DNA from: Candidatus Latescibacterota bacterium
GTDB taxonomy: Bacteria; Latescibacterota; UBA2968; UBA8231
NCBI GenBank assembly: GCA_965261395.1
Contig: OZ253462.1
Span: forward strand, 5,280,001-5,344,000
Reading direction: 5' to 3'
DNA: 64,000 nt
The notes under the pieces were generated by a model that ran no database searches, had not been told where the DNA came from, and saw only the letters and a program-made list of their open reading frames with translations. Below are positions 1 to 64,000 of the stretch, in pieces (positions within the stretch are counted from its first letter, which is position 1; each line of letters opens with the position of its first letter). Both the position numbers and the translations under genes were made by a program.

Positions 1-75
1 GAGGCATGTCCCATCGCGCAGTGCGAGTCAAAGCCGCGATTCCACAACCAAGCTGCACCGGCGACCTCAGAATCT

Positions 76-1566
76 ATGACACCTGCTGACCTTGATATCC
101 TCATTCAGCAAGGCGAAGGCACCACGCTTGAGTTCAAAGAGAGCCTCTCGTCGTCGTTCTCGCGAGAGCTCGTGGCTATGGCCAACACAGTCGGGGGCAA
201 GCTCCTGCTCGGGGTGCGCGATGACGGCACGGTGATCGGCGTCAAAGACTCCAACGCCCTGCGCGCCCGTATTCAGGACATCGCCCGCAACTGCGACCCT
301 CCGGTGAAGGTACTGGTGGAGCCAGTGGATGACGTATTAGCAGTTCATGTACGGGAAAGCGACGCCAAGCCAGTGCAGTGCAGCGAGGGCTTCTTTTGGC
401 GTCAGGGCGCGGGGACCCAAAAGCTCAGCCGCGACGAAATCCGCGATTTCTTCCGCAGCGAAGGCGTGATCCGGTTCGACCTCTCGCCCTGCCCCCGTTT
501 CAGCTACCCAGAGGACTTCGACCGCGCGAAGTACGACGCTTGGCTCAAGCTGTCCGGCATCACTGGACAACCGCCGGTTGAAGACGTGCTGGTCAACATC
601 GAGGTCGCCGAGCGAGCGGGCGACAAGCTGCTCTTCCGCAACGCGGGCGTGCTCTTCTTCGCCAAGAACGTGCGCCACTTCTTCCCGGAGGCATACATCA
701 CCTGCCTGCTGGGCAAGGGCGCGGACAAAGTGCATATCCTCGACCGACGAGACTTTGACGGCGGCATCGTAGCCGACATTGAGGACACCCTGAGCTTCAT
801 TGAGCGCAATACCCGCACGGCCTATCGCATTGAAAGCCTGCGCCGCGAGAACATCCCGGAATACCCGATGAAGGCGCTGCGCGAGGCCATCACCAACGCG
901 GTCATGCACCGCGATTGGTTTTTCGAAGGTGCCAATGTCTTCGTCGAGATCTACGCCAATCGCATTGAGGTGATAAGTCCCGGTACATTGCCAACGGGAC
1001 TGAAGTTGGCCGAACTCGGCCGCGAGAGCATCCGCCGCAATCCACTAATCGCCGATCTGCTCCACCGCATCGAATTTATCGAGAAGGCGGGCACTGGCAT
1101 TCGCCGCATTCGGGACGAGGCGCGGGAACAGGGCTGCCCAGAACCGGAATTTAAGATTCGGGGAGCCTTTTTCGTCGTTGTTTTCCGGCCGGACCCCGAG
1201 GTGCGGGCACTAGAAGATCAAGTTACCGGGGAAGTTACCACGCAAGATACCCCCCATGATACCATGCAAGTTACCCCCCATGATACCCCCCATGATACCA
1301 TACAAGTTACCCCCCATGATACCGGAATAGTGCGTCTGTTAGAGGTAATATCGAGCGAGATGAACAGAAGACAGATCCAAGAAGCCTTGGGCCTTAAGAA
1401 TACCAAACACGTCCGCAAAACCTACCTATTGCCCGCCCTGCAAGCCGGCCTGATCGAAATGACCATCCCCGACAAGCCGCGTAGCAAAAAGCAGCGTTAC
1501 CGCCTAACGACGGCGGGACGCGAATATTTGCACAAATTCAAAGGGCAGGATAATGGCGAAGACTGA
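76..1566 (+). CDS. AlbA_2 (Schlafen-like) domain + HATPase_c_4 (RecG C-terminal-like) + C-terminal wHTH protein
   Basis: N-terminal GEGTTLEFKE...ELVAMANTVGGKLLLGVRDDG; central YPMKALREAITNAVMHRDW...IEVISPG...RNPLIADL...IEKAGTGI; C-terminal YLLPALQAGLIEMTIPDKPRSKKQRYRLT. Confidence 0.9.
   Translation: MTPADLDILIQQGEGTTLEFKESLSSSFSRELVAMANTVGGKLLLGVRDDGTVIGVKDSNALRARIQDIARNCDPPVKVLVEPVDDVLAVHVRESDAKPVQCSEGFFWRQGAGTQKLSRDEIRDFFRSEGVIRFDLSPCPRFSYPEDFDRAKYDAWLKLSGITGQPPVEDVLVNIEVAERAGDKLLFRNAGVLFFAKNVRHFFPEAYITCLLGKGADKVHILDRRDFDGGIVADIEDTLSFIERNTRTAYRIESLRRENIPEYPMKALREAITNAVMHRDWFFEGANVFVEIYANRIEVISPGTLPTGLKLAELGRESIRRNPLIADLLHRIEFIEKAGTGIRRIRDEAREQGCPEPEFKIRGAFFVVVFRPDPEVRALEDQVTGEVTTQDTPHDTMQVTPHDTPHDTIQVTPHDTGIVRLLEVISSEMNRRQIQEALGLKNTKHVRKTYLLPALQAGLIEMTIPDKPRSKKQRYRLTTAGREYLHKFKGQDNGED
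1219..1326 (+). repeat. 12-bp in-frame tandem repeat, 9 units (QVTG EVTT QDTP HDTM QVTP HDTP HDTI QVTP HDTG)
   Basis: caagttaccccc/catgataccccc units read directly. Confidence 0.9.
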
Positions 1567-1591
1567 GGCTCACTACCGCGTACACCGCAGG

Positions 1592-1637
1592 CGTCTTCGC
1601 GAACACTTCTTTAAGAGCGGCTTGGCTGAACAGTGCT
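1592..1637 (+). repeat. 46-bp direct repeat, copy 1 (pairs with 3517-3562)
   Basis: cgtcttcgcgaacacttctttaagagcggcttggctgaacagtgct; 3 mismatches to copy 2. Confidence 0.92.
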
Positions 1638-1685
1638 AAGAAGCATTCTTAAAACTCACGTCGGATGTCAGGTATCGGCACATGC

Positions 1686-1721
1686 AAAAGCGCCCGATGC
1701 CGAGGAGACATCGGGCGCTTT
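1686..1721 (-). terminator. Intrinsic terminator-like hairpin downstream of the FN3/FlgD gene
   Basis: 13-bp inverted repeat aaagcgcccgatg / catcgggcgcttt between convergent genes. Confidence 0.7.
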
Positions 1722-1764
1722 GCAGGGGTCGAAGAATGGAGTAGGCGCGACCGGCCGGTCGCCC

Positions 1765-2779
1765 CTACTTGAGGTAGAGTAGGCGCTGAGTCTGCACCCC
1801 ACCCGGATAGTGCAGCCGCACCAGATACATCCCCGCCGACACCATCGCGCCGCGCCGATCGCGCGCATCCCAGCGAACCTTATAGAAGCCAGCGTCCTGG
1901 TATTGATCGACCAGGGTGCGCAGGGGTTGTCCGAGGAGGTTGTAAATCTCCAGTCGCACCGCGCCGGGCGTGGCCAAGCGGTAGGGGATGAGGGTGCGGC
2001 TGTTGAAGGGGTTGGGGAAATTGGGTGCCAAGCCGGACGACGCGGCCACCACCTTGGCCGCTGCGGCCGTCACGTTGACATAGTTGGATCGGTTGCCCAC
2101 GCCAGCAGAGTTGATGGCCTTCACCCGGTAGGCGTGCCGCACCTCCGGCGTCGCCTCCGTATCGGTGTAGCTCGTCGCCGTGCTGCCGGTGTCGGCCACG
2201 TAGATTAGCAGTTCGTCCTCGCCGAGGGATGGGCGTCGCCGCAGGATTTGGTAGCCGGTGATCGTATCGTCGTCGGGCGCGTCCCAGCTCAGGGTGATCG
2301 AGCCGTCGCTGTTGGCGACTCCCGTCAGGTTCTGCGGTGCCGGCGGCGGCTCTTGGGGCTGTTCTTCCTCCGGCTCCGCCGCTTCTTGCGCCGGGCCCAG
2401 CACTATGGCCGCAATGCTCACCGACAACGGCCGCCCGGCACCGGTGCAGATCGCGCCCGTCTCGTCGCAGGCCTGTGGTGGCGAGAGCGAGACGGACACC
2501 GCCGCGTCCGACGCCGGCTCCACGGTGATCTTCCACAGATCCCGCCGCTTGTCGACCCGCCGCGCCTTCGTCACCGCGCCGCCGCTCACCCCCACGCTGT
2601 GGTCGCGGAACGCCTCGTAGCCGATCACGATCGCCTCGCTGAAGGCGATCCGGAAGGTGAACGCGGTCTCCCCGTCGTGCGTCGCCGGCAGCCCCTCGAA
2701 CGCCGCCGTCAGCGGCTCCGCCACGCTGGCTTGGGCGCCACCGGCTCCCGAATCGCCCGACGAGTCATCCTCGTCCATC
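1765..2779 (-). pseudogene. 5'-truncated secreted protein: Ig-like + fibronectin type III + FlgD-Ig/T9SS type-A-like C-terminal domain
   Basis: FN3: PPAPQNLT...ITLSWDAP...ITGYQILRR...YRVKAINSAGVG; CTD: NFPNPFNSRTLIPYRL...LEIYNLLGQ...WDARDRRGAMVSAGMYLVRL. The ORF upstream of ~2780 is antisense to the Rpn gene and there is no signal peptide. Confidence 0.75.
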
Positions 2780-3489
2780 ACGAGTTTCAAACCACCGACA
2801 GTAGCCCGCCCATGCCGCACCGCATGGCCGGCTATATCGGGCGCGGCATTGAGCAGCACGGCCTGCCCATTTACTCCAACGTCATCTATCTGCGTCCTGA
2901 CGCCGGCCGCACCGATCCGGGGCACTATCTCCAAGAGCGGCACGGCTACCGCGTCCTAGTGCAATACAAGGTGATTCGGCTGATTGAACTAGATGGCCAA
3001 CGCATTCTCGACGCGAGGCATTCGGGCTTGCTGCCGTTTGCCCCGTTGATGCAGCGGCCGACGGGAGTGGATGCCGAGGCGTGGTTGCGCCAGTGTGTCC
3101 ACCGGGCGCAAGAGGTACCGATGGACGAGACCGTCAAGGCCAATTACTTGGCCAATCTTGCGATTTTGAGCGGATTGGTGTATAACTTAGAAACGATTAG
3201 GACCATCATCTCGGAGGAGACTATGTACGAATCGTCGGTAGTGCAGTATTTTACGGAAAAGGCCCTTGAGCAAGGCATCGAGCAAGGCATCGAGCGAGGA
3301 GGCCGAGAACGCGCCATTGAAGATCTGCTCGACGTGCTGGCGATTCGCTTTGCGCTGGCCGCGTCGGATCCGTTGGCCGCCCGCATTGGGGCCATTGACG
3401 ATTTGCAGCGCCTCAAGCAGTTGTTTCGGGCGGCTGTACAGGTGCCGAGCCTCGAAGCCTTTAGGCACCTGTTAGATGCCGCAGAGTAG
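2767..3489 (+). pseudogene. 5'-truncated Rpn/YhgA-like PD-(D/E)XK recombination-promoting nuclease / putative transposase
   Basis: HHEFQTTDS..MPHRMAGY...PIYSNVIYL...LLPFAPLM...MYESSVVQYF..EQGIEQGIERG; the N-terminal part is missing and ORF 2248-2766 is antisense to the FN3 gene. Confidence 0.8.
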
Positions 3490-3516
3490 GGGCACGGCGT
3501 AACGTCAGTAAGTAAT

Positions 3517-3562
3517 CGTCTTCGCCAACACTTCTTCAAGAGCGGCTTGGCCGAACAGTGCT
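3517..3562 (+). repeat. 46-bp direct repeat, copy 2
   Basis: cgtcttcgccaacacttcttcaagagcggcttggccgaacagtgct. Confidence 0.92.
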
Positions 3563-3584
3563 CAGGCGTCCCTCTCTCGGTTAG

Positions 3585-6500
3585 CTAAACCCCCACCCCC
3601 GTCCCCTGCGCCAACTTCTCGCCCTCAATCAAGTATTCCTCCCGCACCTCGGGCGCAATCGTCCGCCAGACCAAGAAGCGCTTGCGCAGCACGTTGAGGA
3701 AGCTGGTGTTGAGCCGCTGCCAGCTCACCACATCGCCGCTGATGCGCTGCAAGTGCATCTCGATGCGGTAAATGCCCGGAATATCGTCGGTCGGCAAGGT
3801 GCGCAGGAACACCCGCTGGCTCACTCCCAAGTCGTAGGGCGCGAGCCACACCATCAGTTCCAGCAAATAGACCGGCTGCGCGCCGCCCTGCTCCAAGTGG
3901 AAATCCACGCCCTCGGTCATAAAGTCACCCACCGATCCCTCGCCATACGACGAGAAAACACGATGCAGGTACGCGCACGAGCCCAAGGCATCGCCCTTGG
4001 CCAGCGTAAAGGGAAAGTCAAAGCGCCAGTCGTCGCCGTCGGGCGGCGGAAACTCCCAGCGCCGCGTCACGTCGGGCACGGCCATGGCCGCGGCCTTGCG
4101 CGCCGGATACAGGGTCGAGAGCACCACCACCACCATCACGATCAAGGTCGAGAAGATCGCCGACAGCGACGAGTAATTGAGAAACATCCCACCCAAAAGC
4201 GCATAGTGCGCCAGCAGCAAAGTCGTCGTCTGCCCGACCAAATAGCCCAGCACCGCGCCGACAATGGCAAACACGAGAGCCTCGGCCATGAACAGCGAGG
4301 CAATGTGACTCGGTGCCAGCCCCACCGACGAATACACCCCGATCTCACCGGAGCGCTCGTACACGGCTCCGAGCATGGTGTTGAGCACGATCAGCGAGGC
4401 GATCAACAAGGGCACGAAGAGATTGCCAATCCCCGCCAAAGACGCCGATCCCATAGACGTGTACACCCGCACGCGATCACCAGCGCCGACAAAAAGCGGC
4501 ACGGCAACCCGCGACACGAATTCCTCAACCTCAGCGAGCAAGGTCTCCCGATCGGCAAAGCCGGCGATGGCAATCGAGCGCAGCGTACCACCCAAATCGA
4601 CGACCTGCTGGTAGGGCAAGAACGCCACGTTGTTGGCCAGCAGGTGAGTAAAGGTCTCAATCGCGGCCGTATCCATTAGGCGCGGGTCCAACCCGGCCAT
4701 TTCCTCCATCTTCTTGGCCTCGGCAACCGTATCCACGGGCATTAGGCTCTCGTTGTCCAAATCGCGCAGCCGGTCGATGGCCTCGCCGTCGATTAAGCCA
4801 ATGACCCGATAGGAGCGCCCCATCAGGCCAATGTGGGCCGTGCCCACATCCTCCGGGCCAATGCCCAAGATCGCCGCCATAGCCACCGGCAGGATGCACA
4901 CGTCGCGCTCGCCATCCGCAAACCAGCGGCTCGCCGGCCCCACCAACAGCCCTTCCAGCCCCATCACCGCGCCCTCGCCGGGGGTCACCCCGAGGATGGC
5001 TGAGGCAAAGCTCTTCTTTTGCACCAGCTTGTGTTCAATGTCGATATAGGCCCGCTCGCCAATGACCTTAGACGTCACCCACGACCTCGGCAGCACGTGT
5101 GCCTGGTCGCCAAACGCGCTCTCCGCATAGTCGAGCACCGATAGCTGCAAGCCCTTCCAGCCGCGGTCGCGCAGCAGGGCACCCTCGTAGCTGGGCACAT
5201 TCGGGCGGGGAATCTGATAGAACTTGAGATAGCTCTGCACCGAGGTGAAGGCCTGGGCAGTAAAGGTCAACAGCGTCAGGGTGACAACCGTCAGCGCGGT
5301 GCGCAGCTTGCGCTTGCGGAGGTTGGAAATCCCCAGCGATGCGGCCGCGGCCGTGGCGCTGAGGCGACCGATGTCCGCTTCGTGGACGCCGGATGCGGCC
5401 CGCTTGCGCTGGCCGACGGCGCGGGTAAAGCGACCCATAATCATCAGCAGGGCCGTGCCGCCGATGGCGAAGATGACAAAGGCCAAAAAGATGATGTACG
5501 GCGACGAGCTCAGCTTGAAGGCCGGGTGGATAAAGCGCATGATGAGGAAGATCGCCAAAAAGAAAAACGCTGCGCCCGCCACTTGGCGGCGGATGTCGGC
5601 AAAGCCGAAGAACAGCCGCTCGCAGCAAAACGAAAACGGCAGCAACAGCGCGAAGTAGAAGATCACCCCATAGACCGTGTCGTCCGCGGTCGATTTGATG
5701 TCTGGGTAGCCCCGCCCTTCAAGGCCCCACGCCTTGCGCGTGGCCCGCTTGAACTCGCTGTAGCGCCGCGCCTGTAAATGCTCTTCGGCCTCCAACAGGG
5801 CCAAGCGCGCCTCTTCGTGCAGGCGCATGAACTTGTCGTTGCGCACCCCGTAGCGCGCCAACTGCTTGATCCGCACGTCGTCGAGGACCCACATGTCGCG
5901 CGCAGCCGCGTACCCGGGGCGCAACACCACGCCTTGATCCACCAGATAGCCGCGGCCGAGGGCCTGCTTTATCGTCGCCTCATCCACGTCTTCAGGGCGC
6001 ACCGGCTCGGCCACCCATTCGGCGGGCGCGCCGCTCAGCAGGTAGCGCACGCCGAAGAGGCTGGTACTCATCAGGACTTTGACTCGGGTGCCGGGTTGGG
6101 CATACACCACCGAAGCGAGCGTTACCTTGCCCTCCTCATTGCTCTGCCTTTCGACGAAGTCGGCCCCCCACGACTGCGGCACGCCGTCGCGCTCGTCGAG
6201 TACGGTCACGTGGTCCAAGACCGACAGGTAGCGCGAGTCAACGGTCTCGAACAGACTCAGCGCCCGGCACTCGAAGAGCACTTGCAGCATCTCGTTTTCC
6301 CACCAGCCCCACGGATGCACGGTCGGGTACGTCTCGTCGCCCTCTTGGCCCATGTCCGGCGCTGAGATAATCGCGCCGTAGGGATCGAGTTCGTACGCGC
6401 GGATCGCATTGTCTAGCTTGTTGCGCATGATGTCAAAGTGGAAGCGACCCGCGTCGTCGGCTTCTTGTGCGATCAAGGTGCGGACCCCGCCGACCGAGTT

Positions 6501-8186
6501 CGGGCCGAGTTGTTGATAGGTCACCAACGCCTGCGGCACCGGCTTCTTGGGCACGGCAAAATTGACGTCGCGGTCGAACCAATAGATCGCGCCCGCCAAG
6601 CTGTGGCCGTAGTCTTCCAGCTCCAACTTGGTCGGCTTGAGCAGCTCGGCGTCGCGGCCAGCCCACGCCAACATGGCCGCCAGCGTCTGGATCTGCCGCG
6701 TGAGGTTTTGCATGTCCACGGCTTCCGGCAGGTCGAGCGGCGTGTCGACCCGCTCGCGCGCATCGTTGGCCGTAGCCAGAGCGAGGGCCTTTTGACCGAC
6801 AAAGGCCGCGGCCTCGCTGGCAAAGGCGAGCGGGATGGACATGAAGTTTTTCCACGTGCGCTTAGGCGGGGCAATGCCCTCGTAGTGGCGCGTGGTGTCG
6901 CCAAAGGTCTCTTCGACCGCGAGGCTTAACCGCTTGGAATAGGGCGTCAACATGTATTTGATGTAGTTGTCGGTGCGCCACTTGGGATTGTAGAAGGTGC
7001 CCATCCCAAAGCTGGCCGTGCGATCGGCGTGGCTCGACAGATCCAGCGATAGCATCAGGTCGAAGTCGATGCGCTCGGCCGGGTTCATGCGCTCGCGGAA
7101 ATAGTCGCTGCGGCGGCTGTGCCGATAGAGGAAATCATTGATCCCGGACAGGCCCTCAAAGTGCCCGGAGGTCGCTAAAAATAGCACCGAGTAGTGAGGG
7201 CGATGTTCTTTGAACAGCTCCACTAGCTGGAGCAGGGCGACGATCCCGGCCGCGTTTTCCGCTCCGGGGGCGAGGGCCGGCACGACCGAGATGGCGTCGT
7301 AATAGGCTTGGATGACGATGGTTTGGTCCTGCCACGCCTGTGGCTGTTCTCGGCTCTTGGCAGGCAGCATCTCTGGCGACCCAGGCAGGTAGCCATACAC
7401 ATTGTGCGCTTCCACGCCTTCCCAATCCATCCGTGCATTTAAGTGGACAGCGACCGGCCCGTCTTGCAGGCGCGCCAGCAGGTCGAGCGCGTCTTGCCGC
7501 TCGAGCCAAAATCGCGGAATGTCAACCGGCACCTTGAGGAACTTGTCGGCGGCTTGCTCGCGGTTGACGCCGCCATTGTCGAAGAAGACGATGGCCTTGG
7601 CCCCCAGCGATGCGGCGTGGAGGTAATTTTGACCGCTGGCAAAGTCCAAGAGCACGACGCTGCCCTGCACGGGCTGACCGTCCAGCGCTTTGAGTCTCCC
7701 TTGACCTCCGTAGATCAGGGGGCCGCGCACGCCGTCCGGCCCCAGCGAGGACGTGCGCACGCCATTGGGCCACAAGCTATAGAGCCGCTTGCTGTCACCG
7801 CCTTGCACCACCAGTTCGCCGCCGCGATCTATGGGCACGGCCACTTCAAATGCCTCGCTCTGCACGTCCTCCAGCCCCAGCGCCTCAAACCGCTGGCGCA
7901 CGTAGTCGCGGGCCTGCCGCTCTCCTGCATAGCCCGGCACCCGCGAGCCGAAGGCAGCAAAGCGCGCGATCTCAGCGGCAATGTCCGCCTCGTCAATGCC
8001 GGCGGCCAAGGCGCGAAGCTGGGCGGCTTGCGCAGGATCCACCATCCGCGCTTCTACGGGCGGGTTGGGTGCCCAGCCGAAGAAGTCGTTTACCGCGCGA
8101 TTGATTGCGCCCGGATCGCCGAAACCGACGACCACAATCATAGCAGCGGCGAATAGCAAGAAAAACGCATTGAGTAGTTTGGCCAT
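3585..8186 (-). CDS. Large membrane protein: PA + degenerate M28 peptidase-like domain fused to FtsX/MacB-like permease
   Basis: N-terminal TM (MAKLLNAFFLLFAAAM, preferred start 8186); SRVPGYAGERQARDY; AYYDAISVVPALAPGAENAAG; multi-TM segments; LGISNLRKRKLRTALT; VYERSGEIGVYSSVGLAPSHIASLFMAEA. Confidence 0.85.
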   Translation of the reverse strand: MAKLLNAFFLLFAAAMIVVVGFGDPGAINRAVNDFFGWAPNPPVEARMVDPAQAAQLRALAAGIDEADIAAEIARFAAFGSRVPGYAGERQARDYVRQRFEALGLEDVQSEAFEVAVPIDRGGELVVQGGDSKRLYSLWPNGVRTSSLGPDGVRGPLIYGGQGRLKALDGQPVQGSVVLLDFASGQNYLHAASLGAKAIVFFDNGGVNREQAADKFLKVPVDIPRFWLERQDALDLLARLQDGPVAVHLNARMDWEGVEAHNVYGYLPGSPEMLPAKSREQPQAWQDQTIVIQAYYDAISVVPALAPGAENAAGIVALLQLVELFKEHRPHYSVLFLATSGHFEGLSGINDFLYRHSRRSDYFRERMNPAERIDFDLMLSLDLSSHADRTASFGMGTFYNPKWRTDNYIKYMLTPYSKRLSLAVEETFGDTTRHYEGIAPPKRTWKNFMSIPLAFASEAAAFVGQKALALATANDARERVDTPLDLPEAVDMQNLTRQIQTLAAMLAWAGRDAELLKPTKLELEDYGHSLAGAIYWFDRDVNFAVPKKPVPQALVTYQQLGPNSVGGVRTLIAQEADDAGRFHFDIMRNKLDNAIRAYELDPYGAIISAPDMGQEGDETYPTVHPWGWWENEMLQVLFECRALSLFETVDSRYLSVLDHVTVLDERDGVPQSWGADFVERQSNEEGKVTLASVVYAQPGTRVKVLMSTSLFGVRYLLSGAPAEWVAEPVRPEDVDEATIKQALGRGYLVDQGVVLRPGYAAARDMWVLDDVRIKQLARYGVRNDKFMRLHEEARLALLEAEEHLQARRYSEFKRATRKAWGLEGRGYPDIKSTADDTVYGVIFYFALLLPFSFCCERLFFGFADIRRQVAGAAFFFLAIFLIMRFIHPAFKLSSSPYIIFLAFVIFAIGGTALLMIMGRFTRAVGQRKRAASGVHEADIGRLSATAAAASLGISNLRKRKLRTALTVVTLTLLTFTAQAFTSVQSYLKFYQIPRPNVPSYEGALLRDRGWKGLQLSVLDYAESAFGDQAHVLPRSWVTSKVIGERAYIDIEHKLVQKKSFASAILGVTPGEGAVMGLEGLLVGPASRWFADGERDVCILPVAMAAILGIGPEDVGTAHIGLMGRSYRVIGLIDGEAIDRLRDLDNESLMPVDTVAEAKKMEEMAGLDPRLMDTAAIETFTHLLANNVAFLPYQQVVDLGGTLRSIAIAGFADRETLLAEVEEFVSRVAVPLFVGAGDRVRVYTSMGSASLAGIGNLFVPLLIASLIVLNTMLGAVYERSGEIGVYSSVGLAPSHIASLFMAEALVFAIVGAVLGYLVGQTTTLLLAHYALLGGMFLNYSSLSAIFSTLIVMVVVVLSTLYPARKAAAMAVPDVTRRWEFPPPDGDDWRFDFPFTLAKGDALGSCAYLHRVFSSYGEGSVGDFMTEGVDFHLEQGGAQPVYLLELMVWLAPYDLGVSQRVFLRTLPTDDIPGIYRIEMHLQRISGDVVSWQRLNTSFLNVLRKRFLVWRTIAPEVREEYLIEGEKLAQGTGVGV

Positions 8187-8353
8187 GAAATTCGCTTTGT
8201 CTGTAGAATGGGACGAGCGGCTGTCAAGATATGGCATCGACGGGGGAGGTTCAAGCGCGAAAGGAGATCAGTCGGTCCCCAAGTCTCAACACCGTACCAG
8301 AATAAGCGGAAAGAGCGTCTTTCCCAACGATTACTTCTCACGGCTTGATTTGC

Positions 8354-8382
8354 TTGACATGGCTAAACATGGGAAGTAAAAT
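8354..8382 (+). promoter_or_regulatory. sigma70-type promoter for the 8457-9538 cassette
   Basis: TTGACA-17 nt-TAAAAT. Confidence 0.7.
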
Positions 8383-8456
8383 GTGAGAAAGTCGCTACGG
8401 GATCGTTAGCTAAGAATCTATTTGAGAGCTTCTCAAGAGATTGTAGCCAGTCATAC

Positions 8457-8939
8457 ATGGAGGTTCATACTGTGGAAACTCATACAATAAGACGCGTCGA
8501 TATTGCAGTGTACAGTCCAGATAGGAAACTCCAACTTGTCGTCGAAATCAAAAATAAACTTGGTGCATCCGCTGAGTGGGTCACCCGTATGCGTCACAAT
8601 TTATTGGTTCATTCGTTCATACCGCATGTGCCTTACTTCTTCCTCGTGCTCCCTGACTTTTTCTATCTGTGGACAGACACCACGCCTATGAATAATCTGG
8701 CAAAACCTGACTATAAAATAGAGGCCGCGAAAATACTGGCACCATATCTTAAGCCAACCCGCTCTCTTAACAACCTAAGTGGGTATGGACTCGAACTGCT
8801 TACGATTTCGTGGCTGGAAGATATGGTTCGTACAGATTTGCAACAAAACTCAGTTAACCCAAATCTCCAATGGCTCTTTGACTCAGGTTTATACGAAGCG
8901 ATTGCACACGGTTCTGTTGCGATCGAAGATACGGTATGA
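8457..8939 (+). CDS. Hypothetical protein with PD-(D/E)XK nuclease-like motif
   Basis: RVDIAVYSPDRKLQLVVEIKNK (D...ExK); low GC; ATGA overlap with next gene. Confidence 0.7.
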   Translation: MEVHTVETHTIRRVDIAVYSPDRKLQLVVEIKNKLGASAEWVTRMRHNLLVHSFIPHVPYFFLVLPDFFYLWTDTTPMNNLAKPDYKIEAAKILAPYLKPTRSLNNLSGYGLELLTISWLEDMVRTDLQQNSVNPNLQWLFDSGLYEAIAHGSVAIEDTV

Positions 8940-9538
8940 TTGTGTATGTAGAATCAAATTTTGTCCTTGAACTTGCTTTTCTTCAAGAAGAACATGAAAG
9001 TTGCCTGGAACTCTTGAGCCTATCAGAGTCAGGAGATATTTGCTTGGTGTTACCCGCCTTCAGTATTGGAGAGCCGTATGAAGCGTGGGTGCGTCGCTCA
9101 AAGCAAAGACGAGGACTGCATGAACAACTCATTACGGCTATTCATGAACTCTCTCGTTCGAGACCATACCAAGGATCATCGGATGAGTTTCAGGAGCTCA
9201 CGGATTTGTTGCTCAGAAGTGATGAAGAAGAGAAACGCCGACTCGATGATACTCTGCAAAGAATATTGCAGACGGTTGGAGTGATACCCATAGGTTTAAG
9301 CATCATCAGAGCCGCGATAACATTCCAAGAGAGTCGCAGTCTTTCGCCGCAAGATTCGATAGTCTATGCATCGATTCTCGACCACCTGACTACAGCATCC
9401 GAGGAGCTTCGCTGTTTCATTACCAAGAACTCCAAAGATTTTGCGAATCCGGATATTGAAAACGAACTGACGACGCACCATTGCCAATTTCTGACAAAGT
9501 TCGCTGATGGCTTGGGGTATATCCGTAGTCAGTTGTAG
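8936..9538 (+). CDS. PIN domain protein (DUF4935-like)
   Basis: MIVYVESNFVLE (variant of the hhDTN motif), LSPQDSIVYASIL, FITKNSKDF. Confidence 0.85.
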   Translation: MIVYVESNFVLELAFLQEEHESCLELLSLSESGDICLVLPAFSIGEPYEAWVRRSKQRRGLHEQLITAIHELSRSRPYQGSSDEFQELTDLLLRSDEEEKRRLDDTLQRILQTVGVIPIGLSIIRAAITFQESRSLSPQDSIVYASILDHLTTASEELRCFITKNSKDFANPDIENELTTHHCQFLTKFADGLGYIRSQL

Positions 9539-9603
9539 ATGAGTACGCGCGCTTGGAACCTGACTATAAGGAAGGCGACGAGCAGACGAAGAAAGAGTCC
9601 ACT

Positions 9604-9629
9604 AGCCCAATAAGGCCGGTGGGCTTTTT
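9604..9629 (+). terminator. Possible intrinsic terminator after PIN cassette
   Basis: agccca...tgggct stem followed by T-tract. Confidence 0.45.
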
Positions 9630-9699
9630 GCATGAGAGTTACTGAATAGCGTTAAAACGACAAAGCATGGCGAATTCACTAGCTGTCGTCATACGCCAC

Positions 9700-11604
9700 T
9701 CAACCATGAAAATAGGCGTGCCCCTCGCCCATAAACCAGAAAATATCCACCAAATACGACAACCCAATCCCCAAGAAATATCCGGCGATCAACCCCATGA
9801 AAAACGGCCGCGCCTGACGGTAGGCCGCGATCCCCCCATAGCGCATAATCGCACTCTTGGCCACCCACGCCAGAAAAACCGAAAACGCGATGAGTCGCGT
9901 CATCCACAGCGGGGCAACCGCAATGCCCACCGGATGCAGCGGCCACCAGTGCAAGCGATACTGGAGGAAGGCCAAAAGTGAGTACGCCACCATCCCGACC
10001 CCAAAGTAGGACAGCTTGTTCCAATCGGTCGGCCACGGATCGTTGAAGTGGCGGATCACTCCATTGTACGCCATGCCGCCCGCGCCACCGCCAGCGATGA
10101 AGTACCAGGAGCCAAAATTGCCCGCGCCGTATTTGTAGCACAGCGAGAGAACGAAGTAAAGACAGGTAGTGAAGCCCACGACCGCGGCAAGGCCCAGCGC
10201 CAAGGCCATCGACCGGCGAATCCGGTACAGTTCGCCGAGCCGTGCGCCGTGCGCCGCCGCCGGCATAAAGAGCGATTGCACGTCCCCAAACCAGGTATAG
10301 GAAACCCCCAGCGCCACCAAATTGTGCCCCCCGACACTCGTGCCGGTTATCGCCAGCGCAAAAGCCTGAGCACCCACCGGCGGCGTCAAAAAATAGACCC
10401 CGGCCTGCACCACCAGCCGCGTGATGCCGTAGTAGGCGACCAATACGCCAAAGACAAAGAGCGCGGCGATGTGAAGATCCATCCCAGACCGCCACAGCCA
10501 GCCGAGGATATAGACCAACGCGGCCATGAATCCGCAAACCGCCGTGCGATAGGAAACCATTTCCTCGCGATCGTCTATCGTCCGCCGTCCCCCCAAGGCT
10601 TGGCGCACGACCGCCACTAGATGGCCCCGCGCCATCCACAAGCTCAACAGCACCATCGCCGTAAACCCACCCCAAGCCTGCCAAGAAAGCGACTGCATCC
10701 CCCAAACGAAGGCGTCGGGTCGCGTCACGTCGTAACCGATGCGATTGGTAATCCCCTCTTGCACCACGGCTACCAAATAAAAGAACACGATGCTGAACGA
10801 AACGCTGGTGCTGACCAAGTACATAAAGCCGATCACCGGGAAGTAGAGCATCAGGCTGATGGTGGGAAACTCCCGGCTCAGTTGCAGATTGACGGCGTGA
10901 TTGAAGTTGATCTTGGGAAAGCCGATGTAGAACGAGCCAATAATATTGAAGAGGATCATCACCAGTGGAATCGCCGCGCCGATCCAAAACCCCTTAGAGC
11001 GCACAATCGCCCGCCCGTCGTCGTCAATCAGCAACCGAGGCATCTCCATCAGAGGAAAGACCAGCCGCTCGTGCTCGACCCACTGGCGGCGAAAAATCAC
11101 CACCAAGCAGAAGCAGGCGAAGTACACGGCCAGGATCAGACTCAACAACCAAAACAGCGGCCCGATCCAGGCCTCGAACGGCAGGGCTTGGCCCTTGGGC
11201 AGTCCCTCGTAAAACCAGCGCATGGCATCGCCATCGGCGCGGGGCACGATCCAATCGGGCAGGTAGGGATGGATGTTACCCGCCCAGTCGTTTTCCGGGG
11301 TAGCTCCGTAGTACGGCGATGAAATGATCGCCAGCAAGGTCCCGACGATAAAGGTCGGAATCCCGGTCGCCGCCAAGCCCATGATCACAATGGTAGCCAG
11401 CTCGGCAGGCCGCAACGCCCACGTGGGCCGCACCCACCGCACCAGTGCATTCGCCAGCAGAATCACTACAAAGCAAAAGCCGGCGCTAGTCGGAAAATAC
11501 GACCAAGTAATCTCCGATGAGCGCACCATCCAAATCGAATAGGGTGCCCCTATGACAATGGCCATCACGACCACAATCCCCAGCACGGCCGAGCGAAAAG
11601 TCAC
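9700..11604 (-). CDS. Polytopic membrane protein, DUF6785/DUF6784-like (OPT-related putative transporter)
   Basis: Many TM helices; YYGATPENDW, FRRQWVEHERLVFPL, WWPLHPVG, RYGGIAAYRQARPFFMGLIAG. Confidence 0.8.
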   Translation of the reverse strand: MTFRSAVLGIVVVMAIVIGAPYSIWMVRSSEITWSYFPTSAGFCFVVILLANALVRWVRPTWALRPAELATIVIMGLAATGIPTFIVGTLLAIISSPYYGATPENDWAGNIHPYLPDWIVPRADGDAMRWFYEGLPKGQALPFEAWIGPLFWLLSLILAVYFACFCLVVIFRRQWVEHERLVFPLMEMPRLLIDDDGRAIVRSKGFWIGAAIPLVMILFNIIGSFYIGFPKINFNHAVNLQLSREFPTISLMLYFPVIGFMYLVSTSVSFSIVFFYLVAVVQEGITNRIGYDVTRPDAFVWGMQSLSWQAWGGFTAMVLLSLWMARGHLVAVVRQALGGRRTIDDREEMVSYRTAVCGFMAALVYILGWLWRSGMDLHIAALFVFGVLVAYYGITRLVVQAGVYFLTPPVGAQAFALAITGTSVGGHNLVALGVSYTWFGDVQSLFMPAAAHGARLGELYRIRRSMALALGLAAVVGFTTCLYFVLSLCYKYGAGNFGSWYFIAGGGAGGMAYNGVIRHFNDPWPTDWNKLSYFGVGMVAYSLLAFLQYRLHWWPLHPVGIAVAPLWMTRLIAFSVFLAWVAKSAIMRYGGIAAYRQARPFFMGLIAGYFLGIGLSYLVDIFWFMGEGHAYFHG

Positions 11605-11682
11605 GTTATACCGCCCTTGTGCAATCGATAATTCACAGCGTTCATTTATATATATTTAATGTTTCGCATCAACGTACTGACT

Positions 11683-12855
11683 ATGTCCACTAACGGCCTC
11701 ATGCCCCTCATCCTCGCACTGCTGCTGACGGCTTGCTCCAAAAGCACCGGCCCGGATAGCGGCCCGCAATCCCGCTGCACGGACGCGCCCGGCACCATTT
11801 GCACTTGGGCCGGCACGGGCGAAGCCGGCTTCAATGGCGAGGACCAGCCGCTGCTGGCCGCCACCCTCTACTGGCCAGTCGATCTCACCTTCACCCCCTC
11901 AGGCCAGATCTACCTCCTCGACTGGAACAACCACCGCGTGCGCCGCGTGACCCCGGAGGGCACCCTCGTTACCGCCATTGGCACGGACTTCGTCGGCGAC
12001 GGCCCCTACGACGAATCCGACCAAGTGCCCCCCGGCGCGCCCGGCACCGAAGTCCACCTCAACCACCCGACCCACCTCCTACCGCTGGCCGATGGCACCC
12101 TGCTGCTAACGGCTTGGCACAATCACAAGCTGCGCCTTTACGACCCGCAAACCGGGCTCGTCCAAGTCATCTGCGGCGCGGGTCCGGGATTTGCCGGTGA
12201 TGGCGGTCCGGCCCGCGACGCGCTTCTGAGCCAGCCGCCGCAGACGGTCTTAGGCCCCGACGGCGGGCTATACATCCTCGACCAGCGCAACCAGCGGGTG
12301 CGCAAAATAGACCCCGACGGCATTATCACCACCGTCGTCGGCAGCGGCGTGGCCGGGTTTGCTGGCGACGGCGGCAGCCCGCGCGAAGCCCAGCTACAGC
12401 TGCCAGCCGGGGCCAACCCACCGCCGGCCGGGGGCTTGGTCTTTGGTCCGCAGGGCCGACTCTATATCGCCGACGCCCTCAACCACCGCATCCGTCGCGT
12501 TGACTTTGACCTAGACCGGATCGAAACAGTGGCTGGTACCGGCGCGGCCGATGGTGGTGGCGACGGCGGACCGGCCCTCAGTGCAGCCCTCAACAACCCA
12601 CGTGACTTGGCCTTTGGTCCCGACGGCCGACTCTACATTGCCGACGAACTTAACCACCGCATCCGCGCCCTCGACCTAGCGACCGGCATCATTGAAACCG
12701 TTGTCGGTAGCGGCGCGGAGGGCTTTGCTGGCGATGGCGGACCGGCCCTCAGCGCAGCCCTCAACCGACCTGCCGGGCTTGACTTCGACCCGCAGGGGCG
12801 GCTCTATATCGCCGACACGTACAACCACCGCATCCGCCGCGTCATCTTGCCATGA
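11683..12855 (+). CDS. NHL-repeat (beta-propeller) lipoprotein
   Basis: Lipobox LLTAC; repeated GFAGDGGPA...LNxPxxL..GRLYIAD..NHRIR; start could be 11659, 11683 or 11701. Confidence 0.88.
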   Translation: MSTNGLMPLILALLLTACSKSTGPDSGPQSRCTDAPGTICTWAGTGEAGFNGEDQPLLAATLYWPVDLTFTPSGQIYLLDWNNHRVRRVTPEGTLVTAIGTDFVGDGPYDESDQVPPGAPGTEVHLNHPTHLLPLADGTLLLTAWHNHKLRLYDPQTGLVQVICGAGPGFAGDGGPARDALLSQPPQTVLGPDGGLYILDQRNQRVRKIDPDGIITTVVGSGVAGFAGDGGSPREAQLQLPAGANPPPAGGLVFGPQGRLYIADALNHRIRRVDFDLDRIETVAGTGAADGGGDGGPALSAALNNPRDLAFGPDGRLYIADELNHRIRALDLATGIIETVVGSGAEGFAGDGGPALSAALNRPAGLDFDPQGRLYIADTYNHRIRRVILP

Positions 12856-13976
12856 TCTACCTAGCCTTCTTGCTCATCGCCCTGTCCGCTTGCGGGGAAG
12901 CACCCATTGGCCCTAGTAGCCCCTACGAACGCATCGAAACCTTTGCCGGCACCGGCGACGCGGGCAAAGGCCCCGAAGAACCAACGCTGCGTCAAGCGCT
13001 CTTCTACCTGCCGCAAGATCTGACCTATGGTCCCGACGGGCGGCTCTACATCCTCGACTGGAACAACCACCGCGTCCGCGTGGTCACCGACGGCCGCATC
13101 AGCACCCTGATCGGCACCGGCGAACTCGGCGACGCCCCGGCCGGCCGAGCGCGCGAGATCGGCCTCAATCATCCGACCCACATCTCCTTCGACCCGTTCG
13201 GACGCCTGATACTCTCGGCTTGGCACAATTCGATAATCCTGCGCTACGACTTTGCCACCGACTATATAGAGCCGGTCTGCGGCACCGGCGAGCGCACCTA
13301 CAGCGGCGACGGAGGGCCCGCCGGCCAAGCGACGGTCAACCTGCCAAGCGCTACCGCCTTCGACCCGCTCGGACGCATGTATATCTCCGACCAGGAAAAC
13401 CAGCGCATCCGCATGGTCGATATAGACGGCACGATTTCCACGGTCGTCGGCACCGGTGAGCCGGGTTTTTTCGGCGACGGGGGTCCCGCCGACCAAGCCC
13501 GGATCTACGCTCCGATAGGCCAAGCGGCCCCTCCTACCAGCCGCATCGCCACCGACGAATTCGGCAACCTCTACATCGCCGACACCTTCAACAACCGCAT
13601 CCGCAAGGTTGACGCAGCAACCAACATCATCACCACCATCGCCGGCAGTGGAGCCTTCCCCCCCATGCCCGGCGGCGAGCGCGACGAGGGGGCCGCGGCG
13701 ATCGACGTTTCGCTCTATTGGCCCTGCGACGTGGGCATCGACTCCGAAGGCCGGGTCTTTTTCGCCGACACCTTCAACCACTGCGTGCGCTACATCGACC
13801 TCGACGGTGCGCTCTATACCGTGGCCGGTCAGTGCGGCAAATCCGGCGATATGGGCGATGGCGGCGATCCGCAGGCCGCCCTACTCAATCGCCCCTACGG
13901 CATCGAACTCGACCCGGACGACAACCTCTACATCGCCGATACCCGCAACCACCGCATTCGCCTAGTGCGCAAATGA
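12852..13976 (+). CDS. NHL-repeat lipoprotein, paralog of upstream gene
   Basis: Lipobox LSAC; shared LDWNNHRVR, LNHPTH, AWHN motifs; ATGA coupling. Confidence 0.9.
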   Translation: MIYLAFLLIALSACGEAPIGPSSPYERIETFAGTGDAGKGPEEPTLRQALFYLPQDLTYGPDGRLYILDWNNHRVRVVTDGRISTLIGTGELGDAPAGRAREIGLNHPTHISFDPFGRLILSAWHNSIILRYDFATDYIEPVCGTGERTYSGDGGPAGQATVNLPSATAFDPLGRMYISDQENQRIRMVDIDGTISTVVGTGEPGFFGDGGPADQARIYAPIGQAAPPTSRIATDEFGNLYIADTFNNRIRKVDAATNIITTIAGSGAFPPMPGGERDEGAAAIDVSLYWPCDVGIDSEGRVFFADTFNHCVRYIDLDGALYTVAGQCGKSGDMGDGGDPQAALLNRPYGIELDPDDNLYIADTRNHRIRLVRK

Positions 13977-13995
13977 AAGGCGACCGCGACGGCCG

Positions 13996-14793
13996 CTAAT
14001 CATCTAGGTTGCCCTGGACTATCACCGCTCCTGCAAATCCCTCGGCCACCATCCGCTCGGCAAAGGCCCACACCTCGGATTGGGGCAGCAGCGCGTTGTT
14101 GCTGATGATCAAATCCGCCCCCACGTGGCCGATGCCGCGCAACCCATCTATACTTTGCAGCGCGCCGTTGCCGCTGACTTCCAAAAAGTCCCGCACTCTG
14201 GCCAAGTAGTGCAGGCCCTCTAGGCTTTGCAGTGCGTCGTTGAACCAAATGTCCACGCTACCTTCGATCTCCACGAGGTGCGGCATATCCGTCAGGGACG
14301 TAAGCGACTCATTGCGGACGAGCGACAAGCCCCCGCTGACAGAGGCCAAGTTTTCCAGCCCTTTAAGCGAGCGCAGGGCCTTGTTTTCAAAGATCAACAG
14401 TCCTTCCACCACGTGAGCGGCTTTGCCAGCCGCCGGTGTGGGCAAGGGCGGCGGTGCGGCCGCCGGACCTAGCCCAGCGCCGACGCTTTCAAGCCCTTCC
14501 AGCCCCGTTAGGCTTTCCAAGCGGTCGTTAAACCAAATCTCGACGCTGCCCTCGACGCGCCTCAGCCCCTCCAAACCCGTCAGCGCGACTAAGCTGCTGC
14601 CGACGATCTGCAAGTCGCCGTCGATGATGTACTCAGCGCCCCCTCTTTCCCTAAGGGCAGCGACATCCGCCGCCGACGCAATGACAACGCCCTCTGCCAA
14701 GATGACCGGTGCTACCGGCTCTTTGCCACAACCCGCCAGCGCGACCAGCAACGGCAAGATCGACCTAGCGCACGGCTCAAAAATCCCGCGCAC
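13996..14793 (-). CDS. Receptor L-domain / LRR-like lipoprotein
   Basis: Lipobox LAGC; repeats LxSLxGLExLxxVxGxLxIxxNxxL; start uncertain (GTG 14793 preferred). Confidence 0.8.
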   Translation of the reverse strand: MRGIFEPCARSILPLLVALAGCGKEPVAPVILAEGVVIASAADVAALRERGGAEYIIDGDLQIVGSSLVALTGLEGLRRVEGSVEIWFNDRLESLTGLEGLESVGAGLGPAAAPPPLPTPAAGKAAHVVEGLLIFENKALRSLKGLENLASVSGGLSLVRNESLTSLTDMPHLVEIEGSVDIWFNDALQSLEGLHYLARVRDFLEVSGNGALQSIDGLRGIGHVGADLIISNNALLPQSEVWAFAERMVAEGFAGAVIVQGNLDD

Positions 14794-15607
14794 ACCGGAA
14801 CCCAATGTCAATATCGGTCAACAGCGGAAGATAGGCTTCTCGATTCGCCGCGGGCAGGGACTCCTTCTCAAACCACCACGACCCACCCCGCAGCACCCCG
14901 AACTCCCCGCGCAACGGCCCCTGCGGATTGTCCCGTGGACTCTCTGCATAGTAAGTGTCCCCGTACCAATCGGCCACCCACTCCCACACATTGCCCGCCA
15001 TGTCGTGTGCCCCATACGGCGACACTCCGGCGGGACGGCTGCCCACCGGCTCGGTCGCTCCGGCAATAAAGCGAAAGTTGGCCTCGTCTCCTTCCAACTC
15101 GTATCCCCAAGGATATATGCGCCCATTAGTTCCACGCGCGGCCTTCTCCCACTCGGCCTCCGTCGGCAGCCGCAGACCAGCCCACGCGCAATAGTCGAGC
15201 GCGTGTTGGCGGTTCGCGCAGTTGATGGGATGAGTGTCCTCTATATCTTTGTCCCAGCTACAGTTAGGGGCATAGGCTGGCTCGTCGCAGGCGTCGGCCT
15301 CCACGCAGCGCCGGTACAGTCCTATGGTGACCTCGAACTGGTCTATGTAGTACGCGGAAAGAAATACTTGGTGCGGCGGCTGCTCGTCCGGCTCGCCCGC
15401 GTCCCAACCCATCACAAAGAGGCCTTCGGGCACGAGCACCATGGCGTGCTCGGCTTTGTTGATCTCGGCGACTGGAGTAGAATCTTCGGTAGCGGGAGCC
15501 TCGCCGGGCGAGGTGGGCGCAACCACGCGAGTCCCGCTCACTTGCCCCGGGTCCTTTTGGCCGCAACCAAGTGCCCACAGGGCCATGCACACTAGCGCGC
15601 GACTCAA
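14777..15607 (-). CDS. Formylglycine-generating-enzyme (SUMF1/FGE-sulfatase) fold lipoprotein
   Basis: MVLVPEGLFVMG, DEQPPHQV, RLPTEAEWEKAARG, YGAHDMAGNVWEW, RGGSW, IGFRCA; lipobox ALGC; TTG start at 15607 after aagggg. Confidence 0.88.
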   Translation of the reverse strand: MSRALVCMALWALGCGQKDPGQVSGTRVVAPTSPGEAPATEDSTPVAEINKAEHAMVLVPEGLFVMGWDAGEPDEQPPHQVFLSAYYIDQFEVTIGLYRRCVEADACDEPAYAPNCSWDKDIEDTHPINCANRQHALDYCAWAGLRLPTEAEWEKAARGTNGRIYPWGYELEGDEANFRFIAGATEPVGSRPAGVSPYGAHDMAGNVWEWVADWYGDTYYAESPRDNPQGPLRGEFGVLRGGSWWFEKESLPAANREAYLPLLTDIDIGFRCARDF

Positions 15608-15618
15608 CGTGCGGCCCC

Positions 15619-17610
15619 TTAGAACACGACCTGCGACACGGCCTTGGAAATCAGCGCAACGGCAATGGACGTCATGCCGATCAGACCCACGCCGCACGAG
15701 TACCCGGCCAGCACGATGGGCGCGTACGCGTACCAGCGCTCGGGGCCAAAGCGCTTTTGCAAGTAGAAGCGGCCCAGCAGGGCACCGACGAAGTTGAGGA
15801 TGGCAAAGTGCGGCCACCCGCCGAGGCCGGCGACAAAACCATAGAAGATCCCCAGCGGCGCGCTGAGTGCGCTCAGCAGCGCGTACAATGCGCCGCTAAA
15901 GGCCAGTCCAATCCCGATGTAATCCCAGCGAATAATTTGGGTCACCAAGCTCTGGCCCGCGCCCGGCAGGGTGGACTTGGCCCAGAACGCCTGCATGGTG
16001 GCGTGGAAGGGCCACATCTTTTGCACGAACGGGTACGCCGAGGAAGGAATCGGCCCGAGCTTCCATATCAGTGACCAAAACAGAAAGCTACACACAAACA
16101 TGACGGCCAAGGTCAGGGCCGTCATCTTGACGATGCTGCCAAAGCGGGTGCGCGTCAGTTCTAGCTGCTTGAACACTTGCGCCTCGTAGCCCCACTGGAA
16201 AATCGGCACCGGCGCGAACCAAATCCCGGCCCCTTGGTAGCCAGACAAATAGAAGCTGGCCTCGCGCAAATAGGGGAAAGTCACCCCCTGCGGCGATCCT
16301 GTTAGGCCGATCATCCGCGTGCCGATGTACGAGTAGATCGGCGTCCACACAAAACCGAAGAACGCCGTGATCCACCAGGGAAAATCGGGCACCAAATAGT
16401 ACACCATCAGCACGAAGCCCAGCGTGCTTACTGCCCAGATCCCCAAGGCCATGACAACGCGGATGTCGCCGCGCTCGGGGCCGGGCCCTTGGCTAGGCTC
16501 CCGAGTTGGCGCGCGCTCCTTGCTGACGGCGAGCAAGACCTTGCCCGCCGTATAGAAGCCTACGGCCGCGACCACGATGGCCCCGCCCAGCGAAAAACTC
16601 AGCCAAAAGTCAAAGGTATTGGCAATCTGGGTGGGGATCGACGACATGCCCGGCTCCCAGGTATGCAGGATGCCGTAGGCATAGAGGATGGGGTTGGCGA
16701 CCAAGTTGACCAAGATCGACGAGGCAAACACCCCTACTACGACCCAGAACGGCAGCACGAGGCCGAATAGCACGTGGATCAAATCCGTGGCCAAGCCGAT
16801 GACCGCGGCGGGCAAAACCGCCTTTAGCGGCACGGTGAAGTCGATGAAGGGAATCGGCAAAATCGACACGGTCTCGGTCAGAAAAACCGACGACAGCGTT
16901 GGCACCACCACGTAGAATACGCCCCACACCGCCCCGATAAAGGCCCCCGTGCTAAACACGTGCCAGCGCCAGCCCTCCTGCTTGGCCGAGGTCTCGGCGA
17001 GGGCAGTGGCACCGCCGGCCTGCACATAGGCCATGGGAAAGGGCAAGCGCTCAATGTCGTGGGTGATGCGGAAGAGCACATAGCCCAACGACAGGGCGTT
17101 GACCCGCTGCAATGCAACGGCGCAGAGGAGGATGACGATGGGCCTAAGCCACGCGCTGTCTAGAAAGCTGCGCTCTAAGAGTGCCTCCGACCCACGCGGG
17201 GGCACGACCCAAGTTGGAATGTGTTCGGCCAGCCCGTCGGCTTGGGGCGATTGGATCAGATATTGATCCCAGATCAACACGCCGAATGGGCCGCCGAAGA
17301 GATCGGCCCCAGTGCCCAGCTTGCCGCCCATCATCACCAAGCCGCCGGCCACCCAGTAGAGGATGATGATCTCCTGAGTCCGCAGATACACGAAGGTGCG
17401 CTTGGCCATTTCGATAAACAGAATCAGGGTCACCCACTCGGCACCCCCGGCCATGCTCATCCCGGTCACCAGCCCGAGGTAAATCGCGCCCGGCAGCATC
17501 ACGAAGCCGACGAAGAGCGCCGCCCACAGGGTCTTTGTATTAAAGCCCGGTTCAAAGGGGGCGTCGGCGGGCATAACCGCGAAGCGCTCTTGGGTGTTAG
17601 CCTGTGACAA
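15619..17610 (-). CDS. OPT-family-like (oligopeptide transporter-related) membrane protein
   Basis: Many TMs; FEPGFNTKT..ALFVGFVMLPGAIYLGL, DIERLPFPMA, PIPSSAYPF. Confidence 0.78.
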   Translation of the reverse strand: MSQANTQERFAVMPADAPFEPGFNTKTLWAALFVGFVMLPGAIYLGLVTGMSMAGGAEWVTLILFIEMAKRTFVYLRTQEIIILYWVAGGLVMMGGKLGTGADLFGGPFGVLIWDQYLIQSPQADGLAEHIPTWVVPPRGSEALLERSFLDSAWLRPIVILLCAVALQRVNALSLGYVLFRITHDIERLPFPMAYVQAGGATALAETSAKQEGWRWHVFSTGAFIGAVWGVFYVVVPTLSSVFLTETVSILPIPFIDFTVPLKAVLPAAVIGLATDLIHVLFGLVLPFWVVVGVFASSILVNLVANPILYAYGILHTWEPGMSSIPTQIANTFDFWLSFSLGGAIVVAAVGFYTAGKVLLAVSKERAPTREPSQGPGPERGDIRVVMALGIWAVSTLGFVLMVYYLVPDFPWWITAFFGFVWTPIYSYIGTRMIGLTGSPQGVTFPYLREASFYLSGYQGAGIWFAPVPIFQWGYEAQVFKQLELTRTRFGSIVKMTALTLAVMFVCSFLFWSLIWKLGPIPSSAYPFVQKMWPFHATMQAFWAKSTLPGAGQSLVTQIIRWDYIGIGLAFSGALYALLSALSAPLGIFYGFVAGLGGWPHFAILNFVGALLGRFYLQKRFGPERWYAYAPIVLAGYSCGVGLIGMTSIAVALISKAVSQVVF

Positions 17611-17630
17611 GAATCTCTTCCCTCGTCTGC

Positions 17631-19283
17631 TCAGTTCTGCACCAACTCGTCGTCGAAATACCGCAAGTGCTCTTCGTACACGTCAATCTGCTCGGCATAT
17701 TTTTTGTGCAAATCCAGCAGATAGCCGTTGAAGTACTCTCGCTCGGTGCGCTCCCCCACGTCCCGCATCACTGCATCCCGCACCCGCTCTAGCTCTAGGC
17801 CGTGATAAATCTCTGGATATCGTTCGATAACCCGGAAGATCGAGTAGCCTCCCCTCGTTTGGATCGGCCCTTGGAGCTGGTTTAGCTCGGCGTTCATCAC
17901 CGCGTTCATCCAAGCCTCCCCTAAAAAGGGAGCCTGTGATTCAGAGACGTACAGGAGGCCATCTTCGGCGGCGCGGCGCCGGCTGTGGGCACGCGCTAGC
18001 TCTGCCCACTCGGCACCCGCCTCAAGCTGAGCCGCGATCTGACGCGCCTCGCTCGGGGTTTCGAGCAAAATTTCCTCCAATTGTGCATGGGGGGGGCTGC
18101 GAAAGCGGTGCTTGTGCTCCTCGTAGAAGGCCCGTAGCTCGTCCTCCGTCGGCGCGGGAGCCTCCGCCAAGATCTGCTCGCGCAGTTTTATCAGCATCAG
18201 GTTGCCCAACGCCAGAGCCTGCGACCGCGCGAAAGCCTCGGTTTTGTCAAGGCCCTTGCGCCGGGCGTCGTGGGCCATGATGCGGGTGGGGAAGTGGCTT
18301 TCAGATAGTTTCTCGTTGACCGCGTCGGCTGTGGCTTCCGGCCACAGCCGGCCCGATGGCCGCACGGCCTCTAAGACCTCTGCCACATCCATCTGCAAGC
18401 CCTCGAAAGCATAGACTGGGTGCTGGCGCTGGGCCTCGTCCAAATCCGCATAACGGACCGCGCCCTGTAAGACGCCGACCACTATATCCATGCCCTCGGC
18501 GTCAAAAACCGTGTCCAAATCCCACTTGAGGTGCCGCAGGTATGATTCGCGCAGTTGCTTTTGCTGCTCGTCGCCGAGTGCTTCGCGGATGCCGTCCTCA
18601 ACCTCGACCAATGCGGCGCGGCGACGCTCCGCCACTTTGGCAATGACGAATCCCCCGTGCAAGGGGAGCGGCTCGGTCTCGCCGCCCACGGGCAGGGCGA
18701 AGACCGCTTGCGCCAAGTCGGGGGGGCTGTCGAAGGGCGAATAGGCCAACCGCCGGATTTCACCGGTATGCACGCCGTAATAAGGGTCGGCGGTGAATTG
18801 GCGACCAGCTTCCGCAAAATCCTCGCCCTGTGCCAAAAGCGCTTGTACCTGACGCGCCTGTTCCCGGCTAGGCACAAAAATCTCCATAGTAGTGACCTTT
18901 TCTCCCCACCCTGGCCGCGCGTAGGCTTTTTCGATATCGTCCTCCGTCACCGCGACGTTGGCCGCGACGTTGCGCCGCAACATCGCGTCGGCGAGAGCCT
19001 TAGTTTCGCGCTTGGCAAGTTCGGCTAAGACCGCTTCGTCGCGCTGCAAACCCCGCCCGTTAGCCGCCAAAAGCAACACCTCGCGGTCAATGAGCGTCTG
19101 CAAGTTGTCCCGGTGCTGCGCGCGCATAGCGGCCGTTTTGAGATTGGCCTCAAAGGTACGCAGATCGGACGCAGTAATTTCGACCTCGCCGACCTTGGCC
19201 AGCAGCGAGGCGTTGTCTGGCCGCTCATCGCCACAGCTAATGCAGGCCCCGACTAGCAGCCCGGCCAACAGCGATTTGTGCAT
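17631..19283 (-). CDS. Parvulin-type peptidyl-prolyl isomerase / SurA-PrsA-like lipoprotein (two rotamase domains)
   Basis: Lipobox-like ACISC; LAKVGEVEITASDL; GEDFAEAGRQF; GAEWAELARAHS; GPIQTRGGYSIFRV. Confidence 0.85.
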   Translation of the reverse strand: MHKSLLAGLLVGACISCGDERPDNASLLAKVGEVEITASDLRTFEANLKTAAMRAQHRDNLQTLIDREVLLLAANGRGLQRDEAVLAELAKRETKALADAMLRRNVAANVAVTEDDIEKAYARPGWGEKVTTMEIFVPSREQARQVQALLAQGEDFAEAGRQFTADPYYGVHTGEIRRLAYSPFDSPPDLAQAVFALPVGGETEPLPLHGGFVIAKVAERRRAALVEVEDGIREALGDEQQKQLRESYLRHLKWDLDTVFDAEGMDIVVGVLQGAVRYADLDEAQRQHPVYAFEGLQMDVAEVLEAVRPSGRLWPEATADAVNEKLSESHFPTRIMAHDARRKGLDKTEAFARSQALALGNLMLIKLREQILAEAPAPTEDELRAFYEEHKHRFRSPPHAQLEEILLETPSEARQIAAQLEAGAEWAELARAHSRRRAAEDGLLYVSESQAPFLGEAWMNAVMNAELNQLQGPIQTRGGYSIFRVIERYPEIYHGLELERVRDAVMRDVGERTEREYFNGYLLDLHKKYAEQIDVYEEHLRYFDDELVQN

Positions 19284-19370
19284 AAAAAGAGGAGCTAGAC
19301 GGAAGGTCCAGCTCCTCGTAACGAGATATCCTGTCATACGCGTTATCCAGATGCGAAGCAGCGTCGGGAC

Positions 19371-20138
19371 TCAACCCGCCCCGTCCGCTCCGGCCTTTTT
19401 CCTCGTTCCTTGGTCCACCGCAAAGCGGAACTCGACGTCGATGGTTTCTTCCGGATTGCCACTGGCGTCAAACGAAAGCACGAATTCGTGGAAGGTGAGC
19501 AGCAACTCGTCGTTTTCCGGCAGCAACGGGTCGAAGACCAACATGCCTTTTTGGCTGCTGTCGCGGAAGATCGGTCGATGGCGGTGAAAGACCGTCTTGT
19601 AGATAATGCCCATGCGCTCCAAGTTGATTTCGCGCTCGTTACCCGAAGTGCCGATCTCCATTTTGTAGTACTTGGTGAAACTGTTGCCCCCCAACACGAC
19701 GGCTCCCTCGCGCCCCGGATCGTAGTAGCGATAGGTCTCGCCGCCCGATTCCATGGTCGCCTTGGCCGGGTCGAATTCGATCTTGGCATAGGTCTTGTTT
19801 ATGACCTCGACTTCAAAAACGGTAAACTGGGGTGGGGTATAGCCCTTTTCGGGATCGATGTCGTCCCGGGTATAGGGATTGACGTGACGACCGTCGTACA
19901 GAGGTGGGAAGCGCTCGTTGAGCTCGGGGTCGCTCAGGTGCCGGATCTTAATCAAAAGCCCCTCTTTGCTAAAGACCATCGAGCTGTCGTCCGGGTCAAT
20001 GGTGTAATCGCCGCGGCCCTCGGGCAGGACGGGCATCACGTGCAGATCGTACTCGAGTTGGGGCGGCACCAGCCCCCCGCAACTCCAGACTAGCCCGAGT
20101 ACCACTACTCCGAGGAGTGCCGCATACCTCGCTCTCAT
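19371..20138 (-). CDS. Hypothetical lipoprotein (paralog of 31185-31964)
   Basis: Lipobox VWSC; IDPDDSS, YTPPQFTVFEVEVINKT..IEFDP. Confidence 0.8.
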   Translation of the reverse strand: MRARYAALLGVVVLGLVWSCGGLVPPQLEYDLHVMPVLPEGRGDYTIDPDDSSMVFSKEGLLIKIRHLSDPELNERFPPLYDGRHVNPYTRDDIDPEKGYTPPQFTVFEVEVINKTYAKIEFDPAKATMESGGETYRYYDPGREGAVVLGGNSFTKYYKMEIGTSGNEREINLERMGIIYKTVFHRHRPIFRDSSQKGMLVFDPLLPENDELLLTFHEFVLSFDASGNPEETIDVEFRFAVDQGTRKKAGADGAG

Positions 20139-20169
20139 AAAATTACAACTCCCTTTTTGCTAGCTGCCG

Positions 20170-20589
20170 TCAATTGGTTGGTTCTTCGGTTTCAATGTCG
20201 ATCTGTCCTATGCCCGCCATGGTAGCCGATTCCATTGCGTCGATGATATGGCCGTGCGCAGCATCGGCGTCCGCGGTGATAATCAGCGTCGATGAGCCGG
20301 TGCGGACCTTTTCGCGCTCTAGCCAGCTCGCTAGCTGCCCCATGGCCACTAGCTGCCCGTTGATCTCGAGCTGGCCCTCGCTCGAGATCCGCAGATTCAG
20401 CTTCTTCTCTGCCTTGAGCTGGTCGTAGTGCACCGAGTCGGGCAGCTCAATCCTGAGCTGAGTGGCCTTGATGAAGACCGTGGTGGTCATAAAGAAGATC
20501 AGCAGCAAGAACACCGCGTCTATCATCGGCGTCAGGTTCAGTTCAAATTCGCCGGCTTTTTCGGCCAGCGACTGTCTCCGTTTAGCCAT
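20170..20589 (-). CDS. exbD: ExbD/TolR family biopolymer transport protein (Asp retained)
   Basis: LNLTPMIDAVFLLLIFFMTTT; ITADADAAHG. Confidence 0.92.
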   Translation of the reverse strand: MAKRRQSLAEKAGEFELNLTPMIDAVFLLLIFFMTTTVFIKATQLRIELPDSVHYDQLKAEKKLNLRISSEGQLEINGQLVAMGQLASWLEREKVRTGSSTLIITADADAAHGHIIDAMESATMAGIGQIDIETEEPTN

Positions 20590-20596
20590 GCCGCTT

Positions 20597-21016
20597 TTAT
20601 CCTTCTCCGCTCTTGGCGAAAGCAATGGCCTCAATGCCCTCGCCGCGGGCGATGTCCATCACCTGCACCACATAGGAGTGAGGCACTGAACGCGCGGACT
20701 CCAAGATCACGTTCTTGGTGTTGTCGGCCTCGATGACTTGACGGATCTTTGCCGCCAAGCGCGCCTTATCCGTGACCTCGCCGTTGACTTGGATCGTCTG
20801 ATCCGGATCAATCACGATGTTCATGTCCTTGGTCGCTCTCGACTCACCCTCGCCGCCCGGCAAATCTACGCTCAGGCCCTTGGGGTTGACGAAAGTAGTC
20901 GCCACCATAAAGAAGACCAACAGCAAGAACATGCAGTTGATAAGCGGAGTCAGATCCGGGTTCTCCGTGGTCTTGAAGGCACTTTTGCCGAATCCGCTCT
21001 GTCGTCTCTGCCGCAT
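20597..21016 (-). CDS. exbD: ExbD/TolR family protein with Asp->Asn in the TM motif
   Basis: PDLTPLINCMFLLLVFFMVATTF; LSVDLP; VVQVMDIAR. Confidence 0.9.
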   Translation of the reverse strand: MRQRRQSGFGKSAFKTTENPDLTPLINCMFLLLVFFMVATTFVNPKGLSVDLPGGEGESRATKDMNIVIDPDQTIQVNGEVTDKARLAAKIRQVIEADNTKNVILESARSVPHSYVVQVMDIARGEGIEAIAFAKSGEG

Positions 21017-21034
21017 TGCAGCGTCTCTTTCTGC

Positions 21035-21709
21035 CTAGCTGGCCTCCCGCTGGCTGGCCTGGAAGCGCACCAACAGGGTATTGGCGAAGGCGTGACAGTA
21101 CAGCTCCACGCTCTTGAAGACCTTTTCCGCGCGACCGGAGAGGTAGCGGTGGAAGACGATAGTCGGAATGGCGACGATGAGGCCACTGGCCGTCGTAATC
21201 AGGGCCTCGGAAATGCCGCTGGCCACGGCCGCCGGATCGCCGGCCCCGGCGCGGGCAATCGCGTCAAAGGCGTTAATCATACCCATGATCGTGCCCAACA
21301 GCCCCATCAGTGGAGAGAGGACGCCAATCGTTCCAAGCGCGTTGAGCAAGCGGCCGAGATACATCTCGCCGGCCTCCTCCGTGGCCAAGATCAATTCCTG
21401 GCGCATGTCCTCTAGGTCCGTGCGATTTTCCAACACTAAGGTGTCGTAGCGCTTGACCAAGGCGGCGAAGACGAAGTTGAGCACGCCGCTGCCCTGCCGG
21501 AATAGTTCGACGGCTCCGCCTTCGCCTTGGCTTCTGAGCACTTCTTCTGCCTCGTTGAGCTGCTGTTCGGCCTCCTGTTCGCCCGGGACCGTCAGCAGGC
21601 GCCACAGCCGTTCTATAATGATGGCTAGAGCGATCAGCAAGCAGAGCAACAGGGGCCACATGATAGGCCCGCCTTTGAAAAATTGGTCAACTAAAAAATT
21701 TTGCTCCAT
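21035..21709 (-). CDS. exbB: MotA/TolQ/ExbB proton channel family protein
   Basis: GGPIMWPLL; LGTIGVLSPLMGLLGTIMGMINAF; GISEALITTASGLIVAIP. Confidence 0.95.
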   Translation of the reverse strand: MEQNFLVDQFFKGGPIMWPLLLCLLIALAIIIERLWRLLTVPGEQEAEQQLNEAEEVLRSQGEGGAVELFRQGSGVLNFVFAALVKRYDTLVLENRTDLEDMRQELILATEEAGEMYLGRLLNALGTIGVLSPLMGLLGTIMGMINAFDAIARAGAGDPAAVASGISEALITTASGLIVAIPTIVFHRYLSGRAEKVFKSVELYCHAFANTLLVRFQASQREAS

Positions 21710-21757
21710 TACAACCTCCCAGTATTGTGTCCTACCTTGCGTTGCGTTGAAAGCTCG

Positions 21758-24700
21758 CTATAGCCGGTTTTCCACGATCCATTCTCGGTGCATCTTGGCA
21801 AAACTGACTACGTCGGCGTTTTCCGGCTTGTCCCCACCCCTTTCTTCCACTACCTGATAGTTTTCCACGGCCTGCGGCCACTGGCGCGCGATTTCATAGG
21901 CCAGCCCTAGGTTGCAGTACGCGGCCAATTCGGTATAGGTGCCGGGGTACTCGCGAATAATCTCCTGTAGGGCTAGCACAGCCCGGTCGTATTCTTTGGC
22001 TTCAAAGAGCTTCATAGCCTCATTGTAGCTAAAGCTGGCTTGGATCTCGCTTAGCTCTCCCACCAAGGCTGTGGCCCTCGACGCCTCCTCGGAGTCTGGA
22101 TATCGCTCGAGCACTCGCTTGTAGGCCGCCATGGCCTCGTCATAAGACTGGATATTGTAGTAGTAGTCGCCGATGGTAAACTGCGCTTTCGGAGCGAACT
22201 CGCTATTAGGGTAATTGGCGACTAGGTCTTGCATCGCGCCTACTGCTTGCTCCATCTGCTCTTGTTCGACGAAGGACCAAGCCAACGCGTACTGCGCCGA
22301 TCCGCCGTATCGGCCTTGGGGATATTTGGCCAAGAGTGCTTGGTATGCCGGCACAGCCTCGGCAAAGGCCTGCTCGTTGTAGTGGTTTTCGCCAATGAGG
22401 AAAAGCGCTTCTTCCTCGTATTGGGACTGGAGATAGCGCTCGACGAGCGCGGCAAAAGCGGCCGCAGCCTCCTTGAACTGGGTCAGGGCCTGGAGGCTGT
22501 GGGCTAGATAGTACTGGCCGTGAATGCGGTTGGCATTGCGCGGATATTTGTCGACAAAGGCCCTGAAGCTCTTGGCGGCGGTGGCATAGTCGCCGTAGCT
22601 GATTTCGGCAAAGCCCTTGGAGAAGGCCAAGTTGCCACTCTCGCCCGAATTCGGATAGCGCTTGAGACCTTGGGCGAAGATGCGGGCGGCTTCCTCGTAT
22701 TTCTGCTGCTGCAGCAGCGCGTTGCCGATGATGGAATAGGCGCGTTCTTTGCGGTAATAACCAGCTTGATTGTCGTCTTCAAACTGCATCTCGAGGAGCT
22801 GGCGAGCGAAGTTCTCGGCTTGGACGAAGTCCTGCTGATCGTAGTACAGCTCGGTCAGCAGCATGCTAAAGGTGGCCTGCTCCTGGAGGTCGTCCGACGC
22901 GGCGATGAGCTCTCGGTAGTAGCTGGCCGCCTCTTCTTGCCGCCCCAAGCGAATCATACCAGCCCCCAGCGTGCGGAAGGCGCTGTCCTTTATCTGGGGC
23001 GCGGGATCGCTTTCGAGCAGGGCCTTCATATCCTCCAGCGATGTCTCATAGCTTATGCGGGCCTTGGCCGTGTCGCCGACGGCGTCTTGCTGTTTGGCGA
23101 CCTCGTAGTACGCACCGCCGCGGGCCAGCAGCGAATTTTGCAGGATGTGCACGGGCGGATTCAGCGCAATGGCCTGACCCCAAGAGTCAATCGCACCCGC
23201 GAGATTGTCCTCGGCGAAATGCACCCGAGCCAAGGTGTAGTGCATCTGGCCTCTTAGGGTGTCGTCGTCGGCTCGATCCAAGGCGCGAGATAGGGCCTTG
23301 CGCGCCTTTTCGTACTCTTGTTTGCCCATGTAGAACTCGGCCAACTCGACCTGCACAGTCGGCCACTTGTCCCAATCCGCTTCCACCATCTCATAGGCGG
23401 CGATGGCGCTGTCTTGATCCTGGAGGCGCTTGTAGGTAAGGCCCAGCTCCATCCGCGTCGTATTGCGCAGTTCCGAATCCGGAAAGCGGTCAAGGAAGGA
23501 CGTATAGATCTCCTCGGCCCGTTTGAGATCGGATGCAGCATAGGCTATGCGGGCCAACTGCAAAAGGCCGTTGGGGGCCGCCGGATGGTCCGCATACTCA
23601 TCGACTAATCGCTGGTACAGCGGCTGAGCCGCTTCGTTTTTCTTTAGGAGTTGATTGGCAAAGCCGGCGTTAAAAAGCACATCCGGTATCAGGGAATTGT
23701 CCTCGTGCTGGGTCAAGAGCTGATCGTAGCCCTTGAGCGCCTCGGCGATTTCCGCGTTCGCTCTAGCCGGGTCCTCGCTGCGGACCTGCCGCCCATATTC
23801 TTGGTGGCACTGGGCAATGCGAAAGAGAACCTTGTAGCGGTCAAAGCCAATGCGCTGGGCCACATCGCCGTAGGCATTGAGGTAGATCTCGTATTCTTGT
23901 GCCGACTTGAGGTACTCGTCTTGGTCGAAAAGCATCAGGGCAACCGTTAGCTGTGTGCGAGCCTGAAAGAGCTTGTCCTCGACCTTTTCGATGGCGTCCT
24001 TGTACGCGGCGATGGCCGCTGTCGTGCCCTGTTCCTTCTGCACCAACTCGGCGGTGCGGATATAGCTGTTTTGCACCAAGACCGGCTCAGCCACGTATTC
24101 GGCCGGGAGTACGGCATAGGCGGCGAGGGCCTTGGCGACCTCGCCGTTGAGTGCGTAGATATCGCCCTTTTTCAGGTGGGCCTTGGCGACTAGCTCGCGC
24201 GCAGTCTCCTTGACCAAACCCTTGAGCTTGAGGGTGGCCATCTCGATGATTTCTTCCTCGGTCATCTGCGCGAAGTCGTAGCGGGCGATGAGGCGGTCGA
24301 GGTAACTCAGCGCATCTTCGTACTGCCCGAGCTTGTCGTAGCTCTCGGCAATCTGGAAGAGCGAGCGATCGGCGTTGGAGCCTCTCGGGGCCAAGACCAA
24401 CACCTGCTTGAAGCTGGCGATGGCCTCCTCATAGCGCTCCAATTCAAAATAGGACCACGCTCGGTCGTAGTGAACGGACGCCTCGTAGAGGCTGTGGGGG
24501 AAGCTGTGCAGCAGCGCGTCCCCCTCCTCAATGACCTGATCGTACTCCTTGAGTTGGTAACTCGTCTGGATCATCTGGTACTGCGCCATCACTCGAGTGC
24601 GGTCATCGACGCGCTCGTCCGCGGCTAGGCTGCGGAAGTGGTCGCGGCTCTTGTTGAGATCTTGCAGCGCCTCCTCGTAGCGAGCGTCGGCCTCGGTCTC

Positions 24701-25030
24701 CTTTTGCTCTGAGCGCAAAAACTGCGAGCGCTGCAATTTTTCGAGACCCAGCTTGTTGTAGGTATTGCCTAGCTGATAGGTGGCACCCACGCGCACCGGC
24801 AGGATGAACTCGTCAACCGCTACGGTTACATCCTCCACGCTGATCATGGAGTTGCTCTCGGTGGAGAGAATAACCTCATAGCGCTCAATAGCTTTGTCAT
24901 AGGCCCCGAGCGCATAGAGCTTCTGACCTTCCTCAAAGCGGTCTTGCAATTCCACCGGCGAGAAGAAGCGCGTACTCAGGCTGGCGGCCACGCCGACCGC
25001 TGCGACCAGCAGCAGATTTACCAGAATCAT
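21758..25030 (-). CDS. Large tetratricopeptide-repeat protein (CpoB/BamD-like repeats), N-terminal signal or anchor
   Basis: Serial TPRs with YPxS motifs (FVDKYPRN, LERYPDSEEA, IREYPGT). Confidence 0.9.
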   Translation of the reverse strand: MILVNLLLVAAVGVAASLSTRFFSPVELQDRFEEGQKLYALGAYDKAIERYEVILSTESNSMISVEDVTVAVDEFILPVRVGATYQLGNTYNKLGLEKLQRSQFLRSEQKETEADARYEEALQDLNKSRDHFRSLAADERVDDRTRVMAQYQMIQTSYQLKEYDQVIEEGDALLHSFPHSLYEASVHYDRAWSYFELERYEEAIASFKQVLVLAPRGSNADRSLFQIAESYDKLGQYEDALSYLDRLIARYDFAQMTEEEIIEMATLKLKGLVKETARELVAKAHLKKGDIYALNGEVAKALAAYAVLPAEYVAEPVLVQNSYIRTAELVQKEQGTTAAIAAYKDAIEKVEDKLFQARTQLTVALMLFDQDEYLKSAQEYEIYLNAYGDVAQRIGFDRYKVLFRIAQCHQEYGRQVRSEDPARANAEIAEALKGYDQLLTQHEDNSLIPDVLFNAGFANQLLKKNEAAQPLYQRLVDEYADHPAAPNGLLQLARIAYAASDLKRAEEIYTSFLDRFPDSELRNTTRMELGLTYKRLQDQDSAIAAYEMVEADWDKWPTVQVELAEFYMGKQEYEKARKALSRALDRADDDTLRGQMHYTLARVHFAEDNLAGAIDSWGQAIALNPPVHILQNSLLARGGAYYEVAKQQDAVGDTAKARISYETSLEDMKALLESDPAPQIKDSAFRTLGAGMIRLGRQEEAASYYRELIAASDDLQEQATFSMLLTELYYDQQDFVQAENFARQLLEMQFEDDNQAGYYRKERAYSIIGNALLQQQKYEEAARIFAQGLKRYPNSGESGNLAFSKGFAEISYGDYATAAKSFRAFVDKYPRNANRIHGQYYLAHSLQALTQFKEAAAAFAALVERYLQSQYEEEALFLIGENHYNEQAFAEAVPAYQALLAKYPQGRYGGSAQYALAWSFVEQEQMEQAVGAMQDLVANYPNSEFAPKAQFTIGDYYYNIQSYDEAMAAYKRVLERYPDSEEASRATALVGELSEIQASFSYNEAMKLFEAKEYDRAVLALQEIIREYPGTYTELAAYCNLGLAYEIARQWPQAVENYQVVEERGGDKPENADVVSFAKMHREWIVENRL

Positions 25031-25047
25031 GGTGTCAGTCTCCTAGC

Positions 25048-27972
25048 CTAGAACCCGGCCACGATATCAAAGAAGAGGCGCGCGTTGTCAAAGCTATCGG
25101 AAGCGCGCGTGGCATCGTCGTACTCCCGGCTACTTTTGATAAAGCCGAACTGGGAGGCGAGGTTGTAGCCGTAGTGATCTGAGCGGTTGCTCATCATCAG
25201 CACTAGCGTCCACTCCTTAAAGTTATTGTTGTTATCTTTCAGGTCTATATAGGTGTGCCGCCAAAAAGGGAGGCCCTGAAATCCCAGTTGCAGATTGGAC
25301 TTGGCCGTCAGGTCGAAGCGGGTCCTGACAATCGGTGCGTAAATCGAGTACGACTCAATGATGCCGTTGTCTTCGTCCCCCGCGTCTTCGAGTACACTCC
25401 AATGCTCGCGCAACAACAGGTGCTTGAACATCGGGCGGATGTTCAGGTTGCCGGCGTTGATCGTATAGTCGAGCCGGTTGACCATCGTAAAGGTCGAGAG
25501 CACACCCGCTTCCTGTTGGGTGCCGTCGTCGAACTCGTCCTCAGCTTGGCTGTTGCGGATCCACTGGACGTTGTTGATGACGTTGAGGTTGGAAAACTGC
25601 CTAAAGGTCGAACTGATGAACAGGGTATTGACCAAACTATTGCGCATGTTCAGCGGATCGACATCCGGCGGAAAAATCTGCGAATTGAGATCCCGAGCCT
25701 CAATCATTGGACCTTTCAAGTGCGGGACGGGACTGGGTATCCGCTGGGAAAAACCCACGTCTTCCCAGATGTACACGTCGTCGCGGATGTCGTCTTGGAC
25801 CTGCTTGATGTCCTCGTTGATGCGAATTTTCCCCAGATAGGGCGAGATAAAGTTGTGCTCGTAGCGGGCGTACATGGCCTTGGCTTCGCCGCCGCCGGTC
25901 GGCTCCTTCATGGTGTAATAGCCGACAGAAGCCCATTTGCCCCAGCGCCCCAAGCCTTTCTTGGTGGCCACCAAATGGACCCCTTGGCGGTCCCGTGGGT
26001 AGGGATAGTCAGGCAGCGCGTCGTTTTCGCGGTAATCGACTATGCCGTTGTTGTTGAAGTCGATGCCGTAGATGAAATCCGGCGGATCGGCGTCGTAAAA
26101 GAGAATCGGCTCGGTCCAGTCGGGAATGCCGTTGAAATTCTGGTCGCTGTCCGGGATTAGGTCGTTGTTTTCGTCCAGTCCAGGGAAAATGCCCGAATCC
26201 GACTTCTCCGAACTGGGCAGTTCGTTGAGCATCTCGTCTGGCCATTGGTCGTTGTCGTCGTTATCGGTCATCACGGACATTTCCTGCATCTGTGGACACA
26301 CGAAGCAATCGTCGCTGAAGAAGGCCACGCCGCCGCGATCGCTATCGTAGTTGCCGCTGTAGTCCGAGTCTAGGTTGAAAATTTCGCCACCGATCTCGAT
26401 CGGGCCTACTTCCTTTTCGGCCGTGAGGAAATAGCCGAGGGCCTGCTTGCCAAAGCGCTTGCCGGCATTGCTGCCCACCGGGAAGAGGAAGTATTGGGGA
26501 TTGGCGACCAATTCGCCCTTTAATTTTAGCCCTTTGAGGCTTAAGTCCCAGTCCAACCCATAGAGCGCCTGACCGGTGGGGATGCCATAATCAAACTCGA
26601 CCACCTTGCGGCCCGAGTCACTGCCTACGGAGCGCAGGACCGTATAGCCTACCCGGGTCGGATCGAGCAGATCCCACTTGTATTGCAAAAACGGCTGAGC
26701 CTGGGTAGTGAACGGATCGGGCACCACCGGCCACTGATTGAAGGCGTCGGGATTTTCTACCAGCACATCTTCGAGCGGTTTGATTGCGTCGTCAGCTCTC
26801 AGCCCGGTAAAAGGATTGACGTACCGGCTGCCACCCGGAGCGTAGTTGTCGTTCCCTTCGGCCACTTCGTCCACGTTCTTTTGGTGGGCCCGCTGATCGA
26901 AGAACAAGTGCTGTTGGCGCACCAAAATGCGATAGTCGCCCTCGACATCGGCCAAGAAGCGCACGGACTTCATCGTCAGCCCCGGAGCAAGTTCGTTGGG
27001 ATCTGCGGAGTACCCCGCGTCATCCGGCAGGTTGAATTGCGGCATTTGGAAGCGGAAGACCACTTGGTCGCCGCCGGCTATGGTCAGCCCGCCCTCGGCC
27101 CCGCCAACCGGATCAATCATCTTCAGGCTCGAGTCGTACTCGGGATCGCCTTCAATGCTGGTCAGGCGCACCCGCTGCCCCTGCGACTCGCCGATGATCA
27201 CCACATCTACGTCATAGACGGTGGCCGGCCGGCCTATATCGTCGGGCGAATCGTCTTCGACAATGACTTCGATAAAAGAGGGCGGCAGCATGCTGTAGGG
27301 AGTATCTCCCTTGAGAAAGGAGCCATTCTCGTCGGCGGTATTGGCCATGTGCTGATTGAAGTACGTGGCGCCCATGCGCAGCACATTGCCCAGCTTGGTC
27401 TCCCAGTGGCCGCCAAAGATCAACACCGGCGAGGTCTCCCTAGTCGCTTTGAAGGTCGAAAACTTGGCGGCGTTCAACAGGTCGCCGCCTTGGCTCAGCA
27501 TCAGGGTAAACTTGTTGTCCGAGGAAGCGCCGTCGAGTAGAATGCCAAAGAAGCGCGGGTCGCTAAAGGTCAGGTCTGAAAACTTGGCGCGGATATCCTC
27601 ACCTAAGGTCACTCGGTAATTCCAGCCCTTGTACGAGTCGTTGAGCATCACCAAGTTGGCGAACCACCCTAAGTACTGGGCCGTGCGGGTGTTGATATTA
27701 CTTTCTCCAGGGCGGGAAAACTCCCAAGTAAAGACATTGAACCCGCGCGACAGGTAATTGCCTAAGCGGTCGTAGCGATTGCGTGCGTTGATCACCGAAG
27801 GATAGGGATCGTACTCCTTGCGCCCGTAGTTCAAATAAGGTTCGGGATGGCCGAGGTTGAGGAAATCCCGGTTGCGCAGAAAGGTCTGCGCTTCGGCTTC
27901 GGCGCCCAGCATACCCAACCCAACAAACGCTAGTAGCGCGGTCCTCACCAGGCTTTTTCTCGCATTACTCAT
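25048..27972 (-). CDS. Hypothetical ~975-aa putative outer-membrane protein with Asp-rich Ca-binding loops (paralog of 31966-34935)
   Basis: Signal peptide ending AEA-Q; DNDDNDQWPD, PGLDENNDLIPDSDQNFNGIPD, YGIDFNNNG; amphipathic C-terminal strands ending ...FDIVAGF; start 27972 or 27987. Confidence 0.75.
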   Translation of the reverse strand: MSNARKSLVRTALLAFVGLGMLGAEAEAQTFLRNRDFLNLGHPEPYLNYGRKEYDPYPSVINARNRYDRLGNYLSRGFNVFTWEFSRPGESNINTRTAQYLGWFANLVMLNDSYKGWNYRVTLGEDIRAKFSDLTFSDPRFFGILLDGASSDNKFTLMLSQGGDLLNAAKFSTFKATRETSPVLIFGGHWETKLGNVLRMGATYFNQHMANTADENGSFLKGDTPYSMLPPSFIEVIVEDDSPDDIGRPATVYDVDVVIIGESQGQRVRLTSIEGDPEYDSSLKMIDPVGGAEGGLTIAGGDQVVFRFQMPQFNLPDDAGYSADPNELAPGLTMKSVRFLADVEGDYRILVRQQHLFFDQRAHQKNVDEVAEGNDNYAPGGSRYVNPFTGLRADDAIKPLEDVLVENPDAFNQWPVVPDPFTTQAQPFLQYKWDLLDPTRVGYTVLRSVGSDSGRKVVEFDYGIPTGQALYGLDWDLSLKGLKLKGELVANPQYFLFPVGSNAGKRFGKQALGYFLTAEKEVGPIEIGGEIFNLDSDYSGNYDSDRGGVAFFSDDCFVCPQMQEMSVMTDNDDNDQWPDEMLNELPSSEKSDSGIFPGLDENNDLIPDSDQNFNGIPDWTEPILFYDADPPDFIYGIDFNNNGIVDYRENDALPDYPYPRDRQGVHLVATKKGLGRWGKWASVGYYTMKEPTGGGEAKAMYARYEHNFISPYLGKIRINEDIKQVQDDIRDDVYIWEDVGFSQRIPSPVPHLKGPMIEARDLNSQIFPPDVDPLNMRNSLVNTLFISSTFRQFSNLNVINNVQWIRNSQAEDEFDDGTQQEAGVLSTFTMVNRLDYTINAGNLNIRPMFKHLLLREHWSVLEDAGDEDNGIIESYSIYAPIVRTRFDLTAKSNLQLGFQGLPFWRHTYIDLKDNNNNFKEWTLVLMMSNRSDHYGYNLASQFGFIKSSREYDDATRASDSFDNARLFFDIVAGF

Positions 27973-28023
27973 GGCAGCTATCCTCATTCAGTATAGAGAT
28001 TCCGTCTTCAGTCGCATTCCAAC

Positions 28024-28884
28024 TCAGCGCTGGCGATAACCAACGCTGAACCGATGTACACCTCCATAGCCGGAGAGGTGTAGCGGGTAGGAATAAGCAT
28101 AATCGAAATGCCATTGCTTATAGTTGTGGCCAAGGCCCACATTGAACTCTCTGTTGTCAAAACCTGTACCAACCGCCGCCCCGCCCATGCGGAACCGAGC
28201 GCCGTTGAGACTCACCGTCCGCGTCTCGAAACCCACTCTGAACTCGGTTTGCCCATCGCGGCGCTCAATGTCGAGTAGGACTTCCCGCCCCGTCAAGTTG
28301 AGCAAGGCCGCTGCGACCACGGCCGGCTTTTCTTTGCCTGCAGCTTGGCCACCCGCTGCGATATTCGCGCCGTTTAAGCCTTTGGCGACCAACCCCAAGC
28401 GCAGGTACGCTCGCGGGTGAATGAAACCCACTTCCCAAGTCGCCCCTACATCGAGGTGCCAAGCCCGGTGCGACAGATCGCCAGCTTTCCAAGCGCTGGT
28501 GCGCAAGCCGCCGCCTAAGGCGAATCGCTCGTTCAACGGCCGGCCATAGCCCAAGGCAATTACTTCTTCGCGCCAGCCATCGGCACCGAGAAACGAAAGG
28601 CCCAGTTGCAAACCGCCGCCCCGCAAGGGGCCGGTTACCGACAAACCGTTTAAGGCTGGGCTTTGGTCCAACCCGGGATAGAGCAACGCGTGCGTCGTGC
28701 CTGCCTGCCATTTTTGCTGCTGGGCATTGCCGGCCGGATTGTACCAAACGGCCTCAGCCGTCTGAATACTGGCGGCGAAAGCCCCGCCCAACGCCGTGCT
28801 CTGGGCCCCCTGTGCCGCAAATTCAAAAGCAGCACCAACCGGGGAGACGAGAGCCAGCAATAGGACGCTAGTACGCCACCACAA
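28024..28884 (-). CDS. PorV/PorQ/PorP-like outer-membrane beta-barrel
   Basis: Signal peptide; GAQSTALGGAFAA...AVWYNPAG; C-terminal FDYAYSYP...GVHRFSVGY. Confidence 0.78.
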   Translation of the reverse strand: MWWRTSVLLLALVSPVGAAFEFAAQGAQSTALGGAFAASIQTAEAVWYNPAGNAQQQKWQAGTTHALLYPGLDQSPALNGLSVTGPLRGGGLQLGLSFLGADGWREEVIALGYGRPLNERFALGGGLRTSAWKAGDLSHRAWHLDVGATWEVGFIHPRAYLRLGLVAKGLNGANIAAGGQAAGKEKPAVVAAALLNLTGREVLLDIERRDGQTEFRVGFETRTVSLNGARFRMGGAAVGTGFDNREFNVGLGHNYKQWHFDYAYSYPLHLSGYGGVHRFSVGYRQR

Positions 28885-30526
28885 AAGTGCCCCGGCGCGC
28901 CTTGCCGCTTTCTTCTATCATAACCTCGTACAGATAAAGCCCCGGCACGACAACGCGACCGCTGCCATCGCGGCCGTCCCACTCGAACTGATAGGTGCGG
29001 GCGCTTCCTGTCTGCGCTAATTGGCGAACCGGCCGACCGGTCAAATCGTAAATTTTTAGCACGACTTCCCGGCCCGCTTCGATATTGCCGACGACCAAGG
29101 CAAAGCGCGCATACTCGTCGGCAAACGGCGAGAACGGGCGCGGCTGCACCTGCACTGCTCCCAAAAGCTGCAACGGCGTCCCCGCAGCCAGTACCGTCCA
29201 ACTGGTGCCCGGCATTTCCCGCCCCTGCTGCCAGTTCACGTAGCCGTCTCTGTCGCCTTGGGCCTTGTTGCCGGCCGAGAAACGCATCGCGGTCTTGTCG
29301 CGCACAAAGAGCGCCGGCCCCTCTATTTCGACGGTCGCCATTGCGCTGATTTGCTCGCTAGGTGCAAGCTCTATCAGCATCCCCTCCCGATCCGGCGTCG
29401 GGCCCCAGGTGTAGTCGTCTGTGGGCACGAGTTCTCGACCATCGACGCGCACGGCTGCTACGCGGAGCAAGGGTCCTTGTACGCGCAAGAGATCCACCCC
29501 GTAATCATCGACGCCAGCCGCGATTTCTACTCGGTAGATCAGCGTCGCTTCCTCGCCCTTGCGCAGCGCATCGGATGCGACCACCTCCCCCATGAGCTGT
29601 TGGGCGACCAAGACGGGATCATAGTCAATGGCCATGCGCTTGAGCGCCGGGCTGACAAAGGGGGCTGAGTTCGTCAGGCGAGCCCGATATGCCAACCGCG
29701 CAACCGGTTCGTCCCCGCTATAGAAAAATTTCCCGTCCGTGTGCGCCGCAACCCTTCCCCAAGGCTCCTCTGCTCCCTCTGCAGCGGCTCCGCGCACCTG
29801 CAGCTCAATGCCCGTGCGCTCCGGGCGATCTAGTTGCCAGCGGATCTGCCCTACGTTGACCGGAGTAGGCAGAGCGAAACTGTCCTCTATGAAGCCTTCG
29901 CTAACATAGCCCACGCCAAACACCTCGATTTCCCCGATAGCGACCCAATTGCTGCGGTCTTGGCGGATCAGTGTCAGCCGCACGAAGCGACCCTCGCGCG
30001 GAATCGCCGCGCCGCGCTCGTCGGTTGCGGCCCAAGTAGAATCTGCGCTCGTATCTACATTGAGGACGAAATTGTCCGGCTGCTCCGCCAAGAGGTGCCA
30101 GACTTGCGGCGCCGCTTGGGTGGCTGTTTCGAGCCTGTACCCACGCACGAAGTACTCGGGCTGGTTCAGCGCCGTCTCGCCGGCTAGCACTCGCACCCGC
30201 TTGATCGCCCGGTCCAAGCCGAGATCGACGGTAAACTGCTTGTCGAACACGTGATTGGTACCCGAAATCCACTCGCTCCGCACGAGGTCAATCGCGCCGT
30301 CGGTTAGGGGCACAGGCTTGTCAAAATCGTCTATCACCGATCGTCCTAAGGCCACGTTTACATCCTCGTCCAAATGCGCCAGAATGACGAGGCTATCTGG
30401 ATGCACCTGTACGCCTTGGGTCGTTCCCAAGGCAAATGTATCGACCGCATCCACTATCCAAGTGTTTAACTCAGCACGGCACGGACTGAATTCAAGCAAT
30501 AGCAAGAGTGCGCCCAGCTTCAGCAC
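28868..30526 (-). CDS. Secreted protein with discoidin/galactose-binding-like domain and FlgD-Ig / gliding-motility-type C-terminal domain
   Basis: FTVDLG..RAIKRVRV...GRFVRLT...IGEIEVFG; C-terminal PRPFSPF...KIYDLTGRPVRQL...WDGRDGSGRVVVPGLYLYEV...FVVAY. Confidence 0.8.
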   Translation of the reverse strand: MLKLGALLLLLEFSPCRAELNTWIVDAVDTFALGTTQGVQVHPDSLVILAHLDEDVNVALGRSVIDDFDKPVPLTDGAIDLVRSEWISGTNHVFDKQFTVDLGLDRAIKRVRVLAGETALNQPEYFVRGYRLETATQAAPQVWHLLAEQPDNFVLNVDTSADSTWAATDERGAAIPREGRFVRLTLIRQDRSNWVAIGEIEVFGVGYVSEGFIEDSFALPTPVNVGQIRWQLDRPERTGIELQVRGAAAEGAEEPWGRVAAHTDGKFFYSGDEPVARLAYRARLTNSAPFVSPALKRMAIDYDPVLVAQQLMGEVVASDALRKGEEATLIYRVEIAAGVDDYGVDLLRVQGPLLRVAAVRVDGRELVPTDDYTWGPTPDREGMLIELAPSEQISAMATVEIEGPALFVRDKTAMRFSAGNKAQGDRDGYVNWQQGREMPGTSWTVLAAGTPLQLLGAVQVQPRPFSPFADEYARFALVVGNIEAGREVVLKIYDLTGRPVRQLAQTGSARTYQFEWDGRDGSGRVVVPGLYLYEVMIEESGKARRGTFVVAY

Positions 30527-30527
30527 T

Positions 30528-31184
30528 TCAGAATAGCAGTTTCCGCGTCAGGCTGGTCACCACGGCAATCGCGAGGGCCTCCTCCAACTCCCGCGAGTTG
30601 AAGGTCATTACAATGCCGGCATCAATCGGACTTTTCTTTTTCACTTTGCCGGTTTTAAGATCCCTGACTGAAATCTCGACCTGCACTCTCTGCGTTTGCG
30701 GAGAGAATACTTTGCGCACCCGCTGACTGGTAATCACAGCCGTGCCGCTAATTTCCAAGTCGGCCTCGTCCGAGTCCGCGGCAACTAACGCGAAGGGATT
30801 ACTCACTTGTCGCACGCTGTCTCCGTCTAGCACCTCGACCCGATCCGTCTGGGTGAAGATCCGCACCTTGTCCTTGCGCAGTTCGCGCAACAAAGCCCCC
30901 GACAAATCCTCGATGCGCGAAGGCCGAGTAATCTGCACCAGTTTATTTCCCTGGCTGGCGAGGGCATTAGTAACGTACTGGGTGCCCTGGCTACTGGCCG
31001 AATTGGCGGCCCTCGGATCAACCACGTTGGCCTTGCTCTCGACCGGGAATTCCTTGACGTATATTTTGATCGGCATCGACGGCGGATTGGGCAAACTGGT
31101 GTCCCTGAGTGCCTCGTATTTCAAGGCACAGCCCGTCGAGCCGACAAGCAGCGTCACCCCGAGGTATTTGACCATCTTTTTCAT
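30528..31184 (-). CDS. Hypothetical lipoprotein
   Basis: MKKMVKYLGVTLLVGSTGC lipobox; tightly packed in operon. Confidence 0.8.
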   Translation of the reverse strand: MKKMVKYLGVTLLVGSTGCALKYEALRDTSLPNPPSMPIKIYVKEFPVESKANVVDPRAANSASSQGTQYVTNALASQGNKLVQITRPSRIEDLSGALLRELRKDKVRIFTQTDRVEVLDGDSVRQVSNPFALVAADSDEADLEISGTAVITSQRVRKVFSPQTQRVQVEISVRDLKTGKVKKKSPIDAGIVMTFNSRELEEALAIAVVTSLTRKLLF

Positions 31185-31964
31185 CTACTTATTCTCCACC
31201 CAACGCACTCCGTGATCGACATTGAAGTTGAATCTCAGATCGGTAAATTCCACTGGATTGCCGTATCCTACTTGAAATTGATCAAAGGCCAGAATGAAGT
31301 CGTTTACTTCGAGAGTGAGTGACTTCGTCTCTGCGGGCAGCGGTGGAAAGGTCAACTTGCCGCTGTATCTGGAGCCTTTGCGCACGGGCTTTTCCCGGTA
31401 GTACTCGCTCCTGGTCCAGATCGGATTGCGGTCCAAGCTGGCGTGATAGCGCACATTGCCTTCTTGTCCCCCCCACTTCAAATAGGAATAGTCGAAGAAC
31501 TCGTCCTTGTCGTACCAACCTCCTGCCCCTTGGCGACAGAGCAGTCGGCTGCCGTCGTCCAAGCGCAGAATGGTCTGCGTGGGATCTAGTTCCACCCGCT
31601 CTCGAGTGCGATTGATAACCGTCACTTCAAAAACGGTCCACAGGGGCGGCGTATAGTCCAAGCCGGAAATTTCGACTCCCGTGAGCGTATAGGGCGTGAA
31701 GCGAGGGTCGTATTCGGCGTCGAGCATGGCATCGTCGTAGAACTTGACCTTGACTTGCACCCCTTTCTCGCTCCACACGACCGAGCTGTCGATCGGGTCG
31801 ATGTAATAGGTCTCCCCATCGGGCAGGATCGGCTCCAACTTGATAAAGTACTCCCGCTGCGAATGCGATTCGAGAGATTTGATGGTAGCGCATCCTCCAG
31901 TAGCCAACGCCAAGCACAGAAGGACGTGAATGTATTTTGCGATTGGTCTCATCTGCATTCGCAC
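31185..31964 (-). CDS. Hypothetical lipoprotein (paralog of 19371-20138)
   Basis: Lipobox TGGC; IDPIDSS, YTPPLWTVFEVTVINRT..VELDP. Confidence 0.8.
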   Translation of the reverse strand: MRMQMRPIAKYIHVLLCLALATGGCATIKSLESHSQREYFIKLEPILPDGETYYIDPIDSSVVWSEKGVQVKVKFYDDAMLDAEYDPRFTPYTLTGVEISGLDYTPPLWTVFEVTVINRTRERVELDPTQTILRLDDGSRLLCRQGAGGWYDKDEFFDYSYLKWGGQEGNVRYHASLDRNPIWTRSEYYREKPVRKGSRYSGKLTFPPLPAETKSLTLEVNDFILAFDQFQVGYGNPVEFTDLRFNFNVDHGVRWVENK

Positions 31965-31965
31965 C

Positions 31966-34935
31966 TTAGAAGGGTGATATCAGCTCCACGAAGAGAATGC
32001 CCTGCTTGGAGTCGGGCCGCCCTTCATGGCTAAAGTCCCGCCGCGTGCGCTGGTAGCCGAAGAATATCGAATTGTCGCGGATGCCAAAGTAATCTGCGGT
32101 GATGCTCAGCATGGCCAGATAATCGGTCTGGCTGTACGTCCCATCTTCAAAGGCGCGATCCCAGTGCTTAAACGGCAGCAAGGGCAGCCCCTGCACACCT
32201 AGCTGAAAGCGGGTCTTGGGCGTGAGCTTGTACTGCCCCATTACGATGGGGATGAAGTCGCTGTACGATTTCCGCGGCGTATCTTCGCTGTCAACCTGCT
32301 CAAAGATCGTCCGATGCTTTAACTTAGGCGTGACGCTGAAGGCACCCCAGCTATGGGTATAGTCGATCTTGTTGACAACGGAAAAACGCGAGCGCACGTC
32401 TTGGGGCTGCAACAGCCCGCTGCCGTCTTCAAGCTCAATTTCGGCTTGGCTGTTGCGCTGCCACAGGAAGCCGTTTTCAATGTTGAAATCGCGGAAGCCC
32501 TGATAGGTGCTGTCAAAAAAGAGGAGATGCACAAAGCTGTCGCGCATCAACAGCCCGTCCGGCGTCGCCGGACGCCAAAAACCCGCACGCTCGGGCGGGC
32601 CATCAGGCTCGTTTAACCAGCTAATGACCTCGATATCGTCAATGGGCACTTGGTACACATAGGTGTGATCCGGTATGTCGTCTTTGACCTGCTTGGCATC
32701 GTAGTTAATCCTGAGTGAGCCAACACCGCGCTTTTCCAACTCATAGGCGTAGCGGAAGTAAAGCCCTTTGGATTTACCTAGGCCAGCGATCTGACTGTTG
32801 TCGTAGCGACCTATGCTGATGAACTCGCCCAAGCGCCCTAAGTGGTCGTAGCGGAGAAAGATATGCTGGCCCTTCTGATCGCGTGGATAGGGATAGTCCG
32901 GCTTATCGTCATTCTCGCGGAGGTCGGGCACGTTGTTGTTGTTGAAGTCGATGCCATAGACAAATTCGGGCGGCTCTGAATCGTAGGTTAGAAACGCCTC
33001 TTCCCAGTCAACAATGAAATTCTCGTTGCGATCCATATCTGGGATGTTATCGACGTTTTCGTCGAGGCCGGGGTACACTTGGGCGTTGGGAAAGCCCGGA
33101 TACAGCGTGCGCGGCTCGGCGGTAGCCGTATCGTCGCTATCGCTGTCGGGGAAGCGATCATGATCGTCGTTGTCCTCGTGGATGGGATACTCCTCGGTGA
33201 CTGTAGAGATTCTCTCGCCGGGAGCAGGCTGCCCATCGTAGTGGAAAGCCATGCCGCCTCGGTAGCTGTCGTAGCCGCCGCCGTAGTCTGGATCCATGCG
33301 GTATATCTCGCCGCCCAGCGCCAGACCGCTGGCTAGGTCCTTGATGCCCTTAACCCACCATGCCAAGGCGCGCTCACTACTGCGCTCGCCTTCGTTATTG
33401 CCGATCGGGAACATGAAATTTTGCAGGTTGTGCGCCACTTCGCCGCTGAGATCTAGCCCGACCAAATCAACCTGATAGTTGATCGAGGCCAAACTCTGCC
33501 CGGTGGGGATGCCATAGTCAAAAGAGACCATCCGCCGGTTGGCACCACTGCCGTCGCTGCCATCGGCGCGGATGATGGTGTAGTAGAGTTCCTCATCTTC
33601 GTCTGTGTACCATTTGAACGGACGCCGTATGGCCCGCTCACCGGCGCTGGCGATGGGAGCTGGCCAAGCCGACTCGGTGATCGCCGCGTTGCCCCGGCGA
33701 TCAATATTGAAGAAGTCGTGGGTCTGGCTGACACCGACCCGGTAGTCGCCGGCCACATCAGCGACAAAGCGCGCCGAGCGCACCGTCACGTCCGGTGGGA
33801 TAACAAAGGTGTAAACCACCGGCACCTTGCCCTCGGCCTCGCGCCCGCCGCCGGCGCGGACGGTACCGCCCTCGGGTGGCCCAGCTTCTAGCAGTGGGTC
33901 GTAATCCGGATCGTCGTCGAGGCTGGTCAGGCGCACCGGCTCTGTGTTGCGCTCACCCTCGAGGACGATGTCCACGCCATAGACAATGGCATTGGCCCGT
34001 TCGTCGTCAGGCGAATCATCGGCCACGAAGACGCGGATGGTCTTGGGGCCGAGCATCTCATAGGGCAAATCGCCGCGCCAAGCGCTGGTGCGCGACAGCG
34101 CCGGCGAAGCCATAATCTGGTTGATTAGCGTCCCACCAACGCTGGCGAATCGACCTACTTCGTGCTGATAGTGGCCGCCAAAGAGCATCACCGGTGAGTT
34201 GTCCCAAGCGTCGTCGCCTTCTTGGCCAATTGCCCATTTGGAGAATAGCTGAGCACCAGAGTGATCGCCACCGCGAGAGTACAACAGAGTCGCCCGGTCG
34301 CGCTCCTTGTAGTTGAGGTCCATGCGCAGCGCACTCATCTTGCTGTTGACCAGCGTGAGCGGCGTAAAGATGGTGCGAATATCTGTAGCACCTCCTTGTG
34401 TGCCCACGTTGCCCAACGTGGCGGTCCAGTGCAAATCCTTGTGAGTATAGTGGCCGATCCGAAACGCCCGATACTTGTGGTCGATATAGCTATACCCACT
34501 AAAATCGTTGCCACTGCGCGACTCTTCTATCGTCAGGACCCGCTGATAGCCTCCGCCCATGTAGTTGCCCATCCGATCCCAACCCACGTTGCGGGCTTTC
34601 AGAGGACGGCCCGACGGAGTGGCCCAAGCAACGGTCTCCCGGTAGTACGCAATGTACTTTTCGTCGGCGTAGTTGAGATAGGGGACGCTGATTGCAGTGT
34701 TGAGGAAAGCCCTCCCCAGTCCTCGGTCATAGCGGTCTTGGGGACCGCGTAGAAAGGGGGGGCGCTTTTTCCACGGAGGATCTTGCGGCGTGCCGGGAGT
34801 AGGATCGTAATAGGGCAGCGGACCGGCGGATTCGGGGTGGCGCTGCGCCTCTACTGGCGCGGACAGGCCAGCCCAAGCCAGCGCGAACAAGACCACCCAG
34901 CCCTTGACAACACGGCATTTTAGAAAACACAGCAT
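31966..34935 (-). CDS. Hypothetical 989-aa putative outer-membrane protein with Asp-rich loops (paralog of 25048-27972)
   Basis: Signal peptide ending VEA-Q; DNDDHDRFPD, PGLDENVDNIPD, YGIDFNNNN, PDYPYPRD; ends ...FVELISPF. Confidence 0.75.
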   Translation of the reverse strand: MLCFLKCRVVKGWVVLFALAWAGLSAPVEAQRHPESAGPLPYYDPTPGTPQDPPWKKRPPFLRGPQDRYDRGLGRAFLNTAISVPYLNYADEKYIAYYRETVAWATPSGRPLKARNVGWDRMGNYMGGGYQRVLTIEESRSGNDFSGYSYIDHKYRAFRIGHYTHKDLHWTATLGNVGTQGGATDIRTIFTPLTLVNSKMSALRMDLNYKERDRATLLYSRGGDHSGAQLFSKWAIGQEGDDAWDNSPVMLFGGHYQHEVGRFASVGGTLINQIMASPALSRTSAWRGDLPYEMLGPKTIRVFVADDSPDDERANAIVYGVDIVLEGERNTEPVRLTSLDDDPDYDPLLEAGPPEGGTVRAGGGREAEGKVPVVYTFVIPPDVTVRSARFVADVAGDYRVGVSQTHDFFNIDRRGNAAITESAWPAPIASAGERAIRRPFKWYTDEDEELYYTIIRADGSDGSGANRRMVSFDYGIPTGQSLASINYQVDLVGLDLSGEVAHNLQNFMFPIGNNEGERSSERALAWWVKGIKDLASGLALGGEIYRMDPDYGGGYDSYRGGMAFHYDGQPAPGERISTVTEEYPIHEDNDDHDRFPDSDSDDTATAEPRTLYPGFPNAQVYPGLDENVDNIPDMDRNENFIVDWEEAFLTYDSEPPEFVYGIDFNNNNVPDLRENDDKPDYPYPRDQKGQHIFLRYDHLGRLGEFISIGRYDNSQIAGLGKSKGLYFRYAYELEKRGVGSLRINYDAKQVKDDIPDHTYVYQVPIDDIEVISWLNEPDGPPERAGFWRPATPDGLLMRDSFVHLLFFDSTYQGFRDFNIENGFLWQRNSQAEIELEDGSGLLQPQDVRSRFSVVNKIDYTHSWGAFSVTPKLKHRTIFEQVDSEDTPRKSYSDFIPIVMGQYKLTPKTRFQLGVQGLPLLPFKHWDRAFEDGTYSQTDYLAMLSITADYFGIRDNSIFFGYQRTRRDFSHEGRPDSKQGILFVELISPF

Positions 34936-34989
34936 GAAAACCCCTCGCGGGTCATATCATATTGAGCAACCTGAAGATTAACGGGCGAG

Positions 34990-35019
34990 AACATAGGTTT
35001 GCCTAAGCTCGCGGGTCAA
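34990..35019 (-). promoter_or_regulatory. Possible internal sigma70 promoter
   Basis: Minus strand TTGACC-18 nt-TATGTT immediately after the terminator T-tract. Confidence 0.45.
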
Positions 35020-35020
35020 G

Positions 35021-35059
35021 AAAAAAAAACGGGAAGCAGGCGTCAAGCCCACTTCCCGT
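35021..35059 (-). terminator. Intrinsic terminator after the CBM9-like gene
   Basis: Minus strand acgggaagtgggc-ttgac-gcctgcttcccgt followed by a long T-tract. Confidence 0.85.
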
Positions 35060-35087
35060 CTTTGTAAACCTATCCAGAGGCTATTGA

Positions 35088-36047
35088 CTACTGGACGAAG
35101 GTCTCCTTTACACGGCCCCAAGAATCTTCTTCGACCGCTGCCGCTGTGCCTGTCGGGCCAGCCGGCGTATCCACAAAGACATAGTTGGCAAATTCGGACT
35201 GGTTGCCGCCCGCCCAACCCACGCACTGAATCTGGCCACCATAGGCATCTTCGCCATCGGGATCGACCGGCAGCCAAGTAAAGCCCATCTCAGAGCCAGT
35301 CGTGGGGGCTTCAAAGAGGTTCCCATTGCGCAGGAAAGTGTCCCACTCCATCCGCCCCTCGATCACGTAGTCGGCGTCGCCCTCGTCGCCAAACTCATCG
35401 CCGGCGTCGCGGAAGCCGTACTCAAAGCCCTCAATCGCATCGGGGTCGTGAACGTCCACGCGCTGGTTCTGCACGGTGGTGATGTAGCAGACGGACAGTT
35501 CGTTCGAGCCGAAAGGCACAGCCATAAAGTTGACCACATTCAGGTTGACGTACTCGCCGGTCGGGTCGCCACCCGGGTGATCTTCGTTGTTCATGTCGAG
35601 GTAGAGAGACATGGAGTCGCGCTCCCACCAAGCCCGTGCCTCACCGCCACCCTCGGTGTCGCGGACATTATCGCTAACCTCGGTGAGGTAGTATAGGGCA
35701 TCGTCGTCCCACGCCTGCAAGATCACCGAAGAGAAATCGGCGTCGGTACGGCCCTCACCAGCTACTTCGGTCTCGCCGTTTTCATTGAGCTGGTTAGCGC
35801 TTACCTCGCTGGATCCCTGCTCGATATTGCGCCAACCATATTCTTGACCGTCGAGCTGAATCTGGCTTGGCGAGCAGGGAAACTCTAGCGCACCAGTCCA
35901 CTCGTCGGCAACTGTTGCACGGTCGCCATCGAGCGTGGGCGCTTGGGTAAACTTGGGCAAGTCGAAGTAGCGTATCGGCGGCTGGGCATTGGCCAGCGTA
36001 GTAACGCAAAGGGCCGCGATCGCAGCCAAAAGAGTCAACTTCTTCAT
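35088..36047 (-). CDS. Secreted acidic CBM9/DOMON-like sugar-binding protein with C-terminal TxxAVE..WGRVK tail
   Basis: Signal peptide ANA-Q; PTLDG...EW, AWDDDALY...VSDN, WERDSMSLYLD, YVIEGRMEW; RBS aggag. Confidence 0.78.
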   Translation of the reverse strand: MKKLTLLAAIAALCVTTLANAQPPIRYFDLPKFTQAPTLDGDRATVADEWTGALEFPCSPSQIQLDGQEYGWRNIEQGSSEVSANQLNENGETEVAGEGRTDADFSSVILQAWDDDALYYLTEVSDNVRDTEGGGEARAWWERDSMSLYLDMNNEDHPGGDPTGEYVNLNVVNFMAVPFGSNELSVCYITTVQNQRVDVHDPDAIEGFEYGFRDAGDEFGDEGDADYVIEGRMEWDTFLRNGNLFEAPTTGSEMGFTWLPVDPDGEDAYGGQIQCVGWAGGNQSEFANYVFVDTPAGPTGTAAAVEEDSWGRVKETFVQ

Positions 36048-36095
36048 TACTGCATCTCCTTAGCTTAAGAAGTGGACGAACAATTTGAACGGTTC

Positions 36096-36124
36096 ATAAT
36101 AAACCCCTGCCAAAGGGTTGTCAA
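36096..36124 (-). promoter_or_regulatory. Near-consensus sigma70 promoter heading the minus-strand cluster
   Basis: TTGACA-17 nt-TATTAT with upstream T-tract. Confidence 0.8.
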
Positions 36125-36217
36125 GAAAAAAAGTTGCTCTACAAGACTGCCCAAATTATATCCTTAAGTAAGGATAAGACCACAGATTTTACACCGAGAT
36201 AGCGCATTCTTTAGCCC

Positions 36218-37249
36218 GTGAAATGTCTCCTCCTCATTGGATTGGCCTCCGTCCTATTCGGCGGCCGACCGGCCAACGCCCAGCCGCATATCTACACTAT
36301 CGGCCTAGTCTTTACCGATCTCGTCGATCAAGAGATCCTGCCTATCCACCTCGCCGAGCAACATCCCCTCTTGGTGCAGGAAATCGACCAAGCGATTAGA
36401 GACATCTTCGCCAGCTTGGGCCGCTTTCGCGCCGTGCGTTTGCAGAGTGTCGGCGAAGCCCACGATCCCGTTTATGGAGAGTGGGAATCCGTCGATTACA
36501 TCGCCCACTTCATTCTCAACAAAGCCTATAAGACATACCACAACCAAGTTATTCATTACGAAGATTTGGGTCTATTCGACGACGGAGGACCAAGCGCAGA
36601 CCGTTCTTATGAAGTTATTTCTCTGCCCGCCTTCGTCGGCCAACTCGAAGTCAAGCTAGTGGATCCGCGCCGGAGCAAGATTTTCTGGTCGGACTTGCGC
36701 GACTCTTCGGCCACTATACCTTATGACAAACAGCTATACCTTTATAATACTTGGAAGTATCCGGGTGCGTCGCATCCTGGTTTGACACGCGCTTTTTTAG
36801 CCGATCTTCTCCGTTTGCAAATGGCCAATCCCGCCACAGAACGCGCACTGAACGTCGCCGAGCGTTGGTTCGTCTCCAAGCCCAGTAGCGACCTCGCCGT
36901 TGCCCGGGAGTTGTTAAAGGGGCTGGCGGACAATCTAGCGCCCGACCTAGACGCGAATTTGCCGTTAGAGGGCCACATAGCAGCCCTATTGCCCGAGCAG
37001 AAAGGCAAACTCCACGTCCGGCTAAACATCGGTGCTCGGCACGGGCTGACGACGCGAATGCGGTTCGATGTGTGGCGGCCTAGACCATCGCAGCAGAAAG
37101 TGGGGCAAATAGAGGTGGTTGAAATGGATTCCACCACGGCTATTGCTCGGCTGCGAAAACTAGACAAGAAGCTCAAAAAACGCGGGGATGGTCTTCAGAT
37201 CCAAGACCGGGTCATTTCCCCAAAACGCCCTTCGAGGAGGTCATTATGA
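36218..37249 (+). CDS. Secreted hypothetical protein, CsgG/FlgT-like architecture
   Basis: Signal peptide ANA-Q; C-terminal LNIGARHGL...FDV...KVGQIEVVEMDSTTAIAR...LQIQDRV resembles the FlgT C-terminal domain. Confidence 0.6.
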   Translation: MKCLLLIGLASVLFGGRPANAQPHIYTIGLVFTDLVDQEILPIHLAEQHPLLVQEIDQAIRDIFASLGRFRAVRLQSVGEAHDPVYGEWESVDYIAHFILNKAYKTYHNQVIHYEDLGLFDDGGPSADRSYEVISLPAFVGQLEVKLVDPRRSKIFWSDLRDSSATIPYDKQLYLYNTWKYPGASHPGLTRAFLADLLRLQMANPATERALNVAERWFVSKPSSDLAVARELLKGLADNLAPDLDANLPLEGHIAALLPEQKGKLHVRLNIGARHGLTTRMRFDVWRPRPSQQKVGQIEVVEMDSTTAIARLRKLDKKLKKRGDGLQIQDRVISPKRPSRRSL

Positions 37250-38460
37250 GCAAGAAATGGGTCTCCACGCGCTTTGCTTCGCCCACTCAGGACTTCGATC
37301 TCGATACTCTGGCTCGCCGCCTGCGCCGGGGCTTTGCTATCGCCTTAGCCTCTGCTGTGGCCCTCCTGCTCGTCATCGTTGCGATCAATCCCTTTGAGGA
37401 GGCCGAGAAGAAGGCACCACGGCCCCTGACGACCAAGTTCATCAAGCGCGAGCCGAGGCTGACCAAGCCGCTAGAGCTGCGCAAAATCCCCCAACCCAAG
37501 CGCCAGCTCGCGCGCCGCGAAGTTCAGCTAGCGCAAGCACGCATGGACCAAGTACAGGCCACGGCCTCGTTCAACACCCGCAGCCTAATCGCCGGCGTCG
37601 GCGGCTCGGGAATTCGCCTATCCGGGCAATCTAACTTCAGCCCGACGGGCACTATGACCCTAGAGCCTAAGCTAGCGGCCGCGGCGGTGACCAGCACTCG
37701 TGCCTCCGAGCACAAGATCGACATGGCCCTAGAGATGCTCGACGTCAACAACATGGATACCGGTCGCTACCGCGCCATTATCGTCCAAGACGCCACGGAC
37801 AAGCAGGCCATCAAGGGCTTCGTCAAGATGGCCCAAGTCATGTCCTCACGGGCATTGGCCGGCGGCACCTCCGGCTACGGCACGGTCACGCTCCGCGTCA
37901 AAACCATCGATAGGATGCGCGATGTACTCAACGAGTACACCGGCCTCAAGGCCGAATTCCTCGGCTTCATCACGTTTGACGACCCGCGCCTGATGGAAGT
38001 ACCTATCATCCTGCCGCAAGGTGCGCCCAATGAGGCCGAAATGGCCAACTTGGCCCAGTACCTAATGTCGGGCGGTTTTACCTTCAACGGGATCTATGAA
38101 GAAGCACTGGAAAAGTACGGCGGCCTAGTCCGCGGCAGGGACTTCTGGTCTGAGCGCCTGCCAGAGGATCACCCCGTCTATACCTCCTTCTTCGACTTGA
38201 GCGGGGGCATGCCTTTTGGCTATCCTCCCTCGCTAGGGCAGGGCAAATCGGGCGTTAGGACATGGAACTATCTGCGCGGCCATTATATCAAAGGTAGGCT
38301 AGCGAGCGTCACGCCCGGCGACACAGGGGGCTGGGGTTGGGAAAACGACCAACGCGGTGGGGATTCGACCCGTCAGCTACAACTGGCGGTCAACATCATC
38401 ATATACGCCCTGACTCAGGAAGGGTCGATTACCCAGCGCCTCATGCAGATGGTCAACTAG
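37246..38460 (+). CDS. DUF4159 domain protein with N-terminal TM anchor and Lys/Pro/Arg-rich spacer
   Basis: TM FAIALASAVALLLVIVAI; EMANLAQYLMSGGF, LPEDHPVYTSFFD, LAVNIIIYALT. Confidence 0.75.
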   Translation: MSKKWVSTRFASPTQDFDLDTLARRLRRGFAIALASAVALLLVIVAINPFEEAEKKAPRPLTTKFIKREPRLTKPLELRKIPQPKRQLARREVQLAQARMDQVQATASFNTRSLIAGVGGSGIRLSGQSNFSPTGTMTLEPKLAAAAVTSTRASEHKIDMALEMLDVNNMDTGRYRAIIVQDATDKQAIKGFVKMAQVMSSRALAGGTSGYGTVTLRVKTIDRMRDVLNEYTGLKAEFLGFITFDDPRLMEVPIILPQGAPNEAEMANLAQYLMSGGFTFNGIYEEALEKYGGLVRGRDFWSERLPEDHPVYTSFFDLSGGMPFGYPPSLGQGKSGVRTWNYLRGHYIKGRLASVTPGDTGGWGWENDQRGGDSTRQLQLAVNIIIYALTQEGSITQRLMQMVN

Positions 38461-38484
38461 GCTTTTTGCTGCAAAGACAATCCC

Positions 38485-38521
38485 AAAGCAGGTGTCAGGC
38501 CCAACCTCTGACACCTGCTTT
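38485..38521. repeat. Perfect 14-bp inverted repeat (terminator or REP-like palindrome)
   Basis: aaagcaggtgtcag / ctgacacctgcttt with 9-nt loop. Confidence 0.8.
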
Positions 38522-38537
38522 CACTTAAGTCCCCACC

Positions 38538-39356
38538 ATGTCCAAGCTCGTCCTAGCAAGCCTCTGCGCCGGCCTATTGAGCTGCGCCTCACAACAGGCC
38601 GAATACTATATCGACCAACTCGCCGATCCGCGGCGTCAAGTCCGCCTCGACGCCAGCCACGCCCTAGTGCAACTAGGCAGCGCGTCCGTCGAGCCTTTGA
38701 TGGACTACGCCACTGCCGGCAGCGATAGTCTGCGCTACATTGCCGCCCAAATCCTCGGCCAAATCGGCGACCAGCGTGCCATCCCCTTCCTCAAAGCACT
38801 CCTCCGCGCCGACAACCGCTATGTCCGCGAACAGGCCGCCCGCGCCCTCGGCCAACTCGACGATCCCCGCCTCCACGCAACCTTAGCCAGCGTCCTCGCC
38901 GGCGACTCGGCCCCAGATGTGCGCGGTGCGGCAGCTTGGAGCTTGGGCAATCTCCGCGACACCACGGCGGTGCCCTCCTTGGTGCACGCCTTAAGGGATA
39001 CCGTCCCCTCGGTGCGCCGACAGGCCCTTGCCGCGCTGCAGTTTCTGTGGACGTCGGCGGCCGAAGCCGCGGCCCTCGACGCACTCCGGGACCGCGACGA
39101 CAACGTGCGCTACATCGCCGCACAGCTATTGGGCCACCACCGGACACACCACGCCCTCGACGCGCTGTGCCTCGCCTTGACCGACGACAATATCTGGGTC
39201 CGTGCGGAGAGTGCCCGTACCCTCGGGCGCATCGGCGACACAACGGCCGTGGCCCCGCTAGAGCGCATGTTCGCCGAGCGCGAAGGGCCCGACCACGAGG
39301 CCGCAAAAGAGGCATTGCAACAGCTCACGGGCCTGAACTACGCGGTTGCCCCGTGA
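38538..39356 (+). CDS. HEAT/PBS-lyase repeat lipoprotein
   Basis: Lipobox LLSC; VREQAARALG, VRGAAAWSLG, VRAESARTLGRIGD. Confidence 0.9.
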   Translation: MSKLVLASLCAGLLSCASQQAEYYIDQLADPRRQVRLDASHALVQLGSASVEPLMDYATAGSDSLRYIAAQILGQIGDQRAIPFLKALLRADNRYVREQAARALGQLDDPRLHATLASVLAGDSAPDVRGAAAWSLGNLRDTTAVPSLVHALRDTVPSVRRQALAALQFLWTSAAEAAALDALRDRDDNVRYIAAQLLGHHRTHHALDALCLALTDDNIWVRAESARTLGRIGDTTAVAPLERMFAEREGPDHEAAKEALQQLTGLNYAVAP

Positions 39357-39382
39357 CAGCTCCCAATCAACGTCATTTCGCC

Positions 39383-39409
39383 TCTGCGTTCATCTGCGTT
39401 TATCTGCGG
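39383..39409 (+). repeat. Intergenic 10-bp microrepeat tctgcgtt(c/t)a, ~2.7 copies
   Basis: tctgcgttcatctgcgtttatctgcgg. Confidence 0.7.
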
Positions 39410-39445
39410 ATAGCCGATCTGGCGCTTTCAGACAGCATCTAAGCC

Positions 39446-41125
39446 TTGCGCGTCTTGCCGCTGTTTTGCGCCGCGCTGCTATGCACCCTCCCCCTGCGCG
39501 CCCAGCCCCAATTTAGCGACCAAACCGCTGCTGCTGGAATCACTTACCGCAATGTTTTTGGCGGGGAAGAGAAGCAGTACATCCTAGAGTCCCACGGCAG
39601 CGGTGCAGCCTTCTTCGACCACGACTCCGACGGCGACCTCGACCTCTACATAGTCAATGGGGCCACCTTTGCCACGTACCGTGCCCGCTCGGGGCCGGGC
39701 AACGCGCTCTATCGCAATCACGGCGACGGCACGTTTACGGAAATCACCCCAGAAGCCGGAGTCGGTGATGCCGGCTGGGGCAGTGGCGTGGCTGTAGGCG
39801 ACATCGACAACGACGGTCGCCCAGACCTCTATGTGACCAACTACGGGGCCAACGTACTCTACCGCAATCGCGGCGGCGACCGCTTTGCCGATGCGACCCA
39901 AGCAGCGGGCGTTGGCGGCGATCAATACAGCGCCAGCGCGGCCTTTTTCGACTACGACCGCGACGGCGATCTTGACCTCTACGTGGCCAACTACGTCGTC
40001 TTCGACGCCGAGCGCCTGCCGGCCAAACCCAAGCTCTGCACCTTTTTCAGCGGCCTCCACGTCTATTGTGGCCCCAAGGGATTAGTCGGCGCGCCGGATG
40101 TGCTCTACCGCAACGAGGGCGACGGCGCGTTTACCGACGTCACTCAAACGTCCGGCGTGGCTACCGCCAACCGCTATTACGGCTTGGGCGTGGTCCCGAC
40201 CGATTACGATTCCGATGGCGATAGCGACCTCTTTGTCGCCAACGACGAGACCCCCAATGTACTCTTCCAAAACCAAGGCGACGGCACCTTCCAAGACGTC
40301 GCCCTCATCGCGGGCGTGGCGTACAACGGCGACGGCGACGTCGAAGCCGGCATGGGCGCGGATTTTGGCGACTACGATCAAGACGGCGATCCAGACCTGT
40401 ACGTGACCCACTTTTTTACCGAGACTAACACGCTCTACCGCAACGAGGATGGCGTGCGTTTCTCCGATGTCACGACCACGGCCGGCCTCGCCGCGCCCAC
40501 AGTAGAGCTGTTAGGTTGGGGAACGCGCTTTTTCGACTACGACAACGACGGTCGCCTCGACCTCTTCGTCGCCAACGGCCACGTATATCCGCAGGTTGAC
40601 CAAGCCACAACCGGCACCACCTACCGCCAGCCCAACCAGCTCTTCCGCAACGAGGGCGACGGCCGCTTTGCCCCGGTGTCAGCCGGTCCTGGGCTGGCGC
40701 AGGCCAAAGTCAGTCGCGGCACCAGCTTTGGCGACTACGACGACGACGGCGATATCGATCTCTTCGTCGTCGAGCTCAACGACGCGCCAACTCTGTTGCG
40801 CAACGATGGGGGGAATGCGGGAAACTATCTCGTGGTGCAGGTCTTTGGCCGCGAGGACAACCGCGATGGGGTCGGCGCTCGCATCAGCCTGCAAGCGGGC
40901 GGTAAACCCCAGTGGCGCACGGTCAACGGCGCGGCCAGCTACCTCTCGCACAGCGACTTGCGCGTCCACTTCGGCTTGGGCGCGACGCAGGCCATCGACC
41001 GCGTCGAAATCACCTATCCCAACGGCAGCACCTATGCAATCGAGAACGTACCCGCCAACAAGCTCTTAGTAGTCCGCCAAGGGCAGGGGCATGCCCTCCT
41101 CGAACTAGGCGCGAATCCTTTTTGA
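39446..41125 (+). CDS. CRTAC1-family FG-GAP/VCBS repeat protein with ASPIC/UnbV domain
   Basis: DxDxDGDxDLY repeats, LYRNxGDGxFxD, SYLSHSDLRVHFGLG. Confidence 0.92.
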   Translation: MRVLPLFCAALLCTLPLRAQPQFSDQTAAAGITYRNVFGGEEKQYILESHGSGAAFFDHDSDGDLDLYIVNGATFATYRARSGPGNALYRNHGDGTFTEITPEAGVGDAGWGSGVAVGDIDNDGRPDLYVTNYGANVLYRNRGGDRFADATQAAGVGGDQYSASAAFFDYDRDGDLDLYVANYVVFDAERLPAKPKLCTFFSGLHVYCGPKGLVGAPDVLYRNEGDGAFTDVTQTSGVATANRYYGLGVVPTDYDSDGDSDLFVANDETPNVLFQNQGDGTFQDVALIAGVAYNGDGDVEAGMGADFGDYDQDGDPDLYVTHFFTETNTLYRNEDGVRFSDVTTTAGLAAPTVELLGWGTRFFDYDNDGRLDLFVANGHVYPQVDQATTGTTYRQPNQLFRNEGDGRFAPVSAGPGLAQAKVSRGTSFGDYDDDGDIDLFVVELNDAPTLLRNDGGNAGNYLVVQVFGREDNRDGVGARISLQAGGKPQWRTVNGAASYLSHSDLRVHFGLGATQAIDRVEITYPNGSTYAIENVPANKLLVVRQGQGHALLELGANPF

Positions 41126-41134
41126 TTATTTAAC

Positions 41135-42361
41135 TCAACCCGCGCTGCGCGCGGCCCGCACTCGCTCGATTTCGGCGAGCCGCTCCTGCGCGGCGGAAAA
41201 TTCGGGATGGAGTTTGAGGACCTGCTCAAAGACCGCGGCGGCCTTATTGATGTACCCGAACTCTAGGTGGAGCATCCCCAAGTTGTAGGTGGCCTCCGGG
41301 GTGCGCGGCGACCGGCTCGCGGCCCGTTTGAGGCTGGCAAGCCGTCCCTCGTATTCCTTGAGCTTGGCAAAGACCTTCATTAGCTCCTGGCCCTCGTCGC
41401 TGCGGCCCTGCTTGAGGTAGAGCTGGGCCAAGCTGTAGTGGGCACCCGCATGGCCGGGATCGCGCTTTATGGCCTCTAAGTAGTAGGTGGCGGCCTGTTC
41501 CTCGTGCCCTAGCTTGGCCGTCACTGCGCCCAAGCGGTGATAGGAGTCGGCGTGGGCTGCGTCCTTGAGCAGGGCTTGGTGAAAGTAACTCCGCGCCGCT
41601 TCGAGCTTGCCTTCCTGCTCGCTGATAACGCCGAGGTCGTAAAACGCGCTCGCCGTCTCGACGCCGAGTTCCACGGCGCGCCGATAGGCCGCCCTAGCTT
41701 CTGCGTATTGGCTCAAGGCCATGTTGCTCTCGCCCAAGAGCGCGTACACCCCCCCTTCGTCCGGGTGGTCTAAGAGGGCGCGCTGGTACTCGGCAATGGC
41801 TTCGCCCAGGCGGTGCTGCAAGTGATAGACTCTCCCCAAATTGGCCCGGGCTTGCAGGAAGTTCGGCACCAAGCGCACGGCTTTCTCGTACTGAGCGGCG
41901 GCCTCTGGGTAAAGGCCCTGTTGCTGGTAGAGATAGCCGAGATTGTAGTACACCGCCCCAAAGTCGGGCCGGAGCGCGAGCGCCTTCTTATAGCTGTCCT
42001 CTGCTGCTAAAAAACGGTCCAACCCGTCGAGCGAAACGGCGAGGCCGATCTGCGCCTCAAAGTGCTCGGGGGCCAGCGCCAGTGCCTGTTCGAAGTGGGG
42101 AATCGCCGCGTCAAAGTGCTCTAGCGCCGCGTGCGTTACGCCTAGATTGCTATGGGCTTGGGCGAGGTCTGGATCCAGCTTGACGGCCTGCTGATAGTAG
42201 CGGGCCGCTTCGTCCATTTGGCCTTGAGCGCGCAAGCGGTCGCCTTGCTCGACGGCTTCTCGCGCGGCGTTTGCCTGGTACTGCGAGTACCAGTACGAGC
42301 CGCCCAAGCCGAGGGCAATCGCCAGCGCGGCTCCTACGATATAAAAGAGACGACGCAGCAC
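41135..42361 (-). CDS. TPR protein with N-terminal membrane anchor
   Basis: AHSNLG, VYYNLG, ARANLG repeats. Confidence 0.9.
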   Translation of the reverse strand: MLRRLFYIVGAALAIALGLGGSYWYSQYQANAAREAVEQGDRLRAQGQMDEAARYYQQAVKLDPDLAQAHSNLGVTHAALEHFDAAIPHFEQALALAPEHFEAQIGLAVSLDGLDRFLAAEDSYKKALALRPDFGAVYYNLGYLYQQQGLYPEAAAQYEKAVRLVPNFLQARANLGRVYHLQHRLGEAIAEYQRALLDHPDEGGVYALLGESNMALSQYAEARAAYRRAVELGVETASAFYDLGVISEQEGKLEAARSYFHQALLKDAAHADSYHRLGAVTAKLGHEEQAATYYLEAIKRDPGHAGAHYSLAQLYLKQGRSDEGQELMKVFAKLKEYEGRLASLKRAASRSPRTPEATYNLGMLHLEFGYINKAAAVFEQVLKLHPEFSAAQERLAEIERVRAARSAG

Positions 42362-42413
42362 TTGCTCAGGGTGGGGGTTTTCGCTGCCCTGTCAGATATG
42401 GGACTCGTGTACA

Positions 42414-42866
42414 CTACTGCCGGACAACTTCTAGCGCGGTCATGATCTGATCTTGGCTCCAAGTTCCTCCGAGCCGGAGCGAACTCGTCGCTATGGAGCC
42501 GGTGATCGTGTCTTCTTCTTTGGTGAAGGCATAGACCGTCTTGGCATTGAGGTAGCGCAGCTCTAAGGTAATCTGGCCGGGATCGTCGGGCTGGAGAATG
42601 TCGATTTCCTGGATAAAATCGTTGCGGCCCTCGCCATAGATCAACGTGGCAGACAGGGTAACTTTCTTAGGGTTGACCCGCACAATGCTTATTGAAACGG
42701 GGCGATCTTGCCCACTGACGCCATTGGATAGGGCGAAATCTCCGGTGCCTTCGTATTCGCCGACCCAAGCATCGGCGTAATCGGGCGTCGGTTGAACGGC
42801 TTCATCCGAACCGCAACTTAGGGTCGTCAAGAGGCCCACTAGGGCCAACCATGTCCATTGTTTCAT
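42414..42866 (-). CDS. Hypothetical lipoprotein
   Basis: MKQWTWLALVGLLTTLSC lipobox, RBS ggagg; upstream ORF extension overlaps the divergent gene. Confidence 0.75.
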   Translation of the reverse strand: MKQWTWLALVGLLTTLSCGSDEAVQPTPDYADAWVGEYEGTGDFALSNGVSGQDRPVSISIVRVNPKKVTLSATLIYGEGRNDFIQEIDILQPDDPGQITLELRYLNAKTVYAFTKEEDTITGSIATSSLRLGGTWSQDQIMTALEVVRQ

Positions 42867-42978
42867 CGCGCGTACCTCCACAGAGATTTTGTTCGGCAAA
42901 AGTATAGCGCACAACGCGGCGTGAATCAACCACCTTGTGCCGCTGCCACTCGCCAATTCTCCCTTCAGTTCGTACACT

Positions 42979-45258
42979 ATGCAGCGCAAAATGTATCCAC
43001 TGCCAAAGACGCCAACGCGCTTAGGTATCGCGCTCGCCGCCTTCTTGGGCTGTGCCTCCGAGCCGCCCCTTCCCGCGCAGAGCACGCAGCGCTACCAACA
43101 AGCCCGTCAGTACCTAGCGGCCGGCCGCCTAGACACCGCCGCCCACGTGCTCGAAGCACTCGTCCAGCGCGACACCCTGCACTACGAGGCCGCGCTCACG
43201 CTCGGGGAAATCTACTTGCGGCAACGGCGCTACCAACAAGCCTTGTCGCCGCTCGCCCGCGCCCAGAGACTCGCGCCCGAGCGTATCGAGGCCCGGTTGC
43301 AGTTGGCCCAGACCCTAAATAAACTCGGGCGTCAAGCCGAGGCCCGCGCCCTTTTCGATTCCCTCGTGGCGGCCTTCCCCGGCAACGCGGTCGCCTGCAT
43401 GGCATACGCCGACCTCCTGATGACGCAAGACCAACCCGACGCCGCGGGTGCCCGCGCCCAGTACGAAGCCATCCTCGCCGTCGATCCTAAGCACTACCGA
43501 GCGCGCTCTGGCAAGGCCGCCTCACTGTTGCGCTTGGGCGATTTTGCCGGCGCAGCCGTCCGCCTCGACAGCTTGCTCGCCGAGCGAGCGAGCGACGTGT
43601 ACCTATCCTTCCTCTTGGGCGCGGCCCACCACCACTTGCGCCAATACCCCGAGGCCGTCGCCGCGTACAAGCGCGCCATTGACGTCCTGCCCCCGGCGTC
43701 GCCACAGCGCACCGTGCGCCAGTGGAACCTGCGACTGGCCTATATCGAGGCATATGGCACCTACCCAGGCGACCTCGAACCGGCCCATCAGATCGGCTTG
43801 GCACCGCTGGCCGAGGCGTCGCCGGTGCGCTTTACCGATGTGGCCGCAGCATCCGGCGTCGGCAAGCGCGATCGAGGGCGCGGCGTGGCGTGGCTCGACT
43901 ACGACACCGACGGCGACCCGGACCTCTTCGCCGCCGGCATCCAAGCCCCGCACGCACTCTACCGCAACGACGGCGACGGCCGCTTTGCCGACGTATCTGC
44001 CGCAGCCGACCTCGCAGACCCGCGCGGCGGCTGGGCGGCCATTGCCGCAGACTACGACGGCGATGGCCACCCCGACCTCTTTGCCACCCGCGAGGCTTGG
44101 GAGGGCCTCGCGCCTAACTCGCTCTATCGCAATCAGGGCGATGGCACCTTTCGCGATGTCGCGCCCCAAGCCGGAGTCGCTGGCACAGACGACAGCTTCA
44201 TAGCTGTCTGGACCGACTACGATAACGATGGCCTGCCGGATCTGTACGTGGCCTCGGGCATCACCGGCAGCGGGCGGCCCAATCGTCTCTACCACAATCA
44301 AGGGGACGGCACCTTTGCCGACCGCGGCGAGCAGGCCGGCGTGGCCTACCGCGGCAAAACTCTCGGCGTGACCTGTGGTGACTACGACGGCGACGGCGAC
44401 AGCGACCTCTACGCCATTGACGTGGCCGCCCCCAACCATCTCTACCGCAACGACGGGCACCACTTCAGCGACGTCACTGCCGAGGCCGGCGTGGCCAAAC
44501 CGGGCGAGGGCAGCTACGTGGGATTTTTCATCGACGGCGACGGCGACGGCGACCGCGACCTCTTCGTCTCGGCCATGAACTTTTACGAAGACATCGTGCA
44601 ATCGCAGGTCACGGGGCTGGCCCTGCGCCCGAACCGCGCTTATCTCTACCGCAACGACGGGGAGACCTTCCGCGACATTGCCCCTCAGCAGGGGCTGGCC
44701 CGCTCCTTTGGCTCGATGGGCGCGGGCTATGGCGACGTGGACTACGACGGTCTAATCGACATCTATCTGGCCAATGGTGGTCCCATAATGGCGCGCTTTG
44801 AACCCAACACCCTATTCCACAATCGCGGCGACCGCTTTGCCGACATCACGGCCGCAGCCGGCGTCGGCAACCCGGGCAAGGGACACGGCGTGGGTTTTGC
44901 TGACTACGACCTCGACGGTGATCTCGACCTTTATACCGCGGTCGGCGGCCACTACCCAGGCGACTTGTGGGCCAACAGCCTGTACCGCAACGAGGGTCAT
45001 TCCAACCACTTTCTCGGCGTGGATTTAGGGCCTCAAGCCATCGGCGCGCAGTTGCGCCTGCGCGCCCAAGATCTGCTCGGGGTCGTGGAAATCAGCAGCG
45101 GTCCGGGGTTCGGATCGTCCAACAGCTTATCCCCGGCCATCGGCCTAGGGGCGCGCACCCGCGTCGATACCCTCGAAATCCGCTGGCCCACCGGCGTGCA
45201 GCAAGTGTACGCCGATCTGGAAATCGACCGCTTCCACCGCTTTGTCGGGCAGCCCTGA
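42979..45258 (+). CDS. TPR + FG-GAP repeat + ASPIC/UnbV lipoprotein
   Basis: Lipobox FLGC; N-terminal TPRs; DYDxDGxxDL repeats; KGHGVGFAD; VDTLEIRWP; start 42979 or 42991. Confidence 0.9.
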   Translation: MQRKMYPLPKTPTRLGIALAAFLGCASEPPLPAQSTQRYQQARQYLAAGRLDTAAHVLEALVQRDTLHYEAALTLGEIYLRQRRYQQALSPLARAQRLAPERIEARLQLAQTLNKLGRQAEARALFDSLVAAFPGNAVACMAYADLLMTQDQPDAAGARAQYEAILAVDPKHYRARSGKAASLLRLGDFAGAAVRLDSLLAERASDVYLSFLLGAAHHHLRQYPEAVAAYKRAIDVLPPASPQRTVRQWNLRLAYIEAYGTYPGDLEPAHQIGLAPLAEASPVRFTDVAAASGVGKRDRGRGVAWLDYDTDGDPDLFAAGIQAPHALYRNDGDGRFADVSAAADLADPRGGWAAIAADYDGDGHPDLFATREAWEGLAPNSLYRNQGDGTFRDVAPQAGVAGTDDSFIAVWTDYDNDGLPDLYVASGITGSGRPNRLYHNQGDGTFADRGEQAGVAYRGKTLGVTCGDYDGDGDSDLYAIDVAAPNHLYRNDGHHFSDVTAEAGVAKPGEGSYVGFFIDGDGDGDRDLFVSAMNFYEDIVQSQVTGLALRPNRAYLYRNDGETFRDIAPQQGLARSFGSMGAGYGDVDYDGLIDIYLANGGPIMARFEPNTLFHNRGDRFADITAAAGVGNPGKGHGVGFADYDLDGDLDLYTAVGGHYPGDLWANSLYRNEGHSNHFLGVDLGPQAIGAQLRLRAQDLLGVVEISSGPGFGSSNSLSPAIGLGARTRVDTLEIRWPTGVQQVYADLEIDRFHRFVGQP

Positions 45259-45259
45259 G

Positions 45260-46471
45260 ATGGTGTGGCGACTATTCTGCACGGTATTTGCGCTCGCCTC
45301 CTGCGCATCCGATCCAGCACCAGCACCGGATGCAACCGCTCACCTCGCTCGCGCCCGCGCTCACTTTGTGTCGACTCACTTTGAAGAAGCGGCCGCAGCC
45401 GCCCGCGCCGGGCTAGCCATCGACTCAACGAACGCAGACCTCCACAATGTGCTGGCCTCGTCCCATGCGGCTCAGGGCCGCTACGCACTGGCCATAGAAT
45501 CCCTCGAAGCAACCGTGCGCCTCAAGCCCGATTACGCCATGGGCTTTGTCAATCTCGGCGGGATCTACACCAAGCTGGGCCAGTACGATCGCGCCGACAC
45601 CTATCTCCAGCGCGCCGTCCAACTCAACCCCGACAACTCGCCGGTGCGCCGGCGCTTGGGGGAGCTGTACTTATCCACAGGGCGCTATGCCGAGGCCACC
45701 CGCGAGCTGCTCGAAGCCCTGCGCCTCTTTCCCAACGACGCCACGCTCTACTACTACCTCGGCCAAAGCCTCGCGACCGAGGACCGGCAGGACGATGCCT
45801 TGGAGGCCTTTCAGCGCGCCACCTTGCTCGATATCGGCTTTGCCGACGCCTTCTATCGCCTCGCCACCCTCGCCCGCAAGGCTGGCCACGACATCTTGGC
45901 GCAGCAGGCCCTGACGAGCTTTGAGCACCTGCAAACACTCGGCGGCAAGGAGGTCAAGCGGCTGCGTGCAGCCATCCTCAACGCGCCCGAAGAAGCCGCT
46001 CATCACTACAACCTCGGCCTGTTCTTCGTCCGGCACGGGTACTTTGCCCAAGCCGAGAACAAATTCGACCGGGCCGTCGCCCTGCGTCCCGGGGACCTCG
46101 CCCTGCTCAACCGCCTCGCCGGCGATCTCCTGAAGCTGCAACAGCCCGAGGCCGCGCTCCGTTACTTACAGGCCGCCCTCGACCAAGACCCAGCGCATTT
46201 TCCCGCCTTGCTCAGCGCCGGCCACATCGCCGGCCAGCTCAGGCGCTACGACGAGGCCGTCGCCTACTGCCGCCGAGTAGTGGCGGCGCGCCCAGACGAC
46301 GCCGAGGGCTGGTACCTCCTCGGCTTGGGCTTGTTCAGCAATGGAGAACGCGCCGCCGCTGAACAGGCGTTGCGCCGCAGCCTAGCGCTGAGCGCGGACG
46401 CCGAGGAACTGCGCGCTAAAACCCAGCAACTTCTCAACACCCTGCAACAACAATCCACAGGAACGCCTTGA
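45260..46471 (+). CDS. TPR lipoprotein
   Basis: Lipobox LASC; serial TPRs. Confidence 0.88.
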   Translation: MVWRLFCTVFALASCASDPAPAPDATAHLARARAHFVSTHFEEAAAAARAGLAIDSTNADLHNVLASSHAAQGRYALAIESLEATVRLKPDYAMGFVNLGGIYTKLGQYDRADTYLQRAVQLNPDNSPVRRRLGELYLSTGRYAEATRELLEALRLFPNDATLYYYLGQSLATEDRQDDALEAFQRATLLDIGFADAFYRLATLARKAGHDILAQQALTSFEHLQTLGGKEVKRLRAAILNAPEEAAHHYNLGLFFVRHGYFAQAENKFDRAVALRPGDLALLNRLAGDLLKLQQPEAALRYLQAALDQDPAHFPALLSAGHIAGQLRRYDEAVAYCRRVVAARPDDAEGWYLLGLGLFSNGERAAAEQALRRSLALSADAEELRAKTQQLLNTLQQQSTGTP

Positions 46472-47280
46472 CCGCGCTACTTTCGCTCCTTTTGCCCCTC
46501 GCCCTCTATGTCGCTTGTAGCGAGTCAGACTCCCGCGCCGAGGATTGGTCCCAACACTATCAAGCCGGGCGCACAGCCCTCGGCCAGAGTCGCTTCACCG
46601 AGGCCGAACAAGCCCTATCCCATGCCTTGACCTTAGCGGAGGCGTGGGACTCCGACGACCCGCGCTACGACCGCACCGCCCACCAGCTCGCCCAGCTCCA
46701 CGTCGTGCGCGGTGAACTCGCGCGGGCCGAAAGCCTCTACCAACACTTGCGCGAGCGGCAAGCGGCTTTCCCGGACGACCATCCCGACAAGATGTTGACG
46801 CTCGACAAGCTAGGCGACACCTATCGGCTCCAGCAGCGGCCGGCCGAGGCCGCCGCGCTCTACGACCGCGTCCTCGCCTTTCAGCAGGTGCATCGAGGCG
46901 ATGAAGAAGTTGCCGCGACCATGCAGAAGTTATCCGACCTCTACCGAGCACGGGGCGACCACGCCGCGGCCGATTCCCTCGCTCTGCGAGCCCAAGCCCT
47001 AAACCTCCGCGCCCGCGCCCATGCCCTGTTCCTCCAAGGCCACTACCAACAGGCCGCACCCCTGTACCACAGCGCGCTGACCCTGCAAGCGGGCGATCAT
47101 CCCGACTTGGCTCGCACCTGTTACTACCTAGGCCGCCTGTACGACGCGCAGGATCGCTATCGGCAAGCCGAACACTTCTACCGGCGCGCCCTTGCCGCGT
47201 CTCCCACCAGCGACCCCGATCGAGTCAATGCAGCACTCGCCGACCTACTTGCCCGCAAGGCTGCATCCGCCCATCCCTAA
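46468..47280 (+). CDS. TPR lipoprotein (kinesin-light-chain-like TPR_12 repeats)
   Basis: Lipobox YVAC; HPDKMLTLDKLG, HPDLARTCYYLGRLY. Confidence 0.85.
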   Translation: MTALLSLLLPLALYVACSESDSRAEDWSQHYQAGRTALGQSRFTEAEQALSHALTLAEAWDSDDPRYDRTAHQLAQLHVVRGELARAESLYQHLRERQAAFPDDHPDKMLTLDKLGDTYRLQQRPAEAAALYDRVLAFQQVHRGDEEVAATMQKLSDLYRARGDHAAADSLALRAQALNLRARAHALFLQGHYQQAAPLYHSALTLQAGDHPDLARTCYYLGRLYDAQDRYRQAEHFYRRALAASPTSDPDRVNAALADLLARKAASAHP

Positions 47281-47300
47281 CGCTCACAGGAGTCTCTTGT

Positions 47301-48302
47301 ATGAACCGTCCCCCCACAGAGTTCAAGCGCATCGCTGCCGCCGACCTCAGATCCTTTGGCACGGCCTGCCTGCGCGCCGCTGGCATGTCTGCCGCCCACG
47401 CCGCGCAGTTGGCCGACCTGCTGACCAATTCGGACTTGCGCGGCGTGCGCTCGCACGGCACTCGCGCCCTGTACGGGTATTGCTGCACGCTCCGCGACAA
47501 AAAGGCCAACCCCGCCCCAGACATCCGCGTCCTGCGCGAAACCGACACCCATGTCTTTGTCGATGGAGATGGCAGCCTCGGGTACGCGCCAACCATGCTG
47601 GCCACAGAACGCGCCATTGCCAAGGCCAAGGAAAAGGGCCTCGCCATCGGCGCGGCCTGCCACATTGGGCATTACGGCTCAGCGGGACACTACGTGCGCC
47701 GCGCCATGGCGGAAAATTGCGTGGGCTTCTCGGTGCAAGCGGCCTATCCCCAGTACTACCCCAGTAACGACGGCAAGCACGCCGCCCACTACGGCAACCC
47801 GCCTTTGTGCTTTGGCCTGCCTGGGCAAGAAGGGCCACCGGTGGTACTCGACGTGGCCACCTGTATCCTCGCCGACTACCAGCGCGGCGAGCAGATCGAA
47901 GCCATTGAAGAGCTGATCCCGGCGGCCTTCTTCAAATCTATGGGCTACACCGCGGTCGCCACCCTGCTCGGCGGAGCCTTTGTCGGCCAAGGCGGTGACC
48001 GCGCCCGCGAGATCGCCGCGCAATGGCCAGCGGCGCGCATGGGCAGCCTAATCCTCGTCCTCGACTTGGGCCTTTTCGCGCCCGCTCCACAAGTGCGCCA
48101 CGGCGTCGATGAGTTGGTGCGCCTAGCGGGCGAGCAGATGATCCCGCTGCGCGGGTACGACGAAGTCACCCTACCCGGCACACCCGAACACCGCAACGAG
48201 GAAGCGTACGCACGCGACGGCGTCCCCATCGGCGTAGAGGACGTCGAGCGCCTAGCCGAGTGCGGCCAAGCCTTTGGCGTTGCGCCCCCGTGGCTGGACT
48301 AA
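47301..48302 (+). CDS. Ldh_2 family oxidoreductase (malate/L-sulfolactate/ureidoglycolate dehydrogenase type)
   Basis: SDLRGVRSHG, VDGDGSLG, HYGSAGHY, GNPPLCF, LDVAT, LPG. Confidence 0.9.
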   Translation: MNRPPTEFKRIAAADLRSFGTACLRAAGMSAAHAAQLADLLTNSDLRGVRSHGTRALYGYCCTLRDKKANPAPDIRVLRETDTHVFVDGDGSLGYAPTMLATERAIAKAKEKGLAIGAACHIGHYGSAGHYVRRAMAENCVGFSVQAAYPQYYPSNDGKHAAHYGNPPLCFGLPGQEGPPVVLDVATCILADYQRGEQIEAIEELIPAAFFKSMGYTAVATLLGGAFVGQGGDRAREIAAQWPAARMGSLILVLDLGLFAPAPQVRHGVDELVRLAGEQMIPLRGYDEVTLPGTPEHRNEEAYARDGVPIGVEDVERLAECGQAFGVAPPWLD

Positions 48303-48349
48303 CACCGTGCCGGTTCCTACCTTAACGAACCGCAAAAAGGAGACATTCT

Positions 48350-49216
48350 ATGAGCCTGACGCGCGCGCGCCACGCCGAGCTCAAGCGCTATGCCATTCAA
48401 TTGCGCCGCCTAGTCGTCGAGTCGGTTCACCACGCTGGGGCCGGCCACTTGGGCGGCCCCATGTCCGCAGCCGAGCTGCTCGTCGCCCTGTACTTTGCCG
48501 AGTTGAACATCGACCCGGCCCGGCCTCGCGATGAAAACCGCGACCGCTTCATCCTGTCCAAGGGGCACTCCTCGATCGGTCTCTACGCGGCCTTGGCCCT
48601 GCGCGGCTACCTGCCCATTGAGGAACTCGCCACCTTTGACGCCATTGACTCCCGCCTACAGGGCCACCCGGACATGAGCGTCCTCCCCGGCCTCGACATG
48701 TCCACCGGCTCGCTGGGCCAGGGCCTGTCGCCCGGCCTCGGCATGGCCCTCGCCGCCCGTCTGAAGGGGCAGGATTTTCGCACTTGGGTGATGATCGGCG
48801 ACGGCGACTCTCAGGAGGGGCAGATCTGGGAGGCGGCCTTTGTCGCGGCGCGCTATGGCCTCGACAATCTCACCGCCATCCTCGACTGGAACGGCCTCCA
48901 GCAATACGGCTGGGCCACTGAAAAAGGCTACGGCGAACTCGACCGCTTGGCAGCACAGGAAAATCCACTCAGCCGCTGGCGTGCCTTTGGCTGGAACACC
49001 ATCGAGACCGACGGCCACGACTTCCACGCCATCTTCTCGGCCTTTGCCGCGGCCAAAGCACACCGCGACCAACCCACCATCATCGTCGCCCGCACGGTCA
49101 AAGGCAAAGGGATATCCTACATGGAAAACGACTTCAACTGGCACTCCAAGCCGGTGACCGACCAAGACCTCAAACAAGCGCAAGACGAACTCGCCGTGCA
49201 GGAGGCCGCGCTGTGA
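48350..49216 (+). CDS. Transketolase N-terminal (TPP-binding) subunit
   Basis: GHLGGPMS, RDRFILSKGH, LQGHP, STGSLGQGL, GDGDSQEGQIWEA, TVKGKG. Confidence 0.95.
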   Translation: MSLTRARHAELKRYAIQLRRLVVESVHHAGAGHLGGPMSAAELLVALYFAELNIDPARPRDENRDRFILSKGHSSIGLYAALALRGYLPIEELATFDAIDSRLQGHPDMSVLPGLDMSTGSLGQGLSPGLGMALAARLKGQDFRTWVMIGDGDSQEGQIWEAAFVAARYGLDNLTAILDWNGLQQYGWATEKGYGELDRLAAQENPLSRWRAFGWNTIETDGHDFHAIFSAFAAAKAHRDQPTIIVARTVKGKGISYMENDFNWHSKPVTDQDLKQAQDELAVQEAAL

Positions 49217-50160
49217 ACCTCTCCACCACCGGCGAGATGCTAGCCCAGCGCGACGCCTTCGGCGACGCACTCATCGAACTCATTGATCGCGACCCGCGCG
49301 TGTACGTGCTAGACGGCGACTTGGCCAATTCGACCAAGGCCGACAAAGTTTCCCGCGAGCGGCCCAACCGCTTCCTCGAAATGGGCATTGCCGAGCAAAA
49401 CATGATGGGGGTCGCCGCCGGCATGACCACCTGCGGCCTCGTGCCGTGGCTGAGCAGCTTCGCCTGCTTCATCGTCAACCGCGATCTCGATCAGCTCCGC
49501 ATCGTCGTCGCCCAGCCCAACCTGCCGGTCAAGCTCTGCGGCGCTTACTCGGGCCTGTTGACTGGCAAAACTGGCAAAACCCATCAAGAAGTCGCCGACA
49601 TCTCCGTCATGCGGGCCATGCCGAATATGACCGTTTTGGCCCCGGCCGACGCCGTAGAAGTCCGCGCCTGTATGCTGGTGGCCAACGATCTGCCCGGCCC
49701 CGTGTACGTGCGCATGACGCGCGACCCAGAGCCGGTCATTTTTTCAGCGGACTACGAGTTTGAGCTGGGCCGCGCCATTGTCGTGCGCGAGGGCGCCGAC
49801 GTCGCCCTCATCTCCACGGGGGCCCAAACCCCGCGCTGCCTCACCGCGGCCGACGAATTGGCGAATGAGGGGATCTCAGCGCTTGTCCTGCACGTGCCGA
49901 CTCTCAAGCCACTCGACGCAGATGCCATTGTCGCCGCCGCCGAGCAGACGGGCCGCGTCGTAACGGCTGAAGACCACACGATCATCGGTGGCTTGGGCGG
50001 CGCGGTCGCCGAAGTGCTAGGCGAGCGGCGTCCCACGCCCATGCGGCGCGTCGGCATCCGCGACGTATTCGGCGAATCCGCACCCAACGAAGACCTGCTG
50101 CGAAAATACGGCCTGACTCCCGGGCACGTCGCGCAGACGGCGCGGGTGCTGCTCTCTTGA
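49213..50160 (+). CDS. Transketolase C-terminal subunit
   Basis: MGIAEQNMMGVAAG, GKTHQ, GPVYVR, EDHTIIGGLG; GTGA overlap. Confidence 0.95.
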   Translation: MNLSTTGEMLAQRDAFGDALIELIDRDPRVYVLDGDLANSTKADKVSRERPNRFLEMGIAEQNMMGVAAGMTTCGLVPWLSSFACFIVNRDLDQLRIVVAQPNLPVKLCGAYSGLLTGKTGKTHQEVADISVMRAMPNMTVLAPADAVEVRACMLVANDLPGPVYVRMTRDPEPVIFSADYEFELGRAIVVREGADVALISTGAQTPRCLTAADELANEGISALVLHVPTLKPLDADAIVAAAEQTGRVVTAEDHTIIGGLGGAVAEVLGERRPTPMRRVGIRDVFGESAPNEDLLRKYGLTPGHVAQTARVLLS

Positions 50161-50298
50161 CCGCCGTATCCAAATGCCCGTAATTAAATATGATTGCACT
50201 ACTGCAACCGATAACCACAAGCTGCTGATGACAAAACATACTGGGTTTACTTGCCACACAGGGTGTTTGTTCACCAGCAAAAGCTCATACGAGCCATT

Positions 50299-50325
50299 AG
50301 AGTGCATCTCAGATGCACTCTTTTT
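50299..50325 (+). terminator. Intrinsic terminator-like hairpin
   Basis: agagtgcatc-tca-gatgcactct followed by T-tract. Confidence 0.75.
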
Positions 50326-50358
50326 CTTTGGCCGGTGCCACAGGAAACGAGAGGCCGC

Positions 50359-51078
50359 ATGAAAGAGGGTTTGCTGCAACTATTGAAGCTCCAAGAAGTC
50401 GATAAAAAGCTCTTCTCGCTCGAAGAGGCCAAAGAAAAATATCCCGCTGAAATCGACCTGCGTCGCAGCAGGATAGCAAAAGCGCGGTCCGGCTTGGCCG
50501 ATCTAGAGGCCCAAAGCGCGGAGTTCGCCAAGCAGCAGCGGCACTGCGAGCGCGAGATCGAAAGCAGCAAAGCCACCCTGCGCGAGCGCGAGGAGCGCTT
50601 TTCCGTAGTAACCACTAACAAGGAATACGATTCTCTCCAACTCGAGATCGAGATCTGCAAAAAGGCCATTGCCGAGCACGAGACGCAGTTGCTCAAAGCC
50701 ATTGAGGGCCTAGAGCGGATTCAAGAGCAGATCGCCGAAGAGCAAGATGCTTTTGAGAAAGTCCGCGAGGTCGAGCAAGAGCGCATTGACGAACTCGAAG
50801 GCCAGCTCGGCACCATGCAGGAACAAATCGACGAAGTCGCAGCGAGCCGCCAGGTGGTCGCCAAGAGCATCGAGGACATTGACGCCCAATTGATGCGGAC
50901 GTACGAGCGCAAAAAGGGGCGGCGCGGCATTCGCGTCGCAGCCGTGCGCAAGGATGCTTGCGGAGCTTGCTTCCACCAGATGCCTGCCCAAATTCACAAC
51001 GAGATCCGCATCGGCGGCCGCGTTATCTACTGCGAAAGCTGTGGCACCATCATGGTCTGGGATGAGCAGTCGGTTTGA
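50359..51078 (+). CDS. Coiled-coil C4 zinc-ribbon protein (CT398/HP0958, zf-RING_7 family)
   Basis: LLKLQEVD, NKEYDSLQLEIE, CGACF...CESCGTI; RBS gagg; upstream of rnpB as commonly seen. Confidence 0.92.
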   Translation: MKEGLLQLLKLQEVDKKLFSLEEAKEKYPAEIDLRRSRIAKARSGLADLEAQSAEFAKQQRHCEREIESSKATLREREERFSVVTTNKEYDSLQLEIEICKKAIAEHETQLLKAIEGLERIQEQIAEEQDAFEKVREVEQERIDELEGQLGTMQEQIDEVAASRQVVAKSIEDIDAQLMRTYERKKGRRGIRVAAVRKDACGACFHQMPAQIHNEIRIGGRVIYCESCGTIMVWDEQSV

Positions 51079-51082
51079 CTTT

Positions 51083-51458
51083 GGGAGGAGTAAGTCGGGC
51101 GGGCGCGCTAGCGGCCCCTAGCGACCGCTGGTGAGGAAAGTCCGAGCTCCACAGGACAGGATGCTGGGTAACACCCAGGGGGGGCAACCCCACAGACAGT
51201 GCCACAGAAAACACACCGCCCAGTTTGCTGGGTAAGGTTGAAAAGGCGAGGTAAGAGCTCACCGCACCTGCGGCGACGCAGGTGGCAGGGTAAACCTCAT
51301 CCGGAGCAAGGCTAAATAGGGGAAAAGAGGTGGTCCGCCTCGCTATATTCCCGGGTAAGCCGCACCGAGGCGGCCGGGCAACCGCCGCCCCAGATGAATG
51401 CCCGCACAGCGCACTTCAGGTGCGTGGACAGAACTCGGCTTATAGACTCACTCCTCCC
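51083..51458 (+). ncRNA. rnpB: RNase P RNA (bacterial type A)
   Basis: GAGGAAAGTCCGAGCTCC, AGTGCCACAGAAA, GGTAAACCTCATCCGGAGCAAG, ACAGAACTCGGCTTATAG; ends gggaggagtaagtc / gactcactcctccc pair as P1. Confidence 0.97.
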
Positions 51459-51509
51459 ACACCCGGGGCCCGGCGGCTCCGGGTGATTTTTCTTTCTTTG
51501 GAGAGCTAT

Positions 51510-52703
51510 ATGTTCCCTCTGATCGCCGCGCTGGTGTTGATTGCCGCGCGGCTTCCCGCCCAACAGCCCGAGCGCTATGCGATCGAGCCTCTGGTCTCGC
51601 AGCTAGCCGAAGGCTATATCGACTGGACGCAACACGCGCTCTTTGCCTATGGCGACGACACCGCGCCCGCGGCTATCTCCAACCCCGTGCAGCAGCGGCT
51701 CCACGGGTTGCGCAATGCCCGGGACGCGGCGTTCCACAGCATGCGCGAACTAATCGGCCAAGTCCGCCTCAACGCTGATACCCAACTGCGAGACGCTGGC
51801 CTCGACCGCGATTTTCAAGACCTCGTCCGCGTGGCCATTGGCTCGCAAAGCGAAGATCAAGGACACTATCGCATCGCCGTGCGGCTACTGCTGCTAGGTG
51901 ATTTCGCGGCGGCGGTGCTGCCCCAAGTTGAGCCTATAGACCCAAGATCATACGATCTGAACCGTTTCGACGACTCCCCCGTAGCGCCAGCTACCGCCGA
52001 TTCGCTTGCAATGCCAGTCATCGCCGACTCTCTCACGACACCAGCTACCACTGATTCCCTCGCAGTGCCAGCTACCGCCGATTCGCTAATGACACCGGCT
52101 ACCACTGATTCCCTTACAATGCCAGTCGTCGACGATTCCCTCGCGACACCCGCTACCGCCGATTCGCTAACGACGCCCGCCACCGCCGATTCCCTCGCGG
52201 CAGACGAACTCGTGTTTTTCGTGCCCGAGGCACCCTACACAGGCCTGCTCGTCGATGTCCGCGGCCTCGGGCTACAACCGAGCATAGCACCGCGAGTGCT
52301 CAGCGGGGATGGGCACGTGATTCACGGCGCAGCTACCGTGGACCGCAGTCTCGCCACGGACTACGGAGTCGCCGGTTACGACGACGACATCGACCGCGCT
52401 TACACCAGCGAACGGCTCGGCGGGGAGGAGGCCAACCCTTTCGTCGTCAAGGCCACGGGCACGGCCGGCCGCTACTCGGGCGACGCCATCCTCGACAACT
52501 TCGATGCCGCACAAGTGCTGCGAGCCGACGAGATCGGCGACTTCTTGCGCCAAGGCCGGGTGACCTTCCTCCTCGGCCCCGAGCCAGCAGCCTTTGATAC
52601 CACCTATGCGGCCTTCGATTCCACCTATACCGATTCTACTTTCATATTAGAAGGAATGGAACATGAGTTTGAGCTTTACCGAGAAATGGAACCAAGCGAC
52701 TAG
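51510..52703 (+). CDS. Secreted hypothetical protein (LPP20-like) with internal Thr/Asp/Ser-rich repeats
   Basis: Signal peptide MFPLIAALVLIAA; GYIDWT, YTGLLVDVRGLGLQPSIAPRV; RBS ggag. Confidence 0.75.
   Translation: MFPLIAALVLIAARLPAQQPERYAIEPLVSQLAEGYIDWTQHALFAYGDDTAPAAISNPVQQRLHGLRNARDAAFHSMRELIGQVRLNADTQLRDAGLDRDFQDLVRVAIGSQSEDQGHYRIAVRLLLLGDFAAAVLPQVEPIDPRSYDLNRFDDSPVAPATADSLAMPVIADSLTTPATTDSLAVPATADSLMTPATTDSLTMPVVDDSLATPATADSLTTPATADSLAADELVFFVPEAPYTGLLVDVRGLGLQPSIAPRVLSGDGHVIHGAATVDRSLATDYGVAGYDDDIDRAYTSERLGGEEANPFVVKATGTAGRYSGDAILDNFDAAQVLRADEIGDFLRQGRVTFLLGPEPAAFDTTYAAFDSTYTDSTFILEGMEHEFELYREMEPSD
51987..52202 (+). repeat. 27-bp in-frame tandem repeat x8 (PxxxDSLxx)
   Basis: PATADSLAM PVIADSLTT PATTDSLAV PATADSLMT PATTDSLTM PVVDDSLAT PATADSLTT PATADSLAA. 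Confidence 0.92.
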
Positions 52704-53478
52704 CCGGAATAACTCGCTGGTCTGCGTCGGGCTAGATACCGATCCCGCTCAGTTACCAGCCAGCGTCCGCGCCAAAGCTGACCCCGTCCTCTACTTCAAT
52801 CAGCAAATCATCGACGCCACCTGCGACCTCGTCTGCTGCTACAAGCCCAACTTCGCTTTCTACAGCGCCCTCGGCGCAGACGGCTTTGCCACGCTCAAAC
52901 GCACCCTCGACCACATCCCCGCGGACATCCCGGTGCTCATCGACGCCAAGGTCGGCGACATGGGCAACACCGCCGAGCAGTACGCCCGCGCCTTCTACGA
53001 GGTCCTCGGCTGCGACGCGCTGACTGTAACTCCCTATTTAGGCCACGACTGCGTCGCGCCCTTCACCGCGTTCAAAGACCGCACCACCTTTCTCGTCTGC
53101 CTGACCTCCAACCCAGGGGCTGACGATTTTCAGAAGGAGCATCTAGGCGACCGGCCCCTGTACGAGCAGGTCGTCGCCAAGGCACACGCTTGGAACGCGG
53201 CCAACAACATTGGACTCGTCGTCGGAGCGACCCAACCAGCCGGCTTGGCCCGCATCCGCGCCCTTGCCCCGGATATGCCCTTGCTCATCCCCGGCATCGG
53301 TGCCCAAAGCGGCGATATTGCAGCGGCGGTCAAAAACGGCTGCGACGCTCGCGGCGCGGGTATCCTCATCAATTCCTCGCGCAGCATCCTCTACGCTTCC
53401 CAAGGCAGCGATTTCGCGGCCGCGGCCCGGCAGGCAACCCTAACCCTGCGCGACGCCATCAACGCCCACCGCCCCTGA
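52663..53478 (+). CDS. pyrF: Orotidine-5'-phosphate decarboxylase
   Basis: LVCVGLD, YKPNFAFY, DAKVGDMGNT, LTSNPG, VGAT, PGIGAQ, SSRSILYA. Confidence 0.97.
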   Translation: MSLSFTEKWNQATSRNNSLVCVGLDTDPAQLPASVRAKADPVLYFNQQIIDATCDLVCCYKPNFAFYSALGADGFATLKRTLDHIPADIPVLIDAKVGDMGNTAEQYARAFYEVLGCDALTVTPYLGHDCVAPFTAFKDRTTFLVCLTSNPGADDFQKEHLGDRPLYEQVVAKAHAWNAANNIGLVVGATQPAGLARIRALAPDMPLLIPGIGAQSGDIAAAVKNGCDARGAGILINSSRSILYASQGSDFAAAARQATLTLRDAINAHRP

Positions 53479-53528
53479 GCGCCGTTATTGCCATTGCGCA
53501 TAGCTATCTCTATTTTTTTCTAACGAGT

Positions 53529-53606
53529 CGGGGTGTGGCGCAGCCCGGTTAGCGCACCTGCTTTGGGAGCAGGATGTCGTCGGTTCGAATCCGACCACCC
53601 CGACCA
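53529..53606 (+). tRNA. tRNA-Pro(TGG)
   Basis: CGGGGTG/CACCCCG acceptor stem, anticodon arm CCTGC-TTTGGGA-GCAGG, GTTCGAAT T-loop, encoded CCA. Confidence 0.97.
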
Positions 53607-53673
53607 CCACTCTCTATAGAACCCCCTTCCCTCGCACAGCGAAATTCGCGGCCCTTCACCGCAAGGATGAATC

Positions 53674-55011
53674 ATGGCACGAGAAATCAAGGCTTTGCTC
53701 GACGAGGAAATCGCTGCTTACGCAGCGCGCAATCCCCGCTCGCAAGCGATGTTTGCGCGGGCCAAGCAATCGCTGCCGGGCGGCAACACCCGCACCGGCG
53801 TCCACATAGATCCTTTTCCCCTATACGCCGACCGCGGCGAGGGGTCCTATCTCTACGACATCGACGGCCACCGCCTGATCGACTTCGTCAACAACAACAC
53901 CGCCCTACCCTTGGGCCACGCCCATCCCGCCATCGTCGCCGCCCTACAGGAACAAATCGTCCGTGGCACCGGGTTTTCGCGGCCCCTCGCCCTCGAAGTG
54001 GAGATGGCCGAACTGCTCCGCACGCGCATGCCCGTGCTGGAGAAAGTGCGCTTTTGCTCCTCGGGCACCGAAGCCGTGCTCAACGCCCTGCGCGTGGCGC
54101 GGGCGCATACCGGACGCACCAAGATCGCCAAGTTCGAGGGGGCCTATCACGGGATAGACGACAGCGCGCTGGTGAGTTATTTGCCGCCGCTGGGGCCGGA
54201 ACTGGGGCCGGCCAGCAAGCCGCAGGGCGTGGCCTCGTCGGCCGGGCTGATGGCCCGTACCCTCGACGAGGTGGTCGTGCTGCCGTTCAACGACACAGCG
54301 GCCTGCGCCGAGATCATCGGCGACTACGCCCACGAGCTAGCAGCCGTAATCGTAGATCCGCTTTCCACGGCCGCCGGGCTGGCGCTGCCAGAAGCCGGCT
54401 TTTTGTCGAGCCTGCGCGACGCCACCACCCGCGCCGGTGCCCTGCTGATCTTCGACGAAATCGTCAGCTTCCGCTTCGGCCCGGGCGGGACGCACACAGC
54501 CTATCAAGTGCGGCCCGATCTGGTCTGTTTGGGCAAGGTAATCGCCGGTGGGACGCCCGGCGCAGCTTTCGGCGGCCGTGCCGACGCCATGAGCCTATAC
54601 GACCCAGCCGACGGACCGCAGATCCAACAATCCGGGACCTTCAACGCTAACCCCATCGCCCTAGCCGCTGGCTTGCAGACCCTCCAGGCGCTGACCCCCG
54701 AGGCTTACGAGCAGATGGAAGGGCTGGCGCAACGGGCGGCAGAGGGGTTGCAGGCTGCGTTTGGCGAGGTCGGAATCGCCGTGCAGGTGGTCGTGGCCGG
54801 ATCCATATTTCGGCTGTATTTCCTCGAACAGCCACCGCGCAATTTCCGCCAAGCAGCGCAAGACGACGCGCAGATGCACCGCTGGTTGTTCTTCGCCCTG
54901 CTCAACAAGGGGCTGTACACGCGAACGGGCGGCAACGCATCGCTGGCGACCGAGACCCACCACATCGACGCGCTGGTGCAGGGGGTGCGCGAGGTGGTAC
55001 AAGTACTCTAA
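53674..55011 (+). CDS. Class-III PLP aminotransferase (glutamate-1-semialdehyde aminomutase-like)
   Basis: LPGGNTR, SSGTEA, KFEGAYHG, LIFDEIVSFR, LGKVIAGG, SGTFNANP. Confidence 0.9.
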   Translation: MAREIKALLDEEIAAYAARNPRSQAMFARAKQSLPGGNTRTGVHIDPFPLYADRGEGSYLYDIDGHRLIDFVNNNTALPLGHAHPAIVAALQEQIVRGTGFSRPLALEVEMAELLRTRMPVLEKVRFCSSGTEAVLNALRVARAHTGRTKIAKFEGAYHGIDDSALVSYLPPLGPELGPASKPQGVASSAGLMARTLDEVVVLPFNDTAACAEIIGDYAHELAAVIVDPLSTAAGLALPEAGFLSSLRDATTRAGALLIFDEIVSFRFGPGGTHTAYQVRPDLVCLGKVIAGGTPGAAFGGRADAMSLYDPADGPQIQQSGTFNANPIALAAGLQTLQALTPEAYEQMEGLAQRAAEGLQAAFGEVGIAVQVVVAGSIFRLYFLEQPPRNFRQAAQDDAQMHRWLFFALLNKGLYTRTGGNASLATETHHIDALVQGVREVVQVL

Positions 55012-55019
55012 CATCCCGC

Positions 55020-55376
55020 ATGACGGCTAGCGCATGGCAGCGCACACTCCTGTGGAGCCTGTCCCTGAGCATGGTTTGCTGCGGCGGTTGGGGCCGCCGG
55101 CCCCCGCCAGCAGAGCCGCCAACTACGACCACGGCAACAGCCCACTACGCCAACTTCTGTGCCGACTGCCACGGCGTGAATATGGACGGGGGCATGGCTA
55201 GCAGCCTAATCGACGGCCGCTGGGATTACGGCGCAAGCGACGCGGCTATCTTCGCGAGCATTGCCGTGGGGATTCCCGAGGACGGCATGCCCGGGTTTGG
55301 CGCGGTGATGGACGCAGCCCAAATCGACGTGCTGGTCGCCCTGATGCGGGCGGTCGAGCGCAAACAATCCCCTTAG
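55020..55376 (+). CDS. Monoheme cytochrome c
   Basis: CADCH heme motif and distal GMPGF Met ligand. Confidence 0.88.
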   Translation: MTASAWQRTLLWSLSLSMVCCGGWGRRPPPAEPPTTTTATAHYANFCADCHGVNMDGGMASSLIDGRWDYGASDAAIFASIAVGIPEDGMPGFGAVMDAAQIDVLVALMRAVERKQSP

Positions 55377-55380
55377 AAAG

Positions 55381-56520
55381 GTGTCTGCTATGAGCTATAT
55401 GGCGCGATTGGCGCTTTGTGTCCTGATCGCCGTGGGTAGTGCTGGAGCCGAGGAGGTCGTCGAGTCCGAGGAACACGCCTTCCGCGTCGAGACCTTTGTC
55501 ACGGGCTTGGAGGTGCCGTGGGGCATGGCGTTTTTGCCCGACGGTCGTCTGCTCGTAACCGAGCAGGAAGGGAACCTGCGCATCGTGGCACAGGACGGTG
55601 CGGTCTCTGCACCGATTGCAGGTGTGCCGGCCGTATACCCCAGAGGGCAGGGGGGATTGATGGATGTGGTGCTGCACCCGCAATACGCCGACCAGGGTTG
55701 GATATATCTGAGTTATTCCGAACCCCTGCGGGGGCCGATAGGCGGCACCTTGGGACATACGGTCATCGCCCGCGGGCAATTGCAGGAAGGGCGGCTGGCC
55801 GATGTGGAGATCGTGTACCGCGTCCCGGAGCAATTCTACACTCCGCACTCTCACCACTATGGCTCGCGCATCGTCTTCGACCGCGCCGGCTTCCTGTACT
55901 TTGCGATCGGCGACCGCGGCCAGCGGCCCTTGGCCCAGAACGTGGAGTGGCCCAACGGCAAAATCCACCGCTTGCACGACGATGGTGCCGTGCCAGCAGA
56001 CAATCCCTTCGTCGGGCAAGAGGACGCCATTGAGTCGATTTGGTCCTACGGCCACCGCAACCCCCAGGGGATGGCCCTGCACCCAGAGACCGACCAACTG
56101 TGGGCGGCCGAGCACGGCCCCAAAGGCGGCGACGAACTCAACCACGTACGCCGCGGCCTAAACTACGGCTGGCCGGCGATTACCTATGGCATCAACTACG
56201 ACGGCACGCCCATTACCGACCAAACCCACGCCGACGGCATGGAGCAGCCGCAGACCTATTGGGTGCCGTCGATAGCGGTCTGCGGCATTGACTTTTACAC
56301 CGGCGAGCGCTTCGGCAACTGGCAAAACGACCTGCTGGTGACCTCGCTGCGCTTCAACCGCCTGCACCGGCTGCGATTGGCGGGCACAGAAGTGGTACAC
56401 GAGGAGATCGTGTACCAAGGCCAGTCGCGGATGCGCGACGTGCAGACCGGGCCGGACGGCGCGATCTACCTCGCGGTGGAAGACCCAGGGCGGATTTTGC
56501 GACTGGTGCCCGCAGAGTGA
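55381..56520 (+). CDS. PQQ-dependent soluble sugar dehydrogenase (GSDH/YliI family)
   Basis: PWGMAFLPDG, GQGGLMDV, HYGSRI, SYGHRNPQG, EHGPKGGDELN, NYGWP, RMRDV. Confidence 0.93.
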   Translation: MSAMSYMARLALCVLIAVGSAGAEEVVESEEHAFRVETFVTGLEVPWGMAFLPDGRLLVTEQEGNLRIVAQDGAVSAPIAGVPAVYPRGQGGLMDVVLHPQYADQGWIYLSYSEPLRGPIGGTLGHTVIARGQLQEGRLADVEIVYRVPEQFYTPHSHHYGSRIVFDRAGFLYFAIGDRGQRPLAQNVEWPNGKIHRLHDDGAVPADNPFVGQEDAIESIWSYGHRNPQGMALHPETDQLWAAEHGPKGGDELNHVRRGLNYGWPAITYGINYDGTPITDQTHADGMEQPQTYWVPSIAVCGIDFYTGERFGNWQNDLLVTSLRFNRLHRLRLAGTEVVHEEIVYQGQSRMRDVQTGPDGAIYLAVEDPGRILRLVPAE

Positions 56521-56534
56521 AACGGGGAACCAAT

Positions 56535-57200
56535 ATGGAAAAGCGAACGCTTGGCCGCACGGGCCTTGAAGTCAGTGTGCTGGGCATGGGGGGACTGTAC
56601 GTCTCCAGTGCGGGTGCCCGTGGACGCGATGAGGCATGCCGCGCCGTCCACCGCGCACTTGAACTCGGTGTAAATTACGTGGATACAGCGCCCAACTACC
56701 GCGACAGCGAAGAGGTTTTGGGCATCGCGCTCGACGGTGTGACGCAGCCGTACTTCCTCGCGACAAAACTCGGCGGCCGGCCGCAGCCGTTCAATCCGCA
56801 AGATAAAGATCTCTTGCGGCAGTCGGTCGATGAAAGCCTGCGGTTACTCAAACGCGATTACATCGATGTCCTGTTGGTACACGAGCCTGACCGTCCCGGT
56901 CAGTACGATTGGTGGACGGACTACGACCGTTTCCACGGGCCGGTCTGCGATCTGTTGGAAGAACTGAAGGCAGAGAAAATTATCCGCTTCACCGGACTCG
57001 GCGGCACCACCGCTTATCAGCTGCCGCTCATTGAGGAAGTGGAACAGAATGTGCGCGCGGTGGAAGCCGGGCCGCTACCGTCAGATGTCCTCGCCCAGCT
57101 TCAGGAGATTGCCGATATGGTGCCATTCCGGCCGTATGAAGAGCCGTTTGGCTTGCCGTTTGGACGACCATACAAGGGGCCTGGCCAAGCGGGCAGGTAG
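56535..57200 (+). pseudogene. Aldo/keto reductase, apparently with a large in-frame internal deletion
   Basis: RTLGRTGLEVS, DTAPNY..SE, ATK, SLRLL..DYID..VH; jumps from GGTTAYQLPLI directly to EEVEQNV; only ~221 aa. Confidence 0.7.
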
Positions 57201-57235
57201 GTTGATGATATCTTCTGTAGGTTCCAGACTTGCGA

Positions 57236-57269
57236 ACGGGGTCTTCGTCGATGGTGACGAAGACCCCGT
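57236..57269. terminator. Perfect 14-bp inverted repeat between convergent genes
   Basis: acggggtcttcgtc / gacgaagaccccgt. Confidence 0.7.
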
Positions 57270-57304
57270 CGGGTATGGGCACATGCACACATGCCGCTAG
57301 TGCT

Positions 57305-59833
57305 CTATGGCGCTGAGAGTGCCAAGTGCAGCATGACCTCGCGGTCCGGTGCCATGTTATCGACTGTGCTCTCGCGCTGCGTCCCCTCGATACCCATCTC
57401 CAGCCCTTCCCAGCGCAATAACTCCAGCCGACAGCCCATACTCACCTCGCGGAAGGCCTCAGACTGCCCCACCCTTAGGTAGGGCGTCCCCATAGCCCGA
57501 CCGCCGAACACCGCCAGCCCGTAGGCCGCCTCCGCGTCGAGACGACCGACGGATGCAGGCGCATCATTTGCCGCCAGTCCCGCCAGCGTCTCCCGCCCCA
57601 GCAACGCCGCCACACCGCCCGAGGACGCCCCACCCCAAGACGGCGTCAGCGCCACGGCCGGACCAAGCTCCGAAGACGGCGTCGGGTCGAAGCGCAGCGA
57701 TCCCGATACCCGCCAATCCCGAAAGTCCGCAGCCTCGTGCGCCACCAAGCCACGCACCATCACCTGCGCCATCAGACCCCGCGCCTCATCGGCAAAGACC
57801 GTACCGCCGCCAAGCTCCACGCCAAAACCCGTCTCCGCGTCGCCGCCGTCATGGCGCAGACCCAGCTCGACCGTCGGCGTCAGCAACCCACCGCCTAGCG
57901 CAAGATCCAAGGAACCCTCCAGCCCCAAGCGCAGGCGGCTCACATCCGCCACCGCCGCCGCCAGTAGGCCCGAAGGGTCCGACACCGCCGCCGAGGTCGT
58001 GCGCACCAACAACGCATCCGACTCAATCGCCAGCGACAGACCGCCCGCTTGCCGTGCGGAGACGAGGTCGCCCCGCACACCGACCGCCGCCATCGTCAGA
58101 TCCATAGCGGTGTGGTGCGATTCCCCGCCCTGCATCATCAACGCCAGGTCGCCTTGACCGTAGCCTGCCGTGCCCCACAGCGACAAGCGCTCCGCGAGTT
58201 CGTAGCCGACATAGGGATACAGACCCGTCAGCGAAGACGCCATGCGGCCTGCGCCGCGGTCCGCCGAATACCAACTCCCGTCCCCCCTGCTGTGAGACAG
58301 CGGCAGCCCCACCACCCAGCGCCCAATGGCGTAATCAGCCCCGAACATCCCCGTCGTCATCCCGCCATCGAGCGATAGACCGTTATCACTCCCGTCAAAA
58401 CCCGAATACCCCCCACGGCCCCAGAGGGTGCCAAGGCCGCCGACTGTCTCACTGCTCAGGGTAAACGCACTTCCTGTCACCAGATCGCGCATCGTTGGCA
58501 ACTGTGGTCCGAACTGAACCTCCGTCGCCTCGCTGCGGCCCCATTCCGACTGCGCCTCAAAGCGATCCTGCGCGACAACCTCACCTGCGCCGCTGAGATC
58601 ATGGCCTGCAACGGTGGCCTGCATCCCCGCCTCGTGCGGTGCCCTCAGACGCGCCTGCACGCCATCGAGCACGCGCTGGGCCGCGGTGCGACCAAAGCGC
58701 GCCAGCCAAGCCTGCTGCAACGGATCGTCGTTCGCGATCGTTCCCGTCGCCATATCGTCCGCAATGTGCGCCCCCGAGGCGTTGCTCAGGGTCAGCGTCA
58801 GGGTCTCCTCGCCTTCGTCGTGGGCATCGTCGAGCACCGCTACTGAAACCGTCTTCTGCGTCTCGCCCGCAGCGAAGGTGAGCGTCCCATCCGTGGCCGT
58901 ATAGTCCTGGCCCGCCTGCGCGGTGCCGTCCGCGGTCGCGTAGTCCACCGTCACCGTCTCCGAGGCAGCCTGGCTCAGTGTCACCGCAAATTCGAGCGTG
59001 GCGTCCGTCTCCTCCGTCGTCCGCGCGTCCGCAACCGACAGCGTCGCCGGGCCAACACTGGGACGCCCCTTGATCTCTATCCTGAGAATCAAGCGAGCGT
59101 CCCATTTCCAATCGGGATCGCCCGCGCTCCGAAAGCCGAGATGATCGTGGATCTCCCATCCTTCTTCGGCCCCGGGGTCGTCTTCACTGCTGTAGGTCGT
59201 GCGGAATTGGGCGATGTTGTCATTTGCGCAACCTGCCGTGCAATCAAGCAGGAAGTAGTACTCCGTGTCCGGCTCCAAGTAGGTGTTCTCAGGTGCCCAC
59301 CACTCATTGTACGCATAGTCGTCCAATTGGCCTCTAATGAGGTCAGTGACTCGGGTGAAGCCGGATTCGCCGGATCCATTGTAGAGGTAGATGCCTGCAT
59401 TTATCAGCATGTACCGGCTCTCATGCGTATCATGCACATGCAGCAAAATGCTCGTCAATTCATATCCCCCGAGATTAGGACCGGTTCTGAATGCCTGATT
59501 CAGTCCGTCTTGAAACTCATTCAGCAATACGACCCTTTCTGACAGTTGGTCGGTATTCTTCACCAGCGTAGTGATCGGCGGATCGTACGTTTGCGCAGAT
59601 GCGGCCACGGCGACCACAAGCGCGGTAGCTACCGCTAGAAGAATCGCTCCAGTCCACCGTGCGCCGCCTCGAGGTCTGGCCGACACATAGTCTTGCCGTT
59701 GCCATAGTCGAACCCGGCGCCTGAGATCCAACCCCCTGAGGCCGCGACAGCTTGTCGCCCGCCGTTGTGAATCCCTTGCCTCCGCATCTGCCACCACCCG
59801 CTTGTCAAGCTTGTCAACCAGCACAGTTGTCAT
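57305..59833 (-). CDS. Autotransporter-like surface protein with Calx-beta domain and extended signal peptide
   Basis: Signal ending ASA-Q; Calx-beta VTVDYATADGTAQAGQDY...FAAGETQKTV; barrel AWLARFGRT, YPYVGY, LGLRHDGGDAETGFGVELG. Confidence 0.85.
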   Translation of the reverse strand: MTTVLVDKLDKRVVADAEARDSQRRATSCRGLRGLDLRRRVRLWQRQDYVSARPRGGARWTGAILLAVATALVVAVAASAQTYDPPITTLVKNTDQLSERVVLLNEFQDGLNQAFRTGPNLGGYELTSILLHVHDTHESRYMLINAGIYLYNGSGESGFTRVTDLIRGQLDDYAYNEWWAPENTYLEPDTEYYFLLDCTAGCANDNIAQFRTTYSSEDDPGAEEGWEIHDHLGFRSAGDPDWKWDARLILRIEIKGRPSVGPATLSVADARTTEETDATLEFAVTLSQAASETVTVDYATADGTAQAGQDYTATDGTLTFAAGETQKTVSVAVLDDAHDEGEETLTLTLSNASGAHIADDMATGTIANDDPLQQAWLARFGRTAAQRVLDGVQARLRAPHEAGMQATVAGHDLSGAGEVVAQDRFEAQSEWGRSEATEVQFGPQLPTMRDLVTGSAFTLSSETVGGLGTLWGRGGYSGFDGSDNGLSLDGGMTTGMFGADYAIGRWVVGLPLSHSRGDGSWYSADRGAGRMASSLTGLYPYVGYELAERLSLWGTAGYGQGDLALMMQGGESHHTAMDLTMAAVGVRGDLVSARQAGGLSLAIESDALLVRTTSAAVSDPSGLLAAAVADVSRLRLGLEGSLDLALGGGLLTPTVELGLRHDGGDAETGFGVELGGGTVFADEARGLMAQVMVRGLVAHEAADFRDWRVSGSLRFDPTPSSELGPAVALTPSWGGASSGGVAALLGRETLAGLAANDAPASVGRLDAEAAYGLAVFGGRAMGTPYLRVGQSEAFREVSMGCRLELLRWEGLEMGIEGTQRESTVDNMAPDREVMLHLALSAP

Positions 59834-59895
59834 GACCGGCCTCCTTCTCTTGCATTGCCAGCTAGGATGAAAAACTTCCTCTCAGCCAATGCTTA

Positions 59896-59912
59896 TGCAT
59901 AAACCGTGCCAA
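59896..59912 (-). promoter_or_regulatory. sigma54 (-24/-12) promoter of the autotransporter
   Basis: TTGGCACGGTTTATGCA vs consensus YTGGCACGRNNNTTGCW. Confidence 0.85.
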
Positions 59913-59990
59913 GCCCGTAGCGGATGGATTAAATCCTTTATATAAAGGGTGTTAGGAGAATTTATGTGGAAAGATGGGAAGTTGCCGAAA

Positions 59991-60124
59991 TGATGCAGAA
60001 CGAAACAATTCGAGAGATACAAAATGAAAAGGAGAGGCGTCTAACTATCTGAAATTGCGTTACTTATGGAGCGGTTTGCGGTATTCGCGACGACGACTGT
60101 TTAATATTGCAACAGTTGCAACAG
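59991..60124. promoter_or_regulatory. Candidate enhancer (bEBP binding) sites
   Basis: Imperfect 17-bp palindromes TGATGCA-GAA-CGAAACA (59991-60007) and TGTTTAA-TAT-TGCAACA (60098-60114), plus tandem TTGCAACAG x2. Confidence 0.5.
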
Positions 60125-60184
60125 TCGATGCGGAACTGAGAGGATTGGCCTAGAGGTTGGCTTGGTTGTTGCCCGGTCGGTTAT

Positions 60185-62104
60185 TCACTTCTCTTCTAAC
60201 AGGTTGTATTTTCTCAACTTCCGGTACAGGGTCACGCGATTAATATTCAGTACTTGAGCGGCCTTGGTGATATTCCACTCCGAGGCTTCGAGGGCGTGGA
60301 CCACGGCTTGCCGCTCAGCTTCCTGCAGCGAAAGGAGGGATTGAGCAGGATCTCCAGGGTCCGTTGGAGATGGAACCATGGCGGAAAGTTGGGGAGGGAG
60401 GTTGCTGACTTGCAGCCTGTCCGTGGTTTCCAGCAACAGGGCGCGTTCAATGGCATTTCTGAGCTCGCGCACGTTGCCTGGCCAGTCATACGCGAGCAAT
60501 GTTTGCAGCGCCACCGGAGAAATCCCGCGCATGGATTCGTTGGCGCGTTCGGCATGGTCCTGCAGAAAATGGGCCACCAACAGGGGGATATCCTCGCGGT
60601 GGTCTCTGAGCGGTGGAATGACGAGGGGAAAAGCAGCCAAGCGATAGAACAGGTCCGCGCGGAACCCGCCATCTTTTGTCGCGCTTTCCAGATTCCTATT
60701 GGTCGCCGCAATCACGCGGATGTCAATGGGAATCGTGGATGTTCCACCCACCCGCTGGATTTCTCGCTCTTCTAGGACGCGCAACAACTTGGCTTGCAGC
60801 GCGATGGGCATGTCGCCAATTTCGTCGAGCAAAACGGTGCCGCCCTGGGCGCGCTCGAACTGCCCGATGTGCCGCATAGACGCCCCCGTAAAAGCCCCGC
60901 GTTCATGGCCGAAAAGCTCGCTCTCGATCAGCGTCTCGGGAATGGCAGCGCAATTGACGGCGACAAAGGGGCCTGCCTTTCTCGCGCTGTTATAGTGAAT
61001 CAACTTAGCGACCAGCTCTTTGCCGGTGCCGCTTTCGCCTTGAACCAGCACCGTAATGTCGCTTTCGGCCGCCCGCTGCATTAGGGCGTACAGGTCCTGC
61101 ATGTTTTTGCTTTTTCCCACCATACCGTCAAAGGCGTACGTCGTTCCGAGTTCGGCGCGCAAGCGCGAGACCTCGGCTTTCATCTGCTCGCTCTCAATCT
61201 CTCTGGACACGTCCCGGTAAATGACAATATGGCCCATGAGGTTTTGTTGACTGCTGTGTACGGGCGCTGTCGAGCGATAAAACAGCCGGGGATTTGAGTC
61301 GCTGGCTGCGGTGGTTTCTTCCTCCAAGTCGCCCGTGCGGTCCAAAAACAACTCACGCCCCCATTCAGGCAGAACGGGCGGCCGAAGACGCGCCTTGAGG
61401 CGTTCCCTGAGATCACTTGGCGGCATCTGCTTCAACTCGCCTTCCGTGGCGTTGAGAAGCTGCTCATATCCCTGATTCGCCACCTGCAGGCGTCCCTCGG
61501 CATCGAACATGCCGATGGCATCTCCGGTCGCGTCGAGCACTGCCTGGAGTCTTTGATTACTAGCTTCAAGTTGCCGATTACTGGCTTCAAGTTGCCGCTG
61601 GTGCTTTGCCAACTCCTGTTCGATGTTCCACTTCCCCGTAAGCGAAAGCGTGATCTGCTGAATCTCCTCGCGCGAAAATGGCTTGCGGATATAGAGCAAT
61701 TTGTGCAGCAATGCCATGTCGTTGACAATCTCGGGCAGCGTCTTATCGGAGTATGCGGTCATGATGACGATTTCGATATCCTGCTCGAATTGCCGAATCT
61801 GGCGCACGGTTTCAATGCCATCAGTACCCGGGGGCATCCTGATGTCAATGTAGGCCAGCGCAAAGGGGCAGTTCGATTCCTGGGCTGCTTTGACCATTTC
61901 GCAGGCTTCCTCCCCGCTTGTCGCATGGGAAAGTTCAAACTGCGGCAGCAAGGATTTATCGCTCTGCGAGACAAACGCGGCCGCCAACTCATCCGTTGCC
62001 CTCTTGGTGAGGCCGGGGGTCAACATCTCTGCAAAGTCGTTGTGAATTTCCTCTTGGTCATCAACGATCAGCACGCGGTAGTTCCAAGAGCTGTTTGATT
62101 CCAT
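60185..62104 (-). CDS. sigma54-dependent response regulator (REC + PAS + AAA+ + Fis HTH)
   Basis: LIVDD, DIRMP, KPF; GESGTGKE, ESELFGHERGAFTGA, LDEIG, WPGNVREL, NRVTLYRKL. Confidence 0.96.
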   Translation of the reverse strand: MESNSSWNYRVLIVDDQEEIHNDFAEMLTPGLTKRATDELAAAFVSQSDKSLLPQFELSHATSGEEACEMVKAAQESNCPFALAYIDIRMPPGTDGIETVRQIRQFEQDIEIVIMTAYSDKTLPEIVNDMALLHKLLYIRKPFSREEIQQITLSLTGKWNIEQELAKHQRQLEASNRQLEASNQRLQAVLDATGDAIGMFDAEGRLQVANQGYEQLLNATEGELKQMPPSDLRERLKARLRPPVLPEWGRELFLDRTGDLEEETTAASDSNPRLFYRSTAPVHSSQQNLMGHIVIYRDVSREIESEQMKAEVSRLRAELGTTYAFDGMVGKSKNMQDLYALMQRAAESDITVLVQGESGTGKELVAKLIHYNSARKAGPFVAVNCAAIPETLIESELFGHERGAFTGASMRHIGQFERAQGGTVLLDEIGDMPIALQAKLLRVLEEREIQRVGGTSTIPIDIRVIAATNRNLESATKDGGFRADLFYRLAAFPLVIPPLRDHREDIPLLVAHFLQDHAERANESMRGISPVALQTLLAYDWPGNVRELRNAIERALLLETTDRLQVSNLPPQLSAMVPSPTDPGDPAQSLLSLQEAERQAVVHALEASEWNITKAAQVLNINRVTLYRKLRKYNLLEEK

Positions 62105-62188
62105 GAAGCCACCTTTAGAGTTACTCGATCACGCGGGATGAGTTCGGGATGGTTTGGAGGTTCGCAAAAATAGAACGCGCAGACGCCG

Positions 62189-63460
62189 TCACGCAGAGGT
62201 TTCCGACATGGCGGCATTGAGCCGCAGCGTGACGCGCATGGTGGTGCCCGTGCCATAGCCGTCGCTCAAGGGTTGAATTTTCCCCCCGGAGCCGGTGACA
62301 AAATTGGCCGCTGAATGGAGACCCAGCCCGCTTCCTTCTCGCTTCGTCGTATAACCCGCTCCAAAGATCGCTTTGAGATTTTTCTGATTGATGCCAATGC
62401 CATTGTCCTGCACCTCGAGGACGAGAAAATCCTGTTGGATACAGGCCCTGATATCAATGCGCGGCGGTCCCTTGAGCCCGCCTGATTTCTTCAGTTCATC
62501 AATAGCTTCCATCGCATTCTTGAGCAGATTGACCAACATCTGATTAAACTGGGTCTCCTGAATGCGAATCTCTGCGGGCGCGTTGCCGCAGTCCACATGC
62601 GTCTGGATGCGTCTGCTGGCAAATGAGTCTTGCATGATTTTCAGGGCGCTGGAGATGGCCTGATTCAAGTTGACGTCTTTGCTGGTCATGGCTTTGCTGG
62701 CAAAGCCCCGTTGCGCGCGGACGATGTCCACAATGTGGTTCGTTTGGCTGTTGACGCGCTCAACCGTGCGGACCAATTCCCGATTCTGCTCGACGAAGTC
62801 GGCGGCCAGAGCCAGCAGAAACGGCCGCACCTGTTGGCCTTGCGGGTCGTGCTGGACGTAGTCGCCCCAATCCTCCGCATGCACCTGGACGGTCTCTGAC
62901 AAAGCCGCTAAGCGTTCGATCAGCGGATTGTTCCCCAACTCTTCTTTCAGGGTTCCAATGCCGATGGCCACGCTGGTAATGGCATTGCCGATGTTGTGCA
63001 GGATCGTATCCATGACCTCCAGGCGGCCCTGCGCGAAGGCCTGAGCCAAGGCTTCTTCGGCCCGCACTCGCTCCGTCACATCGCGAAAAACGGTGACCCC
63101 GCCGCGAGCGGTGCCAGATAACCTAATGGGCCCGCCGCTGGCGCTGATATAGACGCCCTCCGGCTTGGCCGCAGTGCGGATGAACATTTCCATCTCATCG
63201 GTCGCCTCCCCGCGCAGGGCACGCACGAGCGGCAGTTCCTCGGTTGGAACGGGCGTGGCCTTATCGGGGTAGAATATGCTGTATTCTTCCGTCCATCGTT
63301 CGGGCACCGCATCTATACTCCCTCCGATAATGCGTGCCGCACTTGGATTAAAGGTGAGGCTACCATGCTCATCAGCGACGATCACGCCGTCGCTGATGCT
63401 GTCAAAAATGGCCTGCATGAGTTGGATCTGATGCTGCAATTCATCAACGGTTTTTTTCAC
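62189..63460 (-). CDS. Cytoplasmic PAS sensor histidine kinase
   Basis: IFDSISDGVIVAD, FRDVTER, LHNIGN H-box, NLLKNAMEA, DNGIGI, GSGLGLH. Confidence 0.94.
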   Translation of the reverse strand: MKKTVDELQHQIQLMQAIFDSISDGVIVADEHGSLTFNPSAARIIGGSIDAVPERWTEEYSIFYPDKATPVPTEELPLVRALRGEATDEMEMFIRTAAKPEGVYISASGGPIRLSGTARGGVTVFRDVTERVRAEEALAQAFAQGRLEVMDTILHNIGNAITSVAIGIGTLKEELGNNPLIERLAALSETVQVHAEDWGDYVQHDPQGQQVRPFLLALAADFVEQNRELVRTVERVNSQTNHIVDIVRAQRGFASKAMTSKDVNLNQAISSALKIMQDSFASRRIQTHVDCGNAPAEIRIQETQFNQMLVNLLKNAMEAIDELKKSGGLKGPPRIDIRACIQQDFLVLEVQDNGIGINQKNLKAIFGAGYTTKREGSGLGLHSAANFVTGSGGKIQPLSDGYGTGTTMRVTLRLNAAMSETSA

Positions 63461-63685
63461 TTTGTTCTCGATCCCCTATGCTCGAAGACATGTTTCCTCG
63501 GTGCAGCGCTTGCCGAGGCTGGTCTCGCAGGACACGAAGACATTCGGCAGGCAGTTCTGCCATAAGACGTTAGTTGCGCGTCATTTTTTTACGGGCTACT
63601 ATGATACCAAATTGTCGGGATATAACAAAGGGGCCGGTCGATCTTTTGCGGCTGGTAACCACAGAGTAAAACAAGGGACAACGCT

Positions 63686-64000
63686 ATGGCCGATGGCCTT
63701 TACGATGTAGTAATAGAACGCGATGTAATGGTGGAGATGCGCGACGGCGTGCGGCTGGCGACCGACCTGTACTTCCCCGCCCGCGATGGGCAGCCGGTGC
63801 CCGGCAAATTCCCCACAGTCTTTCACCGCACGCCTTACGACAAAAGCGACGTGGAGCGCAACAGCAACTACGGCCGGTTTTTCGCCCAGCGCGGGTACGT
63901 GGCCGTCTATCAGGACTGCCGGGGGACGTTCCAGTCCGAGGGGGATGTGAACTTTCTCTTGCCCGAGGCCGAGGACGGGTACGACGCCTTGCAGTGGATC
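63686..64000 (+). CDS. CocE/NonD family hydrolase, 5' part running off the window end (absent from ORF track)
   Basis: My translation: MADGLYDVVIERDVMVEMRDGVRLATDLYFP...RTPYDK...FAQRGYVAVYQDCRGTFQSEG. Confidence 0.92.
   Translation, partial: MADGLYDVVIERDVMVEMRDGVRLATDLYFPARDGQPVPGKFPTVFHRTPYDKSDVERNSNYGRFFAQRGYVAVYQDCRGTFQSEGDVNFLLPEAEDGYDALQWI

Follow-up and report, generated by a model that had tools for sequence, protein, structure and literature searches.

A gene cluster of a Candidatus Latescibacterota bacterium may encode a TonB-like uptake system that is driven by the proton-motive force and made of new parts; judging from the genes and their surroundings, we give this reading a probability of about 0.5. 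That the locus is a conserved, expressed envelope module is supported by gene order in related genomes and by metatranscriptome contigs. The window is a stretch of 64,000 nucleotides (contig OZ253462.1, positions 5,280,001 to 5,344,000), and the locus occupies 13996..36047. A sequence-only reading had seen here a distinct trans-envelope system, an interpretation that is partly supported. It listed 16 co-directional genes with their domains, and all 16 open reading frames (ORFs) are present on the minus strand at the positions below, together with regulatory features and two neighboring plus-strand genes.

36096..36124, minus strand: promoter TTGACA-17-TATTAT, sigma-70-like, upstream of g01
35088..36047, minus strand: g01, secreted CBM9-like protein of 319 aa (CBM9_1, 38.6 bits), C-terminal tail TAVExxSWGRxK
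35025..35063, minus strand: intrinsic-terminator-like hairpin after g01 (17 bp, 8 GC, T9)
35019-34990, minus strand: promoter-like TTGACC-18-TATGTT, 3' of the g01 hairpin
31966..34935, minus strand: BIG1, 989 aa, predicted outer-membrane beta-barrel of an unnamed family, with signal peptide and C-terminal Phe
31185..31964, minus strand: lipoA1, 259 aa, lipoprotein without a named family, separated from BIG1 by 1 nt; lipobox, invariant Cys
30528..31184, minus strand: lipoB, 218-aa lipoprotein, no family; lipobox conserved in orthologs
28868..30526, minus strand: g05, discoidin domain (F5/8C, CBM32-like), a middle part without assignment and a T9SS-type C-terminal domain (CTD; FlgD_ig, 30.3 bits)
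28024..28884, minus strand: g06, 286-aa PorV/PorP/FadL-like small barrel (NF033709, 45.7 bits, below the cut-off of 90)
25048..27987, minus strand: BIG2, 979 aa, BIG1 paralog (38% identity)
21758..25030, minus strand: TPR protein of 1090 aa (TPR domain matches), conserved hydrophobic N-terminus (anchor or signal)
21035..21709, minus strand: ExbB/TolQ-family proton channel (PF01618, 100.5 bits)
20597..21016, minus strand: ExbD1, Asn replacing the usual membrane Asp (PF02472, 91.5 bits)
20170..20634, minus strand: ExbD2, membrane Asp retained (PF02472, 99.6 bits)
19371..20138, minus strand: lipoA2 (gene 12), 255-aa lipoprotein that closes the core
19289..19317, minus strand: terminator-like hairpin after lipoA2 (12 bp, T5)
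17631..19337, minus strand: lipoprotein PPIase, SurA/PrsA/PpiD-like, two parvulin stretches; accessory
15619..17610, minus strand: 663-aa polytopic membrane protein, OPT-like by language-model features; accessory
14777..15817, minus strand: FGE-sulfatase-fold lipoprotein (PF03781, 173 bits); accessory
13996..14811, minus strand: LRR/receptor-L-like lipoprotein (Recep_L_domain, 24.2 bits, weak); accessory
36218..37249, plus strand: 343-aa secreted protein, no family; its last 4 nt are shared with the next gene
37246..38460, plus strand: DUF4159 protein of TonB-like topology (membrane helix, K/R/P-rich linker, globular end)

Layout, expression and products of the locus

The promoter named in the sequence-only reading is confirmed as the sole site matching at 11/12 positions, and the best one, within 16400-36300; a ribosome-binding site, AAGGAG, lies ahead of the g01 ATG at 36047. 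A single run of genes behind that promoter had also been proposed. The genes do mostly overlap or lie 0-48 nt apart, but 152 nt separate gene 1 from gene 2, and strong terminator-like hairpins follow gene 1 (within that gap; fold -57.5 kcal/mol, z = -3.2) and gene 12. Thus, the 16 genes probably form three transcription units rather than one plain operon. Since the second hairpin precedes it, ATG 19280 is the most likely start of the PPIase.

Metatranscriptome contigs (4 runs, 2 studies) leave none of the 30 bins of 16200-36199 uncovered and span the lipoA2-TPR, BIG2-g05 and g05-BIG1 junctions, which is not proof of one transcript, and some DNA carry-over is possible. In 4/4 runs the contigs are deepest by a wide margin over g01, at 5-10x the depth of the genes 3' of it, which argues for an RNA origin of the contigs. 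Depth drops 3' of the hairpin at 19317-19289, and contigs end at 19329 (X15 record 3) and 19368 (X16 record 9), a weak hint of termination there.

BIG1 and BIG2 have in common an Asp/Asn-rich stretch of DxNxN type, and their family has no sequence match in Pfam, NCBIfam or the PDB. The AF2 model of BIG1 (pLDDT 78, pTM 0.77) contains 42 strands. Its best Foldseek matches are the large barrels LptD-LptE, MtrB-MtrA and SlpA (E 5e-9 to 1e-5), with TM-scores of 0.13-0.24 and rmsd above 20 A, and VIA returns generic barrel matches only. In some of these systems, too, a lipoprotein gene adjoins the barrel gene; however, there is no sequence similarity, and the likeness is that of barrels in general. 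By this modeled structure, the BIG proteins are large all-beta barrels of a new family. In support of the sequence-only reading, their fold is not that of ordinary TBDT, BamA or SprA proteins: the best Foldseek TM-score is 0.24, and the VIA matches are generic.

The two lipoA proteins are paralogs (35% identity, E 6e-35), and lipoB was found in one copy only in the genome. The F5/8C domain of g05, weak in the domain scan, is firm in a profile search of the PDB (neuropilin b1, E 5e-14), where the g05 tail matches the PorU C-terminal region (E 6.5e-5); g05 is a candidate surface protein, and 77 copies of its family adjoin BIG genes. Matches of g06 to PorP_SprF are weak, as is that of an ortholog in another genome (G012) to the FadL family. 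Among homologous ORFs, 29/33 in related loci keep the g01-type tail, as do 18/19 paralogs in the genome, where at least 33 ORFs end in TAVExxSWGxIKxxF.

In all, the genome encodes 44 BIG paralogs. Within 5 kb of them lie a CTD/discoidin gene (41/44), a PPIase gene (16/44) or a CBM9-like gene (10/44), and ~10/44 are followed by the gene of a TPR-containing PMT_2 (GT-C) glycosyltransferase. The CTDs of BIG-neighbor proteins match CHU_C (type B-like) and FlgD_ig, and the common neighbor domains are of adhesion type (discoidin, LRR/receptor-L, FG-GAP/ASPIC, PKD).

Four genes, for the PPIase, the OPT-like protein and the FGE and LRR lipoproteins, come after the second terminator and count as accessory, not core. 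The PPIase has 30 matching places in the genome, the FGE-fold lipoprotein reaches 73 bits with the GldK model (cut-off 350), and paralogs of the LRR/receptor-L lipoprotein occur in other BIG cassettes. The 663-aa protein has no Pfam match even at E<=10; its language-model features place it by OPT-like peptide transporter clusters (0.97), and its identity as an OPT-like permease is a lead only. The sequence-only reading had made this permease part of the system, a role that is contradicted by its position behind a terminator, its presence in families without BIG and the failure to find it in 13/13 genomes of one BIG-bearing family.

Conservation in the phylum

Conservation of gene order in relatives, which had been named as a check, far exceeds chance. 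Distant Latescibacterota families retain the core BIG1-lipoA-lipoB-CTD/discoidin-PorV/FadL-like-BIG2-1090-aa TPR-ExbB-ExbD-ExbD-lipoA. Genes 1-14 occur in order in 27/49 related loci, and BIG2-TPR-ExbB-ExbD-ExbD-lipoA is contiguous in 34/49, in either case down to 50-60% protein identity; in the rest, contig ends interrupt or the clusters are paralogous. Between families, the core order is retained at just 26-44% protein identity: genomes G012 and G006 have CTD protein-PorV-like-BIG-BIG-TPR-(DUF5683, small ORF)-ExbB-ExbD-ExbD-DUF4159-lipoA, and G003 has the same order minus DUF4159, so that lipoA is last in all three. A reduced form of the module, with the same families, occurs three more times in the genome under study.

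Across 61 genomes of the phylum, BIG, lipoA, the CBM9-tail family and full-length DUF4159 are present or absent jointly. BIG is found in 36/61 and the CBM9-tail family in the identical 36, lipoA in 34 that all fall within these, and DUF4159 (best E <= 1e-45) in 35/36 BIG-bearing genomes and 0/25 without BIG. Because the BIG/lipoA gene set was not found in 25/61 genomes, the system would not be essential housekeeping. TonB-dependent receptors, like SprA, occur throughout the phylum set, but at about double the density where BIG is missing. Plug domains number a median of 1.9 per Mb where BIG is present (36 genomes) and 4.4 per Mb in 24 genomes without BIG (the 0.8-Mb G026 is left out), and the three BIG-less families have the top three medians among 13 families. 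This is a hint that one kind of receptor substitutes for the other, in a contrast confounded by relatedness (three families, two in one class).

Motor, candidate transducer and known systems

The TPR gene lies immediately 5' of exbB in the window and in two related loci (L062, L098); in two others (L096, L097), two small genes intervene. The TPR protein exceeds the cut-offs of the YbgF/CpoB (212 bits, cut-off 90) and BamD (130 bits, cut-off 81) models and is sub-threshold for PorW/SprE (115 bits, cut-off 250), scores that stem from 6 repeated stretches in 1090 aa. ExbB is 68-100% identical across related loci, and TolQ is its best-scoring model, yet under the cut-off. At the membrane Asp position, the ExbD1-type ORFs of related loci have Asn in 33 cases and Asp in 5 (3 lack a motif match), and the ExbD2-type ORFs have Asp in 35 (4 lack a match). 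Elsewhere, the genome contains a canonical TPR-ExbB-ExbD-ExbD-TonB locus and 20-22 Plug/TBDT genes, and the evidence supports the ExbBD of our locus as an extra motor; there are only 4 exbB places in the genome.

Scans with domain and family models recognize no TonB_C, Plug, TolA/TolB/Pal, GldLM or SprA within the locus. To this extent, the description of a motor machine without its usual partners stands, but a protein of TonB topology is encoded just outside, by the DUF4159 gene, which is divergent from the core. The usual place of tonB is just after the exbD genes. In G006 and G012, the gene next after exbD-exbD is a DUF4159 ortholog, and in two loci (L061, L062) one stands beside exbBD. In the genome under study, 5/7 full-length copies are within 4 kb of BIG or 2 kb of exbBD, and DUF4159 directly adjoins BIG genes in 5/5 regions examined of G003, G046 and G027. 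All five aligned copies have the helix, K/R/P-rich linker and globular domain, with DUF4159 as the sole Pfam match in 5/5. By gene neighborhood, the TonB-topology protein belongs to the same gene set as the motor and BIG, and it is a candidate for the force transducer of the system. We infer its coupling to ExbB from gene position only, because the alignment of 5 copies has no conserved His or SHLS motif in the helices.

Like TonB-ExbB-ExbD/TBDT systems, SusC/SusD loci included, the module has an ExbB/ExbD motor; like TonB, the putative transducer combines an inner-membrane helix, a proline-rich linker and a globular end and is encoded after exbD; and as for TBDT/SusCD, many large paralogous barrels accompany few motors, with surface binding proteins encoded by each barrel. 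In contrast, BIG lacks a Plug or TBDT domain as well as any close match in fold, the putative transducer ends in DUF4159 rather than TonB_C and is without the His motif, and T9SS tails stand in for lipid anchors on the surface proteins. The locus also adds the 1090-aa TPR protein and the lipoA lipoproteins, and the cassettes are without hydrolases.

In the Agl-Glt gliding complex of Myxococcus, a Tol/Exb-type motor is combined with TonB-shaped inner-membrane proteins, TPR proteins, barrels, a lipoprotein and a surface adhesin, and our module has a similar inventory. Nevertheless, there is no sequence membership (GltC model 17.5 bits, cut-off 450), and the barrel family here has 44 copies. The T9SS is also similar: a CTD-tailed cargo gene is followed by a PorV/PorP-like barrel gene, and, as in the SprA-PorV-PPI-SprE translocon, there is a TPR protein (with the sub-threshold PorW/SprE match), with a PPIase and an FGE-fold lipoprotein nearby. 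We take the two motors to be alike in their 5:2 architecture. However, the system being the T9SS itself is ruled out: SprA is found in 56/61 phylum genomes, including some without BIG, the genome's own SprA, PorU and PorV are encoded elsewhere, BIG has ~980 aa versus ~2150 for SprA, and the motor is ExbBD, not GldLM.

Non-TonB transducers have a precedent in the literature: PMC12204202 (Mol Biol Evol 2025) proposes vWA-type force transducers downstream of TPR-tolQ-tolR-tolR. Those loci, as presented there, likewise have TPR, TolQ-like and two unlike TolR-like genes and then a non-TonB globular protein with a single helix and linker. The published transducers are reported to have a vWA fold and a helix with a conserved SHLS/His motif, whereas the proteins here match DUF4159 only and share no conserved His; barrel partners are not mentioned in that account, and the main text does not name DUF4159.

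The uptake reading and its rivals

In the uptake reading, the locus would be the central copy of a trans-envelope system with the proton-motive force as its drive. The motor would pull on the DUF4159 transducer, with the TPR protein as scaffold, and the transducer would open the BIG barrels, possibly via lipoA. Discoidin proteins, delivered by the separate T9SS, and the abundant CBM9-like protein would capture a surface polymer, probably a glycan or glycoprotein, that moves inward via the BIG barrel. The 42 other BIG cassettes would serve as alternative receptors on few shared motors, and the PPIase, OPT-like permease, FGE and LRR genes would be lineage-specific accessories. The many BIG paralogs against 4 exbB places resemble a receptor-like expansion, which we count for uptake. 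Catabolic uptake loci usually include glycoside hydrolases, lyases or peptidases. Against uptake, a scan of 130 neighbor proteins of BIG cassettes turned up no glycoside hydrolase, lyase or dedicated peptidase, a result that also speaks against the proposed PUL analogue, and the permease of the locus is not co-distributed with BIG.

The lack of hydrolases would suit a machine for surface display or movement, in which T9SS-exported discoidin adhesins sit on PorV/PorP-like and BIG barrels and are moved or tensioned by ExbBD, TPR and DUF4159, by analogy with SprB/SprF and GldLM in Flavobacterium or with Agl-Glt, whose composition it parallels despite the poor GltC match. The CTD proteins beside 41/44 BIG genes, their type B-like CHU_C and FlgD_ig matches and the adhesion-type neighbor domains speak for it, and the PMT_2-TPR glycosyltransferases are more in keeping with the display of proteins than with uptake. 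The pairing of type B cargo with PorP-like anchors, described in PMC9143113, has a parallel here in the cargo gene and the PorP/PorV-like gene that comes after it. We nonetheless consider this explanation unlikely: a single motility track is hard to square with 44 different barrels, the cassettes examined in G003, G046 and G027 contain DUF4159 and CBM9-like genes but no g05-like match, and the inverse relation to TonB-dependent receptor density is not predicted. Export or sorting of the SWGxIK-tailed CBM9-like proteins, with BIG as energized exporters or surface-insertion pores that read the tail, appears decidedly improbable. The tail does look like a beta-strand signal, is well retained among paralogs and orthologs and occurs in exactly the same 36/61 genomes as BIG; g01 is first in the locus and most abundant in the RNA contigs; and CBM9-like genes flank BIG in G003 as well as here. 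Yet the tail might just as well serve an uptake complex, as a strand that docks onto a partner at the surface or in the periplasm, and only 10/44 BIG genes have a tailed gene within 5 kb. To our knowledge, no export system pairs an ExbBD motor and a barrel in this way, isolated cases excepted. One such case is Oar/PopC, as presented in PMC6434023.

That these are unrelated envelope genes merely co-retained in the lineage would explain the two internal terminators, the uncoupling of the OPT-like gene from BIG and three loci (L030, L031, L038) in which lipoA follows TPR with no exbBD match between. It is very unlikely given the core order that survives between divergent families, the co-presence and co-absence of four unnamed families in 61 genomes and the three reduced copies of the module. 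A role in envelope maintenance or barrel biogenesis (Tol-Pal-like or BAM-accessory), with a CpoB/BamD-like TPR protein, a SurA-like PPIase and BIG as clients or tethers, would account for the YbgF/CpoB and BamD scores, the nearby SurA/PpiD-like PPIase and the TolQ preference of ExbB. We find it hardly credible: those TPR scores arise from repeats, the locus has no TolA, TolB or Pal, the PPIase sits 3' of a terminator, and 25/61 genomes do without the gene set as far as could be found. If the TonB-like uptake reading is correct, the module seems to be a counterpart of TonB-dependent transport that was assembled a second time, independently.

The gene series and its transcription

The host genome is a single contig of 6.55 Mb, in which the window occupies C1:5280001-5344000. 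All 16 minus-strand ORFs that the sequence-only reading had proposed are confirmed, the domains assigned to them hold against Pfam and NCBIfam models, and the predicted promoter (TTGACA-17-TATTAT) is real and is the top-scoring site of the region. Two hairpins lie within the series:

35063-35025 (-), 17-bp hairpin with a T9 tail, 3' of g01, the gene for a CBM9-like protein; a promoter-like site comes after it
19317-19289 (-), 12-bp hairpin, 3' of lipoA2, a lipoprotein gene

If read from the ATG right after the second hairpin, the PPIase has a proper lipoprotein signal. This arrangement fits three transcription units: g01 alone; a core running from BIG1, one of two ~980-aa paralogs of an unnamed family (BIG1 and BIG2), to lipoA2; and a last unit with the PPIase, OPT-like, FGE and LRR genes. 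Contigs from four metatranscriptome runs in two studies cover 30 of 30 bins of 16200-36199 with 90-99% likeness. They bridge lipoA2 to the TPR gene, BIG2 to g05 (discoidin domain plus a putative T9SS-type CTD) and g05 to BIG1, although such contigs give no starts, ends or strand and cannot prove single transcripts. Contig depth over g01 is 5-10 times that of the rest of the locus in all four runs; depth falls downstream of 19300, where contigs also end, as a weak hint only. In all four RNA runs one contig jumps over 196 bases of g01 (35633-35830); it probably represents a variant form of related strains.

The BIG family and the proteins around it

Neither BIG1 nor BIG2 matches any Pfam model at E<=10, the Plug domain (PF07715) included, any NCBIfam model even at loose thresholds, or the SprA model TIGR04189; the Plug model picks up 22 genes elsewhere in the host genome. 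Six of seven other BIG proteins have no Pfam match at E<=1, and the seventh has a single chance-level match (DUF817, E 0.27). Sequence and profile searches of the PDB (alignments A1 and A5) also return nothing for BIG. The AF2 model of BIG1, built from a 50-sequence alignment (pLDDT 78, pTM 0.77), contains 42 beta-strands and hardly any helix, and Foldseek relates it only to large barrels (MtrB, SlpA, LptD, SprA and ushers) with TM-scores of at most 0.24. By this model BIG1 is probably an outer-membrane barrel, as the sequence-only reading had supposed of the big proteins, and it appears to be neither BamA nor SprA nor a TonB-dependent receptor of the ordinary kind.

The family is small: of 1.84 billion cluster representatives, 894 match at E<=0.001. 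The host genome has 44 members. All of them contain a stretch rich in Asp and Asn, where many of these residues are invariant. A W/Y-rich stretch of ~110 residues after the signal peptide is strongly conserved in most, with mere traces in BIG1 and BIG2. Several fetched loci (L017, L025, L030, L031, L043-L045, L047-L051) have 56-93% identity to the window BIG2 under record titles of Gemmatimonadota, Planctomycetota, Handelsmanbacteria and Gemmatimonas phototrophica; most likely they are contigs of Latescibacterota that were mislabelled or misbinned.

The lipoproteins lipoA1 (259 aa) and lipoA2 (255 aa) are paralogs. Profile or sequence searches of the PDB find no match for lipoA (alignment A3) or for the 663-aa membrane protein of the locus, and Pfam at loose thresholds finds none for lipoA, the lipoprotein lipoB, the 663-aa protein or a 343-aa protein. 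A single-sequence search detects the discoidin domain of g05 weakly, a profile search firmly (neuropilin b1, E 5e-14); the candidate CTD of g05 scores 30.3 bits with FlgD_ig (cut-off 27) and 17.1 bits with Por_Secre_tail (cut-off 23). The candidate PorV/PorP-like barrel g06 scores 45.7 bits with PorV_fam, for which the cut-off is 90. At its C-terminus (35088-35135), g01 carries the conserved tail TAVExxSWGxIKxxF, which ends at least 33 ORFs of the host genome, mostly CBM9-like secreted proteins of ~300 aa. Because no hydrophobic anchor comes after it, the tail looks, from sequence, like a sorting or docking tag, one named in no library.

The 663-aa protein had been called an OPT-like transporter. 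The likeness is one of language-model features only (similarity 0.97 to clusters with OPT in 15-33% of their members); the OPT domain itself (PF03169) is missing, the protein having no Pfam match of any kind at E<=10. Membrane proteins with DUF6785/DUF6784, of which the genome has ~53 copies, one at 9700-11604 (-), are distant kin of it (E 0.003, with a shared ERLPFP-like motif) and are likewise OPT-like by language-model features; a literature search on DUF6785 found no paper. Elsewhere in the window are a 1550-aa protein with peptidase M28 and FtsX-like permease domains at 3585-8237 (-), of a type that the genome encodes at least twice (the other copy at L073:745-5358), and an 842-aa protein with Calx-beta and an autotransporter beta-domain at 57305-59833 (-).

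Counting genes no more than 5 kb away, CTD-tailed discoidin proteins of one family accompany 41 of the 44 BIG genes of the host genome, a second BIG gene 22, a lipoprotein PPIase 16, a CBM9-like protein 10, a membrane glycosyltransferase (PMT_2, with TPR repeats) also 10, a DUF6785 membrane protein nine and lipoA eight. Frequent neighbor domains are FG-GAP/ASPIC, TPR and LRR/receptor-L, and the cassette edges also carry sugar-acid enzymes and ABC binding proteins. The window has an array of FG-GAP/ASPIC-UnbV and TPR proteins at 39446-47280 (+) and 41135-42361 (-), two families that recur around many BIG cassettes. The PMT_2 enzymes are GT-C, protein-mannosyltransferase-like proteins fused to TPR repeats, directly 3' of BIG in ~10 cassettes; examples from fetched loci are:

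L066:10189-12480
L068:5223-7514
L076:5295-7496
L083:10229-12499
L086:1140-3158
L089:15567-17504

The motor and a candidate transducer

The window ExbB scores 100.5 bits with PF01618 and the two ExbDs 91.5 and 99.6 bits with PF02472, above the Pfam cut-offs; all fall below the cut-offs of the equivalog models for TolQ, ExbB, TolR and ExbD. Elsewhere the genome carries a canonical TonB locus (TPR-ExbB-ExbD-ExbD-TonB) together with 20-22 TonB-dependent receptors, so the window motor is an extra one. At the position presumed, by motif, to hold the protonatable membrane Asp, ExbD2 keeps Asp, like most ExbD proteins, and ExbD1 (20597-21016) has Asn, as do 33 ExbD1-type ORFs of related loci in the window's clade; in distant families and paralogous modules both ExbD copies have Asp. 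The 255-aa protein after exbD was considered as a hidden TonB and ruled out, being a lipoprotein and a paralog of the one after BIG1.

A candidate transducer is encoded just beyond the interval marked out by the sequence-only reading:

37246-38460 (+), DUF4159 gene, divergent, 15.5 kb from exbB

In an alignment of five paralogs, all DUF4159 proteins begin with a short cytoplasmic segment, followed by a single membrane helix, a K/R/P-rich linker of ~100 residues and a globular domain. TonB and TolA share this layout of N-terminal helix, extended proline-rich linker and globular C-terminus. A TonB_C or TolA C-terminal domain is absent, DUF4159 being the sole Pfam match in 5/5 proteins (E<=5); the PDB relative, 4i66, is uncharacterised. 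The His/SHLS helix motif was also sought, and the helix columns of alignment A4 contain no invariant His or Ser. Non-TonB force transducers have been proposed downstream of TPR-tolQ-tolR-tolR (2025, PMC12204202), where they are described as vWA folds with a conserved His. The window-type proteins, for which DUF4159 is the only Pfam match and no His is conserved, may or may not belong to that class. For DUF4159, the literature search found only the Pfam paper.

DUF4159 follows the motor genes directly in two genomes of distant families (G006 and G012, ExbB-ExbD-ExbD-DUF4159) and at locus L062 (ExbB-ExbD-DUF4159), and DUF4159 genes directly adjoin BIG in 5/5 regions fetched from three other genomes of the phylum (G003, G046 and G027). 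The host genome has two further, reduced modules, listed here with the order in the distant families, where an unrelated ffh gene comes after lipoA:

Reduced module 1: CBM9-like - lipoA - PorV-like - TPR - ExbB - ExbD - DUF4159
Reduced module 2: DUF5683 - small ORF - DUF4159 - lipoA - X - ExbB - ExbD - ExbD
G006 and G012: CTD protein - FadL/PorV-like - BIG - BIG - TPR - DUF5683 - small ORF - ExbB - ExbD - ExbD - DUF4159 - lipoA

In several modules (L097:12387-13028, L061:9632-10273 and L064:18590-19180) a DUF5683 membrane protein is encoded next to the genes for the motor and for DUF4159, and the window locus has no such gene; a literature search on DUF5683 found nothing related.

Distribution, known systems and possible function

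Presence was counted throughout over one set of 61 genomes from the phylum. From a neighboring phylum, an Ignavibacteriales match (P0074) has 26% identity.

Presence of module components and reference proteins
BIG: 36/61 genomes
CBM9-like tailed family: the same 36/61 genomes as BIG
lipoA: 34/61 genomes, all inside the 36 with BIG
DUF4159, strong full-length matches: 35/36 BIG genomes, 0/25 others
SprA: 56/61 genomes
Plug domains: 61/61 genomes
OPT-like protein: 47/61 genomes

In three taxonomic families (0/16, 0/3 and 0/5 genomes), none of BIG, the tailed CBM9-like family, lipoA and full-length DUF4159 was found, and SprA is present there also. The OPT-like protein occurs in the three BIG-less families, yet in 0/13 genomes of one core-bearing family. 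Median Plug-domain density is 1.9 per Mb with BIG versus 4.4 per Mb without it, and the top three of 13 family medians belong to the BIG-less families. Because related genomes are not independent, this contrast is a hint, not a test, that the BIG system partly substitutes for TonB-dependent receptors.

The translocon of T9SS, SprA, is not recognisable in the locus and is encoded at C1:2065172-2070727 in the host. The idea that BIG serves as this translocon, or as its motor partner, was dropped, given the SprA, PorU and PorV encoded in the genome and the occurrence of SprA without BIG. GldL and GldM (PorL/PorM) have no match genome-wide, with the GldM control silent in all control genomes and the GldL control below cut-off; all GldK-model matches are below cut-off. 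In Tol-Pal, TolA, TolB and Pal accompany TolQ-TolR, whereas the window locus has none of the three; CpoB of Tol-Pal has ~260 aa and the window TPR protein 1090 aa, with the YbgF model matched six times. The suggested Sus/PUL analogue lacks the hallmarks of SusC/SusD loci. Such loci combine a SusC-type receptor, a SusD lipoprotein, co-located CAZymes and a sensor; the 16 genes contain none of these domains, and 130 other neighbor proteins scanned in BIG cassettes include no glycoside hydrolase or polysaccharide lyase. Literature searches found nothing on type IX secretion in Latescibacteria; among the matches listed for T9SS, ExbB/ExbD, SprA and Gemmatimonadetes there was no such system, and among those for Latescibacter, outer membrane, peptidyl-prolyl and TonB nothing relevant.

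The locus is a module, both conserved and expressed, in which an extra ExbBD motor is combined with new barrel, lipoprotein and TonB-shaped protein families; it stands apart from the TonB system and from the T9SS core. Its direction and cargo we infer. We put at roughly 0.5 the probability of energised uptake, in which T9SS-delivered and SWGxIK-tailed binding proteins would act as receptors. Uptake is favored because BIG has expanded as receptors do, because transducers accompany individual barrels in other families, and because TonB-dependent receptors are sparser where BIG is present. Against it count the missing hydrolases, the presence of glycosyltransferases and neighbors of adhesion type, which keep two alternatives in play: a role in surface display or movement, which we consider unlikely, and export of the SWGxIK-tailed proteins, which appears less likely still.

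To our knowledge, TonB-dependent receptors are the only well-understood inner-membrane-energised route for nutrients across the diderm outer membrane. Building on the uptake reading, we tentatively propose, at somewhat less than even odds, that Latescibacterota have a second, independently built form of energised outer-membrane transport, with its own BIG barrel, a DUF4159-type transducer, a coupling lipoA and T9SS-delivered or SWGxIK-tailed capture proteins, which would run on duplicated ExbBD motors and partly replace TonB-dependent receptors as the main nutrient gate. The motor is familiar, yet the barrel, candidate force transducer and lipoprotein come from unnamed families; if the proposal is true, the principle was invented more than once, and DUF4159, BIG, lipoA and the SWGxIK-tailed CBM9-like family would gain functions. 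T9SS-delivered surface proteins would be tied to an ExbBD motor, which bears on how surface proteins are used outside Bacteroidota, and the module may account for feeding or attachment in a widespread, uncultured phylum.

Follow-up and report, generated by a model that had tools for sequence, protein, structure and literature searches.

Two paralogous, predicted giant β-barrel proteins with putative calcium loops in a conserved, motor-containing gene cluster of Latescibacterota

Several outer-membrane systems provide points of reference for the locus described here. [quoted passage not shown] In the Agl-Glt machine of Myxococcus, one TolQ-like protein, two TolR-like proteins and TonB-like proteins are combined with TPR proteins, outer-membrane barrels and a lipoprotein. 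TonB-dependent transporters couple a 22-strand barrel to an ExbB/ExbD-type motor. SlpA of Deinococcus radiodurans (PF21620; structures 8ae1, 7zgx and 8agd), a member of the SlpA/OmpM family with its N-terminal SLH domain and coiled-coil stalk, is a very large single-chain barrel of 28-30 strands, encoded by a single gene and assembled as a homotrimer. According to the sections of PMC9388160 available to us, big insertions with metal-binding sites fill the SlpA pore, the chain carries a C-terminal β-signal, and a scaffold role is argued by the authors.

The window analysed here, the whole stretch of 64,000 nucleotides from a Candidatus Latescibacterota bacterium, encodes two very large proteins on its minus strand, P1 (25048..27987, 979 aa from the first ATG) and P2 (31966..34935, 989 aa). 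BLASTP aligns residues 40-979 of P1 with residues 75-989 of P2 at 344/992 identities (35%, E 2e-157), a likeness far beyond chance, and the collinear paralogy of two ~980-aa proteins put forward in a preliminary description of this DNA thus extends over their full length. Each of the 12 motifs quoted there occurs once per protein and in identical order, for example DDSPDD at residue 245 of P1 and 306 of P2, FDYGIPTGQ at 465 and 472, and REND..PDYPYPRD at 653 and 673, and both chains do end in Phe (...FFDIVAGF and ...FVELISPF). Both reading frames exist, but the end given for P1, 27972, corresponds to its second Met (M6), while the first ATG lies at 27987. M6 is likely the true start, as the closest homologues are 972-974 aa long. 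The minus-strand orientation of both genes and the conserved cluster around them had not been part of that description. No further family member was found in the 64-kb window by tblastn.

The description of P1 and P2 as members of an unknown family agrees with every search. Neither protein matches a Pfam family, even at E ≤ 10, or an NCBIfam model; the best PDB sequence matches reach E 0.32 and 0.51, and a 57-sequence family profile retrieves from the PDB a single chance match (E 0.21). The family comprises 475 clusters at 50% identity, with 3-5 paralogues seen per genome. Its named members are all "hypothetical protein" entries from Latescibacterota-type MAGs, and as far as named records show, it is restricted to Latescibacterota. 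The only Pfam model touched by any of the 51 members scanned is the SlpA barrel model PF21620 (SlpA_C; gathering score 35 bits). Eleven of them match it below threshold, at 16.5-30.2 bits and each time around positions ~226-322 of the 656-position profile; P1 and P2 themselves do not match it. In a 93-row tree, P1 and P2 fall into separate clades with local support of 100% each, and they are best explained as paralogues of ancient origin within a family of giant β-barrels of the outer membrane that has not been described before. Their co-occurrence in 33/33 loci is ascribed to shared ancestry of close genomes and does not count as evidence of contact, and the heterodimer suggested earlier stays an idea drawn from the sequences.

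Structure prediction offers a more direct view of the fold. The AlphaFold2 model of P1 (pLDDT 84.7, pTM 0.84) is almost all β. Foldseek returns 113 PDB matches at E ≤ 0.001, and among the matches listed, all are outer-membrane barrels, most with a probability at or near 1.00 (range 0.57-1.00). SlpA (8ae1_A, E 2.3e-10), MtrB and LptD lead the list, which also holds ushers and frequent TonB-dependent transporters; TM-scores of the model to known barrels are low (0.11-0.24). We count ~24 long strands, a number taken from the DSSP strand string of the model and not from its coordinates. By our reading of the model, the turns assigned to the periplasmic side have 2-7 residues each, and the long loops of 254, 127, 50 and 21 residues all lie on the opposite side, so that by strand parity both large inserts would sit in outward-facing loops. 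A simple check of whether hydrophobic residues alternate along the strands of the model gave no clear-cut pattern.

The termini are in line with an outer-membrane location. P1 carries a Sec signal peptide (aa 1-33; 27889-27987, minus strand) with a positively charged start and a hydrophobic core, read by eye from the translation as ending in ...AEA|Q; the site read in the same way for P2 is ...VEA|Q, and A-x-A|Q is kept in orthologues. Directly behind it follows a conserved segment (aa 34-77; 27757..27888, minus), in which orthologues and other paralogue clades share Q-T-x-L-R-N-R-D-F-L-N-L-G...Y-L-N-Y...R-Y-D-R-L-G. Here Y51, Y54 and G76 are kept in at least 90% of 57 sequences, G76 in all of them, and D73 is invariant in a 17-row alignment. 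At the other end, the last strand (residues 966-978 in the model) runs into the terminal Phe and forms a putative BAM β-signal (aa 966-979; 25051..25092, minus), with its P2 equivalent at 31969-32007 (minus). A C-terminal aromatic residue is present in 88 of 147 family members of at least 800 aa (F 65, Y 16, W 7); the other 59 end without one, and some of the tails inspected carry a few residues beyond the motif.

Model, fold matches, signal peptide and terminal strand agree with the large β-barrel family with soluble insertions proposed earlier. The model does not show a soluble fold, and no characterised outer-membrane protein family matches over the full length, so that this proposal stands as a structural prediction. 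The first insert of P1 (aa 215-460; 26608..27345, minus), assigned by DSSP of the model, consists of a β-sandwich (strands within 238-360) and a helical part (365-445) mostly missing from P2, where the alignment has gaps. It is the most variable region, with a mean column conservation of 0.24 compared to 0.37-0.44 for the barrel parts.

The second insert region displays the opposite behavior. An Asp/Asn-rich module (P1 aa 575-666; 25990..26265, minus; 92 aa with 19 D, 11 N and 11 P) exceeds all other segments of the family in conservation (0.63 vs 0.24-0.44 elsewhere), and motif positions place a collinear module in P2 (aa 588-686; 32878..33174, minus). EF-hand ligands are spaced 1-3-5-9-12, and DxDxDG-type and TSP3-like repeats serve as further reference patterns. 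Two EF-hand-like loops of P1 with the pattern DxNxNGxxDxxE, at aa 615-626 (26110-26145, minus) and 643-654 (26026-26061, minus), keep this ligand spacing with D/N at 1, 3 and 5, D at 9 and E at 12. Of 57 rows, 54-57 have N, N, D and E at positions 3, 5, 9 and 12, respectively; the first position is always D in loop 643-654 (57/57) and is divided between D and N (28/29) in loop 615-626, while Gly6 is less well kept (23/57 and 37/57 in the two loops). DxDxDxxPD-type loops occupy aa 575-584 and 605-613 on the same strand, the latter with the family consensus D-E-D-G-D-G-I-P-D, similar to bacterial TSP3-like repeats. In P2 orthologues (n = 14), D588-D597, D625-D643 and D663-D686 are invariant. The module differs from the reference families in that it matches none of the EF-hand, TSP_3 or dockerin Pfam models even at E ≤ 10, its loops are without flanking helices in the model, and position 8 of the first P1 loop is Pro; in the P1 model the module has no regular secondary structure (pLDDT 75-93). 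What can be upheld of the Ca-binding inserts claimed earlier is thus the acidic-loop pattern and its conservation, while calcium binding itself is a prediction from this pattern. Overall, we regard it as highly probable that P1 and P2 are outer-membrane barrels with calcium-type inserts. Both would be built alike, from a Sec signal peptide, an N-terminal conserved segment of ~45 residues, ~24 membrane strands interrupted by the two large inserts, and a final strand with terminal Phe.

Most of the functional information resides in the conserved cluster around P1 and P2, which lies on the minus strand except where stated. Its first gene encodes a secreted CBM9-like protein of 319 aa (35088..36047; Pfam CBM9_1, E 1.3e-9; 38.6 bits against a cut-off of 23.4) and is syntenic in orthologous loci. 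Directly after P2 follow two lipoproteins: g259 (259 aa, 31185..31964) with a conserved lipobox Cys, and g218 (218 aa, 30528..31184), whose lipobox Cys is kept in 37 orthologues and which has no Pfam or NCBIfam match. Between P2 and P1 there are also a 552-aa protein (28868..30526) and a small barrel of 286 aa (28024..28884). The former combines a discoidin-like (F5/8 type C) region with a C-terminal FlgD_ig or T9SS-type sorting-like domain (FlgD_ig 30.3 bits, cut-off 27; F5_F8_type_C, CHU_C and Por_Secre_tail sub-threshold), and its paralogue in locus L058 scores 36.8 bits for F5_F8_type_C. The latter resembles the PorV/PorQ/PorP-SprF type, with all matches below cut-offs (PorV_fam E 6.5e-12, T9SS_PorP_fam E 2.7e-5, Pfam PorP_SprF E 0.004).

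Directly after P1 lies the gene of a 1090-aa TPR protein (21758..25030) with a conserved, uncharged and hydrophobic N-terminus (signal peptide or membrane anchor). It matches TIGR02795 (YbgF/CpoB TPR; 212.5 bits in 6 stretches), BamD/YfiO-like stretches and, below the cut-off, PorW/SprE (115 bits vs 250), all of them non-specific matches at the level of repeats. A TolQ/ExbB-like gene (21035-21709; MotA_ExbB E 7.7e-29) and two TolR/ExbD-like genes (20597-21016 and 20170-20634; ExbD E 5.6e-26 and 1.8e-28) follow; they score somewhat higher on TolQ/TolR than on ExbB/ExbD models, all below equivalog cut-offs. Next comes lipoprotein g255 (255 aa, 19371..20138), identified by its lipobox and 33% identical to its paralogue g259. 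It is modelled as a β-sandwich with a helical insert (AlphaFold2 pLDDT 85.0), which no PDB fold matches at E ≤ 0.001 (best YjhA 3cfu_B, 2e-3). From the PorV-like gene to ExbB, genes are packed or overlapping, with gaps of 17-48 nt. Downstream of g255, a 12-bp hairpin with a T-run is present at 19289-19317. A prolyl isomerase with two parvulin-type regions (17631-19337; Rotamase families) and g663, a highly conserved polytopic membrane protein of 663 aa (15619-17610), are syntenic and may belong to a separate transcript; g663 is 76-98% identical in orthologous loci and weakly resembles the DUF6785 protein of the window (E 0.003). On the plus strand, divergently transcribed, lies a gene for a 404-aa DUF4159 protein (37246..38460; E 7.9e-10) with a TonB/TolA-like layout, in which a short N-terminus in the cytoplasm is followed by a single membrane helix, a linker rich in K, P and R and the periplasmic DUF4159 domain. 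Its paralogues beside barrels in loci L049, L052 and L058 carry S-x3-H within the helix and have a linker rich in Pro, while the helix of the window copy is without the His. Pfam and NCBIfam detect no Plug, TonB_C or TonB-dependent receptor domain in the cluster, and Pfam finds no glycoside hydrolase or sugar-pathway gene in the operon.

We compared the gene order with the best 58 of 459 genome matches, many of them close relatives and at least 89% identical to the window, so that the following counts are inflated by shared ancestry. A homologue of the TPR gene directly follows P1 in 40/40 orthologues and also each of 5 runs of other paralogues, and g259 directly follows P2 in 36/36. Of 41 TPR genes, 40 are accompanied at a distance of up to 3 kb by a g255/g259-like lipoprotein gene and 35 by ExbB; in the other six loci, for example L026-L028, no ExbB/ExbD genes stand between the TPR gene and g255. 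The DUF4159 gene is found upstream in 22 of the 30 loci with enough flank and is absent from the available flank in eight. The part set also recurs, with identities of ~30% and the genes in another order, in independent paralogous clusters. L049 unites a DUF6785 permease, a prolyl isomerase, three barrels, a TPR protein, a lipoprotein, a CBM9-like protein and, immediately before ExbB/ExbD, DUF4159; L052 and L058 contain DUF4159, a discoidin + CTD protein, a barrel, a TPR protein and a lipoprotein.

Our best reading of these data, tentative and a little short of an even chance, is that P1 and P2 are channels in the outer membrane, stabilised by calcium, that belong to an envelope machine driven by protons. 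After insertion by BAM, directed by the last strand ending in Phe, the acidic module would be fixed by several Ca2+ ions as a rigid cap or plug that covers a very wide pore. Together with their lipoprotein partners, of which g259 and g218 follow P2 and g255 lies downstream of P1, the barrels would form the outer-membrane end, the 1090-aa TPR protein the periplasmic scaffold, and the TolQ/ExbB protein with two TolR/ExbD proteins a proton motor as energy source, with the TonB-shaped DUF4159 protein possibly passing the energy on. The most likely job of such a machine would be the energised passage of a bulky substrate, and we lean towards the import of a glycan or another polymer that the CBM9-like and discoidin-like proteins would capture at the cell surface. 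As to the parts of this reading, membership of P1 and P2 in a motor-linked envelope complex is in our estimate evenly balanced, and uptake instead of export or scaffolding is doubtful.

TonB-dependent transporters and LptD-LptE are useful comparisons for this machine. Similar to the former, the barrels are linked to an ExbB/ExbD-type motor and a protein of TonB-like layout, and P1 and P2 have a conserved N-terminal segment. However, that segment is without a recognised TonB box in P1, neither protein matches Plug (PF07715) or TonB_dep_Rec (PF00593) in Pfam or NCBIfam, the candidate transducer ends in DUF4159 and not TonB_C, and ~24 strands are counted vs 22. Similar to LptD-LptE, a giant barrel is encoded with a dedicated lipoprotein, and 8h1r and 8h1s are fold matches (E ~1e-7). 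In contrast, neither barrels nor lipoproteins match OstA/LptD or LptE in Pfam or NCBIfam, and g255, the β-sandwich described above, has no significant PDB match.

Among the alternatives, an unlikely one is a static envelope scaffold, in which abundant SlpA-like structural barrels, their lumen filled by metal-stabilised insertions, perform no transport and, with the TolQR-like motor and CpoB-like TPR array, serve to stabilise the outer membrane, to tether it or to hold a surface layer in place. SlpA is the best fold match and PF21620 the recurrent family match, the role argued for its metal-site-filled pore is of this kind, the motor fits slightly better as TolQ/TolR next to six YbgF/CpoB-like stretches, and 3-5 paralogues per genome fit major structural proteins. 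On the other hand, Pfam (E ≤ 10 for SLH) and the model find in P1 and P2 no SLH, coiled-coil stalk, OmpA-like or other peptidoglycan-binding domain, and the P1 model has no long helix behind the signal peptide. The TM-score to SlpA is only 0.17, the ~24 strands of the strand-string count fall short of those of SlpA, and in place of its single gene there are two or three paralogues in tandem, accompanied by TPR, lipoprotein and motor partners. TolA, TolB and Pal homologues were not found in the cluster by Pfam and NCBIfam, and the CBM9-like, discoidin-like and polytopic membrane proteins are left unexplained.

It is quite unlikely that the cluster encodes a secretion, surface-display or gliding apparatus, with the barrels as translocons or platforms that bring sorting-domain proteins and lipoproteins to the cell surface or shift them along it, comparable to the extended translocon of the T9SS (SprA-PorV-PPI-SprE) or the Agl-Glt machine. 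The parts list does resemble the T9SS translocon (8gl8), with a giant barrel, a PorV/PorP-like barrel, a prolyl isomerase, a TPR protein with its PorW/SprE match, CTD-like cargo and a motor of the MotA/ExbB kind, here one TolQ-like and two TolR-like proteins. Between P2 and P1, the CTD-like-tailed protein precedes the PorV/PorP-like barrel, a pairing known for type B CTD proteins according to the portion of PMC9143113 available, and SprA (8gl8_A) is among the fold matches at rank 25 (TM 0.23/0.11). However, P1 and P2 match neither SprA nor another T9SS core model in Pfam or NCBIfam and have only 40% of the SprA length. The TPR and PorV matches all stay below cut-off, the motor is TolQR/ExbBD-like and not GldLM, GldK/L/M/N-like genes were not found in the window, and the triple-barrel clusters L049 and L057 are without the CTD/PorP-like pair. 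No link between Latescibacteria and type IX secretion was found in the literature searched.

That P1 and P2 are ordinary passive porins, large channels for general diffusion or for specific substrates, with unrelated neighbour genes conserved through close kinship of the genomes, is very improbable. OmpT, OmpG, Occ and BpsOmp38 are among the fold matches, the high identity of many compared loci fits such kinship, and the part of an earlier in-silico study of the phylum available to us mentions non-specific porins only (PMC4454575). Against this, the same part set recurs in the independent paralogous clusters, the genes are tightly packed, and the predicted ~24 strands with 250-aa and 127-aa insertions are far from 14-18-strand diffusion porins. 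Soluble periplasmic or secreted β-rich calcium-binding proteins, for which the hydrophobicity check leaves some room, are scarcely credible given exclusively membrane barrels among the matches listed by Foldseek, the canonical outer-membrane alternation of short and long loops in the model, the terminal aromatic strand and the recurrent SlpA-barrel match.

The proton-driven channel reading can be extended to a speculative and in its full form unlikely proposal: an undescribed, pmf-driven, envelope-spanning machine specific to Latescibacterota, in which hetero-oligomeric calcium-capped barrels, a TolQR/ExbBD-type motor, a poly-CpoB-like TPR scaffold and a DUF4159-headed TonB analogue would move large polymers. 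In this hetero-oligomeric version, two or three barrel paralogues would make up each machine. If true, it would add to TonB-dependent transporters and the T9SS a third way of bringing large polymers across the outer membrane.

The two paralogous barrel proteins of the window are both encoded on the minus strand, P1 (P0001) by an ORF of 979 aa at 25048-27987 and P2 (P0002) by an ORF of 989 aa at 31966-34935. The preliminary description had given 27972 as the end coordinate of P1, which corresponds to its second Met and is the likelier start, since the closest homologues are 972-974 aa long. It had presented the proteins as a collinear paralogous pair of unknown family with a terminal Phe, and each of these points holds. 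BLASTP aligns P1 residues 40-979 with P2 residues 75-989 at 344/992 identities (35%, E 2e-157), far beyond chance, all 12 quoted motifs occur once per protein in the same order, and Phe is the C-terminal residue of both. No third copy of the family was found in the window by tblastn.

Neither protein has a match in Pfam (E<=10) or NCBIfam (E<=0.01). Searches of PDB sequences with P1 and P2 (phmmer) return chance matches only, at E 0.32 and 0.51, as does the comparison with A1, a 57-sequence profile of the family (single match, E 0.21). The sole recurring signal in the family is a sub-threshold match to PF21620, the barrel of Deinococcus SlpA, seen in 11 of 51 members scanned (2/5 plus 9/46) and absent from P1 and P2; its scores of 16.5-30.2 bits stay under the cut-off of 35. 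Where present, it always covers the same ~80 residues, at profile positions ~226-322, representing the FDYGIPTGQ strands.

HMMER, run exhaustively over 1.84 billion cluster representatives, recovers 475 proteins at E<=1e-3, a number that falls to 288 at E<=1e-10 and to 138 at E<=1e-30, and a distant subgroup (query P0128) alone accounts for 929 clusters at 90% identity (E<=1e-10). Querying a large protein collection with the A1 profile or with a single sequence gives an identical set of 73 proteins. The source names shown for family members are all "hypothetical protein", and the organisms named are Candidatus Latescibacteria/Latescibacterota, Handelsmanbacteria, a "Gemmatimonadetes/Gemmatimonadota" MAG, or "bacterium". 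In the ESM Atlas, the 30 clusters nearest to the whole protein are all unnamed 'hypothetical protein', the nearest named cluster, DUF6029 (score 0.89), serves as a lead only, and insert 1 alone (aa 215-460) gives no usable match. Across the GTDB set, with one genome per species, 459 of 589 candidate stretches were confirmed as relatives. Locus comparisons were made on the best 58 of these 459, which carry the same organism labels plus one Planctomycetota bin, one "Candidatus Zipacnadia" bin and two "uncultured bacterium" bins. Real, conserved and unannotated, the P1/P2 family is an architecturally new variant among outer-membrane barrels, with a distinctive and invariant calcium-type module.

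The AlphaFold2 model of P1, computed with A1, is almost wholly beta, with a mean pLDDT of 84.7, a pTM of 0.84 and 524 residues at pLDDT >=90. Foldseek finds 113 PDB matches for this model at E<=0.001, and all those listed are outer-membrane barrels. SlpA (8ae1_A, E 2.3e-10) ranks first, followed by MtrB (6r2q_B) and SDBC entries; the others include LptD, the PapC and FimD ushers, many TonB-dependent transporters and porins, with SprA at rank 25. Because the query-normalised TM-scores reach only 0.11-0.24, the fold class is clear and a close structural relative is absent among these matches.

By our reading, the strand string of the model contains 24 long strands, 7 at 78-214, 4 at 469-539 and 13 at 667-978. 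Barrels of the outer-membrane class have a periplasmic C-terminus. On the corresponding side of P1, taken as periplasmic, all turns comprise 2-7 residues, and the long loops (215-468, 540-666, 733-782 and 167-187) all lie on the outer side. Short periplasmic turns and long outer loops are the usual pattern of outer-membrane proteins. A crude check of alternating hydrophobicity on the model strands did not separate membrane from insert strands, and for this reason barrel closure and strand number are treated as predicted. We consider P1 and P2 very probably to be giant outer-membrane barrels with calcium-type outer inserts. Both the barrel and the inserts had been proposed from the sequence, and the AlphaFold2 model and Foldseek matches support them in silico.

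In the model, insert 1 of P1 (aa 215-460) consists of a beta-sandwich and, after it, helices. Conservation is lowest in this insert (mean majority fraction 0.24), whose helical part is mostly missing from P2. The second insert harbors a 92-residue module (aa 575-666) with 19 Asp, 11 Asn and 11 Pro, which is without regular secondary structure in the model, yet has a pLDDT of 75-93. This module is the most conserved part of the family, at 0.63 vs 0.37-0.44 for the barrel. In addition to DxDxDxxPD-type loops at aa 575-584 and 605-613, it carries two 12-residue loops, D615-x-N-x-N-G-x-x-D-x-x-E626 and D643-x-N-x-N-G-x-x-D-x-x-E654, with positions 1, 3, 5, 9 and 12 kept in 54-57 of the 57 sequences. 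In their 1-3-5-9-12 spacing, their Gly at position 6 and their Glu at position 12, the two loops follow the EF-hand ligand pattern; the Pfam EF-hand, TSP_3 and dockerin models do not match P1 or P2 at E<=10. Calcium binding, already suggested in the preliminary description, gains in silico support from the loop pattern and its conservation, from which we infer, on good grounds, that the module binds calcium.

The mature N-termini are also conserved. In P2 orthologues, Q-R-H-P-E-S-x-G is invariant (14/14), and P1 orthologues share a strongly conserved Q-T-x-L-R-N-R-D-F-L-N-L-G. As a speculation, these segments could serve as docking peptides.

A FastTree analysis of 93 barrel sequences from the loci places the P1-type (39 rows) and P2-type (42 rows) sequences in separate clades, each with 100% local support and with similar internal orders; the remaining 12 sequences form at least 4 other paralogue clades. 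The paralogy is old and the pair is fixed. Every P1 orthologue with >=7.3 kb of upstream sequence has a P2 orthologue within 5 kb (33/33), a co-occurrence across related genomes that does not show contact between P1 and P2; the heterodimer suggested in the preliminary description would be one possible arrangement. In some genomes, further barrel copies occur elsewhere, with three in tandem at each of two loci (L049 and L057), two at each of L041 and L043, and one at each of L052 and L058.

Within the window, P1 and P2 are part of a single, closely packed gene cluster on the minus strand. Read in the direction of transcription, it starts with a CBM9-like secreted protein (35088-36047) and P2, continuing with the lipoproteins g259 (31185-31964) and g218 (30528-31184) and a 552-aa protein that combines a discoidin-like region with a FlgD_ig/sorting-type tail (28868-30526). 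A PorV/PorQ/PorP-like small barrel (28024-28884) precedes P1, which is followed by a 1090-aa TPR protein (21758-25030), a TolQ/ExbB (21035-21709) and two TolR/ExbD proteins (20597-21016 and 20170-20634); the matches of the TPR, PorV/PorP and TolQ/TolR proteins to named systems lie below curated cut-offs, repeat-level matches excepted. The lipoprotein g255 (19371-20138), a prolyl isomerase (17631-19337) and a 663-aa polytopic membrane protein (15619-17610) complete the cluster.

The lipoproteins g255 and g259 are paralogues with 33% identity and a conserved lipobox Cys. AF2 models g255 (pLDDT 85.0) as a beta-sandwich that carries a helical insert. Since g255 gives no Pfam match, no PDB profile match and no PDB fold match at E<=0.001, it is not recognisably LptE-like or SusD-like. 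Its position after ExbD had suggested a TonB, which we rejected, as g255 is a lipoprotein without a TonB_C domain.

A promoter and terminator scan of 15000-34900 gave no excess over shuffles (5 vs 6.4 and 23 vs 18.3). The only site standing out is the strongest terminator-like hairpin of the region, at 19289-19317 (minus; 12 pairs, 7 of them G-C, then TTTTT), located 54 nt past the g255 stop and within the annotated 5' end of the isomerase ORF. Hence, g255 may be the last gene of the operon, and translation of the isomerase may begin later than 19337. The 663-aa protein at the cluster edge is very conserved, has no Pfam match and weakly resembles (E 0.003) the DUF6785/DUF6784 protein of the window (9700-11604, minus). 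A true DUF6785/DUF6784 gene flanks the paralogous cluster of L049 (L049:332-2362).

The order of the cluster is kept in loci down to ~50% identity. The TPR gene directly follows the P1 orthologue in 40/40 cases and g259 the P2 orthologue in 36/36, while a g255/g259-like gene lies within 3 kb of the TPR gene in 40/41 and ExbB in 35/41, counts that overstate independence, as many of the loci are close relatives. Recurrence of the parts, rearranged, in distant paralogous clusters (~30% identity) is more telling than these ortholog counts. At locus L049, three barrels and a 1085-aa TPR protein are accompanied by a DUF6785/DUF6784 membrane protein, a PPIase, genes of the g255-like, CBM9-like and DUF4159 types, ExbB and ExbD, and another TPR protein. 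In L052 and L058 alike, a single barrel and a 1040-aa TPR protein occur with a lipoprotein resembling g255, an FG-GAP protein, DUF4159 and a discoidin and FlgD_ig protein. At L049:19403-20512, the MotA_ExbB and ExbD domains share a single 369-aa ORF, either a natural fusion or an assembly frameshift. FG-GAP proteins lie just upstream of the DUF4159 gene in L052 (4639-6540) and L058 (4455-6587), and FG-GAP/ASPIC (UnbV) repeat proteins are found near the window cluster (39446-41125 and 42937-45258, both plus).

Divergently oriented upstream of the cluster lies the gene of a 404-aa DUF4159 protein (37246-38460, plus), a candidate transducer in which a short N-terminus, a single membrane helix and a linker rich in Lys, Pro and Arg come ahead of the DUF4159 domain. 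Among the 30 loci whose flank is long enough, 22 have the gene upstream. Paralogues beside barrels (L049:18097-19401, L052:6591-7904 and L058:6625-7929) display S-x3-H in the helix and a Pro-rich linker, the layout of TonB/TolA N-termini, and in L049 the gene stands immediately before ExbB/ExbD. The helix of the window's copy is without the His of S-x3-H, and Pfam and NCBIfam searches found no TonB C-terminal domain encoded among the cluster genes. Complex prediction of the DUF4159 domain (aa 150-404) with the N-terminal segments P1 35-80 and P2 31-100 scored 0.00, a 'no answer' that speaks neither for nor against binding. The DUF4159 proteins beside barrel clusters offer a possible first functional lead for this domain.

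Several other features of the window deserve mention. A 392-aa protein (1765-2943, minus) has an fn3 domain and a C-terminal FlgD_ig domain, and its tail is 46% identical to that of the 552-aa cluster protein; the Ig-like tail therefore has the look of a sorting or anchoring domain that recurs in this organism. An 842-aa protein (57305-59833, minus), with a Calx-beta domain and an autotransporter beta-domain, is a calcium-linked outer-membrane protein unrelated to the P1/P2 family. An unusual fusion of 1550 aa (3585-8237, minus) joins a peptidase M28 region to a C-terminal FtsX-like permease domain. The stretch 8001-10000 has a G+C of 0.49 vs ~0.60 elsewhere in the window; with its two plus-strand ORFs (8457-8939, without family, and 8936-9538, with a PIN_12 domain), it may represent a small insertion of the toxin-antitoxin-like kind. 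RNase P RNA class A (307 bits) maps to 51087-51458 (plus) and tRNA-Pro (TGG) to 53529-53606 (plus); an ORF call at 51330-52703 overlaps the former and is probably no gene over that stretch.

The genetic linkage, repeated in independent paralogous clusters, points at one envelope-spanning assembly of barrels, TPR protein, lipoproteins and TolQR/ExbBD-type motor, a reading to which we give an even chance. For the direction of transport, we tentatively favor energised uptake of a bulky substrate. Such uptake would fit the presence of CBM9-like and discoidin-like proteins, of a transducer candidate resembling TonB and, at the edge of the cluster, of a polytopic protein of the inner membrane; the operon contains no hydrolase or catabolic gene, which counts against uptake. 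One main rival is a structural or tethering role of the barrels, as in SlpA, whose pore, according to the portions of PMC9388160 available to us, is filled by metal-stabilised insertions and for which the authors argue a scaffold function. The other is secretion, surface display or gliding. The PPIase and SprE-like TPR protein of the cluster recall the extended translocon 8gl8, and CTD proteins paired with PorP-like proteins are known from T9SS (PMC9143113, in extract). It is possible that the cluster encodes a motor-coupled envelope machine of a new kind.

The non-subscription literature searched contains no description of the P1/P2 family or its cluster. The 2015 in-silico study of the phylum (PMC4454575) mentions, in the sections available, only non-specific porins and Plug-domain receptors. 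Searches for Latescibacter with type IX secretion found nothing, those for Latescibacter beta-barrels, judged by listing, found nothing on the family, and DUF4159 appeared only in the Pfam database paper and DUF6785 not at all.

For Latescibacterota, a widespread and uncultured group, knowledge of the cell envelope comes from gene lists only. The P1/P2 family adds several giant outer-membrane barrels per genome, named in no database, and its conserved multi-loop calcium-type module gives biochemical and structural studies a clear starting point. The recurrent linkage with a TolQR/ExbBD-type motor, lipoproteins, a very large TPR protein and a DUF4159 protein shaped like TonB suggests a process of the outer membrane that is coupled to energy and has parts unlike those of Ton, Tol or type IX. 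If confirmed, this would provide a first function for DUF4159, possibly also for DUF6785, and would broaden the range of ways in which the outer membrane is known to be powered.
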